IMG/VR virus record: IMGVR_UViG_3300019845_000023 | Span: 5,058-69,057 of that record | Strand: one strand, 5' to 3' | From: a virus | Lineage: Duplodnaviria; Heunggongvirae; Uroviricota; Caudoviricetes | DNA length: 64,000 bases | Shown here: in pieces, positions 1 through 64,000 of the stretch | Layout of the letters: each line of letters starts with the position of its first letter | Numbering within the stretch: the stretch's first letter is position 1 | Made by a program: the position numbers and the translations under genes | The notes under the pieces: model-generated | Seen by the model: only the letters and a program-made list of their open reading frames with translations | Database searches by the model: none | What the model was told of the DNA's origin: nothing

Positions 1-236
1 GTGATTGGTGAGTTCCCGACTTCAGGCGGCATTGCGTCACCCCAGCTAAGTGTCACCAACAGTTCTTTGGACTTACGTCTTCGCTTCATCTTTCAAAGTT
101 CGTCGACAGCCAACCCTCGCACAAGCCCAGATTAAAACCATCAAGGTTATCGGTTACAATTACTTCACATTTATATAGCGGAGAACTCAGAAACCGTACC
201 GAACCGTGTACCGCTTTTTATTTTCTTTTCTCAACC

Positions 237-283
237 TTTTCTATAAATATTATATCATATTTTATAAAAAAAGTCAAATTTTT
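237..283 (-). promoter_or_regulatory. consensus extended sigma-70 promoter block
   Basis: on - strand TTGACT-17nt-TGATATAAT. Confidence 0.6.
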
Positions 284-296
284 CTTTTGTTCTTTC

Positions 297-539
297 TTAG
301 TAGATAAGAGGCTGAATTTCAACCCACATTACATCTTCGACAGAGAAGGCGCCCTCATATTCTCTAAGAGAGTTCTCAAACTCAGCAACTATGAGGTCGA
401 ACTCTTCCTTAGTGAACTCATTGGCGATTTCCTGAAGGTAATTTCTACCTTTCTGTTCTGCCGCCTCAGGAGAAGCACAGACGTCAATCTCCCAAGCGTT
501 ATCATAGTGAACGATGTAAACTTCAGTTATCTTTTCCAT
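297..539 (-). CDS. hypothetical protein (~80 aa)
   Basis: ORF; internal ATG preceded by GGGAGG RBS; TAATG overlap with upstream gene. Confidence 0.5.
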   Translation of the reverse strand: MEKITEVYIVHYDNAWEIDVCASPEAAEQKGRNYLQEIANEFTKEEFDLIVAEFENSLREYEGAFSVEDVMWVEIQPLIY

Positions 540-819
540 TAAAGTGCCTCCCATTCTGCCTGAAGCTCTGCGAGCTCCTTGCTGTAATAGTCTCTGAGTA
601 ATGCCACTATCTTAGCCCCAACTTCTTCGGAGATTCCGCAGAATCTTTCAGGAAGTCTGGTGCCGCCCTCTTCATTAGTATAACCAGAGAGCTTAATGTG
701 GTCAACTTTTACTCCAGAAGGTCCAGCTCCCATTCTCGTATTGAGAGCATCTACTCTTAACTCAATATCAGTTATTCTCTCATCGAGTTCCTTTGCTCTT
801 TCAAAGCTTTCTCTTGTCA
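539..819 (-). CDS. hypothetical protein (93 aa)
   Basis: ORF trimmed to ATG preceded by GGAGGA RBS; TAA stop. Confidence 0.55.
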
Positions 820-831
820 TAGTATCCTCCT

Positions 832-986
832 TACGCCCACTCAGGGTCACAGTCAGGGTTTTCGTACTCTTCCTCTTCACAGGGAGGGAAATCATCAGGG
901 CATCTTGACACCCAATGGCAAGATGGTCTCTCTTCATAATCTTCCTTCCAGAAATATCCACAGTCAGTACACTTGAAATCTCTCAT
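832..986 (-). CDS. small Cys-rich zinc-ribbon-like protein (51 aa)
   Basis: ATG 20 nt below promoter block; C-x2-C...C-x5-C; not in ORF track (<60 aa). Confidence 0.45.
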
Positions 987-1008
987 TCTTTTTCATTTCC
1001 TTTCCTCA

Positions 1009-1054
1009 TTTTCTATATATATTATAACATAAAATATGAAAAAAGTCAAATTTC
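1009..1054 (-). promoter_or_regulatory. consensus promoter block
   Basis: TTGACT-17-TGTTATAAT. Confidence 0.6.
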
Positions 1055-1067
1055 TTTTTGTTTATCT

Positions 1068-1232
1068 CTTAGTAGGCGGCGACTATCTGAAGATACCAGC
1101 TAAAGCCAGTTGCATCAACATAGACGCCCCTATATCTCTCTATAAAGTTTCGAGCATCCTCATAGGAAACGCCGCCGAGGATAACTCTCTCGAATCTGTC
1201 ATATGAGCTGAATCCGATTACGTTACACATTA
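1068..1232 (-). CDS. hypothetical small protein (54 aa)
   Basis: hand translation; TAATG coupling to upstream gene. Confidence 0.4.
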
Positions 1233-1388
1233 GTCATTCACCTGCCAAGTTCTTATTCTGACTACCCACTCGTCCTGCTCCATAGCCTGAGCATACTTTA
1301 CAGCCGAGGGATAATTTTTGAAGACATTGAGTATGGTCCATGCACCAGTATCTCTGCCCTGTCCTTCAACTACATAAACCTTTTCCAT
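1229..1388 (-). CDS. hypothetical small protein (53 aa)
   Basis: hand translation; start overlaps TAA of upstream gene (TAATG). Confidence 0.4.
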
Positions 1389-1645
1389 TACTTAGCCTCC
1401 CCTGCAAATAAGTCGATACGCCAGCACCAAAGGAACTCGTCAATTGAGAAACCCTGTCCCCATACGGAAGCGTCTCTGTTAGCGACAGACATTACAAGCT
1501 CCTTGTACATCTCCATCTTAGTCTCAGAGTCGTTATTAGACTCCTCAATCTGCTCAATCGCATACTTGAGAGCATCTTCAAAATGAACGAAGACACGATA
1601 CTCACAGTCGCAATCTTCTACCAGAAATACCTTCATATCTTCCAT
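1388..1645 (-). CDS. hypothetical protein
   Basis: ORF track; tiling on - strand. Confidence 0.5.
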   Translation of the reverse strand: MEDMKVFLVEDCDCEYRVFVHFEDALKYAIEQIEESNNDSETKMEMYKELVMSVANRDASVWGQGFSIDEFLWCWRIDLFAGEAK

Positions 1646-1960
1646 TTACTTTTCCTCGCTTTCTCTTATAATGTAGTCGCCGAACTCAGCGCTGCCGTGC
1701 CAGTCAAGTTCGTCTTCGATTTCCTCACAGAAAAACTGAATGTAGTTTTCCTTGATACGCTCCCAGTCTGGTTCGCTTATCATCTTTCTCATAATCGAAC
1801 CACTACCGAACTCGCCGCTGTCAAGAGGAAGTTCAATAGTCCCGAAGTCTGCGTTGAGGACCTCCTCAATATAAGCATCATCAACGAGGTCATTAACGAA
1901 CTCTGTGATTGTCTCATACTCGACATCAGTGCCGAGAATAGGTTCAGTTACTATAATCAT
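1646..1960 (-). CDS. hypothetical acidic protein
   Basis: ORF track; TAA stop. Confidence 0.5.
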   Translation of the reverse strand: MIIVTEPILGTDVEYETITEFVNDLVDDAYIEEVLNADFGTIELPLDSGEFGSGSIMRKMISEPDWERIKENYIQFFCEEIEDELDWHGSAEFGDYIIRESEEK

Positions 1961-1975
1961 ATTGTGCCGCCCTCC

Positions 1976-2158
1976 TTAACTTAAAAGATGCCAAATCTCG
2001 TCGAGTAACTCCTGAGCATCTTCCTTTGTTGCAGTAACATTAGTTACTGAGTCGCCATTATTCATTCTTATGGTTACCATTTTTCCCTCAACATTAACCC
2101 AAGCTATCTGCTCCTTTTGGATAATGTAGTCATTTATCTTTATGAACTTATCTCTCAT
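1976..2158 (-). CDS. hypothetical protein
   Basis: ORF track. Confidence 0.45.
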   Translation of the reverse strand: MRDKFIKINDYIIQKEQIAWVNVEGKMVTIRMNNGDSVTNVTATKEDAQELLDEIWHLLS

Positions 2159-2168
2159 ATTAAACTCC

Positions 2169-2519
2169 TTAGTCGTAGAACTCTACTTCACGAACGTAAA
2201 AACCGAATACGTTGTCAAGGATGTTAGTACCGTACCAATCCTTGCTTCTGTCAATGAGGCATTCTTCAAATTCCTTTCTTGCTTCAAGGACCTCTTCGTC
2301 GTCTTCGCCCCACTTCTCAGCGTAGTAATCAATCTCTTGACTAACAGCTTCGATAGCATCTTTCCAAGTGGTATAAACCATTGGGTCAGTACACTTATCT
2401 TCCTGATATATGAAGATGGTTCTATGTCTTGACTTCTCTAATGCCTTCTCAAGTCTTTCCTGCTCAAGTAACATATTGTCAGTCTCGTCTCCAAATGAAC
2501 ATAACGACATACTCAACAC
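2169..2519 (-). CDS. hypothetical protein
   Basis: ORF track. Confidence 0.5.
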   Translation of the reverse strand: MLSMSLCSFGDETDNMLLEQERLEKALEKSRHRTIFIYQEDKCTDPMVYTTWKDAIEAVSQEIDYYAEKWGEDDEEVLEARKEFEECLIDRSKDWYGTNILDNVFGFYVREVEFYD

Positions 2520-2752
2520 TCCTCACTGTCTATAGTCTTTTCGATAGCAACGATATACTCATTCATAAAGTAATCCTTGTTTTCCCTGCAACATTCATTA
2601 TAGCTCTTAAAGATTTCGTGGAATCCCTCGTCATTAATGTTTCCAACACGGTCAAAGTAGTTACATATATAACTCCAAGCCTTTTCCTTAGAAGAACAAA
2701 CAACGGCTGTCTCCAGACCATCTTCGAGCCATTCTATAATCCATACTTTCAT
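2513..2752 (-). CDS. hypothetical protein
   Basis: ORF track; promoter block 2774-2820 upstream. Confidence 0.5.
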   Translation of the reverse strand: MKVWIIEWLEDGLETAVVCSSKEKAWSYICNYFDRVGNINDEGFHEIFKSYNECCRENKDYFMNEYIVAIEKTIDSEEC

Positions 2753-2773
2753 TTTTTCTTTTCCTTTCTCATC

Positions 2774-2820
2774 TTTTCTATATATATTATATCATAAAAT
2801 AGAAAAAATGTCAAATTTTT
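2774..2820 (-). promoter_or_regulatory. consensus promoter block
   Basis: TTGACA-17-TGATATAAT. Confidence 0.6.
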
Positions 2821-2830
2821 ATTTGTTTAT

Positions 2831-2861
2831 AGAAAGAAAAAGGGGCAGCCTAATGCTGCCC
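2831..2861 (-). terminator. rho-independent terminator closing tRNA array 1
   Basis: GGGCAGC-AUUAG-GCUGCCC then CUUUUUCUUUCU. Confidence 0.55.
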
Positions 2862-2881
2862 GAGGTACTATGACTGAAACT

Positions 2882-2957
2882 TTTGGCGCGCCGCCAAGGA
2901 CTCGAACCCTGACCGTTTGGGTTGGAACCAAGTATGCTACCATTACACCAACGACGC
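2882..2957 (-). tRNA. tRNA-Trp (CCA)
   Basis: GGTTCGAGTCC T-arm; 7-bp acceptor with G-U pairs; anticodon loop UUCCAAC. Confidence 0.65.
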
Positions 2958-3301
2958 ATATAAGGAATCAGTTGCCTTCCTGTCGTCAGAGCTTTTCAGG
3001 GCTTCTGATACTTTAGTACTTGGCTACCAACTCCCCATTCAATTGAAATGGAATGATTGTCCATTGCCCGTCGACTGACAACTTCACGCCTATCTCTGGC
3101 AACTCGTAGGTGAGTCAAACCTCAACTGCCATACTCCCAGTTGATTTGGAGGGTAGTTCTAATGCTTTATCCTGAAACACTACCAAAGTCAGTCGTGACG
3201 AGCACTGAATCACCTGCACCCGCACGTTTCTACAATATGGTGTAGAGGGTTGATAAATCCTTGCACCATAAGGGAACTGTTTTTATGAGCCGCCAAGCTC
3301 A

Positions 3302-3377
3302 TGGTGCCCCAGACTGGTGTCGAACCAGTTCCTGCGGATTTTCAGTCCGCCGCTTCTACCGAGTTAGCTTCCGAGGC
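3302..3377 (-). tRNA. tRNA-Phe (GAA)
   Basis: cloverleaf; anticodon stem GCGGA/UCCGC; loop CUGAAAA. Confidence 0.65.
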
Positions 3378-3475
3378 ATTTATCAAGATAGGTTATACTT
3401 TGTGGATTTGAACCACTTCAATTTTTCTCAAAATAAAAAATCTTTAACCATTTGGTTTGCTGTGCCTATCTTTAT

Positions 3476-3551
3476 TGGTGGACTCGAAGGGAGTCGAACC
3501 CTCGACCTCCTGCTTGCAAGGCAGGCGCTCTCCCAATTGAGCTACGAGCCC
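3476..3551 (-). tRNA. tRNA-Ala (TGC)
   Basis: G3-U70; close to E. coli Ala; loop CUUGCAA. Confidence 0.75.
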
Positions 3552-3781
3552 ATTAACAAGGTAGCCGTACGCACTACTTTCATATTCCAGAAGCTGCTTG
3601 TCAGCTCGGTCAATCACCGTCTCGTGGGATTCCGTTCACGCCGCTTAATAAGTAGCAGTACTTAAACGCAACTATTATGGCGTTCCGACAGATAATTTCT
3701 TTAACTTGAAGAAACTACCAAATACGGTGCTCAGTGTCCCTGTGCCGCAGGGGAAGTTTATTCACGACACTTCCAAACGAA

Positions 3782-3859
3782 TGGTGCCTGTGGCGGGCAT
3801 CGAACCCACGACCTTACGCTTATGAGGCGCACACTCTAAACCATCTGAGCTACACAGGC
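3782..3859 (-). tRNA. tRNA-Met (CAT)
   Basis: loop CUCAUAA. Confidence 0.55.
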
Positions 3860-3955
3860 ATTTCTAATCGGTTACTGTTTAATACTGGCGGCACCTAAGC
3901 GGCTGCTTTTACGACAGTTCCGCACTCGAAGGTAAGAACCGATATTAAGAAACCT

Positions 3956-4030
3956 TGGTACTCACAGCCAGACTTGAACTGACAACTTCTTCCACGTCAA
4001 GGAAGCACTCTACCATTGAGTTATGCGAGT
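3956..4030 (-). tRNA. tRNA-Val (GAC)
   Basis: stem CUUCC/GGAAG; loop UUGACGU. Confidence 0.55.
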
Positions 4031-4074
4031 ATTAATGGGGGTTAGTTTAAGGAGGGTTTTCCCCGACCCTCGAA

Positions 4075-4149
4075 TGGCACCCCCAGTAGGAATCGAACCT
4101 ACATCACACGCTTAGAAGGCGCGTGCACTCTCCGTTATGCTATAGGGGC
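4075..4149 (-). tRNA. tRNA-Arg (TCT)
   Basis: stem CGCGC/GCGUG with G-U; loop CUUCUAA. Confidence 0.55.
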
Positions 4150-4152
4150 ATT

Positions 4153-4229
4153 TGGTTGCGGGAGAAGGATTTGAACCAACGACCTCAAGATAATGAATCT
4201 TGCGAGCTACCAGACTGCTCCACCCCGCA
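4153..4229 (-). tRNA. tRNA-Met (CAT), initiator-like D-arm
   Basis: TGGAGCAG.CTGGTAGCTCG resembles fMet; loop UUCAUUA. Confidence 0.55.
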
Positions 4230-4531
4230 ATATGTGCCGTTGAAAGATTTGCAACTCTTTCGGAAGGCTATCCAAGTCAATTTTACGTCTGAGGCTCAGC
4301 GACGACATACTCCGTAATTGCCACGGCGTCTTTTTACCTAAAGACACGGTAGGGAATAGGTTACTCACTCCTAAACAAGTTATCTGGTCCTTCTACCAGC
4401 ACTATCTCTGCATCACGTCCAGAACACCCGAAGTCAGTTCTTAGCACACCGACTCAAAAACTACGACCGCTTAGAGGTGCCGCGCCCCATATGTTTCCCT
4501 TTATTTTACAGTTGAGACTGGTATTCAACTC

Positions 4532-4605
4532 TGGTTTCCCTTGCAGGAGTCGAACCTACATTATCTGTTTCAGAGACAGGCGTCCTACCATTAGACGAAA
4601 GGGAA
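4532..4605 (-). tRNA. tRNA-Gln (CTG)
   Basis: loop CUCUGAA. Confidence 0.6.
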
Positions 4606-4610
4606 ATATC

Positions 4611-4690
4611 TGGTGACGGCACGGGGGCTCGAACCCCGACTCTCCAGCTTGAGAGGCTGGCGTGTTGACCAGTTCCACTATGCCGCCATC
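4611..4690 (-). tRNA. tRNA-Glu (CTC)
   Basis: stem CCAGC/GCUGG; loop CUCUCAA. Confidence 0.55.
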
Positions 4691-4740
4691 CACACGGCGG
4701 AACTATTGCTCCGCCGCGAATGCTTCAGTTTGAAGGGTTA

Positions 4741-5157
4741 TCAGCCCTCTGCCTCAGCCTCAGCCTTAGCAGGAGCCTTAGAAACGAACTCTACACCTGT
4801 GAGAGTGTAAGTCTTAACCTTACCCTTACCTGTTGCAGACTTTGCCTCGCCCTCTGCAACAACACCGTCAGCCTTAAGTGCTCTCATAAGAGCAGATGCC
4901 TTCTGTGTAGAAACACCAAGCATCTCAGCGACAGCAGATGCAGCGTAAGCAGTCTCTGCGTTTGCCTCAGCAACGAACTTAGCCTTAAGAGCCTCGTTCT
5001 CAGCCTGTGCAGGAGTAAGAGAGTTACGTCTCTTCTCGTTCTTCTCGTCGAGCTTTGTAAGCTCAGCCTTAGCGTAAGTTGCGAGGTCCTCTGCAAGACC
5101 CTCAGTAGCAAGAACGCCGTTAAGGAATGTTCTCATAGTCATCTTCTCGTTAGCCAT
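4741..5157 (-). CDS. Ala/Lys/Glu-rich protein, possible winged-helix DNA-binding protein
   Basis: ORF inside tRNA array with its own promoter block 5225-5271; overlapping + ORFs are low-complexity. Confidence 0.45.
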   Translation of the reverse strand: MANEKMTMRTFLNGVLATEGLAEDLATYAKAELTKLDEKNEKRRNSLTPAQAENEALKAKFVAEANAETAYAASAVAEMLGVSTQKASALMRALKADGVVAEGEAKSATGKGKVKTYTLTGVEFVSKAPAKAEAEAEG

Positions 5158-5224
5158 AATAGCCTCACTTTCTGTGCCTTAGCACGTCGTAATTTGATTT
5201 TTTTTTGAATTGGTTTTCTTGACC

Positions 5225-5271
5225 TTTTCTATAAATATTATACCATATTTTTTAGAAAAAGTCAAATTTTT
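5225..5271 (-). promoter_or_regulatory. consensus promoter block
   Basis: TTGACT-17-TGGTATAAT. Confidence 0.6.
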
Positions 5272-5293
5272 CTTTTCTTTTTCCTTTCGGAAA

Positions 5294-5373
5294 TGGTGAC
5301 GGCAACGGGATTCGAACCCGTGACTCCAGCGTGAAAGGCTGGTGACTTAGACCACTTGTCGATGCCGCCATTA
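5294..5373 (-). tRNA. tRNA-Glu (TTC)
   Basis: paralog of 4611-4690; loop CUUUCAC. Confidence 0.55.
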
Positions 5374-5535
5374 GTTCGGTTTTACTTTGCCTTCTTATTT
5401 GGTAACGGAGCGTTTGCCACAAAGCCACATATCTGACGCTCATTGATAAATCGCTGATTGTCTGCCAGTGGTAGTTGAAACCGTAAATCCATGTTAACGC
5501 TTCGTAGGGTTTAAGGTAGCGGACCCTATGCACCT

Positions 5536-5614
5536 TGGTGGACCTTATGGGAATCGAACCCATCTGTTTTCCTGTTTGCAAAACAGGTGACCACCCCTTG
5601 CAGTCCCAAAGCCC
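5536..5614 (-). tRNA. tRNA-Ala (TGC), second copy
   Basis: G3-U70; loop UUUGCAA; 9-nt D-loop. Confidence 0.5.
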
Positions 5615-5730
5615 ATTTATTTGCAGAGAGGTAAAACTCATAAAACCCTTATCCGCTATCAAAGATACTGTCCGTTTTTCAGGAACGCCCAGAGTTGCTT
5701 CATATCTTTGAAGTTTTAATCTCTTTCTCA

Positions 5731-5775
5731 TTTTCTATAAATATTATACCATATTTTATAGAAAAAGTCAAATTC
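5731..5775 (-). promoter_or_regulatory. consensus promoter block
   Basis: TTGACT-17-TGGTATAAT. Confidence 0.55.
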
Positions 5776-5787
5776 TTTTCTGCTATT

Positions 5788-5873
5788 GGTCGGTAGGGAG
5801 GGACTCGAACCCCCAGCGTTTCAATGTCACTGTTTTACAGACAGCTTGCTTCACCCAGTTTGCATACCTACCG
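5788..5873 (-). tRNA. tRNA-Tyr (GTA), class II
   Basis: long variable arm; loop CUGUAAA. Confidence 0.6.
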
Positions 5874-5980
5874 ATTTGGTGGACATTCTACGCTCATCAG
5901 CGACAGTAGCCCTCACTGGGTTGCAATTTGGTTCTTTGTTAAAGGAGTTCCTCTCTTGCAACTGAAATCCCATCTCCTAT

Positions 5981-6057
5981 TGGTGCCGCCGAGAGGACTC
6001 GAACCTCCGACCTCTCGGTTATCAGCCGAGTGCTCTAACCAGCTGAGCTACGACGGC
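5981..6057 (-). tRNA. tRNA-Ile (GAT)
   Basis: loop CUGAUAA. Confidence 0.65.
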
Positions 6058-6146
6058 ATTTGGTGGCAATTAACGTCTTGCCGCACGACATATGGGTTAT
6101 TATTTTTGTACCTCTCGTAACCTCTTTTGTTCTTAATCGAGCCTAT

Positions 6147-6219
6147 GGTGTGGGATAAGGGAATTGAACCCTCGACACCAGTATGGCAAACTGGTATTTT
6201 ACCACTAAACTAATCCCAC
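6147..6219 (-). tRNA. tRNA-Gly (GCC)
   Basis: loop UUGCCAU. Confidence 0.6.
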
Positions 6220-6222
6220 ATT

Positions 6223-6299
6223 TGGCGAGCACGAAGGGACTTGAACCCTCAACCTCTCGGGAGACAACCGAGCGTTCTACTCATTTGAACTACGCACCC
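6223..6299 (-). tRNA. tRNA-Asp-like (GTC), atypical (U37, no GG in D-loop)
   Basis: loop UUGUCUC. Confidence 0.4.
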
Positions 6300-6392
6300 A
6301 TTTAATTTCTTACTTGCCGCAACGCACCTCACCAATCTTTCAATTGCAGGGAGTTGCACCCTATTCATTGCGACTTTCAGAGGGTTACCCCT

Positions 6393-6468
6393 TGGCGATT
6401 CCGACGGGACTCGAACCCGTAACTGTAGCGTGACAGGCTACTGACTTAACCAGTTAATCGACAGAACC
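6393..6468 (-). tRNA. tRNA-Asp (GTC)
   Basis: T-arm GCGGGTTCGAGTCCCGTC identical to E. coli Asp; loop CUGUCAC. Confidence 0.65.
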
Positions 6469-6511
6469 ATTTATCGGAAGCTTTTCCTCCAGAGGACGGT
6501 TTACCAACCGA

Positions 6512-6558
6512 TTTTCTATATATATTATATCATAATTTTTTCAGAAAGTCAAATTTTT
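6512..6558 (-). promoter_or_regulatory. consensus promoter block
   Basis: TTGACT-...-TGATATAAT. Confidence 0.6.
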
Positions 6559-6559
6559 A

Positions 6560-6856
6560 TTAGGTTATATCCTCGAAATCGCTTTCATCTACACCATACT
6601 CATCGAAGATTTCCTCTTCATTCTCGTCAGTGATTTCAACGATGTCGTAACCACAACCCTCAAGGAACTCATCAAACTCTTCGTCTGTGTAAGAGCCTTC
6701 CCAGCCGAACTCAAGGTGAGTCCAACCTTCTGCGTAATCATAGAGACCTTCTTCCATATAAGCCGCAGCCTGCTCTTCATTTTCTGCGATAAGGAAGCGT
6801 CTGTCATCTGTACCACTGTAACCACAGTAGTAAGTAGCCATATATTTATTTGCCAT
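6560..6856 (-). CDS. hypothetical acidic protein
   Basis: ORF track. Confidence 0.5.
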   Translation of the reverse strand: MANKYMATYYCGYSGTDDRRFLIAENEEQAAAYMEEGLYDYAEGWTHLEFGWEGSYTDEEFDEFLEGCGYDIVEITDENEEEIFDEYGVDESDFEDIT

Positions 6857-6858
6857 TT

Positions 6859-7044
6859 TTATTCTCCTTCGTAAATCTTTTTAAGGTCGAGGTAAAGCTG
6901 GTAAGCATCTACATAAGTAGAATTGTAACCGCCTTCGTTAATTGCAACGACCACATCTCTGTCAAGGAAACCATTTCTTATGAAAGTAACTTCATAGCCC
7001 TCGGTCATTTCTGCCGCTTCAAGAACTATTTTTTCATTTTCCAT
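6859..7044 (-). CDS. hypothetical protein
   Basis: ORF track; promoter 7065-7111. Confidence 0.45.
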   Translation of the reverse strand: MENEKIVLEAAEMTEGYEVTFIRNGFLDRDVVVAINEGGYNSTYVDAYQLYLDLKKIYEGE

Positions 7045-7064
7045 TTTTGTTCCTCTCTTTCATC

Positions 7065-7111
7065 TTTTCTATAAATATTATATCATATTTTATAGAAAAA
7101 GTCAAATTTTT
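7065..7111 (-). promoter_or_regulatory. consensus promoter block
   Basis: same motif. Confidence 0.6.
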
Positions 7112-7118
7112 ATTTGTA

Positions 7119-7207
7119 TGGTCGGCAGGGAAGGACTCGAACCTTCAAGACCCCTAAGGGCAACGGGGTTACAGCCCGCGACGCTACCAGTTACGTTCTA
7201 CCTACCG
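7119..7207 (-). tRNA. tRNA-Tyr (GTA), class II, second copy
   Basis: loop CUGUAAC; long variable arm. Confidence 0.55.
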
Positions 7208-7303
7208 ATTTGGTTGACGTTTAAGTCCGCCTCGCTGCTCATACCCGTTTTTGTTTCGACCGTGAGAACTACATTTGCTCCAAAACTCACTATAAACTTG
7301 TCG

Positions 7304-7381
7304 TTGGCGATACCGACGGGACTCGAACCCGCAACCTCTGGAGTGACAGTCCAGTGCTCTACTCTATTGAACTACGGCACC
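7304..7381 (-). tRNA. tRNA-Asp (GTC), second copy
   Basis: loop CUGUCAC. Confidence 0.55.
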
Positions 7382-7499
7382 ATTTAATTGGAGCGATTAA
7401 GCGAACAGAGGTGTCGCTCCAGTGCAGTCGCTGTGACGTTATCCACACCCTCTTGTAGCGTTTACCATATGACTATTAAGCTACCACAATTTTCGTTTT

Positions 7500-7585
7500 T
7501 GGCGGGACGGACAGGATTCGAACCTGCATAGGAAATAAATTCCGACGGTTAACAGCCGCCTGCCTAACCGTTAGGCTACCGACCC
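7500..7585 (-). tRNA. class-II-shaped tRNA with anticodon GTT (Asn-like)
   Basis: 16-nt variable arm; loop CUGUUAA; one U-U in acceptor. Confidence 0.4.
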
Positions 7586-7588
7586 ATT

Positions 7589-7665
7589 TGGCGGGAAGTA
7601 TAGGACTCGAACCTATGACACCGCGGTTAACAGCCGCGTGCTCTAACCAACTGAGCTAACAACCC
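7589..7665 (-). tRNA. tRNA-Asn (GTT)
   Basis: loop CUGUUAA; acceptor has two U-U mismatches. Confidence 0.5.
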
Positions 7666-7692
7666 ATTTAAAATTGTCTTTCTCTCTTGACC

Positions 7693-7739
7693 TTTTCTAT
7701 AAATATTATATCATATTTTCTAAAAAAAGTCAAATTTTT
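7693..7739 (-). promoter_or_regulatory. consensus promoter block
   Basis: same motif. Confidence 0.6.
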
Positions 7740-7757
7740 ATTTGTTATTGAAGATTA

Positions 7758-7835
7758 TTGGTCGGGCATCGGGGACTCGAACCCCGAACTTACTGATTAA
7801 GAGTCAGTTACGCTAAACCAATTGCGTCAATGCCC
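7758..7835 (-). tRNA. tRNA-Lys (CTT)
   Basis: perfect acceptor; loop CUCUUAA. Confidence 0.7.
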
Positions 7836-8093
7836 GATATCTTAGGGAGCAGTACCACTCCCTAACGAAGTAAGATTACTCCGAGTTGGTTCGTTAAGCT
7901 TGCCAACTACTCACCCCGTTACCCTACACCTGCAACGGTAGATGCCAACTCTTACTCTGCTGACGAGGGAGAGTCTATATCCGACCTACTCTCACTACGG
8001 GACAAGGATTTAACCATCTAACCCTCCTCAAGGTGTCCGTTTTATGCTTGGCGAGGACAAATCCAAGGTTACTACTCGGCTAACCACACCGTA

Positions 8094-8169
8094 TGGGGCT
8101 GGCGACAGGAATCGAACCTGCAACCTTCCGCTTACAAGGCGGACGCACTACCTATTGTGCTACGCCAGC
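8094..8169 (-). tRNA. tRNA-Thr (TGT)
   Basis: perfect acceptor GCUGGCG; loop CUUGUAA. Confidence 0.7.
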
Positions 8170-8188
8170 ATTTCTATCTTGTGCCCTT

Positions 8189-8263
8189 TGGAGATACTGG
8201 TGGGAGTCGAACCCACGACTCCAGTTTTGCAGACTGGTGTCTTAGCCTCTTGACGACAGTATC
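8189..8263 (-). tRNA. tRNA-Cys (GCA) with Glu-type D-arm
   Basis: loop CUGCAAA; D-arm UCGUCAAGAGGCUAAGACA. Confidence 0.55.
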
Positions 8264-8286
8264 TCCAAAAGGCACAAGAATTAAGG

Positions 8287-8667
8287 TTAATCGTCTTGTG
8301 ATATTATGTAATATGATATTTGAGTGTTTTCAATAAATTCGTCCACCCATTTGTTATAGTCTACGTCTTTATAAGCAAAGCCGAGTCTATTAAACAGATG
8401 ATTAGCGGTTTCATAGAGGTCTCCGCCATCTTCATAGAGAGATTCAACAACCCAGTCCATTAAGTCCTTTTCGTCACATCTTAAGCCACGAATGACTCCT
8501 GTATGGGTTACGTTATATTGCTCATTTGTCCAAGTGTACTCGACATCGTGGACGAGATTCTTTAGAGCTTCCTTTGCTTTCTCTATGTAATACTCAAGTT
8601 CACCGAGAACGCCTTCTATCTCTTCATAATTACCATCGGCGATTATATCTGATACGAAATCAAACAT
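8287..8667 (-). CDS. hypothetical protein
   Basis: ORF track; promoter 8685-8732. Confidence 0.5.
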   Translation of the reverse strand: MFDFVSDIIADGNYEEIEGVLGELEYYIEKAKEALKNLVHDVEYTWTNEQYNVTHTGVIRGLRCDEKDLMDWVVESLYEDGGDLYETANHLFNRLGFAYKDVDYNKWVDEFIENTQISYYIISQDD

Positions 8668-8684
8668 CTTTAAACCCCTTTCTA

Positions 8685-8732
8685 ATTTTCTATAAATATT
8701 ATATCATATTTTATAGAAAAAGTCAAATTTTT
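8685..8732 (-). promoter_or_regulatory. consensus promoter block
   Basis: same motif. Confidence 0.6.
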
Positions 8733-8763
8733 GATTTTTGTTTTTTGTTTTTCTTGGAGAAAT

Positions 8764-8838
8764 TGGCACCCTCGGTAGGAATTGAACCCACATCTCAACG
8801 TCCGTAGCGTCGCGTCCTATCCTTTGAACGACGAGGGC
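8764..8838 (-). tRNA. tRNA-Arg (ACG)
   Basis: loop CUACGGA. Confidence 0.6.
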
Positions 8839-8841
8839 ATA

Positions 8842-8918
8842 TGGTCGGAAGTGCGGGATTCGAACCCACAGCCTCGTGCGTCCAAGGCACGCCGTCTACC
8901 AAATTGACGTAACTCCCG
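8842..8918 (-). tRNA. tRNA-Pro (TGG)
   Basis: loop CUUGGAC. Confidence 0.6.
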
Positions 8919-8961
8919 ATAAATGGGGCTACCGACAGGAATCGAACCTGCAACCTATTGA

Positions 8962-9438
8962 TTAATCTAACAATGCTCAGTCTTTCACCTCAGTAAGAAG
9001 ATTAATTTGTTTCTCCAATTCATAATCTTTTGCGAAAGAAATTCCAGCAGTTTGACCATTTTTTGGAGGAGCAAACCTTAAAGTTTTTTCTGTTGAACAT
9101 TCTTTTATTGGGACAATATAACATTTACCTTCCCAATATGTTGCAAAGAAATCAACATCTGCATCAGAATACTTTGAGCGTTTTACTCCGCTACAGTTTA
9201 CTACTGTACTTCTACAGCTAAAACATATAGCATTGTCTGTTCCCTTCTTTAAGCAAGAAGTTTTGACTTGAATTTTATAAAGATGTTTATCAATTTCGAC
9301 AATGAAATCGTACTTTGAGCAGTCTCCATAAGGAATACTTACTGTATATCCCAATTCGACAAAAGCCGTTAAACACCTTAATTCTGTTAAATTACCTTTT
9401 TGTTTACTATCCATTGTTATTTGAGTTTGTTAGACTAA
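8962..9438 (-). mobile_element. 477-bp insertion in a tRNA anticodon loop carrying a PD-(D/E)xK ORF, bounded by 12-bp inverted arms
   Basis: arms at 8962-8973 and 9427-9438 are reverse complements (11 of 12). Confidence 0.5.
8977..9414 (-). CDS. PD-(D/E)xK (Hjc / I-Ssp6803I-like) nuclease encoded inside a tRNA anticodon loop
   Basis: motifs G..E..L..GY.V...YGD...DFIVEIDK..IQVKT; fills an insertion in a Thr-like tRNA gene. Confidence 0.5.
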   Translation of the reverse strand: MDSKQKGNLTELRCLTAFVELGYTVSIPYGDCSKYDFIVEIDKHLYKIQVKTSCLKKGTDNAICFSCRSTVVNCSGVKRSKYSDADVDFFATYWEGKCYIVPIKECSTEKTLRFAPPKNGQTAGISFAKDYELEKQINLLTEVKD

Positions 9439-9516
9439 TCAATTGCTCTACCTATTGAGCTACGGCAGCATCAACACGGGAGGTGTAAAGCCCTCCCGAA
9501 AACTTAAGGGAAGATT

Positions 9517-9681
9517 ATCTGATAGGTGGCTTCTCAGTAACCACCTGAAACTTGAAATAGCCGTCGATGTTTGCACCAGTTGCAGGACAACGCTGAACAA
9601 CGGCATCATTCTTTTCTGCGAAAGCCTTAGCGGACTTTCTGTCTGAAAAACGTGAGATGTAAGTCTTCTTATCAGCCATAG
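9517..9681 (-). CDS. hypothetical small protein (54 aa)
   Basis: hand translation; promoter 9710-9747. Confidence 0.4.
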
Positions 9682-9709
9682 TTTTTTCTTCCTTTCTGAT
9701 TTTCTATAA

Positions 9710-9747
9710 ATATTATATCATATTTTAGAAAAAATGTCAAATTTTTT
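9710..9747 (-). promoter_or_regulatory. consensus promoter block
   Basis: TTGACA variant. Confidence 0.6.
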
Positions 9748-9752
9748 ATTGC

Positions 9753-10016
9753 TTAATCGAGGAACAAACCTACAAGTCCCATAAGTCCAAAACCGCCGAT
9801 AAGTAAACCAAGCGGAATTAGAGTCGGTGCAACAACTATACCCCAGCCGATTGCACAGACGCTTGCCAGCTTCAGAATACATAAAACGATTGAGATTACA
9901 AAGCCAGCTTCGATACCGATTGCTCCCAGAAATGCAGTTAACATTCCCAGAAAAGCACTTACTAATGCCAAAAAGTCTTTCATAATATTTCTTTCCTTTC
10001 TGTACTTACGTTTCAT
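9753..10016 (-). CDS. small hydrophobic membrane protein (holin-like?)
   Basis: two or three predicted TM helices; true start probably an internal ATG. Confidence 0.45.
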   Translation of the reverse strand: MKRKYRKERNIMKDFLALVSAFLGMLTAFLGAIGIEAGFVISIVLCILKLASVCAIGWGIVVAPTLIPLGLLIGGFGLMGLVGLFLD

Positions 10017-10036
10017 AGGATTTTCTTCCTTTTTGA

Positions 10037-10083
10037 TTTTCTATAAATATTATACCATAAAATCTAAAAAATGTCAAATTTTT
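10037..10083 (-). promoter_or_regulatory. consensus promoter block
   Basis: same motif. Confidence 0.6.
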
Positions 10084-10447
10084 ATGTGAGTGGGATTTCT
10101 ATACCGTAGAGTTTCGCAGTCATAAACACACGATTTAAACGGATAGAACGGTCCTTATTGGAGAGCTGTTCCCAATCCTTATAAGTAGAATGTTGTAGTG
10201 CCGCGACCTGAGAAACTGGTGCACCCATTAATATCATTCGCTCAAAAAGAAGCGAAGCATTAAACGAGTGTAAAGCACCCACTGCCGCGTCGCAGTCAAA
10301 TTCTACATTAGTAACGTCTGGGAGCTGCGGCACCTCTTTCTTAACGAACTTACCCGTAGCGAAAGCCTCTCTGCCACACTGATTAACACAGCGGACTGCC
10401 AGTGCTTCAGTGTCATACTCCTTGCCACAAAGACAGCAATGATACAT
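10082..10447 (-). CDS. hypothetical protein with N-terminal Cys cluster
   Basis: ORF track. Confidence 0.5.
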   Translation of the reverse strand: MYHCCLCGKEYDTEALAVRCVNQCGREAFATGKFVKKEVPQLPDVTNVEFDCDAAVGALHSFNASLLFERMILMGAPVSQVAALQHSTYKDWEQLSNKDRSIRLNRVFMTAKLYGIEIPLT

Positions 10448-10644
10448 TATCTCTTACCTCCCTTGAAAAAGAGATAAAAACGATACCACCACTTCTTCTT
10501 TCGTCTCTCCTTAGCTTCACGCTGTCGGAGTCTTTCCTTAGCTTTAATAGACCTCGGAAGTCGAGGACCTGTACTTAAGCCTGTCTTGGGGTCTTTGACT
10601 GGACCTGCTGGCAATATGCCATTTGGTGTAAAAGGTGATAACAT
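10447..10644 (-). CDS. hypothetical basic protein
   Basis: ORF track. Confidence 0.4.
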   Translation of the reverse strand: MLSPFTPNGILPAGPVKDPKTGLSTGPRLPRSIKAKERLRQREAKERRKKKWWYRFYLFFKGGKR

Positions 10645-10659
10645 AAGCGTTCTCCTTTC

Positions 10660-10995
10660 TTACAGCTCATCATACATCGGTGCATACTTACGGATATGTC
10701 TGTGTACAACTACACCGAGTACCTTTTCATTACCGCCGACTTCCTTTATATAAATGAAGCCTTTATCAGTAGTTACAGCACCACGTCCCTTGGGGCAGGT
10801 GAACTTCTTAGCCTGAAGCTCTACTGCAGCAAGGTCGATAGTGTTCATTTCCATACGACCGTTGTTTGCAATGATAACAAAGACAGGCATACCATTCTTG
10901 AGGTCTGGCTTGCAATCAAGCAGACGACCTGTCCACTTAACATCATACTCTTCATACTGAGCTTTGACGATTAAATGTGTCTTTACGAGTGGCAT
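10660..10995 (-). CDS. hypothetical protein (start MPLVK)
   Basis: ORF trimmed so it does not overlap the promoter block. Confidence 0.5.
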   Translation of the reverse strand: MPLVKTHLIVKAQYEEYDVKWTGRLLDCKPDLKNGMPVFVIIANNGRMEMNTIDLAAVELQAKKFTCPKGRGAVTTDKGFIYIKEVGGNEKVLGVVVHRHIRKYAPMYDEL

Positions 10996-11017
10996 TTCTA
11001 TCATTCCTTTCCTCATC

Positions 11018-11064
11018 TTTTCTATATATATTATAACATATTTTATGAGAAAAGTCAAATTTTT
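11018..11064 (-). promoter_or_regulatory. consensus promoter block
   Basis: same motif. Confidence 0.6.
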
Positions 11065-11069
11065 ATTTG

Positions 11070-11357
11070 TTATTTTTTGTCTTTAAGAGTGTAATTTCCT
11101 TCCTGAAATGAAACCCTTGTGCCGTCCTTAAGAGTTATTGTGATGATGTCATTAGCGTGATATTCATATTCAGCAGAAACACTTACTATATCTTCAGTTT
11201 TATAGGTTTCTCCATTGACTACGAGATAATTATACTGTCTCATTTCGTCCTCAAAAGAGTTGCTTGTGGCACACTGTGAAAGAAAAACGAGTATAAAGCA
11301 AATTACCAAGCAGATAATTACAGTATAGAAGGTAGCTTCTCCGTCATAATCTCTCAT
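11070..11357 (-). CDS. membrane-anchored hypothetical protein
   Basis: ORF track; N-terminal TM helix. Confidence 0.5.
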   Translation of the reverse strand: MRDYDGEATFYTVIICLVICFILVFLSQCATSNSFEDEMRQYNYLVVNGETYKTEDIVSVSAEYEYHANDIITITLKDGTRVSFQEGNYTLKDKK

Positions 11358-11399
11358 TATAAACTCCTTTCAATCAATAGGGTGATAACTAAAAGTGGA

Positions 11400-11615
11400 T
11401 TACTTTGTGCCGCCCTCAAAGATTTTCATTCTGATGATAGGGATAGTGAGCATTTCTGCTCCCTCCCAGTATTCCTTGAAAGTCTTAAATGGACGATTTG
11501 CAGAAATCTTATACATATGATACTGCTCCATCATCCAAGCGTCTCTCTCTTTTTGGGTAAGAAATCCAATAGAGGAATCCTGTATAATTACCGTATAAAT
11601 CTTATCTATCTTCAT
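11400..11615 (-). CDS. hypothetical protein
   Basis: ORF track; - strand preferred over the overlapping + ORF. Confidence 0.4.
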   Translation of the reverse strand: MKIDKIYTVIIQDSSIGFLTQKERDAWMMEQYHMYKISANRPFKTFKEYWEGAEMLTIPIIRMKIFEGGTK

Positions 11616-11617
11616 TC

Positions 11618-11917
11618 CTACCTCCAGTAACGGTCAATAAGTCTCTGCATATTCTCCCTGCCCACAGGGTTCTGTGTGTGAAGCTCAACAGGGTAGAAAC
11701 GCTCTGTCTCTGCCATCCAGTCAAGCAACTTTATACCGTCGCCGCCGTCCTTAGCCCACTGACCGAGGTCGTGGTCCAGACTGAGCTGGATAGTTGTGTC
11801 CTCGATATTCTCTGCGGCACAAATAACTATCTTAGCCTGATTGACAGACTTAACTGCCCACCAAGTCTTATCAGGTGCAGGACGAACATCGTCCAGCCAT
11901 ATCTTAATAACTCTCAT
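11618..11917 (-). CDS. hypothetical protein
   Basis: ORF track. Confidence 0.5.
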   Translation of the reverse strand: MRVIKIWLDDVRPAPDKTWWAVKSVNQAKIVICAAENIEDTTIQLSLDHDLGQWAKDGGDGIKLLDWMAETERFYPVELHTQNPVGRENMQRLIDRYWR

Positions 11918-11933
11918 ATTCGTCCTCCATTTC

Positions 11934-12464
11934 TTAGAAATTGATATATGCGTTTATATCTCCGATTAGCTTGAACACAGTGTAATTAGGCTCTTCGTCT
12001 ACATCGCTCCACCAGTTGGTGACCTGCGTAATAGTCTCCCAGCCTTTCTCACCTGCGTTTGGAAACTCCATTCGTTCCCACTGTCCCCTTAATATCTCAA
12101 GAGGGATTTGTCTTTTACGAGAGAAGTTACCCTTTACGCAGCGCTCCCAAGGAGCTGTTACCCATATACAATGGCGTGTAAATGTAGGAAACCACTCTAC
12201 AAACTGCTGTCTCTGACTTGCTGTCAAAGAGTTAGTTGTAAGTATAACATCTTTTCCTGCAATCTCAAGGTCATGCAGGTCCTGATATAACGTATGCCAT
12301 ACTGTAAAGGTATTCTTACGAACCCTTTCGTCGCCGTTGATTTTAGCATAGTATTCATCAACGTCAAGAACCTCTGTGATACTTGGGTTTAAGTTATGGA
12401 TATAATGCGACAGAAATGTCTTGCCGCCGCCACTTATTCCGCATACAAGATAAAAATTTCCCAT
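11934..12464 (-). CDS. P-loop NTPase / kinase (GISGGGKT)
   Basis: Walker A motif near N-terminus. Confidence 0.45.
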   Translation of the reverse strand: MGNFYLVCGISGGGKTFLSHYIHNLNPSITEVLDVDEYYAKINGDERVRKNTFTVWHTLYQDLHDLEIAGKDVILTTNSLTASQRQQFVEWFPTFTRHCIWVTAPWERCVKGNFSRKRQIPLEILRGQWERMEFPNAGEKGWETITQVTNWWSDVDEEPNYTVFKLIGDINAYINF

Positions 12465-12481
12465 AATGTACTCCTCTCTGT

Positions 12482-12827
12482 TGGTGGAGGCGAGGAGAAT
12501 CGAACTCCTGTCCGAACCTCGTCATATCTATCGTCTACAAGCTTAGTCCATTTTTTTATACAAGTTTCACGCCTTAAAGGACAAACAGTCTGTTAACTCG
12601 TCTTGTCAAGATAGTCCATCAGGCACAGACAAGAACGTGCAAGTGAACCGTTTTTTATATAGACCATATCACAGTGTAGCTTTCACTGTTGAATGATATG
12701 GCAAAGTGTTAAAAGTGCTGCTCAGGCAGCGATTGCATAATCTGCGTTTATATTTAAAAGTGGCTATATGGGTGCCGCCCGCTTGCAGATAGGGAACTCA
12801 GAAATCCGTCGAAACCTTTACGCCCCC
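12482..12827 (-). ncRNA. ssrA: tmRNA (SsrA-like)
   Basis: 5' GGGGGCG...GGUUUCGACGG; 3' GGACAGGAGUUCGAUUCUCCUCGCCUCCACCA; G3-U70; internal tag frame ...ADYAIAA-UGA. Confidence 0.6.
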
Positions 12828-12833
12828 ATTTCA

Positions 12834-12880
12834 TTTTCTATAAATATTATAACATACTTTATAGAAAATGTCAAATTTTT
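12834..12880 (-). promoter_or_regulatory. consensus promoter block (immediately upstream of tmRNA)
   Basis: TTGACA-...-TGTTATAAT. Confidence 0.6.
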
Positions 12881-12922
12881 CTTTTGTTAAGAAACACAGA
12901 ATGTGCGATATTTACTATCGCA

Positions 12923-13636
12923 CTAAACTGCTCTCTTTTTTGCAAAGTAAATTGTCTCAGAGTTATATCCCTCTGGGTCAAATCCTGCTTCCATTGTAGG
13001 GAGATTCTCTACTTCGTAGTATCCCATCTTGTGTGAGAACTGGTCCTTAAGCTGGTCATACTTTACGAAGTGGAAGTCGTGGTCACTACCACGATATGCG
13101 ATGCCGTACTCGTCTGGATTGAGCTCTTCCCAACCATTAATCTCTCTCATATCAGAGAAAGCCTTGAGCATATTAAGTGCCGCGATACGTACTGCAACTG
13201 GTGTGTTGTAGTTGTGGTCATTATAGAGCTGGAGAGCCTCTTCTGTTGCGTCCTCAATAGAAATACCTTCAGGCAATTCAATCTCGGAAAGCAACTCAAG
13301 AATATTTGTCTCGCCATCGCTTACTTTTGTCTGAACATAGTCATCAAGCTCGTCCTGATTAGGAGTGTCCATTTCTTGGAAAGCCCAATAAGAGTCAAAG
13401 CCGTTAGACATAAGCCACTTCTCTTCTGCATTTTCTGCGATTGAGCTTTCATTCATAATAGGAAGAAACCAGTTGAAAGTTTCAAGAGCATAGCCGCCGC
13501 AGTTGAATGCGAACTGATTTACATTATCAGCGTTTCTTACACGAACAGAGTTGTAAGGGTCTTCCTGCTCAACTTCAGTGACAAGAGTACCATTGTAAGC
13601 ATAAGCATAAACCATCTTGCTGAACTTATCACTCAT
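12923..13636 (-). CDS. hypothetical protein (237 aa)
   Basis: ORF track; ends in TAG, then 11 more sense codons before TAA. Confidence 0.55.
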   Translation of the reverse strand: MSDKFSKMVYAYAYNGTLVTEVEQEDPYNSVRVRNADNVNQFAFNCGGYALETFNWFLPIMNESSIAENAEEKWLMSNGFDSYWAFQEMDTPNQDELDDYVQTKVSDGETNILELLSEIELPEGISIEDATEEALQLYNDHNYNTPVAVRIAALNMLKAFSDMREINGWEELNPDEYGIAYRGSDHDFHFVKYDQLKDQFSHKMGYYEVENLPTMEAGFDPEGYNSETIYFAKKRAV

Positions 13637-13639
13637 TAG

Positions 13640-13725
13640 TTATCCTCCTTCGCTGCGGCACACATTGCCATAGCAAATGCACCTACAATTCCTCCAAATA
13701 TTGCCCCAAGAATAAACTGTGCCAT
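13640..13725 (-). CDS. small hydrophobic peptide (28 aa)
   Basis: hand translation; GGAGG RBS. Confidence 0.3.
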
Positions 13726-13739
13726 TTCAATATCCTCCT

Positions 13740-14099
13740 TTACTGTACTTCTACAATACGATAATCGCCGTAGTCAAAGTATCCTTCGTCAGCAATAAAA
13801 TCGGCAACAAGGTCTTTTCCTGCATCAGCAAGTGACATAAGTAAATGCTGAACGTGATAAGGACGGACCTGCGGAGGAAGATTCGCATCAGCATAACGAG
13901 CCACCGCAAGCTCAACCTCGCCAGTTTCAAAGTAGCCACTTAATGGCAGGTCGATGTCGCCCTCGTCAAGATTTGCAAAGCTATAAAATTCGAGAAGCTC
14001 CTTATCGGGAGCATCTTCGAGTATGGTGAGCAACAGCTCGGCCATATCATCGAATACTCTGGGGTCCATATCAGTTGACTTAGAAGTTATTGCCCACAT
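13740..14099 (-). CDS. hypothetical acidic protein
   Basis: ORF track. Confidence 0.5.
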   Translation of the reverse strand: MWAITSKSTDMDPRVFDDMAELLLTILEDAPDKELLEFYSFANLDEGDIDLPLSGYFETGEVELAVARYADANLPPQVRPYHVQHLLMSLADAGKDLVADFIADEGYFDYGDYRIVEVQ

Positions 14100-14115
14100 A
14101 ATTCATTCTCCTTTC

Positions 14116-14499
14116 TTAGAAGCCCGCTATTCTTATATTGTATTCGCCGTCAGTCTCATCTGTTAAACCAAAAGCAAGACGACTCTCATAAGACCGAAGG
14201 TCTCTGTAACCCCACTCTTTCATCTGAGCTACGATTGCATCGAGAAAATCCTCTGCGCCGCCTGCTTCGCCACCCTCGCTATCCCACAGACCAGCATTTG
14301 AGAAGTCAATCATTATAATCGCTGAACCAGCCTGTGCCGCCATATCAACGAAATCGAGAACATTTTCAAGTATCTCGTCCTCAAAGATTACTGCACCCGC
14401 CATATAATAGTTTGTGTCATCATTGGTTATTCCCTGAAAATCCTGAATGGCGAACATATCTGTTCCCCAGTCCTCAAAACTTTTAAATGTTACCTGCAT
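14116..14499 (-). CDS. hypothetical protein
   Basis: ORF track. Confidence 0.5.
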   Translation of the reverse strand: MQVTFKSFEDWGTDMFAIQDFQGITNDDTNYYMAGAVIFEDEILENVLDFVDMAAQAGSAIIMIDFSNAGLWDSEGGEAGGAEDFLDAIVAQMKEWGYRDLRSYESRLAFGLTDETDGEYNIRIAGF

Positions 14500-14888
14500 T
14501 ATTCTTCCTCCTCATATTCATCTTCGTCTGTGCCGTCGCCGCCCTCTTCTTCAAATGAATCTATCCACATCTGTGTGATAAGAATACCATTGACAGAAAG
14601 AGTGTGGAGAGCGTCTGAATTTTCAACTTCCTTGATAGCATCTTCGCATCGCTTTATTTCACGAGTCATCATACAACTCCAGTGAAACATATCTTCTCTT
14701 GTGTCAGAGCAAGGGTCAAATTCAGCATTATTAAGTTCACGCTTCAATGCTTTCATTCTGTCTTCGAACAGCATTTTAGCCAGTGTCTTTGCCTTATCCA
14801 TTGTGGAGCAGACATCGACCACATCATATACAGAGTTATCAGTAGCCCCGCGTCTTTTATGATAGACTATGAATACTGTACCGTCCAT
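14499..14888 (-). CDS. hypothetical protein
   Basis: ORF track; promoter 14909-14956. Confidence 0.5.
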   Translation of the reverse strand: MDGTVFIVYHKRRGATDNSVYDVVDVCSTMDKAKTLAKMLFEDRMKALKRELNNAEFDPCSDTREDMFHWSCMMTREIKRCEDAIKEVENSDALHTLSVNGILITQMWIDSFEEEGGDGTDEDEYEEEE

Positions 14889-14908
14889 ATAATCATTCCT
14901 TTCTCATC

Positions 14909-14956
14909 TTTTCTATATATATTATATCATAAAATATGAAAAAAGTCAAATTTTTT
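14909..14956 (-). promoter_or_regulatory. consensus promoter block
   Basis: same motif. Confidence 0.6.
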
Positions 14957-14962
14957 ATAGCT

Positions 14963-14987
14963 AAAAGAAAAAGAGCCTCGCGGCTCT
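14963..14987 (-). terminator. rho-independent terminator
   Basis: AGAGCC-GCGA-GGCUCU then UUUUUCUUUU. Confidence 0.5.
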
Positions 14988-14993
14988 TTCTCA

Positions 14994-15386
14994 TCACTTA
15001 ATAAGTTCTTTGATTTGTCTTGTCATTTCCAGCTTAGAGTCCGAAAGATTTGCAAGGTCATAGTCGAGTTCGCCGATACGCATCTCGAAATTTGCCTTCA
15101 TTTCCTTCATCACATTGTAATAGAAACTATACATCTGACGCAATGCCTTCTTACGAGCTATCTTCTTAGCATTTTCAACGTTGTTGACATCGCCGTCCTT
15201 GAGCTTAGCTACGCCGACAAATGCCTGCGGGCGCTGCTTCTGGAACTGAGGGAAACGCTCCTGATTAATATTGTAATATACGGCAAGAGCCTTCATATAT
15301 CGGTCGTCTTCAACGGACGGGGTTATAGTAACCTTGACCGCCCCGTTGAAAACCTTATAGTCGGAAGTGTACTTAGTTTTAAACAT
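14994..15386 (-). CDS. hypothetical protein
   Basis: ORF track. Confidence 0.5.
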   Translation of the reverse strand: MFKTKYTSDYKVFNGAVKVTITPSVEDDRYMKALAVYYNINQERFPQFQKQRPQAFVGVAKLKDGDVNNVENAKKIARKKALRQMYSFYYNVMKEMKANFEMRIGELDYDLANLSDSKLEMTRQIKELIK

Positions 15387-15988
15387 CAGCCGAGTTCCTC
15401 CATAAGCTTCATAAGACCATTAACGATACCGAGACCAGCCTCCATAGCGCAGATAAGCTCCTTCTTCTCGTCGTCTGAAGTAGCCTTATTCCACTCGCTA
15501 CGAAGCTCAGCAATCTTTATCTTGCAGTCAGCCTTCTCCTTAGCAGTAGTAGCCATCTTCATACCTATTTCCTCAAAAGCCTTGAGCTTCTCTTCGAACT
15601 TAGCCTCAAGAGGATTTGTCTTGGCTGTAGGCTCGTCAATCTTAAGAGCTGCCTTAAGTGCAGACTCAAGGTCTGAACCTGTAGCATTACCGCTGAACTC
15701 GTCTACCACACCAAAATCGGCACGCTTACCCTTGTAAGCTGAGATACCCTTGCCGTTCTTGAACTTCTTGCCGATTGTGAAGGTGTACTCGTATTCAGTA
15801 GAAAGAGAGTTGTACTCTTCAACAGCCTGCTCGAAAGCCTCTCTTGCGAGCAACATTGTGCTCTCGGCATCCTTCAATGCCTTTGTCTTATCTTCCTTCT
15901 TAGCGCACTCTGCTACGCACTGAGCCATAGCAGTTGCTGAAGTATAGGTTTTACCACAAATAGGGCATACATATGTATTCATCATCAT
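15386..15988 (-). CDS. zinc-ribbon plus coiled-coil protein
   Basis: CPICG...CVAEC N-terminus; overlapping 240-aa + ORF is low-complexity. Confidence 0.5.
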   Translation of the reverse strand: MMMNTYVCPICGKTYTSATAMAQCVAECAKKEDKTKALKDAESTMLLAREAFEQAVEEYNSLSTEYEYTFTIGKKFKNGKGISAYKGKRADFGVVDEFSGNATGSDLESALKAALKIDEPTAKTNPLEAKFEEKLKAFEEIGMKMATTAKEKADCKIKIAELRSEWNKATSDDEKKELICAMEAGLGIVNGLMKLMEELG

Positions 15989-16000
15989 AGTCCTCCTTTA

Positions 16001-16318
16001 TTAGTCAAAAAGATAGTGCATATAGCTCTGGTACTGAGCATCTACCATATTGATGTTTCCACATCTTTCCTTTACGGTGTACTCGACCTTTGCACCAGTC
16101 TCGCCTATCTTAACCTTCTTCTTCTCTACCTCATTCTCACAGATAAGGATATTTGTGCCCTTGAGGTAGGTCATCTGTCCGCCACAGATGCGGCACTTGC
16201 CAAACTTGGCTTTCTGAGAAGCCTTCTTCTCTTCGTCGGTCTTGGGTTCATACTTGCCCTTAGCCTTTTTGAGATTGAGCTTTTCCCAGTCTCCCCACTG
16301 TACATATGTTCTTGGCAT
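16001..16318 (-). CDS. Lys-rich zinc-binding protein
   Basis: CRICGG...C motif. Confidence 0.5.
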   Translation of the reverse strand: MPRTYVQWGDWEKLNLKKAKGKYEPKTDEEKKASQKAKFGKCRICGGQMTYLKGTNILICENEVEKKKVKIGETGAKVEYTVKERCGNINMVDAQYQSYMHYLFD

Positions 16319-16376
16319 TATATAGCCCTCCTTAAAAATATAGATATATAGTTAATTCACTATGTGAAGTGAAATC

Positions 16377-16574
16377 TTAGTAATAGAAGTCTAAGTCGTC
16401 ATTATACGACTCTTCTCTGTCCTGCTGTCGCTTACGTCGATATTGATTGCCGTGCGGCATATATTCGCTTTGTGAATGTTCCTGTTTCTGACGTCTCTTG
16501 TCCTTTTTCTTGAACTGATTTACTTCTCGTCTGTTCTTACTCTGCTCTTTATAAGCAGCGTCTTTTCCTGCCAT
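16377..16574 (-). CDS. highly basic small protein
   Basis: ORF track. Confidence 0.4.
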   Translation of the reverse strand: MAGKDAAYKEQSKNRREVNQFKKKDKRRQKQEHSQSEYMPHGNQYRRKRQQDREESYNDDLDFYY

Positions 16575-16687
16575 TAGAACTCTGTTCCCTCCTCAACATC
16601 GAACATATCTTCGTCGGACCATCTGTCCTCGAAGACCTCTTCACACTGTACAAAATCGAAACCGTCCATAAGATTTCTCCTTTCTGA

Positions 16688-16734
16688 TTTTCTATATATA
16701 TTATAACATCTTTTATGAAAAAAGTCAAATTTTT
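16688..16734 (-). promoter_or_regulatory. consensus promoter block
   Basis: same motif. Confidence 0.6.
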
Positions 16735-17590
16735 AATTGGTTGTGAACAGACAATCGTAGTCGAAACCGCCGTAATCAAAGATTACAGGAGTTCCGTCCT
16801 TAAGGTATCCATAGTTACCCTCGTGCATATCCTCAAGATGAACAGCATTAATCATATGAGCAAAAGCCTCAAGTGCCGCCGCACCATAAGTTCTGAGGAT
16901 AGCAAGAACAAAGTTGTTATTGAAACGAATTTCAGTCTGGTCTCTGCTTGTGTAGACCTTCTCCTTCTCGTCGTCTTCTGCCTCTATAAAGCTGTGATAG
17001 TCACCTATCTCACTTTCAGAACCAGCTACCTGTCTCTGGATATAAACAGGAATACCATTGTATTCTCCTATCCACTCATTGGGAAGGAAGATTCCAGCTA
17101 TCTCGCCGCAGTCTTCAACAGACGCACAGATTTCGTTCTCTACGTTCATAAGGTCATAGCCAGTAGTCTGAGCATCACACTCAAACTTTCTCTCAACCTC
17201 GTCGTACTCCTCGTATTCATCGTAATGACGCTGATGAGCCCAGCAAGTTTCCTGCTCTACTTCACCCTTTTCATTGAGTCTCTCAAGATAAATACGCTCT
17301 CCATAGATAGCTGTAATAGGCATCTTGATAACATATGGCTTGCCGTAAGGAATAATAACGAAACGAGAAGCTCCGTACTTGATAGTTATATCATTGTTCT
17401 CCTCAATTTCGTCATTGAAGGCGAAAGGAGTGAGAGTCTCATCGTAGAGAAGATTAGAATAAGCTACATCATAGTCGCTATCTACAGGGATATAGATACC
17501 CGTTGCATCTCTACCAAGAGCCTCCTTAAGTATAGAATAAACTTCTTCACGAAGTGCATCAGTAACGCCGATTTCGTTCATTCTATTCAC
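16733..17590 (-). CDS. hypothetical protein (285 aa)
   Basis: - ORF with promoter 17603-17649; overlapping 335-aa + ORF rejected. Confidence 0.55.
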   Translation of the reverse strand: MNRMNEIGVTDALREEVYSILKEALGRDATGIYIPVDSDYDVAYSNLLYDETLTPFAFNDEIEENNDITIKYGASRFVIIPYGKPYVIKMPITAIYGERIYLERLNEKGEVEQETCWAHQRHYDEYEEYDEVERKFECDAQTTGYDLMNVENEICASVEDCGEIAGIFLPNEWIGEYNGIPVYIQRQVAGSESEIGDYHSFIEAEDDEKEKVYTSRDQTEIRFNNNFVLAILRTYGAAALEAFAHMINAVHLEDMHEGNYGYLKDGTPVIFDYGGFDYDCLFTTN

Positions 17591-17602
17591 TCCTTTCTCA
17601 AC

Positions 17603-17649
17603 CTTTTCTATATATATTATAACATATTATATAAAAAAAGTCAAATTTT
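17603..17649 (-). promoter_or_regulatory. consensus promoter block
   Basis: same motif. Confidence 0.6.
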
Positions 17650-17651
17650 TA

Positions 17652-18083
17652 TTAGTCAGGTTCTTCGGGAAGCTTTTCATCCCAGTGAATATAAAGATAG
17701 GCTCGTCCATAATAGTAAGTAAAACTTAACTTTGAGGAGCTATGGTTTCTCGAAGTATATATATTGTCAAACCAATATCCCTGCTTAGTGAGAGTATCCC
17801 ACATTTCTTCAGAAGGTATAACAAGATATTCATCTGCGGTGAGGCAAACATAAGAACAGCCTTTATTAGCCTCTCTTTTAATTCTTTTTGTCAATTCTTT
17901 CCAAAATTTCTTCTTCTTTTGGAGAAATGCTTTTTCTTCTTCCCTCTTTATTCTTGCGGCGTTCTTTTCTGCTTCTCGTCTTATTTTATTAGCGTTAAAC
18001 ATCTTTAAACCCCTCTCCGACAGGCGGCATCTCGCCGCAGCCCGTATAATATCGTTTTCCGCAGGTACAATAAGCACCCACAT
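17652..18083 (-). CDS. hypothetical protein
   Basis: ORF track. Confidence 0.5.
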   Translation of the reverse strand: MWVLIVPAENDIIRAAARCRLSERGLKMFNANKIRREAEKNAARIKREEEKAFLQKKKKFWKELTKRIKREANKGCSYVCLTADEYLVIPSEEMWDTLTKQGYWFDNIYTSRNHSSSKLSFTYYYGRAYLYIHWDEKLPEEPD

Positions 18084-18261
18084 CTATTTCTCCGAACTCT
18101 GAATTGTATTCTACGCAATAATGCATTACGCCGTGCCCCTGCACGATGAGGTCCATCCATTGACAGACCTCTGCGTGCTTCTGTGCCCATTCATTTATTT
18201 CTGCAAGCTCGTCATTGGAAATGCGAGCGTCAGCCTTATCCCAAAGTAATCCCCCTGCCAT
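17995..18261 (-). CDS. hypothetical Cys-rich protein
   Basis: ORF track. Confidence 0.45.
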   Translation of the reverse strand: MAGGLLWDKADARISNDELAEINEWAQKHAEVCQWMDLIVQGHGVMHYCVEYNSEFGEIDVGAYCTCGKRYYTGCGEMPPVGEGFKDV

Positions 18262-19391
18262 TATGCGTCCTCCTTTAACTCAATCTTGAAAAGCGAAATG
18301 AACTTCTTGGTATCCATAGTCTCTACGGCATTTACAAGACGACCGTCGTACTCCGCGAAGTACAATGCACCGTACTTGTTCTTACCGTAGTCCTGTGCGA
18401 ACCACTTACGTGCAGTACGGTCGCCCTCCTCGAATGGATGCTCATTCTTCCAAAGAGCTACGTCCTGACGAATCTTCTCCTCTATACCCTCAGCACGGTC
18501 AATCTGATGCTTAACGTCGTCAAACACAGACTGGTACTCAGGGAAGTAAGATAAGAACTCGTAGTGGTCATTTGCACGAATAAGGTCTACGATACGCTCA
18601 AGAGTTAAAACACCATTGTTCTTTGCCTTGTGCATCTCAAAGTAAAGAAGTGTCTTAATCTTTACACGCTCATTGTACTGGTCACGAACTACGATGCCCT
18701 CATGACCCTCTGGCATATCTGCAACAAGCTGACGGTAGTCATTCTCGTTATTTAAGATATAAGCCTTTGGTATCTCAACTCTAAGCATCTTAGAGTATGC
18801 ATGAAGTGCAGGGTTAGTTAACTCGCGTAAGGTTGTCATATAACGCATAGAGAGAAGGTATACCTTAGTCTCAGGATAGTCGATGACTACCTTATTGTAA
18901 GGAGATACAAGCTCGAAAGTCCAGCAGATATTCTCGTAACGATTGCCTACAAAAGTAGACAAAGGAAGAACAGACTCGAAAAGCTCACCGAAGTTCTTGT
19001 AAGGACCTACACCCGCAAGCTCAGCCTTGAAAGCATCAATAGTACCGTTGGTAGAAAGATGCCACTTGCCACGAGCATACCATACAGACATAATAGAGCC
19101 GTCAATCTTCTCGGTTGCAACGGCAGTATTCCAGTCGAGCTTAGCTGCGTAGAACTCGTCTACATTGAAGAACTTCTTGAACGCGTAGCGAACTACACGG
19201 AAGTTGTCCTGAGAATCAAGTATAAGACCACGAGCCTCCTTGCAAATTTCCTGAGAGAAGTCGGAAGCTATTTGGTTATACTTGAAAAGAACGAAGCCGT
19301 CGTCCTCAGAAATCTTTAAGTTGTAAGGCGCATCAGCCAAAAGCTCACGCCAGTTATCGTGTGCAAGGATAAACTCCTGTATCTTTAACAT
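18261..19391 (-). CDS. RNA ligase 1 (T4 RnlA family)
   Basis: nucleotidyltransferase motif I TEKIDGS, EGIVVR motif IV, KIK motif V; start trimmed to MLKIQ after GGGAGAG RBS. Confidence 0.7.
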   Translation of the reverse strand: MLKIQEFILAHDNWRELLADAPYNLKISEDDGFVLFKYNQIASDFSQEICKEARGLILDSQDNFRVVRYAFKKFFNVDEFYAAKLDWNTAVATEKIDGSIMSVWYARGKWHLSTNGTIDAFKAELAGVGPYKNFGELFESVLPLSTFVGNRYENICWTFELVSPYNKVVIDYPETKVYLLSMRYMTTLRELTNPALHAYSKMLRVEIPKAYILNNENDYRQLVADMPEGHEGIVVRDQYNERVKIKTLLYFEMHKAKNNGVLTLERIVDLIRANDHYEFLSYFPEYQSVFDDVKHQIDRAEGIEEKIRQDVALWKNEHPFEEGDRTARKWFAQDYGKNKYGALYFAEYDGRLVNAVETMDTKKFISLFKIELKEDA

Positions 19392-19393
19392 TT

Positions 19394-19606
19394 TTATCTC
19401 TCCCTTATGTATTGCCAAAGCTGATTACCAGCTTTTAACATCGCTTTTATTTCTTTACTATTTTCAATTTGTTCTCTCTCTTCTGGAGTATAAAGCGACA
19501 TAGACCAGCCGCAGAAAGCGGGACTATCGCCTTCATCGAAATCATAATTAAATCTATCAATTATTATTTCGATTTCTTCTTTCGTGAGGTCAAGAGTTAC
19601 TTTCAT
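19394..19606 (-). CDS. hypothetical protein
   Basis: ORF track. Confidence 0.45.
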   Translation of the reverse strand: MKVTLDLTKEEIEIIIDRFNYDFDEGDSPAFCGWSMSLYTPEEREQIENSKEIKAMLKAGNQLWQYIRER

Positions 19607-19833
19607 TTTACCTCTTCCTTCCAGTCTACATTATAGACTTTTTTTAAAGTCTTAATCATATGTTGTCTATAATCGGGAAACCTATTATCTTTCAGCCGAG
19701 CGATAATTTGTTCTTTTGAAGCTGGCTCGAAATTGTTCTCACCCATTGCTGTCAGACAATTCATATCGCCAAGAGCACAAATATCGCAATCAAAACAAGG
19801 GGGTACATCTTTCTCGTCCCAATGACCGAACAT
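19603..19833 (-). CDS. hypothetical Cys-containing protein
   Basis: ORF track. Confidence 0.45.
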   Translation of the reverse strand: MFGHWDEKDVPPCFDCDICALGDMNCLTAMGENNFEPASKEQIIARLKDNRFPDYRQHMIKTLKKVYNVDWKEEVK

Positions 19834-19835
19834 TC

Positions 19836-20189
19836 TTATTCCTCCTTTGTTAAGGGTTTGCCAATGAGTACAATCGCACTTTCATTTTCAATCCTCATTT
19901 TCTCACTCGGAAGTCCTTCCTCTAATGTCAAAATATCTCGCATCTGCATATCATATTCCTCAGTATCCTGTCTAAGAAATTCAAGATAATGAGGACAGTC
20001 GTCTACGTCCCACTCACTATTAGTAGGGTGCGGCTCCCAAGGCGGAGAACGGAAATAACATAAGCCATCACAGTCTGATGGTGCTTTTGGATACCGTTCT
20101 CTTAAGCCGCCAGTAGTTGTGTATTCAAAAAGCTCGCAGTCTTTACATTTTTCCATTATACTTTCCTCATCTTTATAAGGTCGATACAC
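19836..20189 (-). CDS. hypothetical protein
   Basis: ORF track. Confidence 0.5.
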   Translation of the reverse strand: MYRPYKDEESIMEKCKDCELFEYTTTGGLRERYPKAPSDCDGLCYFRSPPWEPHPTNSEWDVDDCPHYLEFLRQDTEEYDMQMRDILTLEEGLPSEKMRIENESAIVLIGKPLTKEE

Positions 20190-20653
20190 ATTTTACCGTC
20201 TATCTCTCTCTTTGAGCCAAAAGCTGGCATATACTCCTTATACCAAATTGCCATAAGGGTAGGAATGTCAATCTTTTCCAATGGAATTGTAACAGTCTCT
20301 TCCATTCTATATTCGCTCTCAAAGAGCATTGCGTTCTCTTCACTCATTCCCAAGTTGCTTTCGGGATACCATTTGATGAGTTCCGCATCGAAATATATGT
20401 CTTGTCCTGTCATTTGATTACGAGTGACATATCTTCCTTCGCCCACTTTGCGTATGAAGAAAGGGCAGGAGAATTCGAGTTTAACTTCATCATTTGATGG
20501 TCCTCTCATATTAAAGACTCTTGAGAAAAAGTTTATATCCTCTTCATTGTTAATGAGAAGAATATAACCTGACTCGCCGTTCTTGGTACAATTAAATTTT
20601 AACTGACCAGCTATGCGTACGTATGAAAGAAGTTCTAATTTAATTGTTTCCAT
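20156..20653 (-). CDS. hypothetical protein
   Basis: ORF track. Confidence 0.5.
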   Translation of the reverse strand: METIKLELLSYVRIAGQLKFNCTKNGESGYILLINNEEDINFFSRVFNMRGPSNDEVKLEFSCPFFIRKVGEGRYVTRNQMTGQDIYFDAELIKWYPESNLGMSEENAMLFESEYRMEETVTIPLEKIDIPTLMAIWYKEYMPAFGSKREIDGKMCIDLIKMRKV

Positions 20654-20657
20654 TTAA

Positions 20658-20861
20658 TTAAACCTCCCCAGATACTATCGGACCTTCAAATCTAAGTATG
20701 CGTGCCGCGCCCCAGACCTGATACTTACAAGGATGTATACGAATATCCTTTGCAGGACGCTCAAGAGCTGTGCTTATTGATTCATCAGTTACATTACATA
20801 CATAACCGCCCTCGAATATTTCTCCGCAGTTTTCACACTTATATATTATTTTCAGTTTCAT
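20658..20861 (-). CDS. zinc-ribbon small protein
   Basis: CENCG...C motifs. Confidence 0.45.
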   Translation of the reverse strand: MKLKIIYKCENCGEIFEGGYVCNVTDESISTALERPAKDIRIHPCKYQVWGAARILRFEGPIVSGEV

Positions 20862-20882
20862 TATTTTTACTTCCTTTCCTTA

Positions 20883-20931
20883 ACTTTCTATATATATTAT
20901 ATCATAAAATATAAAAAATGTCAAAAATTTT
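20883..20931 (-). promoter_or_regulatory. promoter block variant (TTGACA)
   Basis: same motif. Confidence 0.55.
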
Positions 20932-20958
20932 AAAGGGCGGCACATTACTATGCCGCCC
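20928..20958 (-). terminator. GC hairpin terminator before the next promoter
   Basis: GGGCGGCA-loop-UGCCGCCC then UUUAAAAUUUUU. Confidence 0.45.
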
Positions 20959-20963
20959 TAATT

Positions 20964-21227
20964 TTATCTCCACTCGTCAATATTTGAACCGCATCCGTCT
21001 TCGCATAAGGCAACGAAGGAGTCAACTTTGTTTTCTCCTATATAGAAGTCAAAATTTACAGAATTAAACCAGTCCTTGAAGCCCTTTAGATAAATTCTCG
21101 TATGCATGGAGTGTATCTCAATGTAGTCAATTTCATAAAATTCGTCTACTTCGAGTTCTTCTCTTGGGTGCTTTCCTCCGTCCCATCCTGCGGTAGGATG
21201 GGTAAATCTTGCACGATAAAGTTCCAT
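20964..21227 (-). CDS. hypothetical protein
   Basis: ORF track. Confidence 0.5.
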   Translation of the reverse strand: MELYRARFTHPTAGWDGGKHPREELEVDEFYEIDYIEIHSMHTRIYLKGFKDWFNSVNFDFYIGENKVDSFVALCEDGCGSNIDEWR

Positions 21228-21240
21228 CTTATCTTCCTCC

Positions 21241-21558
21241 TTAAATTAATACATCTGATATAGAACTGCGATACTTTGTCCAGTCTCGGTCAGCTATAAC
21301 TATACGAGCCTGCCGATTCCACTTATCGGCAGGATAAAAGACTGATGGATAGGGAAGTTTATTCAGTAAATCATAAACCGAGTCGGTTTTGATATAGAGG
21401 TGGTCCTTTCCATCTTTTTCTATGAGCTGCCCATACTTATTTAGTATTTTCTCATACTTGTAAAGCTTCTTCTTTTGATATTGTAGCGATGCGTCTGACT
21501 CGATGACAATATCAATTGTCGTCCTCATTCGCTTCAGCCTCCTTGTATGCGTCTGCAA
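21241..21558 (-). CDS. hypothetical protein
   Basis: ORF track. Confidence 0.5.
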   Translation of the reverse strand: MQTHTRRLKRMRTTIDIVIESDASLQYQKKKLYKYEKILNKYGQLIEKDGKDHLYIKTDSVYDLLNKLPYPSVFYPADKWNRQARIVIADRDWTKYRSSISDVLI

Positions 21559-21760
21559 GCTTATCGTAGAGTACCATTATCTGCTTATGAGTCTCGTCGA
21601 ACTCATCTACATTGAGCTGGTCTTCCTTCTTTTCTACCTTACCAGAAAGAGTATCAGCGAGTTTCTGTGCCGCCATCTGATGAAATGCTCCAACACCTGC
21701 CGCAACGACAAGGTATTCTGCCAAATCGAGTTCGAGTTTTATCTTCATATTCTCATTCAT
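21512..21760 (-). CDS. hypothetical acidic protein
   Basis: ORF track. Confidence 0.45.
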   Translation of the reverse strand: MNENMKIKLELDLAEYLVVAAGVGAFHQMAAQKLADTLSGKVEKKEDQLNVDEFDETHKQIMVLYDKLADAYKEAEANEDDN

Positions 21761-21761
21761 T

Positions 21762-22163
21762 TTAATTTATCTCCTTCCAAGAAATCGTTAAGTCGTATGA
21801 GCTAAACCAGTGACCATCGCTATATTTAACTTCTGTCTTATAGCCAAGTTCACCTAAAACGTCCTGTATTATCTTCAAGTAATTGGACATTTCTTGCCAT
21901 ATTTCTGTCAAATAGTCGTCTGATGTTATATACTTTGAACATTCAGCTCTTCCTTTTTCAATGGCACTTGTAATTCTTGTCTTAATCTGTCTGGTTAATT
22001 CGCCGATGTCTTCTTTTGTTTTTTCATAGAGATTACTGGCACCGCTAGGCCGCGCCGTCTCAGCTGTTGGCAGTCCGCTGAGATTAGCTATGACTATGTC
22101 ACGGACTTCCTTTGAAAGGTCCTCAGCTGGCGGAGCTATCTGCTTCTTCTTTTTTCCGAACAT
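21762..22163 (-). CDS. hypothetical protein
   Basis: ORF track. Confidence 0.5.
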   Translation of the reverse strand: MFGKKKKQIAPPAEDLSKEVRDIVIANLSGLPTAETARPSGASNLYEKTKEDIGELTRQIKTRITSAIEKGRAECSKYITSDDYLTEIWQEMSNYLKIIQDVLGELGYKTEVKYSDGHWFSSYDLTISWKEIN

Positions 22164-22381
22164 TATGCTTCTCCTCTCAAAATTCTTGGGTCAATCTTAT
22201 CAGTCTCAACATCTATTTGCTTAAAGATAAGCTCAATATTGAGAACATCTGACAAAGCACTTGCTGACGAATCGCCAATAGAAGCTCCCCATTTTAACAT
22301 AGAGTTGTAATAGCCAAGACCTTTGGTAAGAGTTCTTAGTTGTGGTAAGGTAAGGTCAAGCTGTACTTTTATTTCGTCCAT
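22163..22381 (-). CDS. hypothetical protein
   Basis: ORF track. Confidence 0.45.
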   Translation of the reverse strand: MDEIKVQLDLTLPQLRTLTKGLGYYNSMLKWGASIGDSSASALSDVLNIELIFKQIDVETDKIDPRILRGEA

Positions 22382-22893
22382 TATATATCCTCCTTATAAG
22401 CATCAGGCCAGTTCTCCTTTGGACAAAAGCTAACAGGTTTCTTGTATCTGTAAGCCTTTTTGAGTGTACTCCAAACGCCGCCCTTCTGATGTCCATCGAA
22501 AATAGCAAACATAAAGTCACAGTTCTTCGCCATATACTCGTCACGGTCATTGTCGCAACCCCTTACCCAAGCATCATGGATATTAATAACCTCGTCTGCT
22601 CTCTCCATAATCTGATTATATACAGGGTCTTTTCTGCCATAACCTGTACAAGGACAAATACAACTTACCTTAACAGGAAAGCCTGACTGTTTCATTAGTG
22701 TGGCAACATATCCCATTACGATATCTGCGCCACTTGCCATACCTGTGAATACAGTTATTTCGCCGTACTTGTCAATAAATTCTTTCAGGGTATTATGTAT
22801 CCAGTAACGAATGGGAGCCCATTCGTTACCTCTAACATCAAGGGGCAGACCAAGACGCTCTGGTCTGTGCCCCGTCATAGCTATTGTTTTCAT
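22381..22893 (-). CDS. SLOG-superfamily protein (DUF1273 / YpsA-like)
   Basis: IAMTGHRPERLG N-terminus and GxxSGADIV motif match YpsA. Confidence 0.6.
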   Translation of the reverse strand: MKTIAMTGHRPERLGLPLDVRGNEWAPIRYWIHNTLKEFIDKYGEITVFTGMASGADIVMGYVATLMKQSGFPVKVSCICPCTGYGRKDPVYNQIMERADEVINIHDAWVRGCDNDRDEYMAKNCDFMFAIFDGHQKGGVWSTLKKAYRYKKPVSFCPKENWPDAYKEDI

Positions 22894-23600
22894 TAGATTA
22901 CCTCCTTATAGATGAAAGTAATATCTGCTCCATACTTCTTCTTTCTCTTTACCTGTGAATTGCAGCAGTCCTTTAAGGAGCTCTTAATCTGTGGAGCGTC
23001 CTGTCCGCAGTATGCAGAAATGAACTGCGCCGCCTGACCTAATCTGAGGTTCTCAGCAGTATTACCGCCAGTTGTTACTGTAAAGAGAACGCCATTGTCC
23101 TCTATATCAACTGGAACAGAAGAGCTACCCTTCTTCTTGTTCTTCTTCTTCTTTGTTTTAACAGAACCGTCGGAGTTTAATCCGTGGCTCTTATAGACAT
23201 TCTTACGTCTGTTTGAAGAAAGGTCAGGTGTTCCTCTTAAACCATGAATGTACTCAAAAGCGCCAATCTCCTTAAGTCCCTCAATGAAGGTCTCAAGAGC
23301 CTCATCGTGCTCGTTTTCCTTCTTTGAAAGCCAACGGAGGTTCTTTAAAGAGTTGTCACGCTTGTTGTGGTTAATGTGGTCAACTGTAAGAGTCTCATCT
23401 GCTACTGGCATCCAAGTCTTTAATACCAGACGATGAGCAGGAATCCATATCGAACCGAAGCGGAAGATAAGGTATCCCTGACAAGGAGCAGGAAAGATTT
23501 CCTTCTTGTCCTTGTCTCTGAAGCGACCCTGATTGGATACGTATACATTATATTCTTTATTGAACTTCCAACGCTCTATTGAGAAATGAATATTGAACAT
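22893..23600 (-). CDS. HNH homing endonuclease-like protein
   Basis: AHRLV...DHINHNKRDN...NLRWLSKKEN HNH motif. Confidence 0.65.
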   Translation of the reverse strand: MFNIHFSIERWKFNKEYNVYVSNQGRFRDKDKKEIFPAPCQGYLIFRFGSIWIPAHRLVLKTWMPVADETLTVDHINHNKRDNSLKNLRWLSKKENEHDEALETFIEGLKEIGAFEYIHGLRGTPDLSSNRRKNVYKSHGLNSDGSVKTKKKKNKKKGSSSVPVDIEDNGVLFTVTTGGNTAENLRLGQAAQFISAYCGQDAPQIKSSLKDCCNSQVKRKKKYGADITFIYKEVI

Positions 23601-23620
23601 AATTTTTACTTCCTTTCTGA

Positions 23621-23670
23621 TTTTCTATATATATTATATCATAATATATAAAAAAAGTCAAAGAATTTTT
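23621..23670 (-). promoter_or_regulatory. promoter block; -35 lies inside a terminator hairpin
   Basis: same motif. Confidence 0.55.
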
Positions 23671-23681
23671 AGTTCTTTGAC
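23650..23681 (-). terminator. terminator hairpin overlapping promoter -35
   Basis: GUCAAAGAA-loop-UUCUUUGAC then U7. Confidence 0.5.
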
Positions 23682-23693
23682 TCTCAAAATCAG

Positions 23694-24329
23694 TTATGTG
23701 AACTCAATATCATAGATTTTCTTGGAGAATTTATGTCTCTTAAAGGTAATATGACCGCCGATTTCAAGTCTTTCCCAGTCTCCCTCTGATATTTTATAGG
23801 TCTGATATTCTCCTTCCTCATCTACTCCGATAACTTCGTACCATTTATCTGTGCCGCGGCGCCGCTTATCTCCGAGTTGAGGGTTGTCAACATCATATGG
23901 AAGGTCGCAAGGCTTTTCGCAAGGAGTAGACCCCTCTAATCCGCTATTATCTATTGAGCCATTGTTGCACCATTCATTAGTCTTGTAATGATAGCGGGTA
24001 GTATAGTAATACTCATAATGATACTTCTCAGAATGATAGTGTCCATCTGAGTCTGTGTATGCAGACTTGTCAACTACCTTCTTCTGATGTCGTATTTGTT
24101 CTGTCCAAATATCATATGCATCTGCTGGCGGCCACCATTCAGATGTATGTGAGCAAGCTTTATAGCGTTGTACAGGTATATCCCAGTTCCAACGCAGATG
24201 CTCGATTGTCATTGAACCTGTGACTGGTATGGAGAGAAATATGATAATACTCGCAAGTATAGTTATAGCTATTGCTCCGATACAGCCCTCTTCGTGGTCG
24301 TAATAAAACTCTTTAATACGCTCTATCAT
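23694..24329 (-). CDS. membrane-anchored hypothetical protein
   Basis: ORF track; N-terminal TM helix. Confidence 0.5.
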   Translation of the reverse strand: MIERIKEFYYDHEEGCIGAIAITILASIIIFLSIPVTGSMTIEHLRWNWDIPVQRYKACSHTSEWWPPADAYDIWTEQIRHQKKVVDKSAYTDSDGHYHSEKYHYEYYYTTRYHYKTNEWCNNGSIDNSGLEGSTPCEKPCDLPYDVDNPQLGDKRRRGTDKWYEVIGVDEEGEYQTYKISEGDWERLEIGGHITFKRHKFSKKIYDIEFT

Positions 24330-24637
24330 AGCTTATTGTATCCTTTCTCTTGATGCTCCGCCGCCAAGTCAAGAAGAGACTGCGGAGCGACTCGTCCCTC
24401 TTTCTCATAGTACCTGTTAATTTGTGCTGGTCTTGCGATAAGAGTTGTGACCAGCCTGTTTGTGATTGCATTATAGATGATAATGATGCCAGTATCGGTT
24501 ACGCAATGTATCTCAGGACCGTCTTTATGACCTCTATCCCAGTAGAACTTTTCAATAACATTGCCATAACCGATGACATCGTGGATGAACTTCTCGCGTG
24601 AGCTACGCTCATTTTTATAATGGCTTGTTCTCTCCAT
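24326..24637 (-). CDS. hypothetical protein
   Basis: ORF track. Confidence 0.5.
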   Translation of the reverse strand: MERTSHYKNERSSREKFIHDVIGYGNVIEKFYWDRGHKDGPEIHCVTDTGIIIIYNAITNRLVTTLIARPAQINRYYEKEGRVAPQSLLDLAAEHQEKGYNKL

Positions 24638-24938
24638 TTCTTATAAGCTCCTCTCTGTAAGGACATCCTTCGCAAGTATCTGTGTTACATTCGCCGCACC
24701 AAGCGTTTGCAGGAATAGGATTTTCAATGGGCATATTTTCATAAGGCTTTTTAAGTTCTCTTTCCATAAACTCTTCGTCCTCCTTCTGTACTCTCTTAAA
24801 CTCTGCGATTACTTTTTCGCTAAAACCTTGGAATGGTCTGTACTCATATTTGCACCCCTCACAAGTGCTGGCACCGCATTCGCCGCACCAAACACCAAGA
24901 GCGTTCCAACCTATTCCATCTTTGTGTAAGCCACTCAT
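24615..24938 (-). CDS. duplicated Cys-rich (CGECxxxTCEGC) protein
   Basis: two zinc-ribbon-like repeats. Confidence 0.5.
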   Translation of the reverse strand: MSGLHKDGIGWNALGVWCGECGASTCEGCKYEYRPFQGFSEKVIAEFKRVQKEDEEFMERELKKPYENMPIENPIPANAWCGECNTDTCEGCPYREELIRNGENKPL

Positions 24939-25279
24939 TCCATTTCCTCCATTTCCTTTTCAAGGAGCTTCTTGAACTCCATAACTCTCTGAATGTACCA
25001 AGGCTCCTCCATAGTCTTCTCGATAAGCTCCTTGTTATTCTCAATCCACTCAACGCACTGGCGGCGAGTCTTCTGGATAGTAATGCAAGTACCAGAGTAG
25101 AGGTCTGTTGCCGCCCACTTAGTCCAGCCTGCACGCTTAGTGCAAATCTTGTGGAAACCGATTGTGTAGTCGTCATTTGCCCAACCAGAGACAATCTTAA
25201 TGGGCTTTTCAGCCTTGTCTATAAGTCTGATTGGGAATGTGTGCATATGAAAACCCATTAAGATACCTCCTTTAATCAA
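24935..25279 (-). CDS. hypothetical protein
   Basis: ORF track. Confidence 0.5.
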   Translation of the reverse strand: MIKGGILMGFHMHTFPIRLIDKAEKPIKIVSGWANDDYTIGFHKICTKRAGWTKWAATDLYSGTCITIQKTRRQCVEWIENNKELIEKTMEEPWYIQRVMEFKKLLEKEMEEME

Positions 25280-26123
25280 TCCATTTAAGTAAAATCTGAC
25301 AATGCGTATTGTCTACGAGGTCTATGTCGAAGTCCTCCTTAACCTTTTCCTTTACGAAAGGAAGGATATACTGTCTTGCATAGACGATTTCATAGTTGCC
25401 GTTCTCGATTATTTTATTGAGTAAGTCCTCAAAGTAGATTGGGAAATAGTTTTCTCTTACTTCTCTCTCCCAGTTCTCGATATAACGATACTTCATAAGG
25501 AAGTGAAGAACGTCTTTATTTTCAACTTCACAGCTTCTTTCATCTGCATCATAGCCGTTATGAACAAGGAAATTCTGCCACTGTTTTGTATCAAACTCGT
25601 GTATTTTATCATAATACTTGTTCCAATATTCATTACGGAAATTATGAATACCGCTCTGTGTATGTTCTACTATTGGGTTAACAAGATTTACAGACCTGTC
25701 AACCATCATATCTCTGATAGCGATATACTTATAGTTATCATTAAGAACGTGATTCCAGAAGTCATCAATTTCCTCATCAGTGCAGTAAGAATAAACCTCG
25801 TGGATAACGCTACTAAGATTAAGGAGATAATTCTCTTTTACTTGAACTCCTCCAAGGTTTACTGCCGCCTTCATAAAAGGACAGTTTGTTAATGCCCTGT
25901 CGAGCATCTTCTCGTTATTATCGACTCCGATGAATTTAACGTTCTCATTATGCTGAAGATACAACTGCTGATAAGCTTTGTCGATAAGTGCTCCGTCAGC
26001 ACAACCGAAGTCAACAACTGCGTCTATCTTTTCATTTTCAAGAAGTGGTATCCAGAACAGTTTGTCGTCAAGCGACTTCTGCATACCTTCTATATATGTT
26101 GTATAATTATCAATAGCTGTCAT
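25272..26123 (-). CDS. class I SAM-dependent methyltransferase
   Basis: motif I VVDFGCADG. Confidence 0.55.
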   Translation of the reverse strand: MTAIDNYTTYIEGMQKSLDDKLFWIPLLENEKIDAVVDFGCADGALIDKAYQQLYLQHNENVKFIGVDNNEKMLDRALTNCPFMKAAVNLGGVQVKENYLLNLSSVIHEVYSYCTDEEIDDFWNHVLNDNYKYIAIRDMMVDRSVNLVNPIVEHTQSGIHNFRNEYWNKYYDKIHEFDTKQWQNFLVHNGYDADERSCEVENKDVLHFLMKYRYIENWEREVRENYFPIYFEDLLNKIIENGNYEIVYARQYILPFVKEKVKEDFDIDLVDNTHCQILLKWID

Positions 26124-26143
26124 TTAACATCTTTCCTTTCATC

Positions 26144-26190
26144 TTTTCTATATATATTATAACATAAAATATAAAAAATGTCAAATTTTT
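26144..26190 (-). promoter_or_regulatory. consensus promoter block
   Basis: same motif. Confidence 0.6.
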
Positions 26191-26192
26191 AT

Positions 26193-26220
26193 TAAAAAGA
26201 AAAGGAGCATTACTGCTCCT
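26193..26220 (-). terminator. rho-independent terminator
   Basis: AGGAGC-loop-GCUCCU then UUUUCUUUUU. Confidence 0.5.
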
Positions 26221-26229
26221 TTCTCTCTT

Positions 26230-26676
26230 TTATTCTCCCTTATTTCTTGCGTCTACTGGAATGTCATCGACAGAAGGTATGTCCTCAATAACATCAAAGT
26301 CATTGCAGGCATATTCATTCCACCAGTTTGTCCACTTATTATTAGCCCAATACTGAGCATCAGTTAAATCGCTATTATATTTCTCGACCTCATCCCAAAG
26401 GTTAGGGTCTTCAGCACCATTTTCCCAAAGCGTTATACGAGCTGACAGTCCTCTATAGCGACTATCCCACTCTTTATAAGAAGTTTCATAACCACTTTTT
26501 GACCTTTCTGTTGCCGCAGTACCTGCTAATGCTATCGTGCCGCCGCCTCCTATGAAGAGACAAAGTATTACCATCCAAGCTCCAGCATCTGGTATCCAAT
26601 CGGTTAATGAAGATGGAAGGAGAAGACCTAAAAGTCCGATAGCTAACATTGATATTAATATAATTCCGAGTATCAT
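26230..26676 (-). CDS. membrane protein, paralog A (W-rich C-terminus)
   Basis: TM helices; tandem paralog of 26678-27106. Confidence 0.5.
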   Translation of the reverse strand: MILGIILISMLAIGLLGLLLPSSLTDWIPDAGAWMVILCLFIGGGGTIALAGTAATERSKSGYETSYKEWDSRYRGLSARITLWENGAEDPNLWDEVEKYNSDLTDAQYWANNKWTNWWNEYACNDFDVIEDIPSVDDIPVDARNKGE

Positions 26677-26677
26677 A

Positions 26678-27106
26678 TTATTCCTCGCTTTCTATCATAT
26701 TCTTTGGTATTTCAATCTTATCAAAATGCTGACAAGCGCTGTCATTAAACCAGTTTGTCCAAAGATTAGAGCTCCAGTATTGCTCATCTACAAGCTCTAC
26801 GTTGAAATTTGTTATGTCGCTGAAAAGAGTATTGTCTGCATTGCCCTGTTCCCACAGGTCTATTCTTTCTTCCAGTGCCGCGCGTCTGGTATCCCACTTT
26901 TTATACGAGTTGTCATACTGACACTGTTCTATGGGAATTGCAAAAGCACAAATTGCACTTGCTCCAATGCCGCATATACAAAGCAGCTGAGCAAATAGAG
27001 CCACTCCAAAATGGTTGTCAAAATAGCAACGGTCCTTCTTTAAACCTATCACTCTTATAACATAGGCAATAATGATTGCGCTTATAAAGATTAACATAAG
27101 TATCAT
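26678..27106 (-). CDS. membrane protein, paralog B
   Basis: shares QYW..N.WTNW.N..AC..FD motif with the neighbour. Confidence 0.5.
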   Translation of the reverse strand: MILMLIFISAIIIAYVIRVIGLKKDRCYFDNHFGVALFAQLLCICGIGASAICAFAIPIEQCQYDNSYKKWDTRRAALEERIDLWEQGNADNTLFSDITNFNVELVDEQYWSSNLWTNWFNDSACQHFDKIEIPKNMIESEE

Positions 27107-27108
27107 AA

Positions 27109-27564
27109 TTAGTCCTCCTTAATAGATGTTCCTCTTATATCTGACATAAACATAACATACTGGTCAATAACTTCCTGCAAAAATTCATTTGCAGAAACTT
27201 CTTCCCATTCTTTTTCCCATTCCTTTACAGGGTCTTCTGCTTCACAAGCCTTTGAGAAAATAGTATCTATCTCAACTGTTGGTACAGATGGGCCGCCATT
27301 ATCATTGTCCATAGAAGTCTTGAGCACAGGAATCTGAAACTCATTAAATGAGACACCAAGTGCTCTATATACTTCAAATGGCACAGAATAAACGAATACT
27401 ACTCGATTGTCTTTACGATTACGATAAGCTTTACCAACTAAAGGCTTTAATCTTTCTTTCTGTATCTCGCGTCTCTGTTCTGAAAGATGAAAAAGCTCAC
27501 TGTTAATCCTTATTGACTCTTCATTGAGTTCGTGATATTTTTCTTTTATCTCTTTTAATGTCAT
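27109..27564 (-). CDS. hypothetical protein
   Basis: ORF track. Confidence 0.5.
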   Translation of the reverse strand: MTLKEIKEKYHELNEESIRINSELFHLSEQRREIQKERLKPLVGKAYRNRKDNRVVFVYSVPFEVYRALGVSFNEFQIPVLKTSMDNDNGGPSVPTVEIDTIFSKACEAEDPVKEWEKEWEEVSANEFLQEVIDQYVMFMSDIRGTSIKED

Positions 27565-27576
27565 ATTGTTTCCTCC

Positions 27577-28011
27577 TTACCACCAAACAAGGTTATAAAA
27601 TTCTTCTGGAAATGTGCCGTCAGCGAACTTTTTATCTGCTATCTCAGTTATCTTCTTAGCAAGATAATTTATTCTATCAGCATCTTTTTCGCCTTCTTCT
27701 GCATACTCTTCGCTGTCAAAATAAAAGGTATCACTATCGCATCTTTCAAAAGACTCATTACCATACATCTGAGCATAATTTCTCCATACGATGTCACCGA
27801 TAATCTCAATGTCTCTTGCCTGAGCTTCAGTAAGCTGTACGTGCTCATACCAAATCTGTCTATGATTTGGCAGCCCCATTTCCTCACAGAATATATCTGT
27901 CAAATCGCGGCAATCTATTACTGGTATATTTTTAAATGACTCATGCATTAGCTTCTCTCTCCTTCTCATCAATAATATAATGAATAACATTGTAAGCTTC
28001 GGGCCAGCCAT
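27577..28011 (-). CDS. hypothetical protein
   Basis: ORF track. Confidence 0.5.
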   Translation of the reverse strand: MAGPKLTMLFIILLMRRREKLMHESFKNIPVIDCRDLTDIFCEEMGLPNHRQIWYEHVQLTEAQARDIEIIGDIVWRNYAQMYGNESFERCDSDTFYFDSEEYAEEGEKDADRINYLAKKITEIADKKFADGTFPEEFYNLVWW

Positions 28012-28519
28012 ATACGTGACCTACGCGTTCATCATCTTCATTCCAAGGATAACCCATACAAAGTGGAGTATATGAAATATCTCCCACAAGATTATCCATA
28101 CAATCGTCAAGTAATATGTCAAGTTTGAGAAGTTGCTTCTGACGAATGTTTATAGTGTGACTTTCAACATATCCTTCAGGGAAGAAGCTAAGATTACGAG
28201 ATAAGTGCTTAATCTTTTTGCGTAAATTCTCAGGCAAAGAACTGGTTACAAAGTAAATTTCGTGTCCCTCTTGGTAAAGTTTCTTAATATACTTCTTTGC
28301 ATACTTGATAAGTTTAACCTTTTTCCACATATACTTAGACTCAAAGGCTTCCTTAACAAGACGAGAATAGCCGACTGGCAAATTTTTCTCCAGCCAATAC
28401 TCCTTTACATCATCAATTTTTAAATTGAGATTTGGTATTCTCTCGTTTAAATACTCGATAACTGCTTCAGTAGTATTAACAACTACATTATCGAGGTCTA
28501 TACCGATTTTTAATGTCAT
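27941..28519 (-). CDS. HAD-family 5'(3')-deoxyribonucleotidase-like protein
   Basis: N-terminal IGIDLDNVV (DxDx[TV]) motif. Confidence 0.5.
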   Translation of the reverse strand: MTLKIGIDLDNVVVNTTEAVIEYLNERIPNLNLKIDDVKEYWLEKNLPVGYSRLVKEAFESKYMWKKVKLIKYAKKYIKKLYQEGHEIYFVTSSLPENLRKKIKHLSRNLSFFPEGYVESHTINIRQKQLLKLDILLDDCMDNLVGDISYTPLCMGYPWNEDDERVGHVYGWPEAYNVIHYIIDEKEREANA

Positions 28520-28905
28520 TCATTATCCTCCTCTACAGGGACCCACATTGTCTTAGTTACTTCCTTATATTCGCACTTTTCCGCCACTTGAGCATCATAC
28601 TCAGGAATACCATAGCTATCATGATAAGCAAAGGTCATCATATAGTTTTCATTATCTTCAATTTCAAAGATATAATCTCGCCAGATATATCCGTGGTCGA
28701 AGTATTCACCATCTTGACTCTCATAAGGAAAGACCTCGTAGTTAAAGAGTACAGCAATTTCATCAGAAGTAATCGTTATTCCTGACCTGAACTTCTCCTT
28801 TAATCTTGAAGCTATATACTCCATTTCCTTATTGGCTTCTTCCTCATTATTATTGACCCTATAATTATTGTAATTTTCAATTAACTCCGCATAATCGTAT
28901 CCCAT
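28516..28905 (-). CDS. hypothetical protein
   Basis: ORF track. Confidence 0.5.
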   Translation of the reverse strand: MGYDYAELIENYNNYRVNNNEEEANKEMEYIASRLKEKFRSGITITSDEIAVLFNYEVFPYESQDGEYFDHGYIWRDYIFEIEDNENYMMTFAYHDSYGIPEYDAQVAEKCEYKEVTKTMWVPVEEDNE

Positions 28906-28906
28906 T

Positions 28907-29641
28907 TTAATCCTCCTTATTTAACCTATTCTTTAAACAGAACTTATCATAAAGCAAATCTATCTTCGCAATATCTCGCTGTGTTAATATTGAAAATGTA
29001 TGTGCTTTATAATGAAGATTAGCTATCTTTTGTGCCCCTGTCATCGCCTTTATATCAACAGGACGATGGCGTTTATCATATATAAATATTAAGTCCTCTT
29101 TGATAATTTCAAAGACAATGGTATCACATATCTTACGGTTCTGCGGCGCGCCATTCTTTCTGAGAGTTCCGACCTCGACGCCGCCGTAGCGATTTATAAT
29201 GTTACGATAAAGCTTGACTGCTTCTTCATTATCTGCATAACAACGCCACTCGGCACTTTCGATGCCATACTTCAAGAACATATCCTTGAACATCTGAATA
29301 GCATCTTTCATAAAGGTTCTGTTGTGCTTTCTGAAAGCCATCAGTCCGAAGTTCATTGCACGCTTTGAGGGTTCATATACCCAGTATGAGAAGAAACCGA
29401 CTACTTCTCCCTGTTCATTGACAGAAACAAACTGATACTGATTATCGGGTTTGTCTGCTATATCAGGTATGCCAGGGGTAGTATCATAATAATACATATA
29501 ATCTGGGTCATACCAAGTCTCAGCAATCTTTTCCTTTAGCTGAGCTTCATATAATATTGCAGGTTTAATCATTTTATTCTCCTTCCTTATTTCAAAAAGA
29601 ATTGTACGAAATCGAAGTTTATCTTTAAACACTCCTTGCAT
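28907..29641 (-). CDS. hypothetical protein (possible GNAT-like)
   Basis: ORF track; weak acetyltransferase-like C-terminus. Confidence 0.4.
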   Translation of the reverse strand: MQGVFKDKLRFRTILFEIRKENKMIKPAILYEAQLKEKIAETWYDPDYMYYYDTTPGIPDIADKPDNQYQFVSVNEQGEVVGFFSYWVYEPSKRAMNFGLMAFRKHNRTFMKDAIQMFKDMFLKYGIESAEWRCYADNEEAVKLYRNIINRYGGVEVGTLRKNGAPQNRKICDTIVFEIIKEDLIFIYDKRHRPVDIKAMTGAQKIANLHYKAHTFSILTQRDIAKIDLLYDKFCLKNRLNKED

Positions 29642-29898
29642 AGATGCACTTCTTTATGTTCTACCAAAAACAGACCTCTCTTTGGGTAGAGAACTATTCT
29701 ATTATCAGTATGTTCACTATATGAGATTTTCTTTTTACATCTATCGCAATAATATTCTATAGTTTCCTTTTTCATTAGCCGCCCTCGTTTTTCTTTCTTA
29801 AATAAAACTCGAAGCCGCAGTTGCAAACAAATCCTTTGTATAAGATTCCTGCTCGCGGCGGCGCAAATATAACGAACTTCATCCAGTGCTTTGGACAT
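29587..29898 (-). CDS. zinc-ribbon protein
   Basis: CDRCKKK...CKEC. Confidence 0.45.
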   Translation of the reverse strand: MSKALDEVRYICAAASRNLIQRICLQLRLRVLFKKEKRGRLMKKETIEYYCDRCKKKISYSEHTDNRIVLYPKRGLFLVEHKEVHLCKECLKINFDFVQFFLK

Positions 29899-30008
29899 TT
29901 ATACCGTCCGCTATTGCCATCATCATTGGCATTTGCAACGTGTACTCTAAAGAAAGAACCAAGTTCGTCAAGCTCTTCCTTTGTAAAACTATATGTCTTG
30001 TCAACCAT
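29775..30008 (-). CDS. hypothetical protein
   Basis: ORF track; overlaps its neighbour. Confidence 0.35.
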   Translation of the reverse strand: MVDKTYSFTKEELDELGSFFRVHVANANDDGNSGRYKCPKHWMKFVIFAPPRAGILYKGFVCNCGFEFYLRKKNEGG

Positions 30009-30434
30009 TTACTTCACCTCTGGCTTCTCCTTAAAGAACTTACGAATATTGAACCATTTGTTCTTAGTGATGTGCCCGATGTCAGTAATAATGCCGTCAG
30101 TGATTTTTATTCTGAGATACTTATTAGGTAAATCTTCCCACTTGTTTACACCGATTACCTTTAGAACTTCTCTTATCAGTTCATCGGTATAAGGATAGCT
30201 TATATATTCTGTTGGTCCAAGTGATGGAGTAGTGAAATGACCGAACTGAGTTGTGAAATCAGAGCAATAGTCTGGTGTTGAAAGAGAAGGGTGCGCGTCA
30301 TCATAGAATATAGTTCTTATGTAAAAGAACAATGGCCCTGTGCCGTCGTAGAGACCAAGACAAGTGGACTCTATCTGTGCATTATAAATTCCGTCAACCA
30401 TTACTTGTCCTCCTCGTTGAGGTACTTGATGCAC
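30009..30434 (-). CDS. hypothetical protein
   Basis: ORF track. Confidence 0.5.
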   Translation of the reverse strand: MHQVPQRGGQVMVDGIYNAQIESTCLGLYDGTGPLFFYIRTIFYDDAHPSLSTPDYCSDFTTQFGHFTTPSLGPTEYISYPYTDELIREVLKVIGVNKWEDLPNKYLRIKITDGIITDIGHITKNKWFNIRKFFKEKPEVK

Positions 30435-30970
30435 TCATCAACCTTTGCATTGAAATCCTCAATAACCTGCTCAATAGAAACAGGTGTGCAGTTATGTGCA
30501 TCTGCCGCCACGTTGTACATATAAGGTCTGTCCTCGAAGAACTTATCCTTGCTATGAGTGTGACCGAAGATGTTGATTACTGCTCTATGAGGGTCCTGCT
30601 CAAGACCTGCTGTGAGTGTAGGATAATGGCAGAGGAAGAATGTTCTCTTCTTGTACTTAAGACGGAGTGCGTCAGCAATCTCGACAATATTATCCCAGTT
30701 GTCATACTCATCAATCTTAGCAGGCGTATCGTGATTTCCTACAATAAGATGAATCCTGCCCTTCAGAGTGTAGAGAACGTCCTTAATGAACTCCCAATCT
30801 GTGCCGAGGAAGAAGTCTCCAACAACATAGATGTCGTCCTCATCTGTAACAGTCTTATTCCAATTTTCAATGAGAGCCTTATGCATCTCATTAATGTTGC
30901 TGAACCCTCTCGGTCCAAATACGAACTCTCGGTCATGACCAAAATGGCAATCGCTAATAAAATAAATCAT
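30401..30970 (-). CDS. metallophosphoesterase (calcineurin-like)
   Basis: DCHFGHD...GDFF...GNHD motifs; start trimmed to MIYFISD after AAGGAGG. Confidence 0.65.
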   Translation of the reverse strand: MIYFISDCHFGHDREFVFGPRGFSNINEMHKALIENWNKTVTDEDDIYVVGDFFLGTDWEFIKDVLYTLKGRIHLIVGNHDTPAKIDEYDNWDNIVEIADALRLKYKKRTFFLCHYPTLTAGLEQDPHRAVINIFGHTHSKDKFFEDRPYMYNVAADAHNCTPVSIEQVIEDFNAKVDECIKYLNEEDK

Positions 30971-31130
30971 TTTAATCCTCCTTTTCAACAGATGCCGCCT
31001 CAGCCTTGAACAGAAAAACCTGCTCACGCATTTCCTTATTAGCATCTTCTAACTTTTCAAAAGCCTTTATTCTTATCCACTTGTGATTAAATTTTGCATA
31101 TACTACAAACATTATCTCACTTCTTTCTCA

Positions 31131-31179
31131 TTTTCTATATATATTATATCATAATATAAAAAAAAAGTCAAAGGTTTTT
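31131..31179 (-). promoter_or_regulatory. promoter block; -35 lies inside a terminator hairpin
   Basis: same motif. Confidence 0.55.
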
Positions 31180-31190
31180 ACGCCTTTGAC
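31158..31190 (-). terminator. terminator hairpin overlapping promoter -35
   Basis: GUCAAAGG-CGUAAAAA-CCUUUGAC then U9. Confidence 0.55.
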
Positions 31191-31199
31191 TTTCATAAA

Positions 31200-32777
31200 T
31201 TAGTCTTCCTTCTTCTCGATTAACTTACTGCCGAGAACGCCACCGAGGATTGACTGAATGTCAATACCTGTTGAGCCCTTCAAGCCATCATTAACCTGAT
31301 TGAGGGTTGTCATTATATCGCCTGTGAGCTTAGCTGTGTTACCTTCACCGTACATAGTGATTTTGTCAATCTGTGCCATAGGTGATGCGATTGCTCCAGC
31401 GATTGCAGGAAGCTGCTCGAAGTAAACCTTGAGTGCTTCAATCTGCATATCCATCTTAGCAGCGTCGCCGTACTGCTTCATAGCTTCAGCCTTCTTGAGG
31501 ATACCCTCGGCTTCAGCCTCTGCCTTAGCAAGGAGAGCTGCCGCTTCAGCTTCACCCTTTGCCTTAATACCTGCTGCTTCAGCTTCCATAGCTGCCTGCT
31601 GTGCGAGAGCGGCTGCCTTACGTGCCTCTGCCTTCTGCTGCTCTTCGTAAAGAGCTGCTTCTGCAGCGACCTTCTTAGCTTCTGCTTCACGCTCTGCCTG
31701 AACCTTCTGAGCCTCTGCCTGACGCTCAATTTCGTTCTTCTTAGCTTCTGCTGACTTCTGACGCTCGAACAAGTCTGCTTCTGCCGCCTTCTGTGTTTCG
31801 ATGAGACGAGCTTCAGCTTCCTGCTGTCTTGCGTACTTGTCTGCTTCTGCCTTCTTCTTGATTTCTGCTTCAAGAGCCTTCTCGGTGATGGCTACATTAC
31901 GCTCCTTCAACTCGATTTCCTTTTCGAGCTTAGCAAGGTTTGCATCAGCGGTTGTAGTCTCAACAGTCTTACGCTGTTCCTGCTCCTGAATCTGGTATGC
32001 AGCGTCGGCTTCTGCCTTCTTGATGTCTGCCTGCTTCTTGAGTTCTGCCTTCTGAATAGCAAGCTCATTCTTCTTCTTAGCGATTTCTGTGTCTGCCGCA
32101 ACCTGTGCATCGTTGGCATCCTTCTGTGCCTTAGCCTGAGCGATTGCGATTTCCTTTTCAGCATCTGCCTTAGCGATTGCCGCCTTCTTCTGAATCTTTA
32201 CGGTATTGTCGATACCGAGGTTCTCGATAAGTCCCTGCTCATCAGAGAAATTCTGAACATTGAATGAAACAATTTCGAGACCCATAGCCCTGAAGTCAGG
32301 ACCTGCATTTTCCGCAACCATTTCTGCGAACTTCTTTCGGTCATTTACCATCTCTTCCAAGGTCATCTGACCGATGATTTCACGCATATTACCTTCAAGC
32401 ACTTCTCGTGCTACCTTCGCGATGTCTGTGACGTCCTTATTAAGGAAGTTCTCTGCCGCGATTGATAAAAGTTCTGGATTGCTGGATACCTTTACGTTTA
32501 CATTACCATCAGCAATTACATTGATGTAGTCTGCCGTTGGAACTGAGTTGGAAGTCTTTACGTCTATCTGAATTAACTGGAGAGTTAACTTATCCAATCT
32601 TTCGAGGAATGGAATCTTGATAGATGACTTACCGATGACGGTCTTTTTACGAAGACCTGAGATGATGAATGCGGTGTCTGGCGGAGCCTTTACATAACCC
32701 GTCGCTATAATTACGATGAGTAAGATGATGGCGAGACCGCCGAGAATGAGTCCAAGATTAGCTAAAATTACTGACAT
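31200..32777 (-). CDS. flotillin-like SPFH/band-7 protein
   Basis: N-terminal TM helix, SPFH core, long Ala/Glu/Lys coiled coil; overlapping ORFs are antisense low-complexity. Confidence 0.6.
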   Translation of the reverse strand: MSVILANLGLILGGLAIILLIVIIATGYVKAPPDTAFIISGLRKKTVIGKSSIKIPFLERLDKLTLQLIQIDVKTSNSVPTADYINVIADGNVNVKVSSNPELLSIAAENFLNKDVTDIAKVAREVLEGNMREIIGQMTLEEMVNDRKKFAEMVAENAGPDFRAMGLEIVSFNVQNFSDEQGLIENLGIDNTVKIQKKAAIAKADAEKEIAIAQAKAQKDANDAQVAADTEIAKKKNELAIQKAELKKQADIKKAEADAAYQIQEQEQRKTVETTTADANLAKLEKEIELKERNVAITEKALEAEIKKKAEADKYARQQEAEARLIETQKAAEADLFERQKSAEAKKNEIERQAEAQKVQAEREAEAKKVAAEAALYEEQQKAEARKAAALAQQAAMEAEAAGIKAKGEAEAAALLAKAEAEAEGILKKAEAMKQYGDAAKMDMQIEALKVYFEQLPAIAGAIASPMAQIDKITMYGEGNTAKLTGDIMTTLNQVNDGLKGSTGIDIQSILGGVLGSKLIEKKED

Positions 32778-32806
32778 ATTTTTGTCCTCCTTAATATTTT
32801 AACATC

Positions 32807-32983
32807 AGCCATCGCAGTGGTCTGGTGTTATTGTCAAGTTGCCTACGGCGAAGTTTCTCGCCACTCTGAGTGCCCGCTCTGTCTCTTCGAGCCGCTTTTC
32901 AAGTTCCCTTATATACGCGACTGTTTGAGGCGGGCTGGTTTCAATCATTGTCTTGAGTTCCCAATCTGTTAACTTCTTATACA
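32807..32983 (-). CDS. hypothetical small protein (59 aa)
   Basis: hand translation. Confidence 0.35.
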
Positions 32984-33162
32984 TAGATTACATACACTCC
33001 ATTCCTATGTTTTATTAGGTTTACTCTGCGTTGAGCATATTCAACCCATTGAGATTTATTTCCAACGGCGATGCCCTCAAAAAGAACATCGTCGTGAAAA
33101 GTCAAGCGGATACTTACTTCAGCGAAAGCTTCAAGAGCCGCTATTAGATTCTCCAGTGTCAT
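32977..33162 (-). CDS. hypothetical protein
   Basis: ORF track. Confidence 0.4.
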   Translation of the reverse strand: MTLENLIAALEAFAEVSIRLTFHDDVLFEGIAVGNKSQWVEYAQRRVNLIKHRNGVYVIYV

Positions 33163-33361
33163 TGTCGTACTCCTTTACGATTGTGACCATATCCTTATTA
33201 ACGCCAGTCTTCATCACAAAGTCAGTAAGGATACCTTCGATAGTATTATCGAGTTCCTTTTCTGATTTAGCTGTAAGATATGTCCATGACTTATGCTCTG
33301 TATTGCCGCTGAGTCCTTCAGCGGAAGGAGCTGTGAATGTTACCTTTACATTAATATCCAT
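33131..33361 (-). CDS. hypothetical protein
   Basis: ORF track. Confidence 0.45.
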   Translation of the reverse strand: MDINVKVTFTAPSAEGLSGNTEHKSWTYLTAKSEKELDNTIEGILTDFVMKTGVNKDMVTIVKEYDNDTGESNSGS

Positions 33362-33372
33362 ATGAGTCCTCC

Positions 33373-34305
33373 TTATCTGCTCTTAAGCATATCTCTTACG
33401 TATGTCATTGTAAGGCTACCGCAAATCTTACCAAAGTTCTCGCAAGCTGCGACTACCTCTGGCTCCTCCTTACGGCAATCCTCATACATCATCTTAGGAA
33501 GTACCTTTGCGATTGCTCCCATATCGTGCTCGTCCCAATCAGGTCTAAGCTGACCCTCATCGACAAGCTTCTGAAGACACTTCTCAGTTCTACGAGCAGT
33601 TGCAACACTTGCTATGTACTGTCTCTCAGCCTCTCTCTTCTTGAGCTCCTCTGGGTCTACAGGCTTGTGATGGTCCTGATGAACCTCGGAAAACTTCTCT
33701 GCGACAATCTTAAGGTATGAAGGAGTTCTGCTGTTCTTGTTGTCAAGTCTGTCCTGAGACTTAATAACGACGCCCTCACCACAAGGCTCTGCGCCGAGCA
33801 TAGACTGACCTACAAGCTGGTAAACAGTATCCCAACCTCTGAACTCACCTGTGTAGAAGATAGGAACAAAGTAGATTACCTGCTGAGTAAGCTGTACTGC
33901 GTTCTCAAGTCCCTTGAAGATTGCGTATGTGTCCTCGTGAGGGAGGTACTCCTCTGTCTGAGTATCCCATACGTCGAACATATAGAAGTTCTTGTATCTG
34001 TTCTCAGGGTACTTGATTGTATGCTTTGTAAGCCACTCGCCGAAGATTACATATCTGCCGTGCTGTGTAAGCATATCAATCTGAGAAACGTTGAGCTGCT
34101 GTGCCCAGTTCCAGAAACCGTTGAGTGTGTTAGCCTCATTAAGCTGGTTCTTACGAGAAAACGCAAGAACAGTATTTGTTGTGGGGTCATATGTGAATGA
34201 TGCATTTGAGCCGTCAACCTTCTCGGTAATCGTTACCTGCTCACCGAGTGAAAAGACGGTATCATACTTCTCCTTGAAACGCTCGATATCTACATACTTT
34301 TTCAT
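33373..34305 (-). CDS. RNA ligase 2-family (Rnl2-like) nick-sealing ligase
   Basis: motif I TEKVDGSN, FGEW (III), EGVVIK (IV), K.K (V). Confidence 0.7.
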   Translation of the reverse strand: MKKYVDIERFKEKYDTVFSLGEQVTITEKVDGSNASFTYDPTTNTVLAFSRKNQLNEANTLNGFWNWAQQLNVSQIDMLTQHGRYVIFGEWLTKHTIKYPENRYKNFYMFDVWDTQTEEYLPHEDTYAIFKGLENAVQLTQQVIYFVPIFYTGEFRGWDTVYQLVGQSMLGAEPCGEGVVIKSQDRLDNKNSRTPSYLKIVAEKFSEVHQDHHKPVDPEELKKREAERQYIASVATARRTEKCLQKLVDEGQLRPDWDEHDMGAIAKVLPKMMYEDCRKEEPEVVAACENFGKICGSLTMTYVRDMLKSR

Positions 34306-34325
34306 TTCTTTTTACCTCTTTCTCA

Positions 34326-34372
34326 TTTTCTATATATATTATATCATAAAATATAAAAAATGTCAAATTTTT
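34326..34372 (-). promoter_or_regulatory. consensus promoter block
   Basis: same motif. Confidence 0.6.
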
Positions 34373-34739
34373 ATATGAATTTTCCGCCGTTAATTATTCT
34401 TAGGTCCTTGTATTCAGGGAGTTCGAGAAGTTCATCATCATTTATTGCTCGATAATAACCATTATTTGTAGGGAAACAAACAGCAGTTTTGTCACATACA
34501 AGTTTACCACAGATACGGCATATTCTACCAACGCAGAGTCCGTACCAGTCGTCATAGTTAATGAGAACTTTCTCATAGTCATGCTTATGGTTAGCTTTCT
34601 TAACCTTTTCTTTTACCTTCTTCTTACCTGTTGAAGGTTTATTTTGCGCCGCCTCACCATAAAAATTATTAAGAGAAGAGCGACTGCCGCCCTCTCCATC
34701 CCAACATTCATTTACCTTTCTGTAATCTCCCTTGCCCAT
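34371..34739 (-). CDS. Cys-rich hypothetical protein
   Basis: ORF track. Confidence 0.5.
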   Translation of the reverse strand: MGKGDYRKVNECWDGEGGSRSSLNNFYGEAAQNKPSTGKKKVKEKVKKANHKHDYEKVLINYDDWYGLCVGRICRICGKLVCDKTAVCFPTNNGYYRAINDDELLELPEYKDLRIINGGKFI

Positions 34740-34962
34740 TAGCTACCTCCATATCTTTTCTTGTTTTCCGTGCCCACTTATTCCATTTTTCGATAGCTTC
34801 TTTGCTTGATTTTACATTGATAACTTCATACATTTTAACTGACATTGGACAGTTATGTGTCCTGCATTTTATAATCCAGTAAAAGTATGAAGCCATTCCG
34901 ATTATCTCTTCCTGCTTTTTAGAGATTGTCATTTCATTATCACAATAAGGACATCTTTCCAT
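34708..34962 (-). CDS. zinc-finger small protein
   Basis: CPYCDN...CRTHNC. Confidence 0.45.
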   Translation of the reverse strand: MERCPYCDNEMTISKKQEEIIGMASYFYWIIKCRTHNCPMSVKMYEVINVKSSKEAIEKWNKWARKTRKDMEVANGQGRLQKGK

Positions 34963-35252
34963 TACTTCGTCTCCTCAAAATCTTTTACACCGATGCCGAT
35001 TAAATCTCCTATACCATAAAAGAGGTCATCGCCGTTAGAATGTAACGGAACGCCAAGGCATCTCTTATGCTTACCAACATTCGGCGGTCCCATATCTCTG
35101 ACCTGTGACTCGAAACTTACTTTGTCAATAGTAAATTTTTCAGTAAAGACAAGTCCACAGCTTCGACATTTATAATAACGTGTACCGTCATAATACTTTT
35201 CTCTTCCCATTATGTCCTCCTTAATATACCAGACCAGAGTGACACATTCCAA
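34962..35252 (-). CDS. hypothetical protein
   Basis: ORF track. Confidence 0.45.
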   Translation of the reverse strand: MECVTLVWYIKEDIMGREKYYDGTRYYKCRSCGLVFTEKFTIDKVSFESQVRDMGPPNVGKHKRCLGVPLHSNGDDLFYGIGDLIGIGVKDFEETK

Positions 35253-35625
35253 AGACCAATGTCTCTGGCGTATGGATTATCTCTCTGAACATATTAACTT
35301 CTGTAAGATAATCTCTGAAAGTTTTTGCAATGCGCCGCCCTTCCTTACAGAGAATGATATTCTTCGGCGGCTCATAGTAACCATACACACTCCAGTCCTC
35401 AGCTTCTTTGATAAAAAGATGGTCTACATCAAGAATAACAAGAGCTATTCTGGTCATACCAATGAGCTTAGTCATATCGTGTATCTGTGTATTTGTATCT
35501 GCCGCTGTAGGCTTAATGTAAATTGCGGAGTTTACTTCTGTATCAATAGGAAGTATAAACTCCTTCTTATACTTTTCAAGAATAGTAAAAGGAATATCCT
35601 TTAATTTCATTATTGTAAACTCCAT
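35221..35625 (-). CDS. hypothetical protein
   Basis: ORF track; promoter 35647-35694. Confidence 0.5.
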   Translation of the reverse strand: MEFTIMKLKDIPFTILEKYKKEFILPIDTEVNSAIYIKPTAADTNTQIHDMTKLIGMTRIALVILDVDHLFIKEAEDWSVYGYYEPPKNIILCKEGRRIAKTFRDYLTEVNMFREIIHTPETLVFGMCHSGLVY

Positions 35626-35646
35626 TTATTTTTCTCCTTTAACTGA

Positions 35647-35694
35647 TTTTCTATATATATTATAACATAAAATAAGCGGAAAGTCAAATTTTTT
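35647..35694 (-). promoter_or_regulatory. consensus promoter block
   Basis: same motif. Confidence 0.6.
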
Positions 35695-35741
35695 ATTGAC
35701 TCTCCGCTTTTATAGTTAAATATTACGTTTCAGTTGTCGCG

Positions 35742-37148
35742 TCAATTTTCGCTGGGCTTTGCGCTTGAGTCCTTCTGGACGCCGAAGCCTTTCGCCATAA
35801 GCATTGCCATCAAAAAATCCTTATTGTCGCCGCCAGACTTATCGCTGAGCATAAGGAAAGGAAGCATTGCATTCATGTCCATTGTGCCGCCGTTAGCATT
35901 GTTCATCATAGAGAACATAAGCATAGAGCTCATATCTGTATTACCGTCGCTGAACATAAGGAAAGGAAGTATGTTGCCGAATGGATTCTCAGCATTTGCA
36001 TTTGTGCCGCCGAACATATCCATAGGTGTCATAATCTTAGTGTAGAAATCGAAACCGAAGATAGACTTCTTAGGTGCGAAAGTCTTGATTTCATTGCTCT
36101 TAGGCTCAACAGCAACGATAGCTGTCTTTGCGTTCTCCTTTACGACAAGAGGAGTTCTGTCAGCAGGGTGAAGGATTACATCACCAACTGCAAGCTGTGA
36201 CTTAGACACAGGCATTGCAAAGATAGGAATGTCCATTACCATATCAGATACATTGGTAAGTGAACCGTCCTCATTATATACGTTATATGTTACGCCGTCT
36301 TCTGCCTTAAAAGCGATACCGTTGAAAGAATACTTGATGGTATTTGTATCTACCTTACCGAACATAAAGTCGCCCATTAACTTTTTCATATTCATTGATT
36401 TTTCCTCCTTAATAACTTCTATACTTTTGCCATTTTTAAACACTATTTTAGGCTCTGAATTTACATCACTCAAAGAGAATGAATGTATTGCATCGCCTAT
36501 TGTTACTACGTCATCTTTCTTCACATAGAGTGAAGAAGGTTCGTATTTAACATATACTGGCTCACACTTTTTAATGTCGTAATCTATAATTTTAGACCAT
36601 GCGCCAAGTGCGCTAAGAGCCTCGAGTTTAGCAGGCATACACTTGTAATTAACGTCTCGAAATACTTCTAAGACCTGCATCCAGCTATCGCCATAAGGGT
36701 CTTTCTTAATTGTTCCCATAGACACGGAATCAACATCTGACAAATGCTGAGTTACACGAGCATTGGTCAATACCTTGATTTTGTCACCAACGGCTAAGCC
36801 ATTAAGTGTAGCAACTTCGTAGTAATAGACCTTTGCGTCAGGACTATAATTACCGTCTCTATTAGGGAAGATAGCTGCAATAAAATCGCCTTTAGCCATT
36901 TCTTCCTCCTTCTTTCCTGTTAATACTTCAAGATTAAAAGCTGGTGTGCTAAATGATACTGATATACTTTTATTGGTCTACCACGGCATTTCAAGCATAC
37001 CGCTGCAGGAACAAACTGAATCGTAAGAAGTCTCAACTTTTAGGTCTGAAACTTCCCCGAAGTCAATCTGAATTTTCTCGCCTTTTGAATTTGTGCCCCA
37101 ACCTATAAGTTTATAGGTCTATGGCATAGTAGGGTACTCACTGTACAT
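35742..37148 (-). CDS. hypothetical protein with Met-rich C-terminal repeats; N-terminal extension read through two in-frame TAG codons
   Basis: frame open from ATG 37148 (GGAGGA RBS) through TAG 37119-37121 and TAG 36978-36980 into the annotated MAKGD ORF. Confidence 0.45.
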
Positions 37149-37980
37149 TCTCATTCCTCCAGATTTCGTCGCTTAACGCACGCTTAATGATGAGGAATTT
37201 CTGCTCGTCCATACTGTCAAGAACAGACTGGTCAAAGTTTAGACCCTCTTCTCTGTACTTAGCGAGCCAAGCATCTGCCTCTTCAACGATACGCTTACCA
37301 AGGTCCTTAGCCTGAGCCGCAGAGTAGTTGATTTGTCTATCCTTAACACCAAGGATTTCACCCCAGTATCTCTGCATATTCAAGTCTGAACCCTTAAATG
37401 GGTTAAGAATGTACGCGTAGTCTTCCTGCTTAAATTTTGAAAGCATAGCAAGCAATCTCATTTCGTGAGAGAGCTGCTTTGAAGCATAACCGTACTTCTC
37501 GACTTCCTCGACCTGAACTGGATAAGGGTGGTCAAGAGCATTAAACTTTTCCTTAATCTGACCGACAATAGCCTTTAATGCAGACTCTTCATTTGCGTGT
37601 GCAATAGCGTCCCTATTAAGAATAAACCAGAACATAGGGCTGTAATCTGGATTTACCCAGAACCAGTCTGAGTAAAGAAGCTCAACAAAGTTTGAAGAAC
37701 CCTTCTTCCACTGGTCAACGATAAGACGAATGTCCTTAACATCGACCTGACCGTTGAAAGGCATTTCTTCAACATGGCTTACAGGCTTTGAGTTGAATAC
37801 AATATCCCTCAGTGAAGGAACGACAACTGCCTTGTAATCGTAGTCACTCTTAGGTCGTCTCAGATTGTAGTTCTGAGCACCGTATAGAGCGATAAAGATT
37901 ACATTAAAACCTCTTTTCTGAAGCTCCCTGACTGCAACGTGCATAAGCTCCTCTTCTGGCATTATCACTTTCTCGTCCAT
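37138..37980 (-). CDS. Pol-beta superfamily nucleotidyltransferase
   Basis: YGAQNYNLRRPKSDYDY = hG[GSA]x10SDhDh signature. Confidence 0.5.
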   Translation of the reverse strand: MDEKVIMPEEELMHVAVRELQKRGFNVIFIALYGAQNYNLRRPKSDYDYKAVVVPSLRDIVFNSKPVSHVEEMPFNGQVDVKDIRLIVDQWKKGSSNFVELLYSDWFWVNPDYSPMFWFILNRDAIAHANEESALKAIVGQIKEKFNALDHPYPVQVEEVEKYGYASKQLSHEMRLLAMLSKFKQEDYAYILNPFKGSDLNMQRYWGEILGVKDRQINYSAAQAKDLGKRIVEEADAWLAKYREEGLNFDQSVLDSMDEQKFLIIKRALSDEIWRNENVQ

Positions 37981-38000
37981 TTTCTTCTCTCCTTTCCTTT

Positions 38001-38045
38001 ATTATAATAATATTATATCATAGATTATTTATAAAGTCAAATTTT
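38001..38045 (-). promoter_or_regulatory. promoter block variant
   Basis: TTGACT...TATAAT, upstream half diverged. Confidence 0.45.
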
Positions 38046-38527
38046 TAACTGTATCTGTAAGCTACAAAGATAACGTTATTCTCCTTCTCGACTTCTTCCA
38101 GTGTTTTCTTCATCACTGACCAGTCGCCGCCACCAAGACCGCAACCAAAAAGATAAGGAATAGCTATCGGCATCTGAGCGTAATCAGCAGGAATACATTC
38201 AAGTTCTCTGTAGCCGAGTATCATATCAGTAAAACCGTCCTTTACTGCCTGATAATCTGTATAGCATTTATCTCTGCCATAGTCATCTTGACCAAAGATA
38301 TTCCATATTTCGTGTCCATCTGCGGTCCAAGCACAACCTGTACCTAATGGAGACTTGTGATTGATAGCCCAGTATTCATCAATGAACTCCTTATAGACAT
38401 CAAAGACTTCGGGATAGCGGTCTTTAATTGTCCTTGCTAAGCCGCCGCCCATAACTCCTCGACAGTTTACCTGATGAGCTATAATGTGTACGTCTGTATT
38501 TAAAACATCACCGTGGGTAATTATCAT
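38045..38527 (-). CDS. macro-domain protein (ADP-ribose binding/hydrolase)
   Basis: IIAHQVNCRGVMGGGLA motif. Confidence 0.65.
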   Translation of the reverse strand: MIITHGDVLNTDVHIIAHQVNCRGVMGGGLARTIKDRYPEVFDVYKEFIDEYWAINHKSPLGTGCAWTADGHEIWNIFGQDDYGRDKCYTDYQAVKDGFTDMILGYRELECIPADYAQMPIAIPYLFGCGLGGGDWSVMKKTLEEVEKENNVIFVAYRYS

Positions 38528-38823
38528 TCGTCTTCCTCCTTTATTCCATAATCGTCCCATTCCGCATCATCGGGAATCCAGGTCCAGCTATCTTCAAGGG
38601 CAGTTCGATAAGATGTAACAACTACTCTGTGCTGCTTATATGCAACCGCATTTATATCAAAAGGATGGTCTAATATCCACTTGTCGATATAATCACCGAA
38701 GTCTTCTTCCTCAGATAGCTCATAAAGATTTATAGGGCTTATAGGAGTATCCCTATCTTCAGGCTTTGCAAAGAACCATACCATTAATGTTCTCAATCGG
38801 TCAACCTCCAATTTATGTATCAT
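38524..38823 (-). CDS. hypothetical acidic protein
   Basis: ORF track. Confidence 0.5.
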   Translation of the reverse strand: MIHKLEVDRLRTLMVWFFAKPEDRDTPISPINLYELSEEEDFGDYIDKWILDHPFDINAVAYKQHRVVVTSYRTALEDSWTWIPDDAEWDDYGIKEEDE

Positions 38824-39014
38824 TAGTCCTCCTTAAGTGTCTGCTTGACATCATCAACTGTAAACTTTATACCCATGCCAGTGCTTTTGAGGAAATCTGT
38901 TGCCTTCTTTGTATCCTCTTCAGACTCAATATCTTCATCAAAATAAATGATAAGATACCAGAGCATAAAGATTACAAGTGCCGCCGTAAATAAAATTGCT
39001 ATCATAATCTTCAC
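38823..39014 (-). CDS. small membrane protein
   Basis: TM helix. Confidence 0.45.
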   Translation of the reverse strand: MKIMIAILFTAALVIFMLWYLIIYFDEDIESEEDTKKATDFLKSTGMGIKFTVDDVKQTLKED

Positions 39015-39023
39015 TCCTTTTCA

Positions 39024-39071
39024 CTTTCTATAAATATTATATCATATATAATAAAAAAAGTCAAAGCTTTT
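39024..39071 (-). promoter_or_regulatory. promoter block; -35 lies inside a terminator hairpin
   Basis: same motif. Confidence 0.55.
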
Positions 39072-39082
39072 ATAGCTTTGAC
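39053..39082 (-). terminator. terminator hairpin overlapping promoter -35
   Basis: GUCAAAGC-loop-GCUUUGAC then U-run. Confidence 0.5.
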
Positions 39083-39084
39083 TC

Positions 39085-39351
39085 TTAGAAAATTTTGTAC
39101 GGCGGCACTATAAGGTCGCATCTACCCTCTCCGGACCAGTAAAATCTAATCCACGGTTTGGGTTTACGCCATTCGCCGCCCCAGCCTTCGCTGATTTTTA
39201 TTTGCCTTAGTTTAAGTTCGTCCTTAATTTCAGAAGATAATGGTGGGATATATGCGTTAAAATATATTGTTACGCCACTATACCCATTACAACTTGCCTT
39301 ATCAATCCAATATGCAAGATACTGGTATTGAATATGGTTAATGAGCCCCAT
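39085..39351 (-). CDS. hypothetical protein
   Basis: ORF track. Confidence 0.45.
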   Translation of the reverse strand: MGLINHIQYQYLAYWIDKASCNGYSGVTIYFNAYIPPLSSEIKDELKLRQIKISEGWGGEWRKPKPWIRFYWSGEGRCDLIVPPYKIF

Positions 39352-39937
39352 TACAATTCCTCCATATAAAAAAAATAGAGCAGACTAACGTCTACTCTTT
39401 TAAAACGGTAGTTTTTAAGAACACGATTGCCAGTCAATAGCCTTGACTGTTGGCTTAAACTGTAAAGTATAGCGCAATGCTTCCTTAACTGTTTTACTAT
39501 CATTTGATTGTTCAAAAATAGTTGCTGATGCAATCGTAATATAAGAACTCGACTTCCTGCTGGGTCCACCAGACTTTTCCTTCCATTACCCTGAAGGGGG
39601 ATAGGTTCTTATACCTATAAGCAAGTCGTCATGGTGACTAACCAGTGCCATACCATTTCAGATATGGGAATTTTACTATGACGTTTCCGACGCATCGGAT
39701 TCGCCGTCACCCTGTCCGAAGACCATAGGTGACTTCCTGTTATCTAAATTCATATCAAATCTATTATAGAAGATTGCTGATAGAAGTCGAAACCATTTTT
39801 TATTTTAACGAGGGCGCGGCACCACGTCCTCATCTTGCTCAGTGAGCTTTCTTTATTTATAGGACGTTGCTCTACGTCCATTCTCTCGTAAGTCAATACG
39901 AAGACTATTGCCCTCGTACTGTTGTATTTATAAGTGG

Positions 39938-39962
39938 GATTTTACTCCCACCCATACAACAT
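39938..39962 (-). terminator. hairpin after the vWA gene
   Basis: GUGGGA-GUAAAAU-CCCAC then UUAUAAAU. Confidence 0.3.
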
Positions 39963-39967
39963 TTTCA

Positions 39968-41431
39968 TTACTTCCAAGAATATACATCCTTAGAAAGTAT
40001 CTTGACCATAGCCTCATAAGCATTGCACTCGATGAGTTCTCTAAGGTCATTGAATGGACCTACACCAGAACCGCTGCAGTAACTGATGTTATCGTAGATA
40101 GTACCGATGTAGTTGTCCTGACGTGCCTCAACATTCCAGCTTACGACCTTAGTCTCAGGGAGACCAGCCTCGCGAAGCTTCTTGTTCCACTTACCGACAA
40201 TGGAGTCAGCAGTGTCTGGACGTACGTCGTAGTCGAACTGACCGTCTGATATAACTACAAGAGCCTTTGGAACCTCGCGGGTTCTTACAGCAGTCTTATA
40301 GATAAGCTCGAAAGCCTTATCAAGGTTAGTGTTGTAACCCATGTCAGTTGACATTACCTTTCTAAGACACTCCTCAAGTCCCCAGCTATCCTCGAGGGAT
40401 ATGAAGTGAGGATTGTTAGTGAATGTCATATAAAGGTTGTGGTATGCACCCTTATTACGCTGAGCGAAGTAAGTTGCAAGACCAACAGAAGTTGCCATAG
40501 GCTGACCTAACATGGAGCCAGATACATCTGCCATTACGACAACATCGTACTCTCCGCTAACGTAGTTAGGAAGAGCCTTCCACTGAGCTTCGTCTACAGG
40601 GTCAAGATGGTAACGAGAGCTACCATACATATACTTGTACACGATGTCGTATGGGTAAAGAGTAGAAGCATTTACCTTAGCCTCGCCCTTTTCAAGGGAA
40701 GCCTTGTAAGCTGCAAATCTCTCCTGACAACGCTTGTTGTAAGTCTTGATATATCTGCTCATTGCAACAGATGGAACAGACTGGAAGTCTATCTCATCCC
40801 ACTTACCAGCAGACATCTTTGTCTCGACGACGCCGATGTGTGCACGAAGCTTTGCAAGAGTCTTACGATATGTACGCTCGGTAAGACCGAGGTAACGACA
40901 AGCTCTACGACCAAGCTTACGAGTCTCCTGAGAAGAAGTATTGATAGATGGCATCCACTTAGCAAGGATGGAGATAGGCTGGTTCTTAGCCATACCCTCT
41001 GCATCAGCACGAAGCTGCTTGGAGATAAACTCCCATACCTTTGCCTCAATTACTGGATACTTTCCGTTAAGGAAGATGAAAAGGTCATCCCATCTACCTG
41101 TATCAACAATGGTCTGAAGATTGCGGACAATCTTCTGAGGGTCGATACGACCGAGTTCTGCAAGCAGAATACGACCGATACGTCTCTCACCAAGACCACA
41201 GTCTCTGATGTTACGAGCGTAAAGGATAAGGTTATCTGCAAGAGTAGGGTTCTCCTGTCTTGCTGCCTTCCAATCGCTGATTATAGCGGAAGCATCTCTC
41301 TTTCTCATACCACCTATCTTTGCATAGATGTCAAGAAGAGCGCCGCCGTTTGTTGAACTATATGCGAGTCCACCGTTTTCGGTAAGTGTCTGATTAGCCA
41401 TTGCCTTAGCTGCGTTTACGAAATTACTCAT
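39968..41431 (-). CDS. vWA-domain protein with large N-terminal domain (possible TROVE/Ro60-like)
   Basis: MIDAS motif DVSGSM; vWA fold at C-terminus; N-terminal helical domain; start at MSNF after GGAGAG RBS. Confidence 0.6.
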   Translation of the reverse strand: MSNFVNAAKAMANQTLTENGGLAYSSTNGGALLDIYAKIGGMRKRDASAIISDWKAARQENPTLADNLILYARNIRDCGLGERRIGRILLAELGRIDPQKIVRNLQTIVDTGRWDDLFIFLNGKYPVIEAKVWEFISKQLRADAEGMAKNQPISILAKWMPSINTSSQETRKLGRRACRYLGLTERTYRKTLAKLRAHIGVVETKMSAGKWDEIDFQSVPSVAMSRYIKTYNKRCQERFAAYKASLEKGEAKVNASTLYPYDIVYKYMYGSSRYHLDPVDEAQWKALPNYVSGEYDVVVMADVSGSMLGQPMATSVGLATYFAQRNKGAYHNLYMTFTNNPHFISLEDSWGLEECLRKVMSTDMGYNTNLDKAFELIYKTAVRTREVPKALVVISDGQFDYDVRPDTADSIVGKWNKKLREAGLPETKVVSWNVEARQDNYIGTIYDNISYCSGSGVGPFNDLRELIECNAYEAMVKILSKDVYSWK

Positions 41432-41470
41432 TACACATCTCTCCTTCAAGATAATTATTTTTGTTTGCTG

Positions 41471-41523
41471 TTTTTATCTTACTTATATATTATACTATAA
41501 AATATAATTTTTGTCAAATATTT
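41471..41523 (-). promoter_or_regulatory. promoter block variant (TTGACA...TATAAT)
   Basis: diverged block. Confidence 0.45.
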
Positions 41524-42076
41524 AATTGCACCTGTCTTCGTAAAAGGTTGCTACCCTACGAAAAATAGAGTCTGGCGCCGCCACAAATTCCTTCTGCCAC
41601 TCTCTTTTGAAAGTTTTGAAGTATTCATCGACTTCCATATCGCCGAAAACATAAACTCTTATATTATTTCGTCTTGAGAAAACTTGTCTATGATAGACTA
41701 TCTCCTTAAAGACTTCTAAGTCTCGCTTATCCTTAATCGAAATCGTAAGTCCATCAATGCCCCAGAGGTTCTTTTCTCTTTTATAAAGATACTCATATAA
41801 CTCATAAGCATTGGTATAAACATACACCTTTTTGATATTAGGATAAGTTCCTTTTAAAAAGGAAGCTGTCATACAAGGGTCTGCATATGCAAATGGTTCG
41901 CCGCCCGTCAAGAAAATGTTTTCAGCTTCTTCAAGCTCTTCATTCGTAACGACGGGAATTTCATTTACATTATACTGCTTATTGCAACAAAGCGGGCAAT
42001 TTCTATCACAACGATTTGTAATCATTATGTGAATATTACGCTTCGTTATATCTGTCTTTTCATTTAATTGAGCCAT
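41522..42076 (-). CDS. small radical-SAM enzyme (NrdG/QueE-like)
   Basis: CDRNCPLC = CxxxCxxC cluster; GGEP motif. Confidence 0.6.
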   Translation of the reverse strand: MAQLNEKTDITKRNIHIMITNRCDRNCPLCCNKQYNVNEIPVVTNEELEEAENIFLTGGEPFAYADPCMTASFLKGTYPNIKKVYVYTNAYELYEYLYKREKNLWGIDGLTISIKDKRDLEVFKEIVYHRQVFSRRNNIRVYVFGDMEVDEYFKTFKREWQKEFVAAPDSIFRRVATFYEDRCN

Positions 42077-42099
42077 TTAAACTCGTCCTTTCCATTTGA

Positions 42100-42146
42100 T
42101 TTTCTATAAATATTATACTATATTTTATAAAAAAAGTCAAATTTTT
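42100..42146 (-). promoter_or_regulatory. consensus promoter block
   Basis: same motif. Confidence 0.6.
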
Positions 42147-42150
42147 GAGG

Positions 42151-42181
42151 GAAAAATAAGGGCAACGTCGCAACGCTACCC
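42151..42181 (-). terminator. terminator after tRNA-Ser and the tRNA-like RNA
   Basis: GGGUAGCGUUGC..GUUGCCC then UUAUUUUU. Confidence 0.4.
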
Positions 42182-42224
42182 TTACTCAGCTTTCGCTGAT
42201 GGTATCAATTTAAACACGATAGGT

Positions 42225-42316
42225 TTGTGGCGGACCGCCGCCTGTATAAACGGGGGAGTCGAACCCCACGTAACCAATTTCTGAGGGTTTACATTTGGTT
42301 TGCTGAACTATCGTTA
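42225..42316 (-). ncRNA. tRNA-like RNA (T-arm plus acceptor minihelix) between tRNA-Ser and a terminator
   Basis: GGGGUUCGACUCCCC T-arm; acceptor UGUAAAC/GUUUAUA; no D or anticodon arms. Confidence 0.3.
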
Positions 42317-42408
42317 TGGCGACGAAGTGAGGTGTCGAGCCCCATACCGCTCATCACGGTACCAACTGCTTTCAAGGCAGTGCTCAAGGCCGCTTGAGAT
42401 ACTCCGCC
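42317..42408 (-). tRNA. tRNA-Ser (TGA), class II
   Basis: stem ACUGC/GCAGU; loop CUUGAAA; long variable arm; CCA encoded. Confidence 0.55.
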
Positions 42409-42431
42409 ATTATCAAGATACGTTTTTTTCT

Positions 42432-42462
42432 CGTGCCTCTGCCAATTGGGCTACTCCCCGAT
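42432..42462 (-). other. orphan tRNA 5' half (acceptor plus D-arm) fused to leader module AAAAAAACGUAUCUUGAUAAU
   Basis: CGGGGAGUAGCCCAAUUGGCAGAGGC, same D-arm as tRNA 43542-43618. Confidence 0.4.
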
Positions 42463-42620
42463 ATGCTGCCCGAGACAGGAATCGAACCGTTACCCTCCGC
42501 CTTCTTCAGGCGGCGTGCACACCTATGCACTACAAGGGCAGTCTGGTCGGGGAGGATGGGATTCGAACCCACACTCATCGTGCTCCTAACGCATTAATTG
42601 AGTAGCTGACGTATCTTTAT
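42463..42620 (-). other. two degenerate tRNA-like segments (G33 loop, broken T-stem; 3' half without partner)
   Basis: partial cloverleaf elements only. Confidence 0.3.
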
Positions 42621-42696
42621 TGGTGCCGAGGGGGAGAGTCGAACTCCCTACGCCAAGCTCTTCAGGCTTGCGCTCTACCAGTTGAGCTACCTCGGC
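42621..42696 (-). tRNA. tRNA-Phe (GAA), second copy
   Basis: perfect acceptor; loop CUGAAGA. Confidence 0.6.
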
Positions 42697-42720
42697 ATTA
42701 TCAAGACAGTTATACTTATA

Positions 42721-42828
42721 AACTCTACCCGTTGAGCTACGCGACGCGAACGCCACGGTGGGATTCGAACCCACATCCCCCTTTGTGCAAAAAAGAAAAA
42801 GTTTTAAGTGTTTTGCTGAACTGCCTTA
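42721..42828 (-). other. orphan tRNA 5' half next to orphan T-arm/acceptor fragment
   Basis: GCGUCGCGUAGCUCAACGGGUAGAGU then UUAUAAG...UGUCUUGAUAAU. Confidence 0.3.
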
Positions 42829-42829
42829 T

Positions 42830-42906
42830 TGGTCGGGGCGGTGGGATTCGAACCCACAGAATCGTGATTTTGAGTCACGCACGTTTACCAGTTACGTCAC
42901 GCCCCG
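42830..42906 (-). tRNA. class-I-shaped tRNA with Leu anticodon CAA
   Basis: 5-nt variable loop; loop CUCAAAA; A73. Confidence 0.5.
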
Positions 42907-43033
42907 ATATAAAATGCAAAATATGAAGAGGATACCACACCCTGCAGAGGCCCATATTTATTTATATCCCGCACCATAAGCTTCTTCGCGCTTCAATCCG
43001 TCGACTGTCCTCATGGCCATCCGTGCGGTTTTC

Positions 43034-43109
43034 TGGGTGGAAAGATGAGATTCGAACTCACACCTTCATGGGCCACAACCATGCGCTCTACCATTAAGCT
43101 ACTCACCAC
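43034..43109 (-). tRNA. tRNA-His (GTG) with encoded G-1
   Basis: loop UUGUGGC; C73; extra 5' G. Confidence 0.6.
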
Positions 43110-43143
43110 ATCAATTCCGACTTTAACCCAAGTCGGCAGGGTT

Positions 43144-43176
43144 AAATAAAACCAAATCTGCCTCCACACAGTGGAG
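43144..43176 (-). terminator. rho-independent terminator inside tRNA array 2
   Basis: CUCCAC-UGU-GUGGAG then GCAGAUUUGGUUUUAUUU. Confidence 0.45.
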
Positions 43177-43216
43177 TTAGCTGTAGACAATAGCACTGAA
43201 CATAACTATTCCTACT

Positions 43217-43292
43217 TGGTCTCGGTTATAGGACTCGAACCTATGACTTTCTCCTTGTAAGGGAGACACTCTCGCCGCTGAGTTAAACCGAG
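43217..43292 (-). tRNA. tRNA-Val (TAC)
   Basis: loop CUUACAA. Confidence 0.65.
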
Positions 43293-43321
43293 ATTATCAA
43301 GACTCTCTATACCTTGCGGTT

Positions 43322-43394
43322 CCGGAAGGGGGATTCGAACCCCCATATGTACGATTTTAGGTCGTATGACTTAGCCACTTTGTCTATTCTGGAA
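43322..43394 (-). tRNA. class-I-shaped tRNA with anticodon TAA and C33
   Basis: loop CCUAAAA; no encoded CCA. Confidence 0.4.
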
Positions 43395-43541
43395 AGGAAT
43401 ATTGCTGAAGAGTCTTTATTTGGTTCGGGTATGCTTATCGGAGTCAAGTACTCGCAGTTCCTCTTTCGAGGTATTTTCTTCGGAGTAAAGACCTTAAGGT
43501 TCGCGTAACCTCTCGTGCCCTAACCCATATCCGAAACCCGA

Positions 43542-43618
43542 TGGTGCCGTTAGAGGGACTCGAACCCACACTAACCAGTTCCTAAGACTGGCGCCTCTGC
43601 CAATTGGGCTATAACGGC
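43542..43618 (-). tRNA. class-I-shaped tRNA with Leu anticodon TAG
   Basis: perfect acceptor; loop CUUAGGA. Confidence 0.5.
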
Positions 43619-43682
43619 ATTGTTAAACAGTTCGAGTTACGGTCAAACTGAAGGTAAGCACCGATTAAGCAGCCAGATACTC

Positions 43683-43913
43683 CTATTCAGAATAATCAAG
43701 CTTTTCAATTCTTTTCATATCGGAATATGTAACCTGCTTCCAACCACTCTTAGGGTGGTTAAAGGCACACATCCAGCAGGAACAATGAATTTTACCTTTG
43801 GCTAACTTTCCGTCGCAATCACAAAACCAATGATGAGTTTCATCAATGATATGTCTTTTGCGAGCTATGTGTTGTCTTCTCTGATAACGATAGTATGCTC
43901 TATCTCTTTCCAT
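43683..43913 (-). CDS. Cys/His-rich small protein
   Basis: ORF track; embedded in tRNA array. Confidence 0.4.
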   Translation of the reverse strand: MERDRAYYRYQRRQHIARKRHIIDETHHWFCDCDGKLAKGKIHCSCWMCAFNHPKSGWKQVTYSDMKRIEKLDYSE

Positions 43914-44053
43914 TGTGCCGCCCTCCGAAAAATTATAATAACGAATATAGGCAACCCACTACTTACTTTCCTTACCAGCGTAAATTAAGCACCTTCGCTA
44001 CGTATTGCTACTACCTCAGTATTTAATTTACTATGCCCTTCCCTCGATATTCG

Positions 44054-44575
44054 TTACTTAGTAATTCTGTTTGCGATACCAGAAGCAGCGTAGCTGTCTG
44101 GCTTGATAGCAACCTCGAAGCCGCAAGTCTTAATCCAAGAGGTAATCTCAGTAATAAGCTGATTTGTCTTACCTGCGTGACCAATGTCAGCGTGGACAGC
44201 GAAAGTAAATCTTCCGTCATTAGACATTTGCTCAAGGTCAATATCATAGTCGATAAGAGCATAAGCAAGAGCATCTACGAAACCTGTTGCGTTCTCAATA
44301 GAACGAGAAGTCTCTTCCTGTATCTTAGTCTTAAGAACTCTTATCTTTGGTATATCTTGCTTGCGATAGAAGAAAATGCCGCCATCACCGATACGGTGAA
44401 CAGCAATTACTTCCACCATTCTTGTGCACTTGTGGTTCTGGCTATCTGTACCCACAGTTATTTCGTATGAGGCGTTAGGTGCCTTTGCGATGTAGTCGGC
44501 TACAATAGAGCCTATCTGTGAATAACGAACCTTCTCACCATTACCACGAGTAAATATCTTCTCGGTAATCACGGT
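44054..44575 (-). CDS. hypothetical protein (possible RNase H-like fold)
   Basis: ORF; probable GTG start after AAGGAG. Confidence 0.4.
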   Translation of the reverse strand, partial: TVITEKIFTRGNGEKVRYSQIGSIVADYIAKAPNASYEITVGTDSQNHKCTRMVEVIAVHRIGDGGIFFYRKQDIPKIRVLKTKIQEETSRSIENATGFVDALAYALIDYDIDLEQMSNDGRFTFAVHADIGHAGKTNQLITEITSWIKTCGFEVAIKPDSYAASGIANRITK

Positions 44576-44728
44576 TAATCTCTCCTTTATATTCAAATAT
44601 TCAAGACAGTTATGTTAGCTACCTTTTGATTAAAATTCAAATGCTTTTAAAGAATTGCTGGACTGTCTTAGTGGTGATAATACGTGCCGCGGCACCACAG
44701 ACCGCTATATGTGGTCGCACGTATTCTC

Positions 44729-44815
44729 TGGTCGGCTCGGTGGGACTCGAACCCACACGCCCTTGCGGGCACCAGCTCCTTAGGCTGGCGCGTCTGCCAA
44801 TTCCGCCACGAGCCG
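44729..44815 (-). tRNA. tRNA-Leu (AAG), class II
   Basis: long variable arm GCCC-UUGC-GGGC; loop CUAAGGA. Confidence 0.55.
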
Positions 44816-44883
44816 ATTTATCAAGACTCATCTTGTGTTTTTATATGCCCAAAAAACTTTCAGAGTTGCTGCTGAGTCTTATC

Positions 44884-44960
44884 TGGTCGGAGATGCGGGA
44901 CTCGAACCCACGGCCTCTCGCTCCCAAGGCGAGCGCTCTACCAAACTGAGCTAATCCCCG
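44884..44960 (-). tRNA. tRNA-Pro (TGG), second copy
   Basis: loop CUUGGGA. Confidence 0.6.
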
Positions 44961-45030
44961 ATTAATTGGCGGCTTCAGGGACGCTACAAGATAACCAACC
45001 GCCAGAGTTATCACGCACTTAATGTCCCAA

Positions 45031-45107
45031 TGGTCGGCGAGATGGGATTCGAACCCACACTGAATGGATTTTAAGTCCATTGCCTCTGCCTGTTGCGCTA
45101 CTCGCCG
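45031..45107 (-). tRNA. class-I-shaped tRNA with Leu anticodon TAA
   Basis: perfect acceptor; loop CUUAAAA. Confidence 0.5.
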
Positions 45108-45174
45108 ATAAGCCTATTAAATAGGCTACAAGATATAACCCCTTTTACCGCGGGGCAGTCTCCCCAATATAATT

Positions 45175-45227
45175 GGTTGGGGAGATAGGAATTGAACCTA
45201 CAAAAGTGAGTTGCTGATATATCTTAG
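45175..45227 (-). other. orphan tRNA 3' fragment (T-arm plus acceptor CUCCCCA-A-CCA)
   Basis: GUAGGUUCAAUUCCUAU T-arm without a 5' partner. Confidence 0.3.
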
Positions 45228-45303
45228 TGGTCACGCCAGCGAGGCTCGAACTCGCATTTTAGCCTTGAAAGAGCTACTTCCTACACCTGTTAGAAGATGG
45301 CGC
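45228..45303 (-). tRNA. tRNA-Glu (TTC)
   Basis: loop CUUUCAA; Glu-like D region. Confidence 0.5.
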
Positions 45304-45324
45304 GATTCATCAAGATGTGCTTTT

Positions 45325-45400
45325 ACCTCTCATGAGGATTTGAACCTTACCGTCCCCTTTTTGGGGCTGTGCTACCAGATTACACCATAACGCCGAGAGG
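45325..45400 (-). tRNA. tRNA-like gene with atypical anticodon arm (CCCC-AAAAA-GGGG)
   Basis: good acceptor and T-arm; anticodon not assignable. Confidence 0.35.
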
Positions 45401-45456
45401 ATTTAAAATGGCGGCGTTAAAAACTTTAAAGAAAAAGTTGCTGACACATCTTTATT

Positions 45457-45530
45457 TGGTTGCGCAGACAGGACTCGAACCTATATCAACGGATAATGAC
45501 TCCGTTATGCTACCTTTGCACTACCGCGCG
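45457..45530 (-). tRNA. tRNA-Met-like (CAT) with C1-A72 mismatch (initiator-like?)
   Basis: stem ACGGA/UCCGU; loop GUCAUUA. Confidence 0.45.
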
Positions 45531-45539
45531 TTCTCTTTA

Positions 45540-45587
45540 TTTTCTATAATTATTATAGCATAAATTATAAAAAATGTCAAATTTTTG
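45540..45587 (-). promoter_or_regulatory. promoter block TTGACA-17-TATAAT within tRNA array
   Basis: AAATTTGACATTTTTTATAATTTATGCTATAAT. Confidence 0.6.
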
Positions 45588-46381
45588 ATTTCTAAGTCAT
45601 TTCGTAAGCACTCTCACCGCGTGAAGGTAGACTTAATTGAGAGTATTTCTTCAACAATCTTGGGTGCCGCCACATCTCCTGCACACAGGAGACAGGGTAC
45701 TCGAACCCCTCCATCGCCAGTTGCTGAAAGGAATTTCAACCTAATCTCATTAGTTATAAAGCCACTGAGCTGTAGCTATGCGAATAATTTGCCGCAATCA
45801 ACGGGCGACTATTCTAATCGCCGTCATAACCAACACAAGTTATGAACCATTGTAATGTCGTCAGGTTCCCACACTTACGCAGTAAACGCGCCGCTTAACC
45901 ACTTGGTTTAGGTATGTTCATAACCAAGAAATTTTCCCTTTTACATCGTCAGCAGTAGATGTCGTAATTTTATCGGTACTTCCCCGAATGGACATTGCGT
46001 GCCTATCGTACTCACGGTAATGTACGTAACCGCTGCCGTGCCAGCCAATACACGGATTTATACTGCCATCACACAGTCGGGCAGGTCTGTGATGGGTCTC
46101 TGCCCAATTTGGTTTTTGTGGTTTTAAACAGTCCAATGAGTAAACCTCAACTCAACTGTAGAGAATATTTGGTGGTTCGCTCTCTCTCAGCGAAGGTGTA
46201 AAGGGAGTTTAAACCACTTCCTCGTGGGGTTTTAACGTCTTTTCCTTGACAAGTCTCGCCGCAACCAGTACCATTTAAGGTACGCCAATCACTACGGGTT
46301 GCACATCCTTACTTTACCTGCCCAACAGGTCGGCGGTTGGACCCGCCAGTGTCCCTTTTATTCTCTTTAAGTAATTGGCAA

Positions 46382-46456
46382 TGGTGTGGGATAGGAGAAT
46401 CGAACTCCCACCGCCTGTTTGGAAGACAGGAATACTGACCGTTATACGAATCCCAC
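46382..46456 (-). tRNA. tRNA-Gly (TCC)
   Basis: perfect acceptor; loop CUUCCAA. Confidence 0.7.
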
Positions 46457-46469
46457 ATTAGTTCTTATT

Positions 46470-46518
46470 TTTAAGTATAATTTATTATAACATATTCTAA
46501 GAAAAAAGTCAAATTTTT
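46470..46518 (-). promoter_or_regulatory. promoter block variant within tRNA array
   Basis: TTGACT-17-TATAAT. Confidence 0.55.
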
Positions 46519-46528
46519 AATAGTGATT

Positions 46529-46654
46529 GTCTTTGTAGGGGTCTGTCTTCTTCTTATCATGGGTTGCGGCGATGATGTCTGGCATAACCTCTATGAGCTT
46601 CCAAAGAAGTACGGTTACGCAAACAACTATTAGGTACTGCATCAGACAGACCTC
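46529..46654 (-). CDS. small membrane peptide (41 aa)
   Basis: hand translation; AAGGAGG RBS. Confidence 0.35.
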
Positions 46655-46666
46655 CTTTCAAGACAT

Positions 46667-46743
46667 TGGTTTCTCCGCTTGGATTCGAACCAAGGAATGG
46701 CAGTTTTAGAGACTGCTGTCTTAAGCCTCTTGACGACGGAGAA
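46667..46743 (-). tRNA. amber suppressor tRNA (anticodon CTA), Glu/Gln-type body
   Basis: perfect acceptor UUCUCCG/CGGAGAA; stem GCAGU/ACUGC; loop CUCUAAA; D-arm UCGUCAAGAGGCUUAAGACA. Confidence 0.65.
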
Positions 46744-46747
46744 TTAT

Positions 46748-46822
46748 GGTTGCCGCTCTGGGAATCGAACCCAGTAAGACGGAGTTAGAGTCCGTTGTCC
46801 TCGCCAACTAAACGAAGCGGCA
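46748..46822 (-). tRNA. amber suppressor tRNA (anticodon CTA), Glu-type body
   Basis: perfect acceptor UGCCGCU/AGCGGCA; stem ACGGA/UCCGU; loop CUCUAAC. Confidence 0.65.
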
Positions 46823-46907
46823 AAATTCTCCAAGACGCCTTTACATTTACCTTTTAAACATTTTAAGTGTTCTATTGTAAGAAATGATTGCAGGATGCGT
46901 CTTTCAT

Positions 46908-46955
46908 TCTTATAAAATAATTATAACATATTTTATAAAAATTGTCAAATTTTTG
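46908..46955 (-). promoter_or_regulatory. promoter block variant
   Basis: TTGACA...TATAAT. Confidence 0.5.
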
Positions 46956-46963
46956 AGTGCTTA

Positions 46964-47227
46964 TTAGTCTACAGCAGTTGTAGTAGTTGTCTCTGTTGTA
47001 GTCTCTTCTGCCTCAGTTTCTGTGGTAGTAGTTGTTTCTTCGGTAGCCTCAGTTGTCTCCTCTGCTACTGTTGTAGCTTCAGTTGTTTCAGCTTCTGTTG
47101 TTTCAACTTCTGTTGTAACTACTGTTGTGGTTTCACTGTTGCTTCCGCTATCCTTTGATGTATCGCAAGAAACAAAAGTTACAGCCATAGCGCCTGCCAT
47201 AAGACAAGCTAAAATAGCCTTCTTCAT
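46964..47227 (-). CDS. Thr/Glu-rich lipoprotein
   Basis: signal peptide with lipobox-like Cys. Confidence 0.5.
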   Translation of the reverse strand: MKKAILACLMAGAMAVTFVSCDTSKDSGSNSETTTVVTTEVETTEAETTEATTVAEETTEATEETTTTTETEAEETTTETTTTTAVD

Positions 47228-47580
47228 TGTGTTTCACCTCTTTGCTTTTTAAATAAGAACCCTTGCTTGTATATCGAAACCTCGTATTATATCCACAGTC
47301 ACATCGTGATTTACTCCCACACAAGAGGGCTACCATGGAGAAGGGGCACGCCCCGAGATGGGCGGCAATAATCATAGAACGCTATACGAAAAGCATAACG
47401 TACTAAGGAACTCTTTCCACACGTGGTGGATGAGCTATCGTATTTCTACGACCCCGCACAGCGGGTAGAAGTCATAATGACCTCTTAACAGTAATTTTGA
47501 TTGAGCCGCGTTTCCTCTTTTAAGTCTGACTAACTGCGGTAAAAAATCCAGACTTCAAAATTACTTTTAAGAAATCATTA

Positions 47581-47675
47581 TGGCGCGGTCGGGGAGACTC
47601 GAACTCCCACACCGATTGCTCGATTACTCATAGTTTAGCAAACTACTGCCTTACCAAATTAGGCTTACGACCGCA
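47581..47675 (-). tRNA. tRNA-Ser (GCT), class II
   Basis: perfect acceptor; loop UUGCUAA; long variable arm. Confidence 0.55.
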
Positions 47676-47807
47676 TTATCAAGATACGTTTTTTCGATAT
47701 ACGTTGTTCTACCAGTTGAACTACTCCGCCATATTGGCGACGGAGGCAGGACTTGAACCTACACCTACGGCGTGATAGGCAATCTATTGCTTGCTGACGT
47801 ATCTTAG
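47676..47807 (-). other. orphan tRNA 5' half with leader module plus orphan 3' fragment
   Basis: GGCGGAGUAGUUCAACUGGUAGAAC...AAAAAACGUAUCUUGAUAAU; T-arm GUAGGUUCAAGUCCUGC. Confidence 0.35.
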
Positions 47808-47809
47808 TT

Positions 47810-47887
47810 TGGTGTGCCTGATGGGACTCGAACCCATGACCCCCTGATTAAAAGTCAGGTGTTCTATGCCAACTGAACTACAGGCAC
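47810..47887 (-). tRNA. tRNA-Lys (TTT)
   Basis: perfect acceptor; loop CUUUUAA. Confidence 0.7.
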
Positions 47888-47986
47888 ATTAACATCCGCT
47901 GAGCATCTTATTGGAACGCTTTCACCATGCGAGACCTCTATTGTTTATTTGCTGGCAGAATTTGAACCATTAACCATAGCGAATAT

Positions 47987-48062
47987 TTGGTGGGACGCCT
48001 GAGATTCGAACTCAGATAAGCTCGGTTATGAGCCGAGTGCACTAACCATTGTACTAACGTCC
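47987..48062 (-). tRNA. tRNA-Ile2/Met (CAT), Ile-derived body
   Basis: anticodon arm CUCGG-CUCAUAA-CCGAG parallels tRNA-Ile(GAT) at 5981. Confidence 0.55.
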
Positions 48063-48119
48063 CATTAAAGAAAGGAAAGGGGCATACTTTCAAGATGGCT
48101 ATGCCAGACCACTAAGTTA

Positions 48120-48193
48120 TTGGCTTCGGCAAAGGGAGTCGAACCCCTATCAACAGAGCCAAAATCTGTTGTCCTACCATTAGACGATACCGA
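48120..48193 (-). tRNA. tRNA-Gln (TTG)
   Basis: loop UUUUGGC; D region shared with Gln(CTG) at 4532. Confidence 0.6.
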
Positions 48194-48222
48194 AATCTAT
48201 GGAGTCATAAAGACTCCAAATA

Positions 48223-48582
48223 TTACTTTTTGTTAGTTTTGTCTTTGCCTTTATCTTTATCTTTATCTTTATCCTTGTCTTTTCCTTCGGTATCTTCTTT
48301 GGTTTCTTCTTTTGCCATTGTAGAAGTCCAGCCAACCATCTGTTCAGCTAACCAGCCTGGGAGTCCAAAATATACTTCTCCCAAAACTTCATTTATTTCT
48401 GTGAGGTAAACCCAGCCTTCGCCAGGGATGTTGGCTCTACATTTTGCTTTACCCTTACCTTTGTCAACATATTCTGACTTCAGATATTCGATAAGCTCAT
48501 CTACTGTCATACCATAAGTAGCTTCTTTTCTTACGTCTTTTTCAGACTTTTTAGTTACTTTGGTTATCTTTTCGACTTTCAT
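48223..48582 (-). CDS. hypothetical protein with C-terminal (KD)n repeat
   Basis: ORF; tandem hexamer repeat 48250-48285. Confidence 0.5.
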   Translation of the reverse strand: MKVEKITKVTKKSEKDVRKEATYGMTVDELIEYLKSEYVDKGKGKAKCRANIPGEGWVYLTEINEVLGEVYFGLPGWLAEQMVGWTSTMAKEETKEDTEGKDKDKDKDKDKGKDKTNKK

Positions 48583-48637
48583 TTTCTCACCTCACTATAA
48601 ATATTATATCATATTTTATTTAAAAAGTCAAATTTTT
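48583..48637 (-). promoter_or_regulatory. promoter block variant
   Basis: TTGACT...TGATATAAT. Confidence 0.55.
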
Positions 48638-49092
48638 GAAAACTCTTGAATATCATAATCGTGGTTTCTAAACCACTTATGTATCATAAGTCTCTCAGAA
48701 CAAAGCTGTTCAGGTTTCTCATAAACTATGAGAGCGGCAACAGGTTCTTCTTCAAAATGTAAGAAGTCTTGAACCCGATGTCCAATGCTTTCAAACCTCT
48801 CCATTATATTATCATAATTGAGGTATTTGAGCTGTAAATAATAATCGTGCAGAAAGTTACAAGTGTTTGGATTCTGCTTACATGACTTGCCGCCACACTC
48901 AGCGATGTTCTGAAAATCTGGTACAAATGGCTCTGCTCGGCACCCAATAAGGACACCATTCTTATCAACATAAGTTGACTTCATATCGCCGTTAATATGA
49001 TACCAAGCAGGGTCAGATATTGCTGTACTTAATGGAATGATATTAGGAGTAAAGAATCTTATTTGGTAAAAATAAGATGTTACTATTTTCAT
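48628..49092 (-). CDS. hypothetical protein
   Basis: ORF track. Confidence 0.5.
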   Translation of the reverse strand: MKIVTSYFYQIRFFTPNIIPLSTAISDPAWYHINGDMKSTYVDKNGVLIGCRAEPFVPDFQNIAECGGKSCKQNPNTCNFLHDYYLQLKYLNYDNIMERFESIGHRVQDFLHFEEEPVAALIVYEKPEQLCSERLMIHKWFRNHDYDIQEFSKI

Positions 49093-49223
49093 TCCTCGCC
49101 GCGACCTTCACCTTCAAGGGATACTATCTTCTCCCAACACTCAGGGCAAAGTGTAGCCTCTTCATCAACTGATTCAAAAGGCTTGCCGCACTCTTCACAG
49201 ATTACTTCATATGTATCAGCCAT
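49089..49223 (-). CDS. zinc-ribbon peptide (44 aa)
   Basis: hand translation; CEECG...CPEC. Confidence 0.4.
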   Translation of the reverse strand: MADTYEVICEECGKPFESVDEEATLCPECWEKIVSLEGEGRGEE

Positions 49224-49239
49224 TTAAAATCGCTCCTTT

Positions 49240-49290
49240 TTAATAATGTAATAATATTATATTATATTTTATTTAAAAAGTCAAATTTTT
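49240..49290 (-). promoter_or_regulatory. promoter block variant
   Basis: TTGACT...TATAAT. Confidence 0.5.
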
Positions 49291-49591
49291 AATTGGTCTT
49301 TTCAGCGAAAGTCCAAGCCTTTCTTCCGTCAGCAAGAATATAAATTCCATTTATCTGGAACTTCTCAGGCTTCTCATAAACAATCTCAACCTTGTGCTTA
49401 ACGCCGTCAAGTCTGTCCTGCTCAAGGCTTGTTCTGAACTCCTTACCGCTCATCTTAAAAATTTGATTGTCGGTAACTTTAAGTGATGTTACCCCATTCT
49501 CATCTTCAACTTTTTCGAGCATTGTTACATTCATAAGAACCTTAGACTTTACTATATCCCAAGGCTGGAATCCTCTCTGTTTTAAATCCAT
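49289..49591 (-). CDS. hypothetical protein
   Basis: ORF track. Confidence 0.5.
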   Translation of the reverse strand: MDLKQRGFQPWDIVKSKVLMNVTMLEKVEDENGVTSLKVTDNQIFKMSGKEFRTSLEQDRLDGVKHKVEIVYEKPEKFQINGIYILADGRKAWTFAEKTN

Positions 49592-50028
49592 TACTTTTCC
49601 TCCTTAAAATCGTTCCTTAGTTTCATCAAGGTGTAACCAAGCTGATTACGACCTACGCCGCGGCAACTGGGACAAGTGCATATACCCCAGTATCTATCGT
49701 GCCAAGTTGTAGCTTCAACAAGAGTCTCATCACCAGTTTCAAGGAGAGCTTCCTTTAACTCTGGGTTTTGAGTAAACTTCTCATAAAGAACATCGTACAT
49801 AACTTGGTCTTTAACCTGTTCCCAGTCAGGACGAAGGTTTGCACTTCTACCCATAGACTTAGCAAAAGAAGGTGGTCTGTCCGCATACTTCTCTGCATTT
49901 TCAGGCTCTTTCTGTGATTGAAATGCCGCCTCGGAGTTAGTAAAATGAATACCCTTATAAGTAAAAGAGGACGCATAAAAGTTACTTAAGAAACCATATT
50001 TGCCTATATTACCTGTAAAATGTATCAT
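49591..50028 (-). CDS. NADAR (YbiA-like) domain protein
   Basis: collinear match to E. coli YbiA: YGFLSNF, SEAAFQSQK, WEQVKDQVM, NQLGYTLMKLR. Confidence 0.8.
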   Translation of the reverse strand: MIHFTGNIGKYGFLSNFYASSFTYKGIHFTNSEAAFQSQKEPENAEKYADRPPSFAKSMGRSANLRPDWEQVKDQVMYDVLYEKFTQNPELKEALLETGDETLVEATTWHDRYWGICTCPSCRGVGRNQLGYTLMKLRNDFKEEK

Positions 50029-50046
50029 ATATTTCCTCCCGTTTGA

Positions 50047-50093
50047 TTTTCTATAAATATTATATAATAATATTTTTAAAAAGTCAAATTTTT
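50047..50093 (-). promoter_or_regulatory. consensus promoter block
   Basis: same motif. Confidence 0.55.
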
Positions 50094-50121
50094 AATCATA
50101 ATATTCCGTTGCAAATTTATC

Positions 50122-50685
50122 CTATTCATTTTCCAGCCACTCTTTTGTCTGTGCTTTATGGATATAATCCAGCACTTCATTACAAATACGAGTGTATCCT
50201 TCTTCAGTACCGTCCATTATCCAGTAGTAAATATCGTGGCTTTCAAGGAATTTCTTTATTCTGACATCAATCTCTTTCGCTTCTTCCTCTGTCTGATTCC
50301 TGCCAACAGGATTGTAAGGCTTTTTTCGATTGATAAAAAAGTTAATGTTATCATAAGTATTAAACACATCCATTACTAAATGTTCGTAGTGCGGGCCCAA
50401 GACTGGGTTCTGATTATAAAATACGCCGAGCGGCAATGGGCTATCTGTGATGATAACATCCACCTGGTCGCGGCACCTGTCCATTTTATAGGACTGTTTA
50501 CCGAAAACATATTCCTGACATCTTAATGCTGAATAGTTCTTCTCCCAAGTTTTATCCTTAGCAAACTCAGTTATCAACTCGCAATTAACACCTTTCATCT
50601 TTAATTGACTAAAAATAAAAGCTGCCGCCGTAGACTTTCCTGCACCGGGGCCTGCAAATAAGTTTATGACTATTGGCTTCTTCAT
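50122..50685 (-). CDS. P-loop kinase (dNMP/nucleoside kinase-like)
   Basis: GPGAGKST Walker A. Confidence 0.5.
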   Translation of the reverse strand: MKKPIVINLFAGPGAGKSTAAAFIFSQLKMKGVNCELITEFAKDKTWEKNYSALRCQEYVFGKQSYKMDRCRDQVDVIITDSPLPLGVFYNQNPVLGPHYEHLVMDVFNTYDNINFFINRKKPYNPVGRNQTEEEAKEIDVRIKKFLESHDIYYWIMDGTEEGYTRICNEVLDYIHKAQTKEWLENE

Positions 50686-50702
50686 TGGCTTTCCCTCCTT
50701 TC

Positions 50703-50745
50703 TGATTATATAAATATTATATCACAGAAAAAATAAAAAGTCAAG
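50703..50745 (-). promoter_or_regulatory. weak promoter variant
   Basis: CTTGACT...TGATATAAT with altered spacer. Confidence 0.35.
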
Positions 50746-50783
50746 AAAAAGAAAGAGGGATTCTTCCGAACCCCTCAAAGCTA

Positions 50784-51278
50784 TTAACCAGTAATAGCTT
50801 CCTCTATACCACCTGGTGTAGTCTCAACTTCGTCATCAAGCTCATCAGCAAGCTCTTTAATCTGAGCCTGAATGAGTCCACGCTGATGTTCAAGTATTGT
50901 CTTGACTGTTGCAGCATAGCTGCCGTCTGCCCAGTCCTTAATCTCCGCGTCAATATTACCAAAGTTAAAGCTTGTATCGCCAACCTTAATAATGACATCC
51001 TTCTTCTTTGTTTCAAGGTTCTCAAGCATACGATTAATCATCGCAGCCTTCTTAGAGAGCTTGCAAATCTGTGCTTCCTTACTGTTCTTTCCTGGCTCTG
51101 GCTCAGGTTCTGGCTGAGGAGGGAAAGGAGGGAAAGGAGGAGGAGGACATGGAGGAACTGGAGGGAATGGATAATCTGGTGGCATTGGAGGGAATGGAGG
51201 GCAAGCTGGTCCTAAGTACATACCAACGTCGCCGCACTTACAGCCGTTCTTTTTAGAATAATCTGGATACTGATACAT
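50784..51278 (-). CDS. Pro-rich hypothetical protein
   Basis: ORF; PPxP repeats. Confidence 0.5.
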   Translation of the reverse strand: MYQYPDYSKKNGCKCGDVGMYLGPACPPFPPMPPDYPFPPVPPCPPPPFPPFPPQPEPEPEPGKNSKEAQICKLSKKAAMINRMLENLETKKKDVIIKVGDTSFNFGNIDAEIKDWADGSYAATVKTILEHQRGLIQAQIKELADELDDEVETTPGGIEEAITG

Positions 51279-51396
51279 ATCAGAGTTCTAAGGCTTATCA
51301 ATATTTGGCATTAAAATTCCCCCTATAAATAAATTAGGGTATCCGAAGATACCCTTCTTATATAAGGTAAAAATTGCCTTTGGGAATTATAATCTT

Positions 51397-52320
51397 TTAG
51401 TGCGCCGCCTTATCAGCTTCGTGAAGACGCTCAAGGTCACGCATAAAGTCTGCACTATAACGAGCTGCCATCTTCTCCATATACTTCTCGCCCTTGTAGT
51501 GGTCCATATGGTGGTTGATTAAAAGAACGATATAGTGATTACGGTCAGAGCAACCAGTATGAGATAAGTAGAAGTATGCTCCTACATTCTCATGGTTATA
51601 GAAGTGTGCCTCTTCTGTAGGGTTGTTGCGAGCGTCGTGATAAACCTTGCAGTAAGGCTTACCAATATCGTGGAAGAGTGCCGCAGTTCTTACTAAGTCA
51701 GAACGAGTTGAGTCTCTTACTGTCTTATTCATCTCGTCAACGATATACTTCTCTGCCGCTCTCATATGTGCGCCGATAGTTAAAGAGTGGTGATGATTAT
51801 CGTGAGGGATATTATCAGCTTCGAAAAGCATTTCTCCTATTACATCGAAGTTATTATCATTACCGAAAGTCATTATCTTATCCCAACCCTCAGAGTAGTC
51901 AGGTACCTCGAAGCTTCTAAGCATACGGTCGAGAACGAACTCAGGAACGACACGCTCACGGGAAGCATTACGCTCCTTTACAACCTCGAAAGGAGGTACG
52001 CAAAGAACGCATATCTTTACAAGGTCAGGTATCTTAGATAACTCCTTTAAGAAGCCTATACGACGCTTAGCATTGACGTTTGTTGCGTCATAGTAAACAT
52101 CGACATTAGCCTTTAAAAGGTCGCGAGTACGAGTTAACATTAAGTTGAATACTTCTGCGTTATGAGTCTGGTCATTAACGTCTCCAAATACGTCCTGCCG
52201 TATCTGGTCAGAAGATACATAAGCTGCTTCAGAGAAGTAAGCCTTATATAAAGTAGACTTACCAGAGCCAGGGAGTCCTACAGTGAAAAATAATCTTGGC
52301 ATATTTAGTCTCCTTTCCAT
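51397..52320 (-). CDS. polynucleotide kinase fused to an HD phosphohydrolase
   Basis: N-terminus LFFTVGLPGSGKST...SSDQIRQDVFG matches T4 Pnk kinase; C-terminal H..HD motifs. Confidence 0.65.
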   Translation of the reverse strand: MERRLNMPRLFFTVGLPGSGKSTLYKAYFSEAAYVSSDQIRQDVFGDVNDQTHNAEVFNLMLTRTRDLLKANVDVYYDATNVNAKRRIGFLKELSKIPDLVKICVLCVPPFEVVKERNASRERVVPEFVLDRMLRSFEVPDYSEGWDKIMTFGNDNNFDVIGEMLFEADNIPHDNHHHSLTIGAHMRAAEKYIVDEMNKTVRDSTRSDLVRTAALFHDIGKPYCKVYHDARNNPTEEAHFYNHENVGAYFYLSHTGCSDRNHYIVLLINHHMDHYKGEKYMEKMAARYSADFMRDLERLHEADKAAH

Positions 52321-52529
52321 TTTACAAATCCGCCAATGTTAATAATGAAATATGCTATATACATTAAAACCATTGGCAAATTAAATACTCCTACAATATT
52401 GACCGCTATCCATAGGAAGTTTCCTATTATCCAAGCTATCCAACCAATACGCTTTTTTAACATAATGAGGATATTTCCGCCGAGACTAAAGATAGCTCCA
52501 AGAATAGAAAGTATCAATATCAAATTCAT
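52305..52529 (-). CDS. small membrane protein
   Basis: TM helices. Confidence 0.45.
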   Translation of the reverse strand: MNLILILSILGAIFSLGGNILIMLKKRIGWIAWIIGNFLWIAVNIVGVFNLPMVLMYIAYFIINIGGFVKWKGD

Positions 52530-52539
52530 TTTATCACCT

Positions 52540-52587
52540 TTGATATAAATATTATACTATAAATCAGAAAAAAAGTCAAAGGTTTTT
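52540..52587 (-). promoter_or_regulatory. promoter block; -35 lies inside a terminator hairpin
   Basis: same motif. Confidence 0.5.
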
Positions 52588-52598
52588 AAGCCTTTGAC
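52567..52598 (-). terminator. terminator hairpin overlapping promoter -35
   Basis: GUCAAAGG-loop-CCUUUGAC then U7. Confidence 0.5.
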
Positions 52599-52617
52599 TT
52601 ATAAAAGTTAGATTAGT

Positions 52618-52761
52618 CCTTATTAGGTTCCTCATCTTTATCTTCTTCTTCTTCCTTGTTTGCTGCGGCAAGAGCTGCTGCTTCGATTTCTTTCAAAGTA
52701 CCAGCATCAATGAACTCTCTTCTTGTGCCGCCACCGATAATCATATCCATGTTCATTATTC
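52618..52761 (-). CDS. acidic small protein (47 aa)
   Basis: hand translation. Confidence 0.35.
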
Positions 52762-53400
52762 TGCCTCCTTTACCTTATAGTATGTTCCAGTACCCCAATC
52801 ATTAGGCTGTGAACTAAGAAGTACGTATTTTGTTCCTTCTAATTCGTAGTATGTATTCTCTGCGAACGCTGGTGAGTATGTAGTAGTTGAAGTAAATTCT
52901 ACTGGAGTAAATACATAAGAGCCTTCTGCTCCACTTCTTGTATAGAATGTTCCAGTTCCCCAACCTGCTGGCTGTTCAGTTAATGCTACTGCACTCTGTT
53001 CATTTGAATCATAGTAGATGCCAGATTCAAAAGCTGGTGAGTATGTAGTAGTTGAACTAAATGTCACAGCCTCATACTCTGGAGTTGGCTCTGGAGCATT
53101 AGTATCCTCTGCCCAAGTCTCAAAAGCCTGTGCGTAAGCAACTACACCTGCACCCATAAGTTCCTGCTTTGTTCCTGGCTGAGGGTAAATAGTTTTCTCG
53201 AAGCCTTCAATAGTAGGCTTAGTCTTACTATCACCAACTGCCAATGACTGAGCAGGCTGTGGCTTTGTACTCTGCTGATATTCAGCTTCACGATATGCCG
53301 CAGGACCATAGAAGGACTCCTTAATTCCATGCATTGGTCTTGAATTATAAGTCATTGTTTTCCCTCCTTTATTAAGAATAAGCAGAAACCTCTGCTTCAA
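52756..53400 (-). CDS. repeat-containing protein (TSTTTYSPAF...GWGTGTYY units)
   Basis: two near-identical repeats of about 45 aa. Confidence 0.5.
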   Translation of the reverse strand: MKQRFLLILNKGGKTMTYNSRPMHGIKESFYGPAAYREAEYQQSTKPQPAQSLAVGDSKTKPTIEGFEKTIYPQPGTKQELMGAGVVAYAQAFETWAEDTNAPEPTPEYEAVTFSSTTTYSPAFESGIYYDSNEQSAVALTEQPAGWGTGTFYTRSGAEGSYVFTPVEFTSTTTYSPAFAENTYYELEGTKYVLLSSQPNDWGTGTYYKVKEAE

Positions 53401-53412
53401 AATAAAGTAGAT

Positions 53413-53601
53413 TTATATAACATTTCCTCTAACTATTATCTCTCTCTGTACATAATAATAGTCACATCCGCCGCCTTGCTTTAATCTTTCGCCCATTTCT
53501 TCTGCTTGATACTGCTCTTCAAAAACTTGATAAAGTTTTGCACTTATAGAGTTATAACTTCCGATGTATAAAAGATAACAAAACATAATCAGCACCTCCA
53601 T
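53413..53601 (-). CDS. hypothetical protein
   Basis: ORF track. Confidence 0.35.
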   Translation of the reverse strand: MEVLIMFCYLLYIGSYNSISAKLYQVFEEQYQAEEMGERLKQGGGCDYYYVQREIIVRGNVI

Positions 53602-53648
53602 ATACAGGTTGCGCCGCGACCCTCAAAATTAAAGACCGCGGCTTAGTT

Positions 53649-53960
53649 TTAACGATACTGGTGATAGAAGGATTGAACGAATCTATCCCATTCCTTATTG
53701 ATAAGATTGCATATTTTCTCTGCATCCTTCTTATTCTTGAACACACAGTGAGGGAAACCTGTGCGACCCTTTATCGTGCCGCCATTGACAGCACAGTAGC
53801 GAAGATACTCAGGGTAAGTAAAACCGAGGAGTCTTGCGGCGAGGACGCCATATGAACCACGGAGAATTAAGTTTGGATTTTTGTCGTGAAAGTCTTCTGT
53901 AAGACCAATCGTATAATTGACAAGTTCACAGTCTTCACGAACTGTAAAAGCCTTTTCCAT
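53649..53960 (-). CDS. hypothetical protein
   Basis: ORF track. Confidence 0.45.
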   Translation of the reverse strand: MEKAFTVREDCELVNYTIGLTEDFHDKNPNLILRGSYGVLAARLLGFTYPEYLRYCAVNGGTIKGRTGFPHCVFKNKKDAEKICNLINKEWDRFVQSFYHQYR

Positions 53961-54499
53961 TAAAATACTCCTTCCGCATAATATTTTGTATTACAATATT
54001 CACAACTCATTGTACTTAAACTAATTGTGCCGCCGCAGCGTTCACAAGTAGGTACAGGTTTAAGTCCTTGTAACATAGGTATTTTCTTCTCCTCATCTTC
54101 TGGCTTTTTAATTCTCTTAACCCAGTCTTTACATAAGTCAACAAGAAGAGTTTCTCCCCCAAAACAACTGTCATTACACATCTCAAGGAAAGGAGCTCGT
54201 CCAACAGAGAAAGTATTTCTCCAAGGTATCTTATAGGAATAGAATTTCTTTTCCCAGTAGATGAGAATGAAAAGCTTCTCGTCGAAAAGATTAAGCTGTT
54301 GAAAAAGTTTTATTTTTCTGTCATATTCTCTTAATACAAATTCCTCTACCCTATCCATTTGCTGATGATGGCTAAGACCACAGACCATAGTTGCAGGATA
54401 ATCTTCTCTATATGGCCATTGTCCCATTTGAACTACTGGATAGCCATTAAATGTAACTATCTCATGAATAGCCTCATCATTAGTTTTAACACATCTCAT
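53960..54499 (-). CDS. hypothetical protein with C-terminal zinc ribbon
   Basis: CERCGG...CEYCN. Confidence 0.5.
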   Translation of the reverse strand: MRCVKTNDEAIHEIVTFNGYPVVQMGQWPYREDYPATMVCGLSHHQQMDRVEEFVLREYDRKIKLFQQLNLFDEKLFILIYWEKKFYSYKIPWRNTFSVGRAPFLEMCNDSCFGGETLLVDLCKDWVKRIKKPEDEEKKIPMLQGLKPVPTCERCGGTISLSTMSCEYCNTKYYAEGVF

Positions 54500-54819
54500 C
54501 AGAATATCTCCCTTCTCAGAGCTTCAAGTTCAGCCCTTTCAGTTGCATCTATAGAGCAAGTCTTAAGAAGTGCTTCAGGAACGCCGCAACTTTGTGCAAT
54601 TAAATCATTAATCTTCATAATGAAGCCGCCACAATCATTCGCTTCCTTATCAAAAGTTATCTGAATACGCTGTGACTTAGGAACGTAGTCAGGAATTATA
54701 TACTTGCTTACTGTGCTAACTGAACGTCCTACAGCTTCAGCAACCCTTGCCTTTACTTTAAATTCACAATAAAGCTCGTTAATAAGCTCTATCTCTTCCT
54801 GTGTAACTTTATTAGCCAC
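54499..54819 (-). CDS. HTH DNA-binding protein (sigma region-4 / LuxR-like helix)
   Basis: ARVAEAVGRSVSTVSKYI. Confidence 0.45.
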   Translation of the reverse strand: MANKVTQEEIELINELYCEFKVKARVAEAVGRSVSTVSKYIIPDYVPKSQRIQITFDKEANDCGGFIMKINDLIAQSCGVPEALLKTCSIDATERAELEALRREIF

Positions 54820-55033
54820 AATACCTCTCTCCTTTCGACTTCACAAATTCACGAAATTCCTGTTTATTTTTTAAGTTCATTTCTTCTCTTGGATTCTTAT
54901 TATCAGACATAATGAATATAGGTTCTTCATCAAGATTCAAGCCTGTCACTCTATTCGCAAGGATTTCAATGTTTTTAGCTAAGAGTGAGGCGATATGTCC
55001 GCTATCGTTAGCAGAAACAATAGCTACTCTCAT
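54812..55033 (-). CDS. hypothetical protein
   Basis: ORF track. Confidence 0.45.
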   Translation of the reverse strand: MRVAIVSANDSGHIASLLAKNIEILANRVTGLNLDEEPIFIMSDNKNPREEMNLKNKQEFREFVKSKGERYCG

Positions 55034-55034
55034 A

Positions 55035-55292
55035 TTATTCCTCCCTTTCCTTTAACCAAGCTGACTTACCAGTCTTGGAAATGTAAAGCCAGTTCTCCAT
55101 CATTTCTCCTTCAGGATAGCCCTCGACTAACTTTACCTTTAAATCGAGATTAGCTGTCTGAGAGAGAAACTCTTTTTTCTTCATTTTAATTGAATGTTCT
55201 TTTTCTTCGCCGTAGGAATTGACTGTTGTAATCATAAGATTAAAACGTGAAGCCAAAGCCTGCTCAGCGAGGACTCTATTTGTTCCCGTCAT
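55035..55292 (-). CDS. hypothetical protein
   Basis: ORF track; promoter 55308-55360. Confidence 0.5.
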   Translation of the reverse strand: MTGTNRVLAEQALASRFNLMITTVNSYGEEKEHSIKMKKKEFLSQTANLDLKVKLVEGYPEGEMMENWLYISKTGKSAWLKEREE

Positions 55293-55307
55293 TCTAATCT
55301 CTCCTTT

Positions 55308-55360
55308 ACTTTTATAATAATATTATACTATAAAATATAAAAAAAGTCAAAGCTTTTTTA
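55308..55360 (-). promoter_or_regulatory. promoter block; -35 lies inside a terminator hairpin
   Basis: same motif. Confidence 0.5.
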
Positions 55361-55369
55361 GCTTTGACT
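55340..55369 (-). terminator. terminator hairpin overlapping promoter -35
   Basis: GUCAAAGC-UAAAAAA-GCUUUGAC then U7. Confidence 0.5.
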
Positions 55370-55395
55370 TTCTTAAATCAGTTTTCATTTGCTTC

Positions 55396-55710
55396 CTAAT
55401 TAGAAGTATCTTCGGCAGGCGTTGCTTCTGAGAAATTAAGGAAGAGACTGTCGTCAATACAATTGACTATTTTTGTAACTCTACCTCCCTCATCTACATC
55501 AAACTGAACAACCTGTCCATTGAGGTTTTCCCAGTTTGGTGTGTCTGCCGCCTGAAGGATACCTGCGATTCCATTTAAGTCTTGTATTATAATTGGACCT
55601 ACGGGATAATGCTGCTCTTTAGTTGCAACTACAAGCTATACTCCCATTACCCATTCGTCACCGTTCTTTGCAAGTCCAAGATATGTACCAGTAATCTTAC
55701 CATTCATCAT
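55396..55710 (-). CDS. hypothetical protein read through an in-frame TAG at codon 25
   Basis: ATG 55710 with AAGGAGG RBS; TAG 55636-55638; 80 further sense codons with no internal start; terminal TAG 55396. Confidence 0.45.
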
Positions 55711-55725
55711 TAGAAAATCTCCTCC

Positions 55726-56436
55726 TTAGAAAATTGTTTCTTTACTATCATCTGCAATCATACGCACATCATCGTAAAGGATTATTCCGTCTGGAGTTAC
55801 CTTATCAACGTGGTAATGACCACAATAATGTTGTTTATAAATAGTTTCATTTAAAACCTTATCAAGCATAAGGTCAGATACAGTAGATTTGAAACCAAGA
55901 AAGTTACAAATCTTTGAGCCGCCAGTGTGAGAAAAGACATAATCTACTGTGCCGCGATAGCAAGAAAGATTAGCCTTTGCTATCTCAACTTCTTCCTCTG
56001 TTATTTGCTCCTGCTCCCACCAAGAGGTATGTGGATGACGATAACGCTTACCGTCAATAAATATATCGTGTGAGTCTGCCCCATTCATAACAAGACAATC
56101 CTGACCACACAGATGATATATTTTACCAGTCATAGCGTAGTAGATAGAATCAGAAACTTGATAGCACTCTTCGCCGCCGAATGTAGTGGTAGGAAGCTGT
56201 TCAATTCTGTCGTAGTTCTCGTGATTACCAAGGACACAGAAAGTTGTCCAAGGCTTATCGTTCAAAAACTTTTGCCAAAATCTCTCCTGAGAACTATCAG
56301 CCCAAATGAAACCTGCGTCTCCCATTATGACAAGAATATCTTCTTTAGTCAAATCATTACATTTAAAATGGCGGCTATTTAATTTTGACATATCGAGACC
56401 ACCGTGGGTGTCTCCTGTGACAAATAATCTTGCCAT
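55726..56436 (-). CDS. metallophosphoesterase
   Basis: GDTHG...MGDAGF...GNHE motifs. Confidence 0.6.
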   Translation of the reverse strand: MARLFVTGDTHGGLDMSKLNSRHFKCNDLTKEDILVIMGDAGFIWADSSQERFWQKFLNDKPWTTFCVLGNHENYDRIEQLPTTTFGGEECYQVSDSIYYAMTGKIYHLCGQDCLVMNGADSHDIFIDGKRYRHPHTSWWEQEQITEEEVEIAKANLSCYRGTVDYVFSHTGGSKICNFLGFKSTVSDLMLDKVLNETIYKQHYCGHYHVDKVTPDGIILYDDVRMIADDSKETIF

Positions 56437-56448
56437 AAAAATCTCTCC

Positions 56449-56712
56449 TTATTCGTGAATATAGTTGCCGTCGCCGCCCTCGATATTTATCCAAGGTTCA
56501 ACAACAGAATAAAGGTCATTATCACTCTCGAACCAGATGTCATCGCCCCACTCAGCGTGAGCCATTAAAACACCAAGAAAACTTCTTGCGTCGACTCTGT
56601 AACGACCATTGCTATGGACAAGCTCCATACGACTTTCATCATTTAAAAAGTTTAACTTTCTACTGAAAGCTTCAACGTCCTTATAACCATCGAGATAAAT
56701 TCTTACTCTCAT
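56449..56712 (-). CDS. hypothetical protein
   Basis: ORF track. Confidence 0.5.
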   Translation of the reverse strand: MRVRIYLDGYKDVEAFSRKLNFLNDESRMELVHSNGRYRVDARSFLGVLMAHAEWGDDIWFESDNDLYSVVEPWINIEGGDGNYIHE

Positions 56713-56825
56713 TCTCTTTCCTCCTTACTTAGAGTTGCCGAAGAAACCATCAAGGACAGCTTTAGTAAGGACATATACAATTATGCCAAATAATATCAAT
56801 CCCATTTGAATTTCTCCTTTCATCT

Positions 56826-56872
56826 TTTGATATAAAAATTATATCATAAAAGAAAGGGAAAGTCAAATAATT
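56826..56872 (-). promoter_or_regulatory. weak promoter variant
   Basis: TTGACT...TATAAT-like. Confidence 0.35.
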
Positions 56873-56874
56873 GA

Positions 56875-57906
56875 TTATCCCTTTCTGATGTTATATCCAT
56901 ACTGGTCGGAGTGATAAAATTCTATCCAGTATTTTTCTTTTTCGGTCTGTTCTTCTTTTGGGCAAACCTCTACGATTTCCCAAGTGAAGTTCTCCAAACC
57001 TTCTTTGAACATAGCGTCATAGATTTGACCAGCTATTCGTTCAATATTACAGCCGCGCTTAGCATGGGTACGCCAACGGTCTATAAACTTTGTTGTTTTA
57101 CCAATATAAACTTTTTCATCATTTATATTAGTAATCTTATAAATGCCGCCCTTATCTTTCTTGTCACCAAGAACTCGTTTAAAGAGCTCCTCTATTTGAG
57201 TTTTATAGTAAGTCTCATATAGGAGTTTATAAAAGATTTCTGGACGGGAGAAGCCAGGTGCCATAGACTTTAACTTAGCTATATCTGAAAGAGTTAAAGT
57301 ATCGAGAGTAATGTGATAGAAGTCGCGTTGCTTACGAACTTCCTCATCTTTCTTAAACTAAGCTACGATTGCCGCCTGTCTTTGTTCAAAGGCTTTAATT
57401 TCTTCAGTCAACGCCGCCTTTTTCAAATTTATTTCGTCGCTGAACGTCTAAAAATTTACAGCCAACTGCTCCTTATCTTTCTCATATTGAGCCTGAACAC
57501 CAGCTATCTTCTTTTCTCGTTCTGCTGTCGCCGCGGCAACGATTTCAGCATTTTCTTTTTGACGCTCAAGTTCAGCTTCCCTATCCATTTTAGCATACTC
57601 TTCACGAGTTGCTATATATTGTGCGTCAAGTCTTTGTACATCGGTATTATATTGAGCTTTCTTCTCTTCGAGCATACAGGTGTATTCTCTTAATGATGCC
57701 TGTTTTCCTGCAATCTCCTTTTGGATTTCATCCGTCATTTCCTTGACGGCGGCATCTTTCTTCTCAATAAGTCCTTTCTTAACTTTCTCCTATTCGGAAG
57801 AAAACTTTAGCTTACCTTTAAGAGACTTAACCGATAGAATATCGCAGACGGCATATGTAATGCCGCCACACACGATACCAAGTAATATGACCAATATCCA
57901 TATCAT
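56875..57906 (-). CDS. TM helix, coiled coil and GIY-YIG nuclease fusion read through three in-frame TAG codons
   Basis: ATGA overlap at 57906; TAGs at 57790-57792, 57448-57450, 57358-57360; no TAA/TGA over 344 codons; GIYKITN..YIGKT motif in C-terminal part. Confidence 0.5.
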
Positions 57907-58232
57907 TCAGTATTCACCCCTGAAGCTAAATCAATTCCCACTATAAATGGATATTGAGCAGATAGATTATAACCATGTCCATCTTTACATTGGGAGTTAA
58001 ATTTCTTGATATAAAAACTACGCCACTCATTTAATTTTTCGTTTGGAAATTCTCCTATTATATAAAATAGAAAATTCTCTTTCCCATACTTTTCCATTTC
58101 GTTGAGAAGTAAAGGATTTTCTTTTATTTCTTCTTTAATATAATGGCGATATATGATTTTAGGACTTTCAATTGTTTTACCCACATATATCTTTCCATTA
58201 ATTAAATTTTTAAGATAGTATAAGTATCCCAT
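57903..58232 (-). CDS. GIY-YIG homing-endonuclease-like protein
   Basis: YLYYLKNLINGKIYVGKT. Confidence 0.6.
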   Translation of the reverse strand: MGYLYYLKNLINGKIYVGKTIESPKIIYRHYIKEEIKENPLLLNEMEKYGKENFLFYIIGEFPNEKLNEWRSFYIKKFNSQCKDGHGYNLSAQYPFIVGIDLASGVNTE

Positions 58233-59053
58233 TACTCCATTTCAGCTCCACAGTCTGGGCAGTACTTAGTTTTCTCCTGAAATGCTCCTTCACATTCTGA
58301 ACACCAGTAATATGTACACATACCACTTGGAGTACTATCGTGCATTTTAGCCCATTCATATACATCTATCCAGCGACCCTTTGGACGCCAAGTAAATTCC
58401 TTAATAGGCTTATGTCTACCGCAGCAATCCTTTGCGCTTTCTGGACAAGCCTTAATCTGTCCTGCTTCACACTTAGGCACAAGAACAGTAGAAAGTATTG
58501 CCTTTTCTTCATCAGAAATCTGTCGTGCCGCCAAGACCTCTCTTGTCATACCATTGGCAACCTCATGGATTTCCTTTGAAGCTCTGCTACACATACGCTC
58601 ATTACAGAAGTGCATAAACGCTCTTAAATTAAAAGTAATATAGATTACTGTTGGAGTAGCATTAGGAAGAACGTCACGAGCATCTTCGGTTCTTACTCCT
58701 TTACCAATCATTAGTTTATACTCAGCAAGAGCATTGTCGCAGTAATAACTGAGTTCTTCTTTAAGTTCTGCTGGTACTCCATCTAATGCCCAGTCTAAAT
58801 CATCGTAAGTTACATAGCGCTGAGACTGTTGTGAATATGAAGCGATTCTATGTCTTACAATCTGATGAGAACAAACTCTTGAAATTCCTTCTACCCTAAA
58901 AGTAAATGAGCAATGTTCAAGAACAGAATGATGCCCCGAACGAATACAACCCTTTATAACATTAAGGTCAGGTTCACTATCATAACAAGCTGCTGCCGCC
59001 TCAGCACAAACATATAACGGATTAGGTGTATATCCTACAAGTGTTACTTTCAT
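58232..59053 (-). CDS. thyX: FAD-dependent thymidylate synthase ThyX with Cys-rich C-terminal extension
   Basis: RHRIASYSQQSQRY = ThyX RHRx7S motif. Confidence 0.7.
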   Translation of the reverse strand: MKVTLVGYTPNPLYVCAEAAAACYDSEPDLNVIKGCIRSGHHSVLEHCSFTFRVEGISRVCSHQIVRHRIASYSQQSQRYVTYDDLDWALDGVPAELKEELSYYCDNALAEYKLMIGKGVRTEDARDVLPNATPTVIYITFNLRAFMHFCNERMCSRASKEIHEVANGMTREVLAARQISDEEKAILSTVLVPKCEAGQIKACPESAKDCCGRHKPIKEFTWRPKGRWIDVYEWAKMHDSTPSGMCTYYWCSECEGAFQEKTKYCPDCGAEME

Positions 59054-59069
59054 TCTTTATCTTCCTCCA

Positions 59070-59627
59070 TTACTTCTCGCTTAGGTTTATTTCTTCATTG
59101 TTCATAGACTCAAATAAGATTGCATCATCAATCATACGCGAAACATCAGTATAAAGTATTGGAGTGTAATTCCAATGTTCCATACTGAGGTTCAAGATAT
59201 TGTTTTTGAATCTTTCCTTTTTCTTACTTAAAGACTGCGCCGCCGCATAGTATTTTACTTCATGACTTCCGAAGTTTCGTGGTTCTACGGCGATAATAGC
59301 TGGCTGTTCCTCGCCACATATCTCGCCAATTGTGTATCCACCGACACAGATGGTTCGTGAAATTCCAAAATTTAGCCATTTTTCTTTTGAAAAAAATCCT
59401 GATGGAAGGTCTTCCCCATAGTCGATTATCTCCAATGTGCCCGTGAGCTGCGATATGACTTCTTTTATTTTATCTTCACCAGCTTCTTTATTAACAAAGT
59501 TTCCGATAATAAGAGCAATATCATCTGGTTTTATAACCGAACGCCAGTTCTTAATTACTCTCTGTGTGATTTTCTCATCTGTCAATAGATTTGCGTCAGC
59601 ACAGATATAAACTTTTCCCATAGCCAT
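59070..59627 (-). CDS. hypothetical protein
   Basis: ORF track. Confidence 0.5.
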   Translation of the reverse strand: MAMGKVYICADANLLTDEKITQRVIKNWRSVIKPDDIALIIGNFVNKEAGEDKIKEVISQLTGTLEIIDYGEDLPSGFFSKEKWLNFGISRTICVGGYTIGEICGEEQPAIIAVEPRNFGSHEVKYYAAAQSLSKKKERFKNNILNLSMEHWNYTPILYTDVSRMIDDAILFESMNNEEINLSEK

Positions 59628-59644
59628 TTCCTCCTTTTCATTCT

Positions 59645-59687
59645 TTTATTAAATTATAACACAAATATTTTAAAAAGTCAAATAATT
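59645..59687 (-). promoter_or_regulatory. weak promoter variant
   Basis: TTGACT...TAATTT. Confidence 0.3.
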
Positions 59688-59821
59688 AAAAAAAAGAGTA
59701 GTCAATGACTACTCCTTTCGTTTGCGTGTTCCCATTTCGATATTTTCTGTTTTTGCCTTTTTACTTTTCTCGCTTACGCAATTGAGTTGCCAAGTCAATC
59801 ACATATCTTTTCTAATGGGTA

Positions 59822-60322
59822 TTAGATAGTGCGGAAGTGGTTATATTTTCCATCTCCCCACCATTGGTTGCAAGTCCAGCCTGCAAATGTGTCGGGGTTG
59901 TTAAAGTAATAATCTACAGCGTCTGCCATCGCTGAGTAATGGATTGAGCCGCCGCAGAAATAATCTGAATATTTATTAAATCCCCAAGGAGCACAAGTCT
60001 GGTCGAGTACTGCTTCAACCGAACCAGGCCAACGAGAATCATTTACCATATTCATTACTGAAGCTACGATTTTTGCTCTTTCGTAGACATCAGGCATTCC
60101 ACCGTATTCACTTGCGACAATCTTGCAAAGCAATGTGTAATCATAATCGCTAACTACAGGAGCGGTTGCATTGCTTACATACGGATTTACTATTTCTAAA
60201 TTTGGATTACATTCGCTACATTTTCTACACTCAATATCGTTTGTATCTGTGATTTCATAACAAGTTGAATCAACCCAGTGACAAGTTGACTTATGTATAT
60301 AGTGTGTACTTGGTTTGTACAC
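59822..60322 (-). CDS. SleB-like cell-wall hydrolase (candidate lysin)
   Basis: Cys-rich N-terminus; RWPGSVEAVL..QF..W motif. Confidence 0.4.
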   Translation of the reverse strand: MYKPSTHYIHKSTCHWVDSTCYEITDTNDIECRKCSECNPNLEIVNPYVSNATAPVVSDYDYTLLCKIVASEYGGMPDVYERAKIVASVMNMVNDSRWPGSVEAVLDQTCAPWGFNKYSDYFCGGSIHYSAMADAVDYYFNNPDTFAGWTCNQWWGDGKYNHFRTI

Positions 60323-60346
60323 TGTGTACTCTCTTGGTGTCTCTGC

Positions 60347-60757
60347 CTATGTTGGTGCCGCTTCAGTAACTTCGGCAGTTGTTACTGGTGCCGCCGGCTC
60401 AGTTTCTTCAACTGAGGAAGTGGATGTGCTTGTGAGTGTTGTAGTTGTGGATGTGCTTGTGAGCGAAGTTGTGGATGTGCTTGTGGTTGTAGTTGAGGTA
60501 ACAGTGGTAGCTGTTGTGACTGGAGTTGTTGTAACTACTGTTGTAGTTGTTGACTCAGTTATTTCAGTAACCATTGCCGCCTTTACTGGCAGGTTTGTGC
60601 CGTGAGCTTTGTCAGTTCTTACCACGGTAGGTGTCGCTAAACAAAGCACGACAGCAGCTGCAAGAACTGCTGTCGCAACCTGAATTGTTCTTTTTACAGT
60701 TATTTTCATTATAAATTCCTCCTTTTCGTCCTTGCGGACTATGAGGGGAACACGCAT
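60347..60757 (-). CDS. Thr-rich secreted (mucin-like) protein
   Basis: signal peptide; (T/S/V) repeats. Confidence 0.45.
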   Translation of the reverse strand: MRVPLIVRKDEKEEFIMKITVKRTIQVATAVLAAAVVLCLATPTVVRTDKAHGTNLPVKAAMVTEITESTTTTVVTTTPVTTATTVTSTTTTSTSTTSLTSTSTTTTLTSTSTSSVEETEPAAPVTTAEVTEAAPT

Positions 60758-60824
60758 TTATACCGCCCGTTTAGCGGACGGCGATATATTTAAGTAGAAA
60801 ATTATATAACCCCTTATATAAAAT

Positions 60825-61325
60825 TCATACTGAAATATCATTTTCAATTAAATCATCGAAGCCCCAAAAGACAATTCTTAATTTTTCTTCGGTAATATGA
60901 GCACAGTATCCTCGAACCCCTCTTACTGGAGTATGAAAAATAGCTGTGTAAACTACACCTTTTATTATTTCTTGTTCAGAATAAAGTTCTTTTAGTTCTT
61001 CAAGAATTTCAAGGTAATCATCTGGATTACTTAAATCATCATATGTGGATAAGTAATTTAATGCTACTGCAAACACGTCAAATGGCTCAGCCAAACCAAT
61101 AAAGGTACGTGGCTCTATTATAGGAACTTGTGCAAAGTATTCAGTAGGAATATCTACCTTAAACCCCGCTTCTCTTAGTTGCTTTTTAACTAAAGCAAGT
61201 AGAATAACTTTTTCTCCTTCTGATAAATTAAACATCGGAGTTTTACATTCTACCAAAGCCATATGTGCCGCGAGAGCAATTTCTATTACATAGTCCTCAT
61301 TATCACATAATACTTTCGTTTTCAA
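60825..61325 (-). CDS. hypothetical protein
   Basis: ORF track. Confidence 0.5.
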   Translation of the reverse strand: MKTKVLCDNEDYVIEIALAAHMALVECKTPMFNLSEGEKVILLALVKKQLREAGFKVDIPTEYFAQVPIIEPRTFIGLAEPFDVFAVALNYLSTYDDLSNPDDYLEILEELKELYSEQEIIKGVVYTAIFHTPVRGVRGYCAHITEEKLRIVFWGFDDLIENDISV

Positions 61326-62440
61326 AACTCAATCATCTCCGTGGTGGACTTATCAAAGATTCTGCCCGCCTCGGCTGATTTCGGAAGTGCTCTGTGACCT
61401 TTCTTAGTTCTTGGAGCAATAGCATTACACCAATATAATGCGTTCTCTGCTCTTGTTGCTGCGACGTATGAGATTTTACGTTCCTCTTCATTATAGAGAC
61501 GTGCGCCTGTAACAATTACATTTTTATTTTCAAGACCTTTAGCTGAATGAATAGTGAGAACCTTAACACGATTACTTGTTAAAAGTGCTGCGAGTTCATC
61601 CAAATCAAGGTCTCCCTTTTTAAAGGTGACGTTTGGAATTTTTCTACTGTTTAAAATATCCTGTGCCGCCGCAAGCTCATTATTGGTTCTGGTTAATATA
61701 AACCAAGAACCCCAGTTCTGTGAAAGCTCCAGTTCTTCAAGAGCTTCAATAAACGGCATACGCTCTTCTTTTCCTTCAAGAATACCTACCCTCGTTTTAA
61801 CTGGCATTGAACTTGGACTTAGCTTTGTGTAAGAGTCCAAGAAACTTTCTGCAAAGCGAACAATGTTTGGTGCATTGCGGTAGTTTTCAGTTAAGTAATA
61901 TTTTTTGAAATCGGTATCTTTCCACATAGAAATTAGGTATTCATCTGTACAACCTCGGAAGCCGTAGATAGCTTGTCTGTTATCTCCTACGAAAAAGATA
62001 TTTTCGGTTGGAATTTTCATTAAAAATTGATATTCCAGAGGGCTTAAATCCTGACACTCATCAATAAGTAAATGCTTGATTTTAGGAAACTTTGAAGAAG
62101 GTATCTTTACTGCCCTTAGAAGAATAGCATCAAAGTCATAATCGTCAAGATACTTTTGAGTATCAATGCCGTTAATAGTACAAATCTTATTACCATAAGA
62201 ATGGATAGTACCGATAAAAGCTCCTGATGCCGCCCCGCCTATACGACGTTTCATTTCATCAGCCGCCATATTAGTAAATGATATTGCAACTATATCTTGT
62301 GGAAAAACATTTTTTTCTTCTATTAGAACTCGAACCCTTTCAGTTAAAACTCTTGTCTTTCCGCAGGCTGCGGTTGCGAGGCATAGTATTTTAGGCTCTT
62401 CAGCATAAATAACTTTCTTTTGTCTTTCATTAAAATTCAT
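61322..62440 (-). CDS. UvrD/PcrA-like SF1 helicase (short form)
   Basis: Walker A AACGKT, LLIDECQD, IYGFRG, TIHSAKGLE. Confidence 0.65.
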   Translation of the reverse strand: MNFNERQKKVIYAEEPKILCLATAACGKTRVLTERVRVLIEEKNVFPQDIVAISFTNMAADEMKRRIGGAASGAFIGTIHSYGNKICTINGIDTQKYLDDYDFDAILLRAVKIPSSKFPKIKHLLIDECQDLSPLEYQFLMKIPTENIFFVGDNRQAIYGFRGCTDEYLISMWKDTDFKKYYLTENYRNAPNIVRFAESFLDSYTKLSPSSMPVKTRVGILEGKEERMPFIEALEELELSQNWGSWFILTRTNNELAAAQDILNSRKIPNVTFKKGDLDLDELAALLTSNRVKVLTIHSAKGLENKNVIVTGARLYNEEERKISYVAATRAENALYWCNAIAPRTKKGHRALPKSAEAGRIFDKSTTEMIEF

Positions 62441-62469
62441 TCATACCTCTCCTCCAATTTGATTACTGT

Positions 62470-62508
62470 AAACATTATACCACAAGAAAAAGAAAAAGTC
62501 AATCATTT
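62470..62508 (-). promoter_or_regulatory. weak promoter variant; -35 lies inside a terminator hairpin
   Basis: TTGACT...TATAAT-like. Confidence 0.3.
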
Positions 62509-62517
62509 AAGATTGAC
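62487..62517 (-). terminator. terminator hairpin overlapping weak promoter
   Basis: GUCAAUC-UUAAAUGAUUGAC then UUUUUCUUUUU. Confidence 0.45.
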
Positions 62518-63079
62518 TTTCTTCTTCATCAAGTATTGCATCTTCCAAATTGGCAGCTCGTCTTTCCAAAACACCAATCTTATATATTAATTCATTCATA
62601 TTAGGTTCTGCTGGACGCTCTTGCCATTCAGGAAGTGCAGGATAACGTCTTTTAAGAACATTATAAGTAATTCTATCGTAGTTAATGCCAGACTCATCGT
62701 GATAACCTTGATAAATAAAGTAAATGAAGTCGGGTCCTATAAGCCCCTCTGCAACTAACTCTTGATATTCTTCCCAAGTTTCATTGTAGTGATAAGGAAG
62801 GTATTCCCATTTATAGGTTACATCATTTGAATCTGTATCCTTGATATTGCCGCGAGCAAATTCTCGTGCAACTAATTCATCAATCTTAGCTTCTGTTAAT
62901 GAAGCAATAAAACGATAGACAGTTTGTTTATCTTCATCACCATTAACATTAGAAAAGTCAAAATTCATTTCTGCTTTTCTTTCTCCGTCATTAGGCTCAA
63001 AAGTATATGTTTTCGGGGTGGCCTTTTCACCAGGCTCAGCCCCGATATCATATTTAAACTTCTTTGTAAAATCAGACAT
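62507..63079 (-). CDS. hypothetical protein
   Basis: ORF track. Confidence 0.5.
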   Translation of the reverse strand: MSDFTKKFKYDIGAEPGEKATPKTYTFEPNDGERKAEMNFDFSNVNGDEDKQTVYRFIASLTEAKIDELVAREFARGNIKDTDSNDVTYKWEYLPYHYNETWEEYQELVAEGLIGPDFIYFIYQGYHDESGINYDRITYNVLKRRYPALPEWQERPAEPNMNELIYKIGVLERRAANLEDAILDEEESQS

Positions 63080-63962
63080 TATTCATCGCTCCATAGAATT
63101 GCTGGAGATAATCTTCTGCTTTCTTATCAATTATGTAGAAATCAGCGCCATGCTTCTTTGGCAAGAATGTTGGCCAATCCCACCAAAAAACTCCAGCGAA
63201 GTATGGGTCGTCTTTGAATACTTCCATACAAGACATATAGAAATTCAACTGTTCATCTTCATCATATGAGAGGCTTTCTGTAAAGTCCCAAGGATGAGCA
63301 GAAGCATTCATTACTGAGCGGCATCCTACTTCCATAAAAATAAATTGTTTGCCGCGGTCCTTCGCAATAGCATCAAGACGATAACGAATTTCCCACCATC
63401 TTTTTACAAGAGAGTCGTAGCTATTATCTACTGGTCCATCGAGGTACTCTGCACCGACTGGATAATAAGCAGAAGTGCCAAGATAATCACAAAGCTCAAA
63501 CCATTGCTGGTCATCTTCATGGTCATGATTAGTGTTGTAAACAATTTTACCTTTATAAACACGACGGACTTCTTTAATTATATATTCCCAGTCATACTTA
63601 CGGTGTTCAGTGCCAAGCATTTCACAGCCGATACATAGCATTTCTGCTCCACACTCTTGTGCTATTTCTGCGTAGTTGAGGATAAAGTTTTTATAGCTTT
63701 CAAACCAAGGGCCCCAATAAGCATTTAGGTCGTCCATATTGAGGTCTGGGAAGCCGATATGGGCTCTCCAAACATTATCTCTTGAATGTACCATAGGTTT
63801 TAAACAAACTTTAACCCCACGTTTATGCGCCGCCCTGACAAATTCTTTAATATCGCCTTCCGTTGGCGTTGCCAAGTGGTCTGCATAAATTCGAGTTGAA
63901 TGATATGTGTCTTGATAGTTTACTATTGTTAAGCAAACCCAATTATTATTAAGCTTATACAT
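63072..63962 (-). CDS. TIM-barrel glycoside hydrolase-like protein
   Basis: NTNHD and FMEVGC catalytic-type motifs. Confidence 0.4.
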   Translation of the reverse strand: MYKLNNNWVCLTIVNYQDTYHSTRIYADHLATPTEGDIKEFVRAAHKRGVKVCLKPMVHSRDNVWRAHIGFPDLNMDDLNAYWGPWFESYKNFILNYAEIAQECGAEMLCIGCEMLGTEHRKYDWEYIIKEVRRVYKGKIVYNTNHDHEDDQQWFELCDYLGTSAYYPVGAEYLDGPVDNSYDSLVKRWWEIRYRLDAIAKDRGKQFIFMEVGCRSVMNASAHPWDFTESLSYDEDEQLNFYMSCMEVFKDDPYFAGVFWWDWPTFLPKKHGADFYIIDKKAEDYLQQFYGAMNNV

Positions 63963-64000
63963 ACGCTCCTGAGATTCTATTCCCTCAGCAGATTTAATTT

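Follow-up and report, generated by a model that had tools for sequence, protein, structure and literature searches.

Four genes in a 64-kb window of large-phage DNA (the whole stretch analyzed), coding for a nucleotidyltransferase (NTase), a macrodomain protein, a NADAR protein, and a YpsA-type SLOG protein, are probably independently promoted early genes of an accessory region that joins two described systems, and not a four-gene module. In the first system, the NTase, as a putative RlaP, would repair RNA together with a TROVE/vWA protein, Rnl1/Rnl2-type ligases, Pnkp-like kinase/phosphatases, a cREC protein, 44 tRNAs, and a tmRNA. In the second, NADAR, the macro protein, and YpsA-SLOG would process NAD+ and ADP-ribose (ADPr). 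Because it consists of an RNA-repair enzyme and three known ADP-ribose toolkit genes, we regard this as an ordinary, known gene set with no new anti-toxin module. Two surveys of jumbo-phage NAD+/ADPr and RNA-repair networks (Iyer, Burroughs, Aravind et al., 2021, 2022; PMC7824862, PMC9503650) report the same combination, in early regions and together with RNA-repair genes: Macro, NADAR, YpsA-SLOG, cREC, RlaP, TROVE, Rnl1/Rnl2, PNK, and tRNAs are common to those networks and the window, in both as stand-alone genes of early regions, whereas KptA, Nudix, ART, sirtuin, and NAMPT are absent from the window. The analysis itself established the gene models, the families and folds, the conservation of active sites, the promoters, and the neighborhood statistics; the activities of RlaP, AdfN, and AdfM are taken from the literature, and we infer the substrates of NADAR, macro, SLOG, and NTase in the present phage.

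Four separately promoted genes on one strand

The window is a single-strand, early-type region, whose gene content we surveyed with Pfam, NCBIfam, PHROG, and PADLOC scans; the host is probably a gut or rumen member of the Bacillota. It carries 44 tRNAs, one tmRNA (12482-12827, minus strand), and 39 near-identical promoters with the consensus TTGACT-17-TGnTATAAT, consensus promoters numbering 39 on the minus strand versus 1 on the plus strand. Two minus-strand arrays hold the tRNA genes, one of 25 genes (2884-8918) and one of 19, including two CTA-anticodon suppressors (42465..48194), the latter lying between the macro/NTase block and the NADAR block.

All four predicted ORFs were confirmed on the minus strand; they start with ATG behind a GGAGG-type ribosome-binding site and end in TAA or TGA. 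Profile or structure matches bore out all four family calls. The NTase gene does adjoin the macro gene, with a gap of 64 nt, and is transcribed after it. NADAR is 11.1 kb away from the macro gene, with 19 tRNA genes in between, and on the side opposite NADAR a distance of 14.2 kb separates SLOG from the NTase gene. NADAR, the NTase, the macro unit, and the HNH-SLOG unit each have a promoter of their own; the four genes occupy four separate promoter units of ~39, over 27.6 kb, and we infer that their expression is early. Repeated promoter cassettes shuffle genes across the region.

A predicted RlaP among RNA-repair genes

RlaP is an RNA-ligase-associated Pol-beta enzyme that adds one or two nucleotides at broken RNA 3' ends (PMC12776372). 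Judged by its sequence, the 280-aa NTase (37138..37980, minus strand) is a divergent RlaP, a predicted RNA 3'-end repair enzyme, as indicated by its PF10127 match, motif, fold, and neighbors. First, its best Pfam match was RlaP (PF10127), at a sub-threshold score (E 3e-3; 17.6 versus 23 bits), and 16 of 26 NTase relatives match this family; PHROG gave phrog_388 'nucleotidyltransferase' (1e-11), and hhalign aligned the catalytic core with T4 NrdC.11 (E 6e-5). Second, the Pol-beta motif G34-[AS]-Q-N-Y ... S45-D46-x-D48-x-K50 ... K82-D83 is invariant among the 26 relatives, and its catalytic pattern (G-S-x-x-Y ... S-D-x-D-x-K ... D) is common to the RlaP proteins of P. fluorescens and P. aeruginosa and to T4 NrdC.11, which are likewise two-domain proteins and likewise adjoin RNA ligases, PNK, and TROVE proteins. 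Third, the predicted model (pLDDT 94) matched only KNTase/ANT/HalB-type two-domain NTases in the PDB, with no cGAS-like structures among the matches, and its top viral fold match was the nucleotidyltransferase of Bacillus phage BCD7 (TM 0.83). The fold is of the RlaP two-domain type, neither CD-NTase-like nor MNT-like, the two options that the original prediction had raised for checking. The window protein differs from known RlaP in belonging to a divergent clade of predicted activity; its cultured-phage relatives come from Bacillota phages only, at no more than 34% identity.

Across 80-83 viral loci, the neighbors of this NTase were PNK/phosphatase/Rnl1 (44), an Rnl2-like ligase (28), cREC (13), and a DUF2828/DUF7788 TROVE-like protein (21-30); ADP-ribose genes were not among the recurrent neighbors in these loci. 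The minus strand of the window encodes a DUF2828/DUF7788 plus vWA protein, a Ro/TROVE-like RNA-repair scaffold (39968..41449; PF11443 2e-32, PF25043 1e-15, phrog_850 1e-113; present in 21-33 of the NTase loci), an Rnl2-type RNA ligase (33373..34305; PF09414 8e-28), a T4 Rnl1-type RNA ligase (18261..19418; PF09511 8.5e-14), a Pnkp-like AAA_33 kinase fused to an HD phosphohydrolase (51397..52320; PF13671 1e-18, PF01966 4e-6; part of the TIGR04075 Pnkp model at 2.7e-15), a cyclic-phosphate-processing receiver, cREC (11618-11917; PF20274 1.1e-19), and a further AAA_33 kinase (11934-12464; PF13671 4e-13). An SPFH/flotillin-like protein (31200..32777; PF01145 1e-21, PF15975 6e-7) is also encoded there. 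The Pol-beta superfamily call for the NTase was sound, but a role in an ADP-ribose module was not, its neighbors being RNA-repair genes instead. Nothing connects the NTase with ADP-ribose, and we rejected it as an ADP-ribose gene.

NADAR and YpsA-SLOG

The NADAR/YbiA homolog (49591..50028, minus strand; own promoter 50059-50087), a predicted ADP-ribosyl N-glycohydrolase, was identified correctly: it matched PF08719 (1.3e-30), TIGR02464 above its cut-off, and E. coli YbiA (2b3w; 2e-18) with the SE..FQ..K motif aligned, and scored below the cut-off of the Phage_30_3 model. Its catalytic Glu/Lys pair, E33/K40, is intact. Its counterparts in T5-like, SPbeta-like, and AR9/PBS1 phages are 41-50% identical (41% for the T5-like proteins). 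Like the orphan phage NADAR AdfN (T4 gp30.3, Bas32, Bas60), it is a stand-alone early gene with Glu and Lys seven residues apart (E36/K43 in T4 AdfN; PMC11825919), but it is nearer the YbiA branch, and it differs from both AdfN and YbiA in a CxCxxC insert ahead of the C-terminal helix. Some phage NADARs (AdfN, which are divergent) counter DarTG1 in experiments (PMC11825919), phage NADARs reverse guanine ADP-ribosylation on RNA (PMC11833690), and for all those tested the substrate is ADPr linked to guanine in nucleic acid (PMC11825919, PMC11125620); expressed alone, E. coli YbiA and T4 gp30.3 gave no rescue from DarT1 (PMC11125620). By analogy with AdfN, the window NADAR would most likely strip guanines in DNA or RNA of their ADP-ribose. 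An AAA_28 (NadR-kinase-like) P-loop kinase adjoins it (50122..50685, minus strand; PF13521 1.6e-10), and a weak PnuC-like fragment lies beside it.

The YpsA-type SLOG protein (22381..22893, minus strand), predicted as DUF1273/YpsA, matched PF06908 above its cut-off (4.9e-9; 36.8 versus 27.7 bits). The unit to which it belongs runs from promoter 23633-23661 and has an HNH homing endonuclease (22893-23600, minus strand; HNH_3 4.5e-10) as its first gene; SLOG was near an NTase or macro gene in only 2-3 of 160 viral loci. Its link with ADP-ribose is a predicted one; it may bind or cleave a nucleotide derived from NAD+/ADPr. Macro, NADAR, and YpsA-SLOG all belong to the NAD+/ADP-ribose network of large phages (PMC9503650).

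A stand-alone macrodomain with a substituted lysine

The 160-aa macro protein (38045..38527, minus strand) is confidently a macrodomain, as predicted, of the DarG/TARG1/Poa1p/BT1257 class, and stands alone as a member of the BT1257-like 'GQ' subtype. The start on the 38527 side is correct: homologs open with MII..., and orf99 (38524-38823), the ORF upstream, has a stop codon that overlaps this ATG. The beginning of this unit (38524..39064, minus strand) comprises a promoter (39036-39064), orf63 (38823-39014), and orf99, which is conserved in the closest relative only; profile scans gave no family for orf63 or orf99.

A Pfam scan of the macro sequence gave no match, PF01661 is present in many homologs, and the PADLOC DarG model covered the full domain (4e-16). 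The AlphaFold model (pLDDT 95) matched DarG, TARG1, Poa1p, and BT1257 at TM ~0.75 and probability 1.0 (TM 0.69-0.78 for 2fg1/2afc, 6lfq, and 4j5q, that is, BT1257, Poa1p, and TARG1). BT1257 was the best profile match (2e-16) and has the N-x-x-G-Q and G-C-G-L-x-G-G-x-W motifs in common with it; the His preceding the Asn is common to Poa1p, whereas S30 of Poa1p and K84/D125 of TARG1 are not kept. AdfM (PhiKZ gp104) and the DarG2 macrodomain belong to the same structural class (hhalign probability 98%, identity 28-29%), the resemblance being to a stand-alone macrodomain that lacks a DarT-binding domain, and the Asn is kept in all (N21 = DarG N22 = AdfM N23), but their catalytic Lys (DarG K80, AdfM K78) is replaced. 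In the family, N21 is invariant and the His equivalent to Poa1p H23 near-invariant; of 168 members, 163 have Gln at position 80 and a single one has Lys at position 81. Since Gln occupies the catalytic Lys position, the chemistry should be unlike that of DarG; the protein would bind ADP-ribose and hydrolyze some ADP-ribose derivative or adduct. Neighbors of the macro family in 80 viral loci included NAMPT (10), NAD synthase (9), PARP+WGR (8), and RlaP (12), with NADAR within 6 kb in 12-13.

The original prediction read all four genes as one counter-defense set directed at ADP-ribosylating toxins, DarTG among them; on that reading, NADAR would reverse the DarT1 guanine modification and macro the DarT2 thymine modification, assisted by NTase and SLOG. 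DarG is indeed the nearest defense-related model of the macro protein (the PADLOC match above) and DarG macrodomains its nearest solved structures, the NADAR catalytic residues are intact, and orphan phage AdfM (macro) and AdfN (NADAR) are proven anti-DarT proteins (PMC13309987, PMC11825919). We nevertheless find the joint set unlikely, because the NTase appears to be an RNA-repair RlaP, because the catalytic Lys of DarG2/AdfM is missing across the macro family, because the genes lie in four promoter units 11-14 kb apart for the separated ones, and because NADAR alone of the four has an experimental anti-DarT precedent (AdfN, PMC11825919). Moreover, NAD+ salvage genes are the usual macro-family neighbors, SLOG is unlinked to the other three genes, and cells were not protected from DarT1 by NADARs of the YbiA type (PMC11125620). 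Action against DarTG is thus plausible for NADAR, weakly supported for macro, and wrong for the NTase.

Macro, NADAR, and SLOG might instead act mainly on small soluble ADP-ribose derivatives (cyclic ADPR isomers serving as immune signals, ADPr-1''-phosphate, or NADase products returned to NAD+), destroying or recycling them, and not deconjugate nucleic acids, a reading that we hold possible, if rather doubtful. In 9-14 loci, the macro family directly adjoins NAMPT and NAD synthase; Poa1p, an ADPr-1''-phosphate phosphatase, is as near a fold match as DarG, the counterpart of Poa1p H23 is near-invariant, and the missing DNA-deconjugating Lys fits; NADAR adjoins the NadR-like AAA_28 kinase and the weak PnuC-like fragment, and PMC9503650 puts forward this very prediction. 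However, NAMPT, NadE, and Nudix genes are absent from the window, the soluble substrate of this macro subtype is putative, and the tested phage NADARs all act on guanine-linked ADPr (PMC11825919, PMC11125620).

Least probable of all is that macro serves KptA/Tpt1-dependent RNA healing by dephosphorylating the ADPr-1''-phosphate formed on NAD+-dependent 2'-phosphate removal. The Poa1p-like fold, the PHROG label 'phosphatase', and the RNA-repair setting would fit, but Pfam scans covering almost every minus-strand ORF of at least 60 aa found neither KptA/Tpt1 nor a 2H phosphoesterase. As established for the T4 pathway, the Rnl1/Rnl2 plus Pnkp route encoded in the window leaves no 2'-phosphate, which also counts against it. 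PMC7824862 and PMC9503650 do report the KptA route in large phages. The 64-kb window holds no ADP-ribosyltransferase, KptA, Nudix, sirtuin, NAMPT, or NadE gene; as it is only 64 kb, a KptA, ART, or Nudix gene could lie elsewhere in the genome.

Recurrent adjacency of RlaP and macro genes

Six of 40 RlaP lineages (clusters at 70% identity) have a same-strand macro gene no more than 500 bp from RlaP, in both gene orders and in one case with a 4-nt overlap of stop and start codons. Such recurrence goes beyond loose co-location and hints that the two are linked more tightly than separate systems would be. It is the one mildly new point: the available portions of the 2021 and 2022 surveys (PMC7824862, PMC9503650) do not mention direct RlaP-macro adjacency.

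Could the two proteins form a functional pair for ADP-ribosylated RNA, macro first clearing an RNA end or ribose of ADPr, after which RlaP would rebuild the 3' end for ligation? Macrodomains are able to take ADPr off RNA phosphate ends (PMC11833690), and a TROVE-like protein and tRNA array adjoin the pair. Yet we judge this improbable. About 85% of RlaP lineages are without a macro gene nearby, most macro loci are without RlaP, and the pairing is essentially absent from bacterial genomes (2 of 80 loci). A consensus promoter (38012..38040, minus strand; TTGACT-17-TGnTATAAT) occupies the 64-nt gap, so the NTase has its own strong transcription start; no terminator-like site separates the genes. 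Repeated promoter cassettes, moreover, shuffle local genes. The close relative L001 has an NTase of 96% identity but a macro protein of only 64%; hence, the two genes do not move together.

The preferred reading of two systems meeting in one region also has to accommodate the AAA_28 kinase. Relatives L002 and L003 have this kinase gene upstream of the NTase-macro pair, two genes away (in L002 at 7115-7675, 63% identical). It thus shifts between NADAR and RlaP-macro neighborhoods, so that the line dividing the two systems is less sharp.

The four genes lie in separate transcription units

The genes for the nucleotidyltransferase (NTase, 37138-37980), the macro-domain protein (macro, 38045-38527), NADAR (49591-50028), and SLOG (22381-22893) are not one module. 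The original prediction had joined them in a counter-defence set against DarTG. Of that proposal, the NADAR part remains plausible; the macro is not of the DarG type, the NTase points to RNA repair, the contribution of SLOG is unproven, and the single module did not hold. We consider two interleaved, already-described accessory systems with individual early promoters to be the best explanation, and a reasonably probable one.

The predicted coordinates of all four genes were borne out by ORF calls, starts, ribosome-binding sites, and stops. Each gene begins with ATG behind a GGAGG-type ribosome-binding site, ends in TAA or TGA, and lies on the minus strand, as do all credible genes of the 64-kb window. 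For the macro, the longest ORF begins at 38560; its homologues start at MII..., and the upstream ORF has a stop codon that overlaps the ATG at 38527, so the 38045-38527 gene model is preferable. Profile and fold searches also upheld the family calls (NADAR, YpsA-SLOG, Pol-beta NTase, and macro).

A pattern search of the window found near-identical promoters, 39 on the minus strand versus 1 on the plus strand, with the consensus TTGAC[TA]-17-TGnTATAAT and conserved flanks (in full, AAAAATTTGAC[TA]-17 nt-TGnTATAAT-ATnTATAGAAAA). One copy precedes NTase (38040-38012), another a three-gene unit with macro last (39064-39036), a third NADAR (50087-50059), and a fourth the HNH-SLOG unit (23661-23633), all on the minus strand. 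Since each has its own promoter copy, the four genes represent four transcription units among ~39, over 27.6 kb. This 50-80 nt promoter element is what BLAST finds dispersed between the window and its relatives, and it is similar to the mobile promoter/stem-loop cassettes of T4-type phages. Such cassettes may drive shuffling among a limited accessory gene set. Upstream of several consensus promoters is a hairpin, with the -35 box located in its 3' arm. The accessory region also holds homing-endonuclease genes, one HNH (22893-23600) and two GIY-YIG-like (56875-57264 and 57903-58232).

The window encodes 44 tRNA genes in two arrays (2884-8918 and 42465-48194) and a tmRNA (12482-12827; tag ADYAIAA). 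Within the second array lies a YkuK-type RNase H-like protein (PF04308, 2e-41; 44054-44596). Two tandem CTA-anticodon tRNAs, i.e., amber suppressors, occupy 46667-46743 and 46747-46822, and a called gene in L002, a locus from a relative (L numbers denote loci in relatives with NTase or macro homologues), has an in-frame TAG (7656-7931). The two findings suggest that this phage group recodes TAG; the four studied genes, which stop at TAA or TGA, are unaffected by it.

The NTase is predicted to be an RlaP-type RNA-repair enzyme

The sole Pfam match of the NTase was RlaP (PF10127), an RNA-ligase-associated Pol-beta enzyme of RNA 3'-end repair, at 17.6 bits (E 3e-3), under the 23-bit cut-off. PF10127 was matched by 16 of 26 aligned NTase relatives (E <= 0.01; best 4e-7), and a search of 5.8 billion proteins returned 188 relatives, several with precomputed PF10127 hits and two carrying a metallophosphoesterase fusion. 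Contigs related to the window are as long as 120-310 kb. Relatives of the NTase and the macro were gathered from alignments; peptide-pattern searches from single proteins yielded one close relative for the NTase and none for the macro. The Pol-beta motif (hG[GS] ... [DE]x[DE] ... third carboxylate) is present, and residues G34, [A/S]35, D46, D48, and D83 are invariant in the 26-sequence alignment. In hhalign, the catalytic core aligned with T4 NrdC.11 (probability 66%, E 6e-5), a protein named RlaP in PMC12776372.

The original prediction had asked whether the NTase is CD-NTase-like or MNT-like. The AlphaFold model (pLDDT 94), in which the 280-aa protein has a large C-terminal domain of helices, is neither. 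It matched phage proteins labelled 'nucleotidyltransferase', e.g., the one from Bacillus phage BCD7 (TM 0.83), and its PDB fold matches were weak and confined to two-domain KNTase/ANT(4')/HalB proteins (best TM 0.3-0.45); a PDB sequence search returned no solved relative. The 50 best fold matches in the PDB included neither cGAS nor DncV, and PADLOC gave no hit; a CD-NTase identity is ruled out by the fold, with no cGAS-like protein matched. An MNT identity is ruled out by size (280 aa versus ~100-140 aa for an MNT domain) and by the missing partner, as Pfam scans of the window revealed no HEPN gene beside the NTase.

Viral neighbourhoods were counted in the best 80 of 520 RlaP loci and the best 80 of >558 macro loci. 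Neighbours of the NTase (best 80-83 of 520 viral loci) included PNK/phosphatase/Rnl1 (44), Rnl2-like ligase (28), DUF2828 (21-30), and cREC (13), and Thg1 adjoins one distant relative. Like RlaP, the NTase keeps company with RNA ligases and end-healing genes, and the window has the same set. Pseudomonas RlaP adds one or two NMPs onto the 3'-OH of damaged RNA, not DNA or protein, and this nucleotide-adding activity is established for the Pseudomonas enzymes only (PMC12776372). We assign the NTase as a predicted RlaP RNA-repair enzyme, one of a divergent clade that the window contributes. Its Pol-beta superfamily call stands; given the RNA-repair neighbours, a role in ADP-ribose counter-defence does not. 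Neighbours of bacterial homologues (5'-3' exonuclease, Nudix, and YezG immunity proteins) were dropped as clues, being lineage-specific. Directly downstream of the NTase is a 385-aa ORF (orf385, 35742-36899) whose C-terminus is Met-rich and of low complexity and which matches no family; it holds the same place in L001 (90% identity) and L004 (44%) and was found in 8 NTase loci.

The macro belongs to a family that lacks the catalytic lysine of DarG

Pfam gave no match for the window macro sequence. It matched the PHROG 'phosphatase' family (8e-35), the NCBIfam and PADLOC models for DarG (PADLOC 4e-16), and, in a PDB sequence search, the Mycobacterium tuberculosis DarG macrodomain; its top profile match was BT1257. 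The fold is that of a DarG/TARG1-class macrodomain (5m3i and 5m3e at E 1e-10, TM 0.74-0.77), and the AlphaFold model (pLDDT 95) matched DarG, TARG1, Poa1p, and BT1257 equally well (TM 0.69-0.78).

Residue N21, the counterpart of DarG N22 and of N23 in AdfM (the anti-DarT macrodomain PhiKZ gp104), is invariant. The catalytic lysine is K80 in DarG and K78 in AdfM (PMC13309987); this lysine (K84 in TARG1) aligns to macro Q80 in a HMMER profile or to D81 in MAFFT. Of 168 family members from viral and bacterial loci, 163 have Gln at position 80 and 1 has Lys at position 81. Hence, the DarG/AdfM/TARG1-type lysine is not present, and the family-wide Gln in its place marks a distinct 'GQ' subtype rather than a DarG2/AdfM orthologue, an identity that the replaced lysine rules out. 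The binding loops are surrounded by many invariant polar residues, which suggest that the macro would be an enzyme rather than a passive reader. The macro-domain call and a link to ADP-ribose are retained; a DarG-type anti-DarT role is improbable for want of the lysine.

In the best 80 of >558 viral macro loci, direct neighbours included NAMPT (10), NAD synthase (9), and PARP+WGR (8); the 6-kb flanks contained NADAR (12-13), RlaP (12), and also metallophosphoesterases. This family is found in 728 phage records of GenBank, labelled 'macro domain protein' or, mostly, 'phosphatase'. The GQ subtype, to which the analysis adds many members, lacks the lysine of AdfM, the sole phage macrodomain of proven role; identifying the substrate of this subtype would give a function to a gene that is very common in phages.

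Pfam scans of nearly all ORFs of at least 60 aa in the 64-kb window found no ADP-ribosyltransferase, KptA/Tpt1 (PF01885), 2H phosphoesterase, Nudix, NAMPT, or sirtuin. Involvement of the macro in a KptA pathway is made improbable by the lack of KptA and 2H genes in these 64 kb. There is also no DarTG-type operon, as Pfam and PADLOC detected no ART, DarT, or PARP domain among the window ORFs. In the 3321-8824 region of L165, a related phage-like 163-kb contig of a rumen Erysipelotrichaceae MAG, the macro lies amid homologues of the NADAR-flanking window genes orf164, orf100, and orf154; neither NADAR nor AAA_28 was detected in the 10.5 kb examined. A precise replacement of NADAR by macro was dropped as an explanation: the neighbourhood is common to both but shuffled.

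Adjacency of NTase and macro recurs in a minority of lineages

In L001, L006, and L004, as in the window, the macro is immediately upstream of the NTase; in L002, L003, L007, and L008 it is immediately downstream, with a 4-nt overlap; L011, L012, L059, and L103 provide further adjacent layouts. When NTases were clustered at 70% identity, 6 of 40 lineages had a macro within 500 bp on the same strand. This exceeds chance for genomes with several hundred genes, and the adjacency is partly meaningful.

Five observations weigh against tight coupling. First, a strong promoter separates macro and NTase in the window. Second, the L001 and window NTases are 96% identical, versus 64% for the macros. Third, ~85% of NTase lineages have no adjacent macro. 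Fourth, in bacterial genomes the RlaP-macro pairing occurs in 2 of 80 loci, both on phage-like MAG contigs. Fifth, the dispersed promoter cassettes could be shuffling accessory genes. Compared with window 31492-44815, L001 proteins are 90-99% identical from the NTase on (NTase 96%, orf385 90%, Rnl2 98%, and SPFH 99%), unlike the macro and DUF2828 proteins at 64%; this drop places a recombination boundary near the macro/NTase promoter.

In a scheme that we regard as quite improbable, the GQ macro would be a distinct catalytic subtype that, beside RlaP, forms a route for ADP-ribosylation-damaged RNA: the macro would strip ADP-ribose and RlaP would rebuild the 3' end. If true, this route would mean that RNA repair in phages covers ADP-ribosyl damage in addition to damage by nucleases.

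NADAR is a candidate anti-DarT1 factor and SLOG is assigned by profile

NADAR matched PF08719 (1.3e-30; 107 bits versus a 35-bit cut-off) and aligned with E. coli YbiA (2e-18) and PnNADAR. It keeps E33 and K40 in the motif S-E-x-x-F-Q-x-x-K, shared with YbiA and PnNADAR; in T4 AdfN, an anti-DarT NADAR, the equivalent pair that was mutated is E36/K43 (PMC11825919). The window protein shares 41-50% identity with NADARs from SPbeta-like, AR9/PBS1, and T5-like phages. NADARs from three unrelated phage groups take guanine-linked ADP-ribose off and oppose DarTG1 (PMC11825919), and NADARs also undo guanine ADP-ribosylation of RNA (PMC11833690). Expressed alone, YbiA and T4 gp30.3 gave cells no protection against DarT1 (PMC11125620), and reports on DarTG1 protection differ by NADAR subtype (PMC11125620, PMC11825919). 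By analogy, the window protein, with its NADAR/YbiA assignment confirmed, is plausibly a candidate anti-DarT1 factor of a Bacillota phage.

An AAA_28 kinase gene sits beside NADAR in the window and beside the NTase-macro pair in L002; PDB sequence searches with this kinase and with the TROVE-like protein described below gave nothing useful. In place of the WGD-GGHGKG of YbiA, NADAR has a CxCxxC insert (WGICTCPSCRGVG) at residues of about 115-125, and two genes downstream is a 44-aa zinc-ribbon ORF (49089-49223).

SLOG matched PF06908 (YpsA) at 4.9e-9 (36.8 bits versus a 27.7-bit cut-off; model positions 1-154 of 168), and a PDB sequence search found no solved relative. We therefore classify it as putatively YpsA-type by Pfam only, in line with the DUF1273/YpsA call; its counter-defence role is unproven. 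It lies downstream of an HNH homing endonuclease whose gene overlaps its start, and near an NTase or macro in 2-3 of 160 viral loci (best 80 of each family). A YpsA-SLOG role in NAD+/ADPr has been predicted in the literature (PMC9503650).

The window combines an RNA-repair kit with ADP-ribose genes

Pfam scans covering nearly all ORFs of at least 60 aa placed a dense RNA-repair kit in the window, all on the minus strand: a Ro/TROVE-like protein with DUF2828/DUF7788 and vWA (39968-41449), an Rnl2-type ligase (33373-34305), an Rnl1-type ligase (18261-19418), a Pnkp-like kinase-HD fusion protein (51397-52320), a cREC domain protein next to an AAA_33 kinase (11618-12464), and metallophosphoesterases. 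An SPFH/flotillin protein is encoded on the same strand. GenBank phages had zero near-identity DNA matches to window 36000-42000.

Excerpts of two large-phage surveys (PMC7824862, PMC9503650) list Macro, NADAR, YpsA-SLOG, cREC, RlaP, TROVE, Rnl1/Rnl2, PNK, and tRNAs, and report that Macro, NADAR, SLOG, and Nudix co-occur above chance as stand-alone early-region genes beside RNA-repair functions. As these excerpts already describe the same parts list, the gene set of the window is of a known kind; direct RlaP-macro adjacency and the family-wide Lys-to-Gln change do not appear in them. The window is a clean example of a large phage whose tRNA-rich accessory region is packed with RNA-repair and ADP-ribose genes, each under a predicted early promoter of its own.

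A small radical-SAM protein (41522-42076) is encoded immediately upstream of the TROVE-like gene. A 74-aa ORF (52305-52529) adjoining the Pnkp-like gene, ~2 kb away from NADAR and the AAA_28 kinase, bears a weak likeness to the C-terminal part of the nicotinamide-riboside transporter PnuC (25.1 bits versus a 27.3 cut-off).

Follow-up and report, generated by a model that had tools for sequence, protein, structure and literature searches.

An N-terminal module crossed by two in-frame TAG codons in a gene of a large phage that probably reads TAG as glutamine

The locus and its reading frame

We analysed a window of 64,000 nucleotides from a virus of the class Caudoviricetes (positions 5,058 to 69,057 of the IMG/VR record IMGVR_UViG_3300019845_000023), in which a 385-aa open reading frame (ORF) beginning MAKGD follows a stretch that looks intergenic under the standard code. 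A sequence-only reading had proposed that this stretch is open in the same frame from an ATG at 37148, with two TAG codons as its only stops, and the coordinates on the minus strand agree with it. The full-length ORF (35742-37148, minus strand) comprises 468 codons, including TAG at codon 10 (37121-37119) and at codon 57 (36980-36978), and ends in a TGA (35744-35742); neither TAA nor TGA occurs in its frame from 37172 to 35742. The MAKGD ATG is codon 84 (36899-36897). The extension ahead of it counts 83 codons (81 sense codons and the two TAGs), close to the 80 or so residues that readthrough had been expected to add, and it behaves as coding sequence when orthologues are compared.

The upstream start carries the ribosome binding site predicted for it, a GGAGGA at 37160-37155 (minus strand) that lies 6 nt 5' of the ATG (37148-37146) and inside the 3' end of a nucleotidyltransferase gene (37138-37980, minus strand; phrog_388, 1e-11, with a weak Pfam RlaP match). 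The overlap between the two genes, also anticipated, measures 11 nt, from the ATG at 37148 to the nucleotidyltransferase TGA at 37140-37138. A Shine-Dalgarno (SD) sequence and the overlap are kept in clades A, B, and C, the order of the two genes is kept in all relatives, and the placement of the SD inside the upstream gene would allow translational coupling. The nucleotidyltransferase gene and the 468-codon ORF appear to form one transcription unit. A sigma-70-like promoter (TTGACT-17-TATAAT with TG; 38012-38040, minus strand; 11/12 in a consensus scan) lies upstream of the two genes, and an intrinsic-terminator-like hairpin with a T-run (35674-35709, minus strand) lies directly 3' of the TGA; both are pattern matches only. 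Genes for RNA repair and nucleotide metabolism surround the pair. We also considered a promoter inside the gap and rejected it, since the sole match there scored 9/12 (36980-36953) and promoter-like matches across the region numbered 8, compared with 6.7 +/- 2.9 in shuffled sequence. Likewise, a plus-strand ORF of 51 aa in the gap (36953-37108) is an antisense artefact of the coding frame.

From codon 84 onward lies the body of the protein (385 aa; 35742-36899, minus strand), which is free of TAG and holds the most conserved domain (YSFNG...FGFDFYTK...NPFGN). The Met-rich C-terminal end pointed out in the sequence-only reading was confirmed by composition, with 15 Met in 94 residues (16%; 35745-36026, minus strand) against 7% in the whole 385-aa protein. 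The Met-rich pattern is conserved across the family, as is an NPFGN[IM]LPFLM motif, and AlphaFold2 modelled the tail as helices at low confidence (pLDDT ~40). The protein had no family match in Pfam or PHROGs, Foldseek gave no match below E=0.2 against the PDB, and blastn of positions 35000-39000 gave none against INPHARED phages. Foldseek against BFVD returned only uncharacterised proteins (E 8.6e-14 to 7.6e-07), with gp39 of Bacillus phage G among the best. The protein is a member of an uncharacterised family of large phages.

Judged on the statistics of the window, the open frame alone is only suggestive. With TAA and TGA together at 0.0485 per trinucleotide in the window, 79 codons free of both are expected with P ~0.02, and 4% of off-frame 79-codon windows inside genes lack them empirically. 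At this chance of 2-4%, the upstream frame could be a decaying remnant that stays open by inertia or accident, with both TAGs acting as true stops and only the 385-aa protein being made. Such a remnant would also agree with the near-perfect SD at the MAKGD start, with the length of 385 aa given both by code-11 gene callers and by the window's own database cluster (P0002), and with orthologues that consist of the body alone. It was the comparative data that turned the open frame into a solid observation, and in their light we regard a remnant as very unlikely.

The N-terminal module, its TAG codons, and the suppressor tRNAs

Codons 1-83 (36900-37148, minus strand) correspond to an N-terminal module that has homologues in the same frame in orthologues from about 10 other phage contigs. 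Our comparison covered the orthologues in which intervening sequence separates the body from the nucleotidyltransferase gene. In line with what the sequence-only reading would predict of orthologues, the frame is open with TAG as the only interruption at 13 loci from at least four clades (L001, L002, L003, L005, L006, L010, L043, L045, L046, L048, L050, L051, and L052), and no TAA, TGA, frameshift, or indel was found in the module at any of them. Homologous modules are present in clades B and C and in L006, and a contiguous module is found in the database proteins P0001, P0007, P0014, and P0016-P0037, of which P0001, P0007, and P0014 are full-length homologues called with TAG=Q in public data. 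Between the two TAGs (codons 11-56), dN/dS values of 0.00-0.11 among sequences that all carry TAGs, and variable sites distributed 8/2/21 over the three codon positions (third position 21/31), indicate that the segment is under strong purifying selection in the frame of the ORF. A pseudogenised 5' region is marked by relaxed selection, mixed stops, and indels; here TAG is the only stop, indels are absent, and dN/dS is far below 1.

The module is predicted to be a beta-rich domain. In the AlphaFold2 model of the orthologue P0001, strands lie at residues 11-42 and 58-74, on both sides of the second TAG, and the pLDDT by 10-residue block is 79-82 (residues 11-40) and 80 (residues 61-70). After this TAG comes a segment (VSFST..F..E) whose protein sequence is conserved from clade to clade and whose predicted strands extend the same domain. 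These features bear on a reading in which the gap contains either small genes of its own or a leader, namely a 9-codon upstream ORF (MYSEYPTMP, then TAG) and a 46-codon peptide ending at codon 57, which would regulate the MAKGD gene. The nine codons from ATG to TAG do look like a leader ORF overlapping the 3' end of the gene before it, and the sequence around the first TAG (ATG CCA TAG ACC TAT AAA) is invariant. However, strong purifying selection acts on the 46-codon segment from codon 11 onward, although no ATG, GTG, or TTG precedes codon 51 in it; the conserved strands after codon 57 belong to the same predicted domain; and the stop is missing at codon 57 in L003 and L006, and at codon 10 in L006. 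We therefore hold the leader arrangement to be highly improbable, and a separate small ORF in the gap was rejected because the selected segment has no start codon.

In a distant clade (L047 and L049), the module is absent and the body starts directly after the nucleotidyltransferase gene. Orthologues beginning at MAKGD behind unrelated upstream sequence had been named as what would speak against a translated extension; the orthologues that bear the module all keep its frame. The absence of the module from L047 and L049 shows that it is accessory and is not proof that it goes untranslated in the window. Two further loci, L005 and L043, are mosaics with a breakpoint at the junction of module and body.

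We then asked how the TAG positions are filled in relatives. Codon 10 is TAG in the window and in L001, L002, L003, and L005, with the invariant flanks given above; its counterpart is N in L006, which is TAG-free, and N or D in TAG-free and other-clade orthologues. At codon 57, the window, L001, L002, and L005 have TAG; L003 has CAA (Gln), and L006 likewise has a codon for Gln. In L048, a second TAG stands at codon 26, and L045, L043, and L050 have CAR (Gln) there. Because codon 10 aligns with N or D, we infer Gln at this position from the other sites. Family-wide, six different TAG positions occur, all of them in the N-terminal module and none in the ~385-aa body; across three clades the TAG/CAR count is 4/3 in the module and 0/17 in the body (Fisher p=0.003). 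The Q found at clade-specific positions in P0018-P0037 was discarded as evidence on Gln versus TAG, the underlying DNA having TAGs that a code-15 gene caller had translated, and the interchange argument was limited to codon-verified cases.

Two suppressor tRNA(CUA) genes were identified with ARAGORN, type A (46667-46743) and type B (46747-46822), both on the minus strand like the ORF and 9.5 kb upstream of it. The window holds 45 tRNA genes and a tmRNA in all. By base-pair comparison, the acceptor stems of the two suppressors are Gln-like: type A matches the window's tRNA-Gln(CUG) in U1-A72/U2-A71/C3-G70 and A73, tRNA-Gln(UUG) has the same three pairs as type A but G73, and type B has U1-A72 and A73, the U1-A72 pair being common to both tRNA(CUA) and both phage tRNA-Gln genes. 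Type A is 91% identical to a copy in L045, and type B is 81-86% identical to copies in L003, L006, and L010.

These tRNAs also separate two senses of readthrough. Both TAGs are followed by ACC, and in E. coli a UAG is suppressed more readily when the next base is A, which would fit leaky, context-dependent readthrough of genuine stops by near-cognate host tRNAs, of the type seen in Q-beta A1 and MuLV gag-pol. Against this stand the two cognate tRNA(CUA) genes in the window and their conservation in relatives, the lack of a common 3' context among the other in-frame TAGs of the window (followed by G, A, T, and C), and the arithmetic of two serial stops, which at typical readthrough rates would leave negligible product, at odds with the strong purifying selection. 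Leaky readthrough is scarcely credible on these grounds. The translated extension first proposed for this gene stands, with the qualification that its TAGs are probably read through a genome-wide recoding of TAG to Gln by cognate tRNAs and not as stops that leak.

A second gene in the window is intact only if TAG is decoded. This gene (56875-57906, minus strand; 343 aa) has in-frame TAGs at 57792, 57450, and 57360 and has full-length homologues with a consensus of Q at all three positions, some of the close ones possibly being code-15 translations themselves. Its protein has a hydrophobic N-terminal segment, predicted to be transmembrane, together with a coiled coil and a GIY-YIG domain. Among the relatives, which lie on contigs of ~140-180 kb, the database gene calls of L003, L005, L045, and L046 have Q at TAG codons, the genes not translating to the query under table 11, and relatives contain further in-frame TAGs, such as 12 in a homing-endonuclease gene of L003. 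Two more regions of the window, 59822-60757 and 55378-55725, are candidates for further recoded genes.

TAG may still terminate translation part of the time in this phage. Seven of the 93 minus-strand ORFs in the program-made list end in TAG, with the late genes lying outside the window. Two of the seven are spurious overlaps with tRNA genes, four of the other five have a TAA or TGA 2-12 codons downstream, and the fifth (60347-60757) continues in frame into the next ORF. Recoding does not stand out in window-wide ORF statistics, TAG read as sense lengthening ORFs less than TGA or TAA read as sense, since this part of the genome has few in-frame TAGs.

Taken together, the TAG-only open frame, the purifying selection, the interchange with Gln codons, the tRNA(CUA) genes, and the second recoded gene argue with considerable strength for an ordinary gene of a large code-15 (TAG=Gln) phage, in which 37148-35742 is one 468-codon gene read through both TAGs. 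The same observations, including the TAG/CAA interchange at codon 57, are what stand against a decaying remnant. Under this gene model, ribosomes would start at the SD-preceded ATG at 37148, overlapping the nucleotidyltransferase stop, and codons 10 and 57 would be read by the products of the phage tRNA(CUA) genes at 46667-46822, to which the host GlnRS presumably attaches Gln. The protein would consist of the 83-residue beta-rich N-terminal module and the 385-residue body.

The internal start and possible isoforms

The MAKGD start has initiation signals of its own. The region at 36897-36911 (minus strand) consists of AAGGAGG (36911-36905), a 5-nt spacer, and the ATG. In clades A and B, an internal GGAGG is found 5-9 nt upstream of the corresponding codon; in clade C, a GGAG core precedes it by 6 nt. 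The codon itself is ATG or GTG only, with GTG in all three cases of Val (L050, L051, and L052), although GTG makes up 5-12% of Val codons. The 36 nt before the MAKGD ATG are invariant in four of five diverged sequences, the exception being a change from GAA to GAG at codon 83 in L005, and third positions vary in 2 of the 20 codons before the internal ATG versus 21 of 46 elsewhere in the extension (p=0.005). We consider it an evenly balanced question, on these patterns, whether the MAKGD site is a genuine internal start from which a 385-aa product is made as well. The K-K-E-E-E-M motif encoded there might be conserved for protein reasons, and the nucleotide invariance before the internal start might stem from recent recombination at the junction, as the mosaics L005 and L043 illustrate.

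These last observations fit another account, in which TAG is decoded, MAKGD begins with a mere internal Met, the gene has one product of full length, and no regulation lies behind the N-terminal clustering of TAGs. All of the evidence for recoding applies equally to it; K/E-rich codons resemble an SD by composition alone; junction recombination could give the invariance; and in the TAG-free L006 the SD-like element lies 14 nt from the ATG. It accounts less well for a codon that is always ATG or GTG, with GTG in 3/3 Val cases, for an SD spacing kept at 5-9 nt in clades A and B (and at 6 nt, with its GGAG core, in clade C), for body-only orthologues, by which the body works alone, and for the absence of TAG among Gln-type codons of the body when 4/7 of those in the module are TAG. 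A single product is a possibility that we take seriously while leaning away from it.

If the internal start is used, the arrangement suggests, short of proof, that there are two isoforms, a short one that is independent of the suppressor tRNAs and a long one that depends on them. Where suppressor tRNA was scarce or RF1 won the competition, translation from the first start would abort once 9 codons had been read, leaving the short form as the sole product, made from the internal start and with the N-terminus (M)AKGDFIAAIFPNR. Rising levels of tRNA(CUA) would let the long form accumulate, so that the TAGs would gate the N-terminal module only. It is conceivable, and we propose it tentatively as somewhat less than an even prospect, that TAGs have been selectively kept in an exchangeable module between two starts, giving the body alone under the host's standard code and then switching to, or adding, the long isoform as tRNA(CUA) accumulates. 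With L006 as the only TAG-free lineage seen to retain the module, few independent events underlie the association of TAGs with the internal start.

Comparison with known systems

The use of TAG for Gln with phage suppressor tRNAs is an already established phenomenon. Stop-codon-recoded phages were reportedly described by Ivanova et al. in 2014. Code-15 phages include the Lak megaphages, crAss-like phages, and other gut clades (bioRxiv 10.1101/2021.08.26.457843; PMC9523058; bioRxiv 10.1101/356790), and proteomics on the amino acid inserted at TAG is reported in Peters et al. (PMC9523058). In the model of Borges et al., genes with in-frame stops have their translation held back until the machinery for suppression has been made (bioRxiv 10.1101/2021.08.26.457843); the terms 'isoform' and 'N-terminal' are absent from that preprint.

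To the large rumen or gut phages that encode suppressor tRNAs and read TAG as Gln, our window would add one more lineage. For annotation, it follows that standard-code gene callers truncate or split genes of this lineage, the correct product here probably being 468 aa rather than 385 aa. If the proposed gating is real, the placement of the TAGs would be a testable case of recoding that chooses between protein isoforms rather than turning a gene on or off, and a suppressor-tRNA-gated isoform switch would go beyond the published idea of recoding that blocks late genes.

The window resembles the described code-15 phages in its in-frame TAGs in conserved genes, aligned with Gln, and in its phage-encoded suppressor tRNA(CUA). 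As in those phages, the TAGs are found in a subset of genes, most of the early-type region fitting the standard code, and homing-endonuclease genes are heavily recoded, as in L003. These features agree with the delay model of Borges et al. The window differs from those phages in that the recoded gene is neither a lysis nor a structural gene but part of an apparent operon that lies among RNA-repair genes and has a sigma-70-like promoter, and in that its TAGs are confined to an accessory N-terminal module before a conserved internal start. For the body, the best structural matches remain gp39 of Bacillus phage G and related proteins of large phages.

Nested in-frame products arise by internal initiation in lambda (S107/S105), T7 (gp4A/4B), and phiX174 (A/A*). 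The gene in the window shares with these a conserved SD and ATG or GTG inside a longer ORF, and a downstream part that is functional alone in relatives; unlike them, its long form would also need suppression of TAG between the two starts, and both of its products are predicted ones. Programmed stop readthrough also occurs in eukaryotes, as in MDH1x (PMC5133446). As in Q-beta A1, MuLV gag-pol, and MDH1x, a stop lies inside a longer conserved frame and decoding it yields an extended protein. In those systems, however, the extensions are C-terminal and arise when near-cognate tRNAs inefficiently read a genuine stop, whereas the gene described here has N-terminal interruptions, dedicated cognate tRNAs, and a TAG codon that has, in all likelihood, been reassigned.

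A reading frame interrupted by TAG alone

The sequence-only reading had extended the 385-aa ORF that begins with MAKGD (ATG at 36899-36897, codon 84 of the long frame) upstream in the same frame, and its coordinates check on the minus strand, where all features of this section lie. From an upstream ATG at 37148-37146 to the closing TGA at 35744-35742, the sole interruptions are TAG at codon 10 (37121-37119) and TAG at codon 57 (36980-36978). The reported GGAGGA (37160-37155) is seen 6 nt before this ATG, both within the last codons of the nucleotidyltransferase ORF (37980-37138; 3' end AAT GAG AAT GTA CAG TGA). The Met-rich tail is also present (15 Met in the C-terminal 94 residues); it is conserved across the family and modelled with low confidence. 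Because a 79-codon stretch free of TAA and TGA has a 2-4% probability of arising by chance in the window's sequence, the window alone is only suggestive of coding.

The extended translation, used as a query, retrieved 426 homologues, many spanning 92-100% of the query, extension included, and orthologues were compared using the DNA of 13 related loci. In every locus bearing the N-terminal module (codons 1-83), the upstream frame proved open, without TAA, TGA or indel and with TAG as its only interruption. Selection was evaluated among five sequences sharing the TAG at codon 10 (the window and loci L001, L002, L005, and L003). Across codons 11-56, these had 8 variable sites at first codon positions, 2 at second, and 21 at third, with pairwise dN/dS of 0.00-0.11; from this distribution and these ratios, the segment that follows the first TAG is strongly constrained as protein by purifying selection. 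The same ratios, and a frame free of TAA, TGA, and indels, contradict the idea that the module has become a pseudogene. The gap could instead hold separate small ORFs, but this is contradicted by the lack of any start codon for the selected segment before codon 51. After TAG57, the segment K.[IV].VSFST..F..E is conserved at the protein level between clades, and AlphaFold2 predicted strands on both sides of this TAG in the orthologue P0001 (residues 11-42 and 58-74; the 10-residue block pLDDT is 79-82 over residues 11-40 and 80 over 61-70).

The ORF product had no match in Pfam, PHROGs or PDB, and its only significant structural matches were uncharacterised large-phage proteins, such as gp39 of Bacillus phage G (E = 8.6e-14). 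NCBI annotates one family member at 35% identity (P0073) within a Methanobrevibacter smithii MAG, which could be a binning artefact or reflect a wider host range.

Probable glutamine at TAG and the suppressor tRNAs

At codon 57, the window, L001, L002, and L005 have TAG, L003 has CAA, and L006, a TAG-free orthologue that translates cleanly under the standard code, has a Gln codon. In clade B, the second TAG of L048 falls at the site of a real Gln codon in L045, L043, and L050 (MPDGR-Q-G). In other lineages the residue aligned with codon 10 is N or D, which is uninformative on the meaning of TAG. The Q residues at clade-specific positions in the database homologues P0018-P0037 were considered as Gln codons and rejected: at the DNA level they prove to be TAG codons that the gene caller translated, and count as conserved TAGs rather than evidence for Gln.

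Two tandem tRNA(CUA) genes, type A (46667-46743, minus) and type B (46747-46822, minus), are encoded in the window, which contradicts leaky readthrough by near-cognate tRNAs as the means of passing the TAGs. Although adjacent, they are only 66% identical, and both types were found again in relatives (type A in L045; type B in L003, L006, and L010). Both carry U1-A72, as do both window tRNA-Gln genes; among the other window tRNAs, setting aside two ARAGORN calls without 3' CCA, only one tRNA-Met does. Type A additionally has the U2-A71 and C3-G70 common to both tRNA-Gln genes, and shares A73 with tRNA-Gln(CUG), while tRNA-Gln(UUG) has G73. We consider it likely that initiation at 37148, with phage tRNA(CUA) reading both TAGs as Gln, would yield a 468-aa protein.

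A second window gene (56875-57906, minus) is interrupted by TAGs at 57792, 57450, and 57360. Its 343-aa product combines a GIY-YIG domain with a coiled coil and, at the N terminus, a hydrophobic segment predicted to be transmembrane. Hundreds of full-length homologues exist, with consensus Q in all three TAG columns, and the gene provides independent support for TAG read as Gln; under code 11, the C-terminal 129 aa are the sole ORF and spurious plus-strand ORFs appear in the gap. For four related contigs (L003, L005, L045, and L046), database gene calls likewise place Q at TAG codons, since these genes fail to give the stored proteins under table 11. On these contigs, in-frame TAGs are sparse in most neighbour genes and dense in mobile nuclease genes. 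A GIY-YIG/NUMOD homing-endonuclease gene (L003, 2397-3302) has 12, versus 0-1 in its neighbours, which fits the published view that recoding holds such mobile genes for nucleases back.

Two further minus-strand regions were observed. At 59822-60757, a single TAG (60349) joins two same-frame ORFs, the first with a Thr-rich linker after a predicted signal peptide or transmembrane segment and the second a 166-aa Cys/Trp-rich domain; neither half matched Pfam, and the pair is probably a single protein, recoded and either secreted or in the membrane. The code-11 gene map also leaves a gap (55378-55725) that holds a protein-like frame of ~110 codons with TAGs at 55638 and at 55398, the latter 5 codons ahead of TAA, and is a candidate recoded small gene.

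TAG placement and a putative internal start

TAGs occur at codons 10 and 57 in clade A, at codon 18 in clade B (also codon 26 in L048), at codon 38 in clade C, and at codon 18 in L051. All six different positions in the family are within the N-terminal module, and none was found in the body (~370-420 codons) of any orthologue examined. With one representative for each of three clades, TAG/CAR counts were 4/3 in the module versus 0/17 in the body (Fisher p = 0.003).

The junction codon is ATG in most lineages and GTG in L050, L051, and L052; all three Val codons there are GTG, which makes up only 5-12% of Val codons. GGAGG lies 5-9 nt 5' of this start in clade A and B sequences, and in clade C the core is GGAG, at 6 nt; in TAG-free L006 the distance increases to 14 nt. 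In five clade-A-type sequences, the 36 nt leading up to the MAKGD ATG are almost invariant, with a single synonymous change (L005, codon 83), and third positions vary in 2 of 20 codons near this ATG versus 21 of 46 elsewhere in the extension (p = 0.005). In the distant clade of L047 and L049, the module is absent and the gene begins at the body, 4 nt past the nucleotidyltransferase stop. By alignment, L005 (whole gene) appears to join a clade-A module to a clade-B-like body, and L043 (132-1598) a clade-B module to a clade-A body, both switching at the conserved SD-ATG junction, which suggests module exchange by recombination there.

Taken together, the junction codons, SD spacing, quiet synonymous sites, body-only genes, and junction mosaics argue that the body can be translated alone from the internal start, and probably is. 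Part of this evidence would alternatively be explained if KKEEEM were conserved for protein reasons, or by recombination at the module/body junction. We give even chances to a 385-aa form also being made by a second initiation at 36899, independent of suppression. The TAGs would then gate the N-terminal module alone; ribosomes entering at the first start would halt after 9 codons early on, or whenever the suppressor loses to RF1.

Within the body, a second AAGGAGG-N8-ATG (KEEKSMNMKK; 36380-36420, minus) stands where the most conserved C-terminal domain begins and is a possible third nested start. Across the family, the EEK.MNMKK motif hardly varies, and matches to distant relatives (L012-L037) begin only there.

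Genomic setting and relation to known recoding

The densely coded minus strand, 45 tRNA genes, and one tmRNA accompany two RNA ligases, a DUF2828 RNA-binding protein (phrog_850 in the window, its name taken from the syntenic gene of relatives), ThyX, a UvrD-type helicase, a kinase-like AAA_33 plus HD protein, a weak match to a Macro domain, and HNH and GIY-YIG nucleases. The window has the look of an early or middle segment of a large phage genome; among related contigs, lengths reach 140-182 kb, and INPHARED phages gave no nucleotide-level match. The tmRNA (12482-12827, minus; tag peptide ADYAIAA) adjoins large tRNA arrays (2884-8918 and 42465-48194), in which ARAGORN "tRNA-Leu" calls at 42465-42540 and 43318-43393, without 3' CCA and with odd acceptor ends, may be miscalls.

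Pattern matches to a sigma-70-like promoter before the nucleotidyltransferase gene (38040-38012, minus) and to a terminator-like hairpin after the ORF's TGA (35709-35674, minus) suggest that these two genes form a transcription unit. A near-consensus promoter, TTGACT-17-TATAAT (35687-35659, minus), overlaps the hairpin and precedes the next gene (35625-35221).

Recoding of TAG to Gln with phage suppressor tRNAs is well established (PMC9523058), and the TAG-Gln evidence, tRNA(CUA) genes, and TAG-dense nuclease genes of the window and its relatives all match this published picture of code-15 phages. Some orthologues are already in the database at full length with Q at TAG codons. The TAG-decoded extension is a correct finding of a phenomenon already known; that TAGs are restricted to an optional module lying between two putative start sites is a modestly novel, testable detail.

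Follow-up and report, generated by a model that had tools for sequence, protein, structure and literature searches.

Circularly permuted, tRNA-shaped RNA units beside a divergent Ro60-like protein gene in a Caudoviricetes phage: probable YrlA-type RNAs within tRNA arrays

Results

The window analysed here is a stretch of 64 kb (64,000 nt) of a Caudoviricetes genome (IMG/VR record IMGVR_UViG_3300019845_000023, positions 5,058 to 69,057). It encodes 44 tRNAs and one tmRNA, all on the minus strand, as well as a Ro60-like (Ro-like) protein and RNA-repair proteins (Rnl1-type ligase, Rnl2-type ligase and a kinase-HD protein). A preliminary description had noted tRNA fragments in the two tRNA arrays; they were examined on the minus strand because all tRNAs and the tmRNA are encoded there. 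The features are listed in Table 1.

Table 1. Elements of the window and their orthologs; loci with an L number come from other phages and keep their own numbering.
Feature	Position	Strand	Remarks
U1, array-1 module	3385..3472	-	AAGAUAGG/CCUAUCUU, CACAGCAAACC; between tRNA-Ala and tRNA-Phe; interior with only a T-arm-like hairpin (3401-3417)
tmRNA, standard	12482-12827	-	
Terminator-like hairpin	39377-39398		after D2
D2, 115-nt stem+AUCAGCAA unit	39423..39537	-	z = -4.2
D1, 240-nt stem+AUCAGCAA unit	39549..39790	-	downstream of Ro-like gene; z = -2.4; interior not tRNA-like; equivalents in L003, L005 and L007, ~11.5 kb
Ro60-like protein gene, 493 aa	39968..41449	-	DUF2828 + DUF7788/vWA
Mini stem + ACAGCAAAC hairpin	41447..41481	-	start of Ro-like gene leader, directly before SD GAAGGAG; also kept at L003 9951-9984 and L005 9950-9984
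Own promoter of Ro-like gene	41489-41517		
U9	42216..42314	-	7-bp helix ACGAUAG/CUAUCGU + UUCAGCAAACC; T-arm (42252-42268) and GC hairpin, no D-arm; last element before array terminator
U8, permuted mimic derived from Leu-tRNA	42415..42617	-	helix AAGAUACG/CGUAUCUU; T-arm 42556-42572; acceptor 3' strand + A-CCA 42544-42554; acceptor 5' strand 42454-42460; D-arm 42435-42451; orthologs without nested tRNA L001 6039-6163, L003 9554-9679
Odd tRNA, 76 nt	42465-42540	-	nested whole in U8 acceptor loop
U7, permuted tRNA mimic without CCA	42703..42827	-	helix AAGGCAGUU/AACUGUCUU; T-arm 42758-42774; acceptor hairpin CGUGGCG-UUCG-CGUCGCG 42740-42757 (5' strand 42740-42746); D-arm 42722-42737; orthologs L001 5831-5955, L003 9340-9468, L132 from position 9227
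U6, stem+UCAGCAA module	43299..43416	-	AAGACUCU/AGAGUCUU; around normal-order tRNA (43318-43393, anticodon UAA); orthologs L001 5270-5385, L005 8941-9050, L010 6733-6846
U10, short stem+CCAGCAA module	44603..44669	-	AAGACAGU/ACUGUCUU; 5' leader of RNaseH-like ORF
U5, short stem+CAGCAA module	44823..44880	-	AAGACUCA/UGAGUCUU; between tRNA-Pro and tRNA-Leu; interior not tRNA-like
U4, permuted tRNA mimic	45130..45225	-	helix AAGAUAUA/UAUAUCUU; T-arm 45185-45201; acceptor 3' strand + A-CCA 45174-45184; acceptor 5' strand 45160-45166; D-like hairpin atypical; ortholog L001 1381-1473
U3, stem+UCAGCAA module around tRNA-like RNA, topology ambiguous	45312..45452	-	AAGAUGUG/CACAUCUU; acceptor hairpin AACGCCG-CCA...CGGCGUU, D-arm, hairpin with 5-A loop, T-like arm
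Promoter, perfect TTGACA-17-TATAAT	45552..45580	-	heads transcription unit of tRNA-Met, U3, tRNA-Glu, U4 and following elements down to U9
U14, T-arm + 7-bp acceptor hairpin without CCA	45674..45710	-	in 851-nt gene-free spacer; no closing module identified; ortholog L001 2767-2803
U2, complete permuted tRNA mimic	47681..47805	-	between tRNA-Lys and tRNA-Ser; helix 5' strand AAGAUACG 47798-47805, then UCAGCAAG 47790-47797; T-arm 47746-47762; acceptor 3' strand + G-CCA 47735-47745; linker AUAU 47731-47734; acceptor 5' strand + UA + D-arm 47706-47730; helix 3' strand CGUAUCUU 47681-47688

The fragments form units. Read along the minus strand, each unit has a 3' half made up of T-arm, acceptor 3' strand and, in many cases, N73-CCA; after a short linker comes the 5' half, consisting of the complementary acceptor 5' strand, UA and the D-arm. 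Each unit is closed by an 8-bp helix (AAG-N5/N5'-CUUG) with a conserved (U/A)CAGCAA bulge directly after its 5' strand. Unconstrained MFE folds of U2, U4, U7 and U8 comprised the outer helix, a V hairpin, the T-arm, the 7-bp acceptor hairpin and the D-arm. The same helix-plus-bulge module recurs around short hairpins, around large interiors that are not tRNA-like and around one ordinary tRNA.

The 5' halves reported at 42432-42462, 42721-42747 and about 47700-47742 were found in place and belong to U8, U7 and U2, respectively, and the 3' fragments are equally genuine (42225-42316 in U9, 42544-42620 in U8, 42748-42828 in U7, 45175-45227 in U4 and 47735-47807 in U2). None of them is the orphan that had been claimed: every 3' half precedes a 5' half whose acceptor strand is its perfect complement along 7 bp. 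The repeated leader exists as a sequence, running from the 5' halves of U2 and U8 through A6-7-CGUAUCUU-GAUAAU into the following tRNA, with the degenerate variant ...AACUGUCUU-GAUAAU at U7; it is the 3' strand of the closing helix. A D-arm common to a 5' half and an intact tRNA was confirmed; the two occurrences of GCCCAAUUGGCAGAGGC, at 42435 and 43593, are the only ones. In array 1, the duplicated T-loop assigned to 3476-3500 belongs to a canonical tRNA-Ala (Rfam, 71.9 bits), of which it is simply the T-arm (UUCGACUCC) with the acceptor 3' strand (UUCGAGUCC); the actual unit of that array is U1. The fragments are not, in the literal sense, refolded pieces of longer canonical tRNAs; the larger RNAs to which they belong are non-canonical and permuted. 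Alignment with the intact tRNAs of the window yielded a consistent parent for U8, both halves of which resemble tRNA-Leu, and none for U2, U4 and U7, whose halves point weakly to differing tRNAs.

The Ro60-like protein has a DxSxS MIDAS motif in its vWA domain. TROVE was not called by Pfam, and a sequence-profile comparison with the PDB returned vWA domains only; the kinship to Ro60 is at the fold level only, and the protein is divergent. A candidate site of autoregulation is the mini hairpin in the leader of its gene.

A T-arm followed by a fully paired (7/7) acceptor hairpin occurred 11 times in the window (shuffles: mean 1.4, maximum 5), and modules of stem and CAGC(A/U)A were found 17 times on the minus strand (shuffles: mean 2.2, maximum 6) and three times on the plus strand. 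N73-CCA stands exactly after the acceptor strand in 9 of 17 units. For comparison, 80 IMG/VR viral loci with a relative of the Ro-like protein were collected. The comparison of arrays between related phages that had been suggested earlier recovered orthologous units in L001, L003, L005, L007, L009 and L010, and units persist, with compensatory changes, where the phages' Ro-like proteins are only 36-81% identical. The 80 loci contained 282 modules on the strand of the gene and 88 on the opposite strand, the latter (88 wrong-strand matches in 1.5 Mb) representing a real background of the generic module detector; strict permuted cores numbered 65 and 7, respectively. Module starts were concentrated around the Ro-like gene, with 52 in the 1 kb before it, 25 in the 1 kb after it and about 6 per kb elsewhere. 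Among 119 unrelated viral loci with the 5' motif, the closed module was absent in 108 and the Ro-like gene in all.

Across 32 units, 19 of 22 pairs were altered on both sides, with a covariation score of 0.87 (0.24 for shuffles and 0.11-0.17 for slid registers); these units were chosen for intact stems, and their 100% pairing is therefore true by construction. In an unbiased k-mer test of 64 cores, 59% had CAGCAA upstream, against 3.3% expected, and 38% had GUCUUG downstream, against 1.9%.

Discussion

YrlA RNAs have their genes close to Ro60 in bacteria and phages, and the M. smegmatis RNA, with its 7-bp acceptor stem, undergoes RNase P cleavage and bears CCA in vivo, which gives two 'halves'; candidates overlapping tandem tRNAs were deliberately discarded by Chen et al. 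2014 (PMC4201824). Like YrlA of Salmonella, Mycobacterium smegmatis and mycobacteriophages, the units pair their 5' and 3' ends into a stem, enclose a permuted tRNA mimic (T-arm, acceptor-like hairpin and D-arm, with an optional V hairpin) and adjoin a Ro60-type protein gene on the same strand. The consensus order of the Rfam YrlA family (RF02553) is exactly stem-T-AS-D-stem. Its model matched U2 over the full length (positions 1-114; 33.4 bits; E-value 2e-4 when 6.2 kb were searched and 4e-6 locally) and U7 (31 bits), both far below the gathering score of 69 bits; U4 and U8 were unmatched, and no unit reached the threshold in seven distant loci. Unlike YrlA, the phage units carry (U/A)CAGCAA and have no copy of the Ro-binding motif known from the literature, GNCGAAN0-1G (or CGAA). 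Their terminal stem is short (8 bp) and directly abuts tRNAs, their CCA is gene-encoded and not added, they sit as spacers inside tRNA arrays with at least a dozen modules per genome (one or two in YrlA), and their partner is a DUF2828 protein without TROVE annotation.

The Ro60 of Thermus phage phiLo is bound to two adjacent Y-like RNAs, Yrl1 and Yrl2 (PMC12135203; PDB 9KOP, 9L5Y). Both phages encode a Ro60-type protein with a vWA domain (a ring in phiLo) next to the Y-like RNAs, in which a stem flanks a bulge with a protein-binding motif, predicted in the present case. The phiLo RNAs differ in having a CGAA bulge, in numbering two where the units here are many, and in not being described as tRNA mimics or members of tRNA arrays; the sequence of the phiLo protein identifies it as TROVE.

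We consider it probable that what was described as fragments represents the two sides of non-coding RNAs of the YrlA type, circularly permuted and tRNA-shaped, that lie beside a divergent Ro60-like protein gene. The alternative offered in the preliminary description, deliberately made tRNA-like RNAs, is essentially right in kind, as probable YrlA-type tRNA mimics, with 'decoy' a putative function. This reading is based on the observed anatomy of the units, their conservation and covariation, the fold of the protein and the co-localisation with its gene, from which we infer expression, protein binding, RNase P cleavage and a biological role. Each unit would be transcribed within its tRNA operon, the flanking helix drawing its ends together. 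The T-arm, the 7-bp acceptor-like hairpin and the D-arm would form a tRNA-like elbow whose acceptor end is sealed by a short loop, and the anticodon arm would be replaced by the closing helix and bulge, most likely the binding site of the adjacent DUF2828-vWA protein. RNase P action on the neighbouring tRNAs and their 3' trimming would set the units free; where a 7-bp stem and an encoded N73-CCA are present, the acceptor loop is probably an RNase P target as well, which, by analogy with M. smegmatis YrlA, would leave two 'halves' paired with each other and a free CCA end. Compared with known Y RNAs, the units are novel in their multiple copies in tRNA operons, their predicted different protein-binding motif and their encoded CCA, and in one case (U8) in harbouring an entire tRNA within the acceptor loop. 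Together with the protein they may constitute a set of Ro-Y RNPs of the phage, acting alongside its tRNA supply and RNA-repair genes (Rnl1, Rnl2, kinase-HD, tmRNA); if so, this set could act in tRNA or RNA quality control, or capture host factors of RNA decay or tRNA binding.

The module precedes ORFs (U10 and the leader hairpin) and encloses a tRNA (U6), and could therefore be a general processing or stability signal and not a Ro site. A tRNA-operon processing or insulation element unrelated to Ro, with helix and CAGCAA recognised by a nuclease or other factor (for example the array-encoded RNaseH-like PF04308 protein, host RNase E or RNase III) and tRNA-like interiors that merely aid RNase P recruitment, is nevertheless unlikely. 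It would account for modules around non-tRNA interiors (as in U5), and the RNaseH-like gene is conserved within arrays of close relatives, modules averaging 7.3 in loci with this gene and 3.2 in loci without it. That gene, however, is detectable in only 12 of the 80 Ro-like loci, and modules persist without it; they peak immediately beside the Ro-like gene, one mini-module lies in the leader of that gene itself, and the permuted tRNA fold is the known YrlA design. Classical RNase III sites also require more than the 8 bp of this helix.

The anticodon loop, which the units lack, is where most known anti-phage tRNA nucleases cut. This speaks against free-standing, Ro-independent decoys, i.e., two-piece mimics that, once processed, have a genuine acceptor end and the tRNA elbow and titrate tRNA-targeting defence enzymes or toxins of the host, or are aminoacylated, as do the conserved CAGCAA module, the units without tRNA part or CCA and the tight linkage with the Ro-like gene, all of which decoys leave unexplained. 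The 9 of 17 units with a 7-bp acceptor stem and an encoded N73-CCA, the Leu-type identity features of U8 (A73, Leu D-arm) and the heavy investment of the phage in tRNA supply and repair would suit decoys, in line with the view of phage tRNAs and RNA repair as counter-defence (PMC7824862), but we regard them as improbable.

Circularly permuted tRNA genes occur in Cyanidioschyzon merolae and some green algae, where cleavage guided by the BHB, together with ligation of the termini, restores a complete anticodon arm. The units share with such genes (mentioned in PMC3400036) a 3' half with the acceptor 3' strand upstream of the 5' half, and their linker may be likened to the short intervening sequence removed by RNase P and 3' processing. 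Genuine permuted genes, with termini joined by the phage ligases and the acceptor loop opened by RNase P and 3' trimming into a functional linear tRNA, would agree with the perfect 7-bp stems, encoded N73-CCA, UA at positions 8-9, tRNA-like D and T loops, the ligases and kinase-HD protein of the window and the clear Leu-tRNA derivation of U8. They are very improbable, given that the anticodon arm is replaced by an 8-bp helix with a conserved non-tRNA bulge, that the would-be loop consists of variable A/U-rich flanks without conserved U33, purine 37 or anticodon, that CCA is missing in nearly half of the units, that units without a tRNA part are closed by the identical helix and motif, and that the units lack a BHB-like motif. 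To our knowledge, no splicing endonuclease is known in bacteria. In two-piece tmRNA, which likewise has a permuted tRNA-like domain, processing of the acceptor-end loop leaves two RNA chains held together by base pairing, with a CCA end that can be charged; the units differ in having neither tag reading frame nor pseudoknots, and the Rfam model tmRNA_permuted scored only 16.9 bits, on U7.

The main idea of the preliminary description, cassettes of tRNA genes inserting into resident ones or recombining with them, is not supported. The corresponding proposal that the halves are non-functional debris or cassettes left by insertion, deletion or integrase activity at tRNA genes is largely refuted by the conservation of the units: they are syntenic, with compensatory changes, in phages of 48-81% protein identity, are strongly strand-biased and clustered next to the Ro-like gene, have halves that match each other in permuted order with an identical closing module throughout, and in U2, U4 and U7 lack a consistent parent. 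The tRNA-Leu resemblance of both U8 halves and the odd tRNA within U8 would suit the proposal, but it is hardly credible. That odd tRNA is free-standing in L005 with identical GAC/AUAU flanks and missing from the U8 orthologs of L001 and L003; some cassette-like rearrangement therefore occurs, and the nested tRNA does look like one local event of this kind.

Structured units in the tRNA arrays

The window contains 44 tRNAs and one tmRNA, all on the minus strand and arranged in two arrays (ARAGORN). An Rfam search over the window in gathering mode returned tRNAs and the tmRNA only, with no ribozyme and no known processing element in the spacers. The tRNA fragments reported in the preliminary description were all recovered, at the coordinates given there, in the minus-strand reading, and the D-arm said to be common to one 5' half and tRNA-Leu(UAG) is identical in both. 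The fragments are not orphans, as had been proposed, but parts of larger units, in which a 3' fragment (T-arm, 7-nt acceptor 3' strand and often discriminator base and CCA) is followed by an A/U-rich linker of 4-12 nt and then by a 5' half (acceptor strand, UA, D-arm) whose first 7 bases are perfectly complementary to that strand. The leader (A)nCGUAUCUUGAUAAU, described as a repeat, does recur and proved to be the 3' strand of an 8-bp helix; the 5' strand (AAGAUACG) comes immediately behind the CCA of the tRNA in front and shortly before the 3' fragment. What had been taken for a duplicated T-loop in array 1 belongs to a canonical tRNA-Ala, being no more than its T-arm and acceptor strand, and the genuine element of that array is listed in the table.

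Nine helix pairs AAG-N5...N5'-CUU in a (U/C)CAGCAA context were found, all of them within the tRNA arrays (9/9), and their N5 cores vary yet remain complementary. A motif-anchored census of the window yielded 17 such modules (8-bp helix plus CAGCAA bulge) on the minus strand versus 3 on the plus strand, with a mean of 2.2 and a maximum of 6 in shuffled sequences. Permuted cores were searched for with a strict detector (T-arm, then a 7/7 acceptor hairpin with short linker), which gave 11 matches in the window versus a shuffle mean of 1.4; the units U2, U4, U7 and U14 are the genuine ones, and U8 was missed because a whole tRNA occupies its linker. This version replaced an earlier detector (6/7 pairs, long linkers allowed) that was too noisy (65 matches versus 15-21 in shuffles).

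Unconstrained minimum free energy (MFE) folds of U2, U4, U7 and U8 converge on one junction, formed by the outer helix, a variable hairpin, the T-arm, an acceptor hairpin of 7-8 bp and the D-arm, and N73-CCA follows exactly after the acceptor strand in 9 of the 17 segmented units. The interior is a permuted tRNA mimic in these four units, a T-arm only in U1 and U9, a plain hairpin in U5, U10, D1 and D2, and an ordinary tRNA(UAA) in U6. The dozen or so structured RNAs of the window belong to one system, with the module as the constant part and a variable interior, which mirrors the modular design of Y RNAs.

Coordinates of features in the window (strand is left empty where none is reported)
Feature	Position	Strand	Remarks
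tRNA array 1	2884-8918	-	
Spacers of array 1	2958-3301, 3552-3781, 4230-4531, 7837-8093		230-344 nt; no ORF; no stem+CAGCAA module
Genuine element of array 1	3385-3472		
Supposed duplicated T-loop	3476-3500	-	tRNA-Ala
Stem+AUCAGCAA RNAs after the Ro-like gene	39549-39790, 39423-39537		followed by a terminator-like hairpin
Tandem '6A RNA' (RF02925) matches	39787-39884	-	sub-threshold
Ro-like gene	39968-41449	-	493 aa
Stem+ACAGCAAAC hairpin in the Ro-like leader	41447-41481		miniature; abuts the Shine-Dalgarno sequence
Promoter of the Ro-like gene	41489-41517	-	perfect, sigma-70-type; copy of the promoter cassette
Other promoter cassette copies	42112-42140, 45552-45580, 46920-46948	-	many further copies in array 1
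tRNA-Ser(UGA)-like gene	42316-42408		93 nt; missed by ARAGORN
tRNA array 2	42465-48194	-	
Odd tRNA in the U8 acceptor loop	42465-42540	-	Rfam 33.7 bits; position 33 is G; CCA not encoded
'Leu' tRNA, anticodon CAA	42830-42906	-	77 nt
RNA-like stretch	43418-43541		124 nt; 6-bp acceptor-type terminal stem; ACCA 3' end
'Leu' tRNA, anticodon UAG	43542-43618	-	77 nt
RNaseH-like (PF04308) gene	44054-44596	-	U10 module in leader
tRNA-Leu(AAG)	44729-44815	-	87 nt
'Leu' tRNA, anticodon UAA	45031-45107	-	77 nt
Gene-free spacer, tRNA-Gly(UCC) to tRNA-Met	45531-46381	-	851 nt; no ORF >72 aa
Two adjoining CUA-anticodon tRNAs	46667-46822	-	ARAGORN label 'Pyl'

Ro-like protein

The neighbouring Ro-like gene encodes a protein whose predicted structure (pLDDT 91) resembles Ro60, with a TROVE ring of HEAT repeats and, after it, a vWA domain; the best nine Foldseek matches are all Ro60/TROVE proteins (515-556 aligned columns). 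Pfam assigned DUF2828, DUF7788 and a weak VWA match and did not call TROVE (PF05731). Single-sequence and profile searches of PDB sequences for Ro60 homology gave the vWA domain only and NCBIfam gave nothing, so that the link between DUF2828 and Ro60 came from structure comparison only. The MIDAS motif DxSxS of the vWA domain reads DVSGSM, and D308, S310 and S312 do not vary among 57 homologs. The gene has a promoter of its own, and its leader opens with a miniature stem+CAGCAA hairpin that is kept in two relatives (L003, L005). The stretch from its stop codon to the next Y-like unit downstream has two tandem Rfam '6A RNA' matches, one of 36.5 bits (E = 2e-5; gathering score 41.2) and one of 22 bits. 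Also encoded in the window are RNA ligases of the Rnl2 and Rnl1 types, an AAA_33 kinase-HD protein, a Band-7 protein and the tmRNA; in the literature on jumbo phages, these genes and those for TROVE proteins are associated with RNA repair (PMC7824862).

Conservation and covariation

Scoring covered more than 3,700 DUF2828 homologs, and 439 viral loci were identified; the comparative set consisted of 80 IMG/VR loci whose Ro-like protein has 36-81% identity. Six contigs with proteins 48-81% identical have the same synteny and orthologous units, both with and without CCA. A megablast search of the array against INPHARED phages returned tRNA-sized matches only and no relative.

The 80 loci contain 282 stem+CAGCAA modules on the strand of the Ro-like gene and 88 on the opposite strand; at least three modules were present in 45/80 loci on the gene strand and in 14/80 on the other, and strict permuted cores numbered 65 and 7, respectively. 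A scan of viral contigs with TAAAGACNNNTCAGCAA was too unspecific (119 mostly chance matches) and was reused as a negative control: 108 of these 119 unrelated loci have the 5' motif without a closed module, and none (0/119) has a Ro-like gene. A motif-free 6-mer test on 64 cores identified CAGCAA as the most enriched word upstream (59% versus 3.3% expected) and GUCUUG as the most enriched downstream (38% versus 1.9% expected).

Because MAFFT scrambled the acceptor and linker columns of the raw units, no covariance model was built; the units were segmented by their stems, and unpaired parts were N-padded for pair counting. Among 32 structurally registered units, both sides change in 19 of 22 base pairs, and the covariation score was 0.87, versus 0.24 in shuffles and 0.11-0.17 in slid registers. 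As the units were chosen for intact stems, the evidence comes from strand bias, shuffles and slides and not from the percentage of pairing.

Comparison with YrlA

YrlA is a tRNA mimic whose gene adjoins that of Ro60 in over 250 bacteria and in 22 phages; the M. smegmatis RNA, with an acceptor stem of 7 bp, is an RNase P substrate and bears CCA in vivo, and so exists as two 'halves' (Chen et al. 2014, PMC4201824). The YrlA consensus structure has exactly the permuted order of the window units: a terminal 5'/3' stem encloses T-arm, acceptor-like (AS) hairpin and D-arm, as seen in the MFE folds, the alignment to the YrlA consensus, the 17 segmented units and the covariation in all four helices. 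In E-value mode, the Rfam model of YrlA (RF02553) matched U2 over its full length (33.4 bits) and U7 (31.0 bits), both below the gathering threshold of 69 bits; U4 and U8 were unmatched, and gathering searches of the whole window and searches of seven distant loci gave no YrlA match. The Ro-binding motif GNCGAAN0-1G (CGAA) of known Y RNAs is absent from near the 5' end of the units, which have the (U/A)CAGCAA bulge at the equivalent position instead. As neither the score threshold nor the GNCGAA motif is reached, the units are outside the curated YrlA family.

YrlA is placed on the same strand within about 4 kb of the Ro60 gene. Here, where the neighbour is an ortholog only in the sense of a fold-level relative, U3 to U10 precede the Ro-like gene at distances of 0.8-4.0 kb and D1 and D2 follow directly downstream, all on its strand, whereas U2 is 6.2 kb upstream and U1 lies in array 1, about 36 kb past the 3' end of the gene. 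Binding by Ro60/Rsr, tRNA-type modifications and, where the acceptor stem has 7 bp, RNase P cleavage are further traits of YrlA; of their prerequisites, the units show a 7-bp acceptor stem and, in 9 of 17, N73-CCA, and we propose that the units work like YrlA.

Chen et al. (2014, PMC4201824) left out matches overlapping tandem tRNAs and searched TROVE-annotated genomes only, filters that would have hidden the present class. The artefact that they warned of, tandem tRNAs read as one unit, was ruled out for the window, where the acceptor strands are mutually complementary and the remainder of both hypothetical tRNAs is missing; matches with an 'acca' linker in three other loci (L135-L137) are true artefacts of this kind.

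Alternative explanations

The most serious rival is a processing signal that acts independently of Ro, which we consider unlikely: in 54 full-length loci the module starts peak at the Ro-like gene (52 in the 1 kb before it and 25 in the 1 kb after it, versus about 6 per kb elsewhere), and the gene has a copy of the module in its own leader. Free-standing decoys, already suggested in the preliminary description, are slightly less probable still, although such a function might be layered on the same RNAs. The 3' half upstream of the 5' half and the complementary acceptor strands would also fit true circularly permuted tRNA genes; this is very improbable, because there is no anticodon arm, the termini do not rebuild the 5-bp anticodon stem and 7-nt loop (BHB-type junction) of a decoding tRNA, the closing helix is 8 bp with a conserved bulge and variable, A/U-rich flanks, and non-tRNA units have the identical closure. 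Recombination debris, that is tRNA pseudogenes or integration-site fragments, is scarcely credible: one rearrangement, the odd tRNA within the acceptor loop of U8, is truly cassette-like, but alignment to intact tRNAs gave a consistent parent for U8 alone, and across related phages the units are kept with compensatory changes and no pattern of decay.

Several other candidates were rejected. The CUUGAUAAU leader is not a -10 promoter box, since a tRNA begins immediately after it; a self-cleaving ribozyme has no Rfam support; and the RNaseH-like protein is probably not the partner of the module, as its gene is detectable in only 12/80 loci and modules persist without it.

Proposed mechanism and significance

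The steps of release, Ro binding, acceptor-loop cleavage and RNP function proposed for these YrlA-like units are modelled on the YrlA and phiLo precedents. The units are placed in promoter-to-terminator tRNA transcription units; being built into tRNA operons, they would be released by tRNA-processing enzymes, through RNase P cleavage and 3' trimming of the flanking tRNAs. The stem+CAGCAA module is probably the handle for the Ro-like ring, and its copy in the leader would permit autoregulation of the Ro-like gene. In units with 7-bp stems, RNase P would probably open the acceptor loop, favoured by an encoded CCA, which would leave two paired halves with a free CCA. The resulting RNPs might act in surveillance or repair of tRNA and other RNA, or capture host factors such as PNPase.

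A further, rather doubtful possibility is that CCA-bearing units opened in this way become two-piece, anticodon-less tRNA bodies that enter tRNA pathways. Synthetases that do not need an anticodon might charge them (U8 is Leu-like), or host defence enzymes or factors that target tRNA might bind them; held by the Ro-like ring via the stem+CAGCAA handle, they could form with Rnl1, Rnl2 and the kinase-HD protein a platform to sense, shield or repair tRNAs during infection. If true, this would assign Y RNAs a definite biochemical task and establish a large family of Ro/Y RNPs among uncultivated phages.

No report of phage tRNA-array elements of this type, or of DUF2828 as a Ro partner, was found in the searchable literature, which lacks many subscription papers. 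The units are of interest to specialists in Ro/Y RNAs and phage tRNAs and are not categorically new. They account for sequence that goes unannotated by tRNA finders and Rfam or could be dismissed as pseudogene debris, and they would extend the Ro60/Y-RNA partnership to a large family labelled only as DUF2828 and common on viral contigs of 50-290 kb. The AAG-N5/N5'-CUUG stem with its (U/A)CAGCAA bulge is a candidate binding module. Many units encode a real N73-CCA acceptor end, and the system offers many natural variants (CCA present or absent, tRNA domain present or absent, nested tRNA), with which the long-standing question of why bacterial Y RNAs resemble tRNA can be approached by experiment. 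This YrlA-like class is overlooked wherever matches over tRNA arrays are filtered out or only TROVE-annotated genomes are searched.

Other features of the arrays

Almost all transcription units on the minus strand are preceded by a highly repeated promoter cassette, AAAAAUUUGAC(A/U)-N17-UAUAAU, set in conserved A/T-rich sequence; the reverse complement of the cassette gives false T-arm-like matches on the plus strand. The RNaseH-like gene is embedded in array 2 and kept there in close relatives. The gene-free spacer contains the permuted core U14, ends in the promoter repeat and is partly conserved in the related locus L001; no Rfam model matches it at a cut-off as loose as E <= 1, and it is possibly a large structured RNA. 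Another relative (L172) has a ROOL RNA adjoining tRNAs (19448-20076 of that locus, 351 bits).

The odd tRNA of U8 is absent from the U8 orthologs of L001 and L003. Its homolog in L005 (9671-9747) is free-standing with the same GAC/AUAU flanks, and ARAGORN assigned it a 4-base anticodon (aaag); the odd tRNA may be of a frameshift type or non-decoding. The tRNA-Ser(UGA)-like gene matched the Rfam tRNA-Sec model with 43.2 bits (gathering score 47), and a tRNA-Ser(UGA) was called at the corresponding position in L003 and L005. No cloverleaf is recognisable in the RNA-like stretch, which is perhaps a tRNA carrying a large insertion or a tRNA-like RNA of another kind. Three 'Leu' tRNAs combine a Leu-type D-arm with a short variable region, in contrast to the normal tRNA-Leu(AAG). 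The paired CUA-anticodon tRNAs (amber suppressors) are also present in L001, L007 and L010, which points to read-through or recoding of UAG in this clade of phages.
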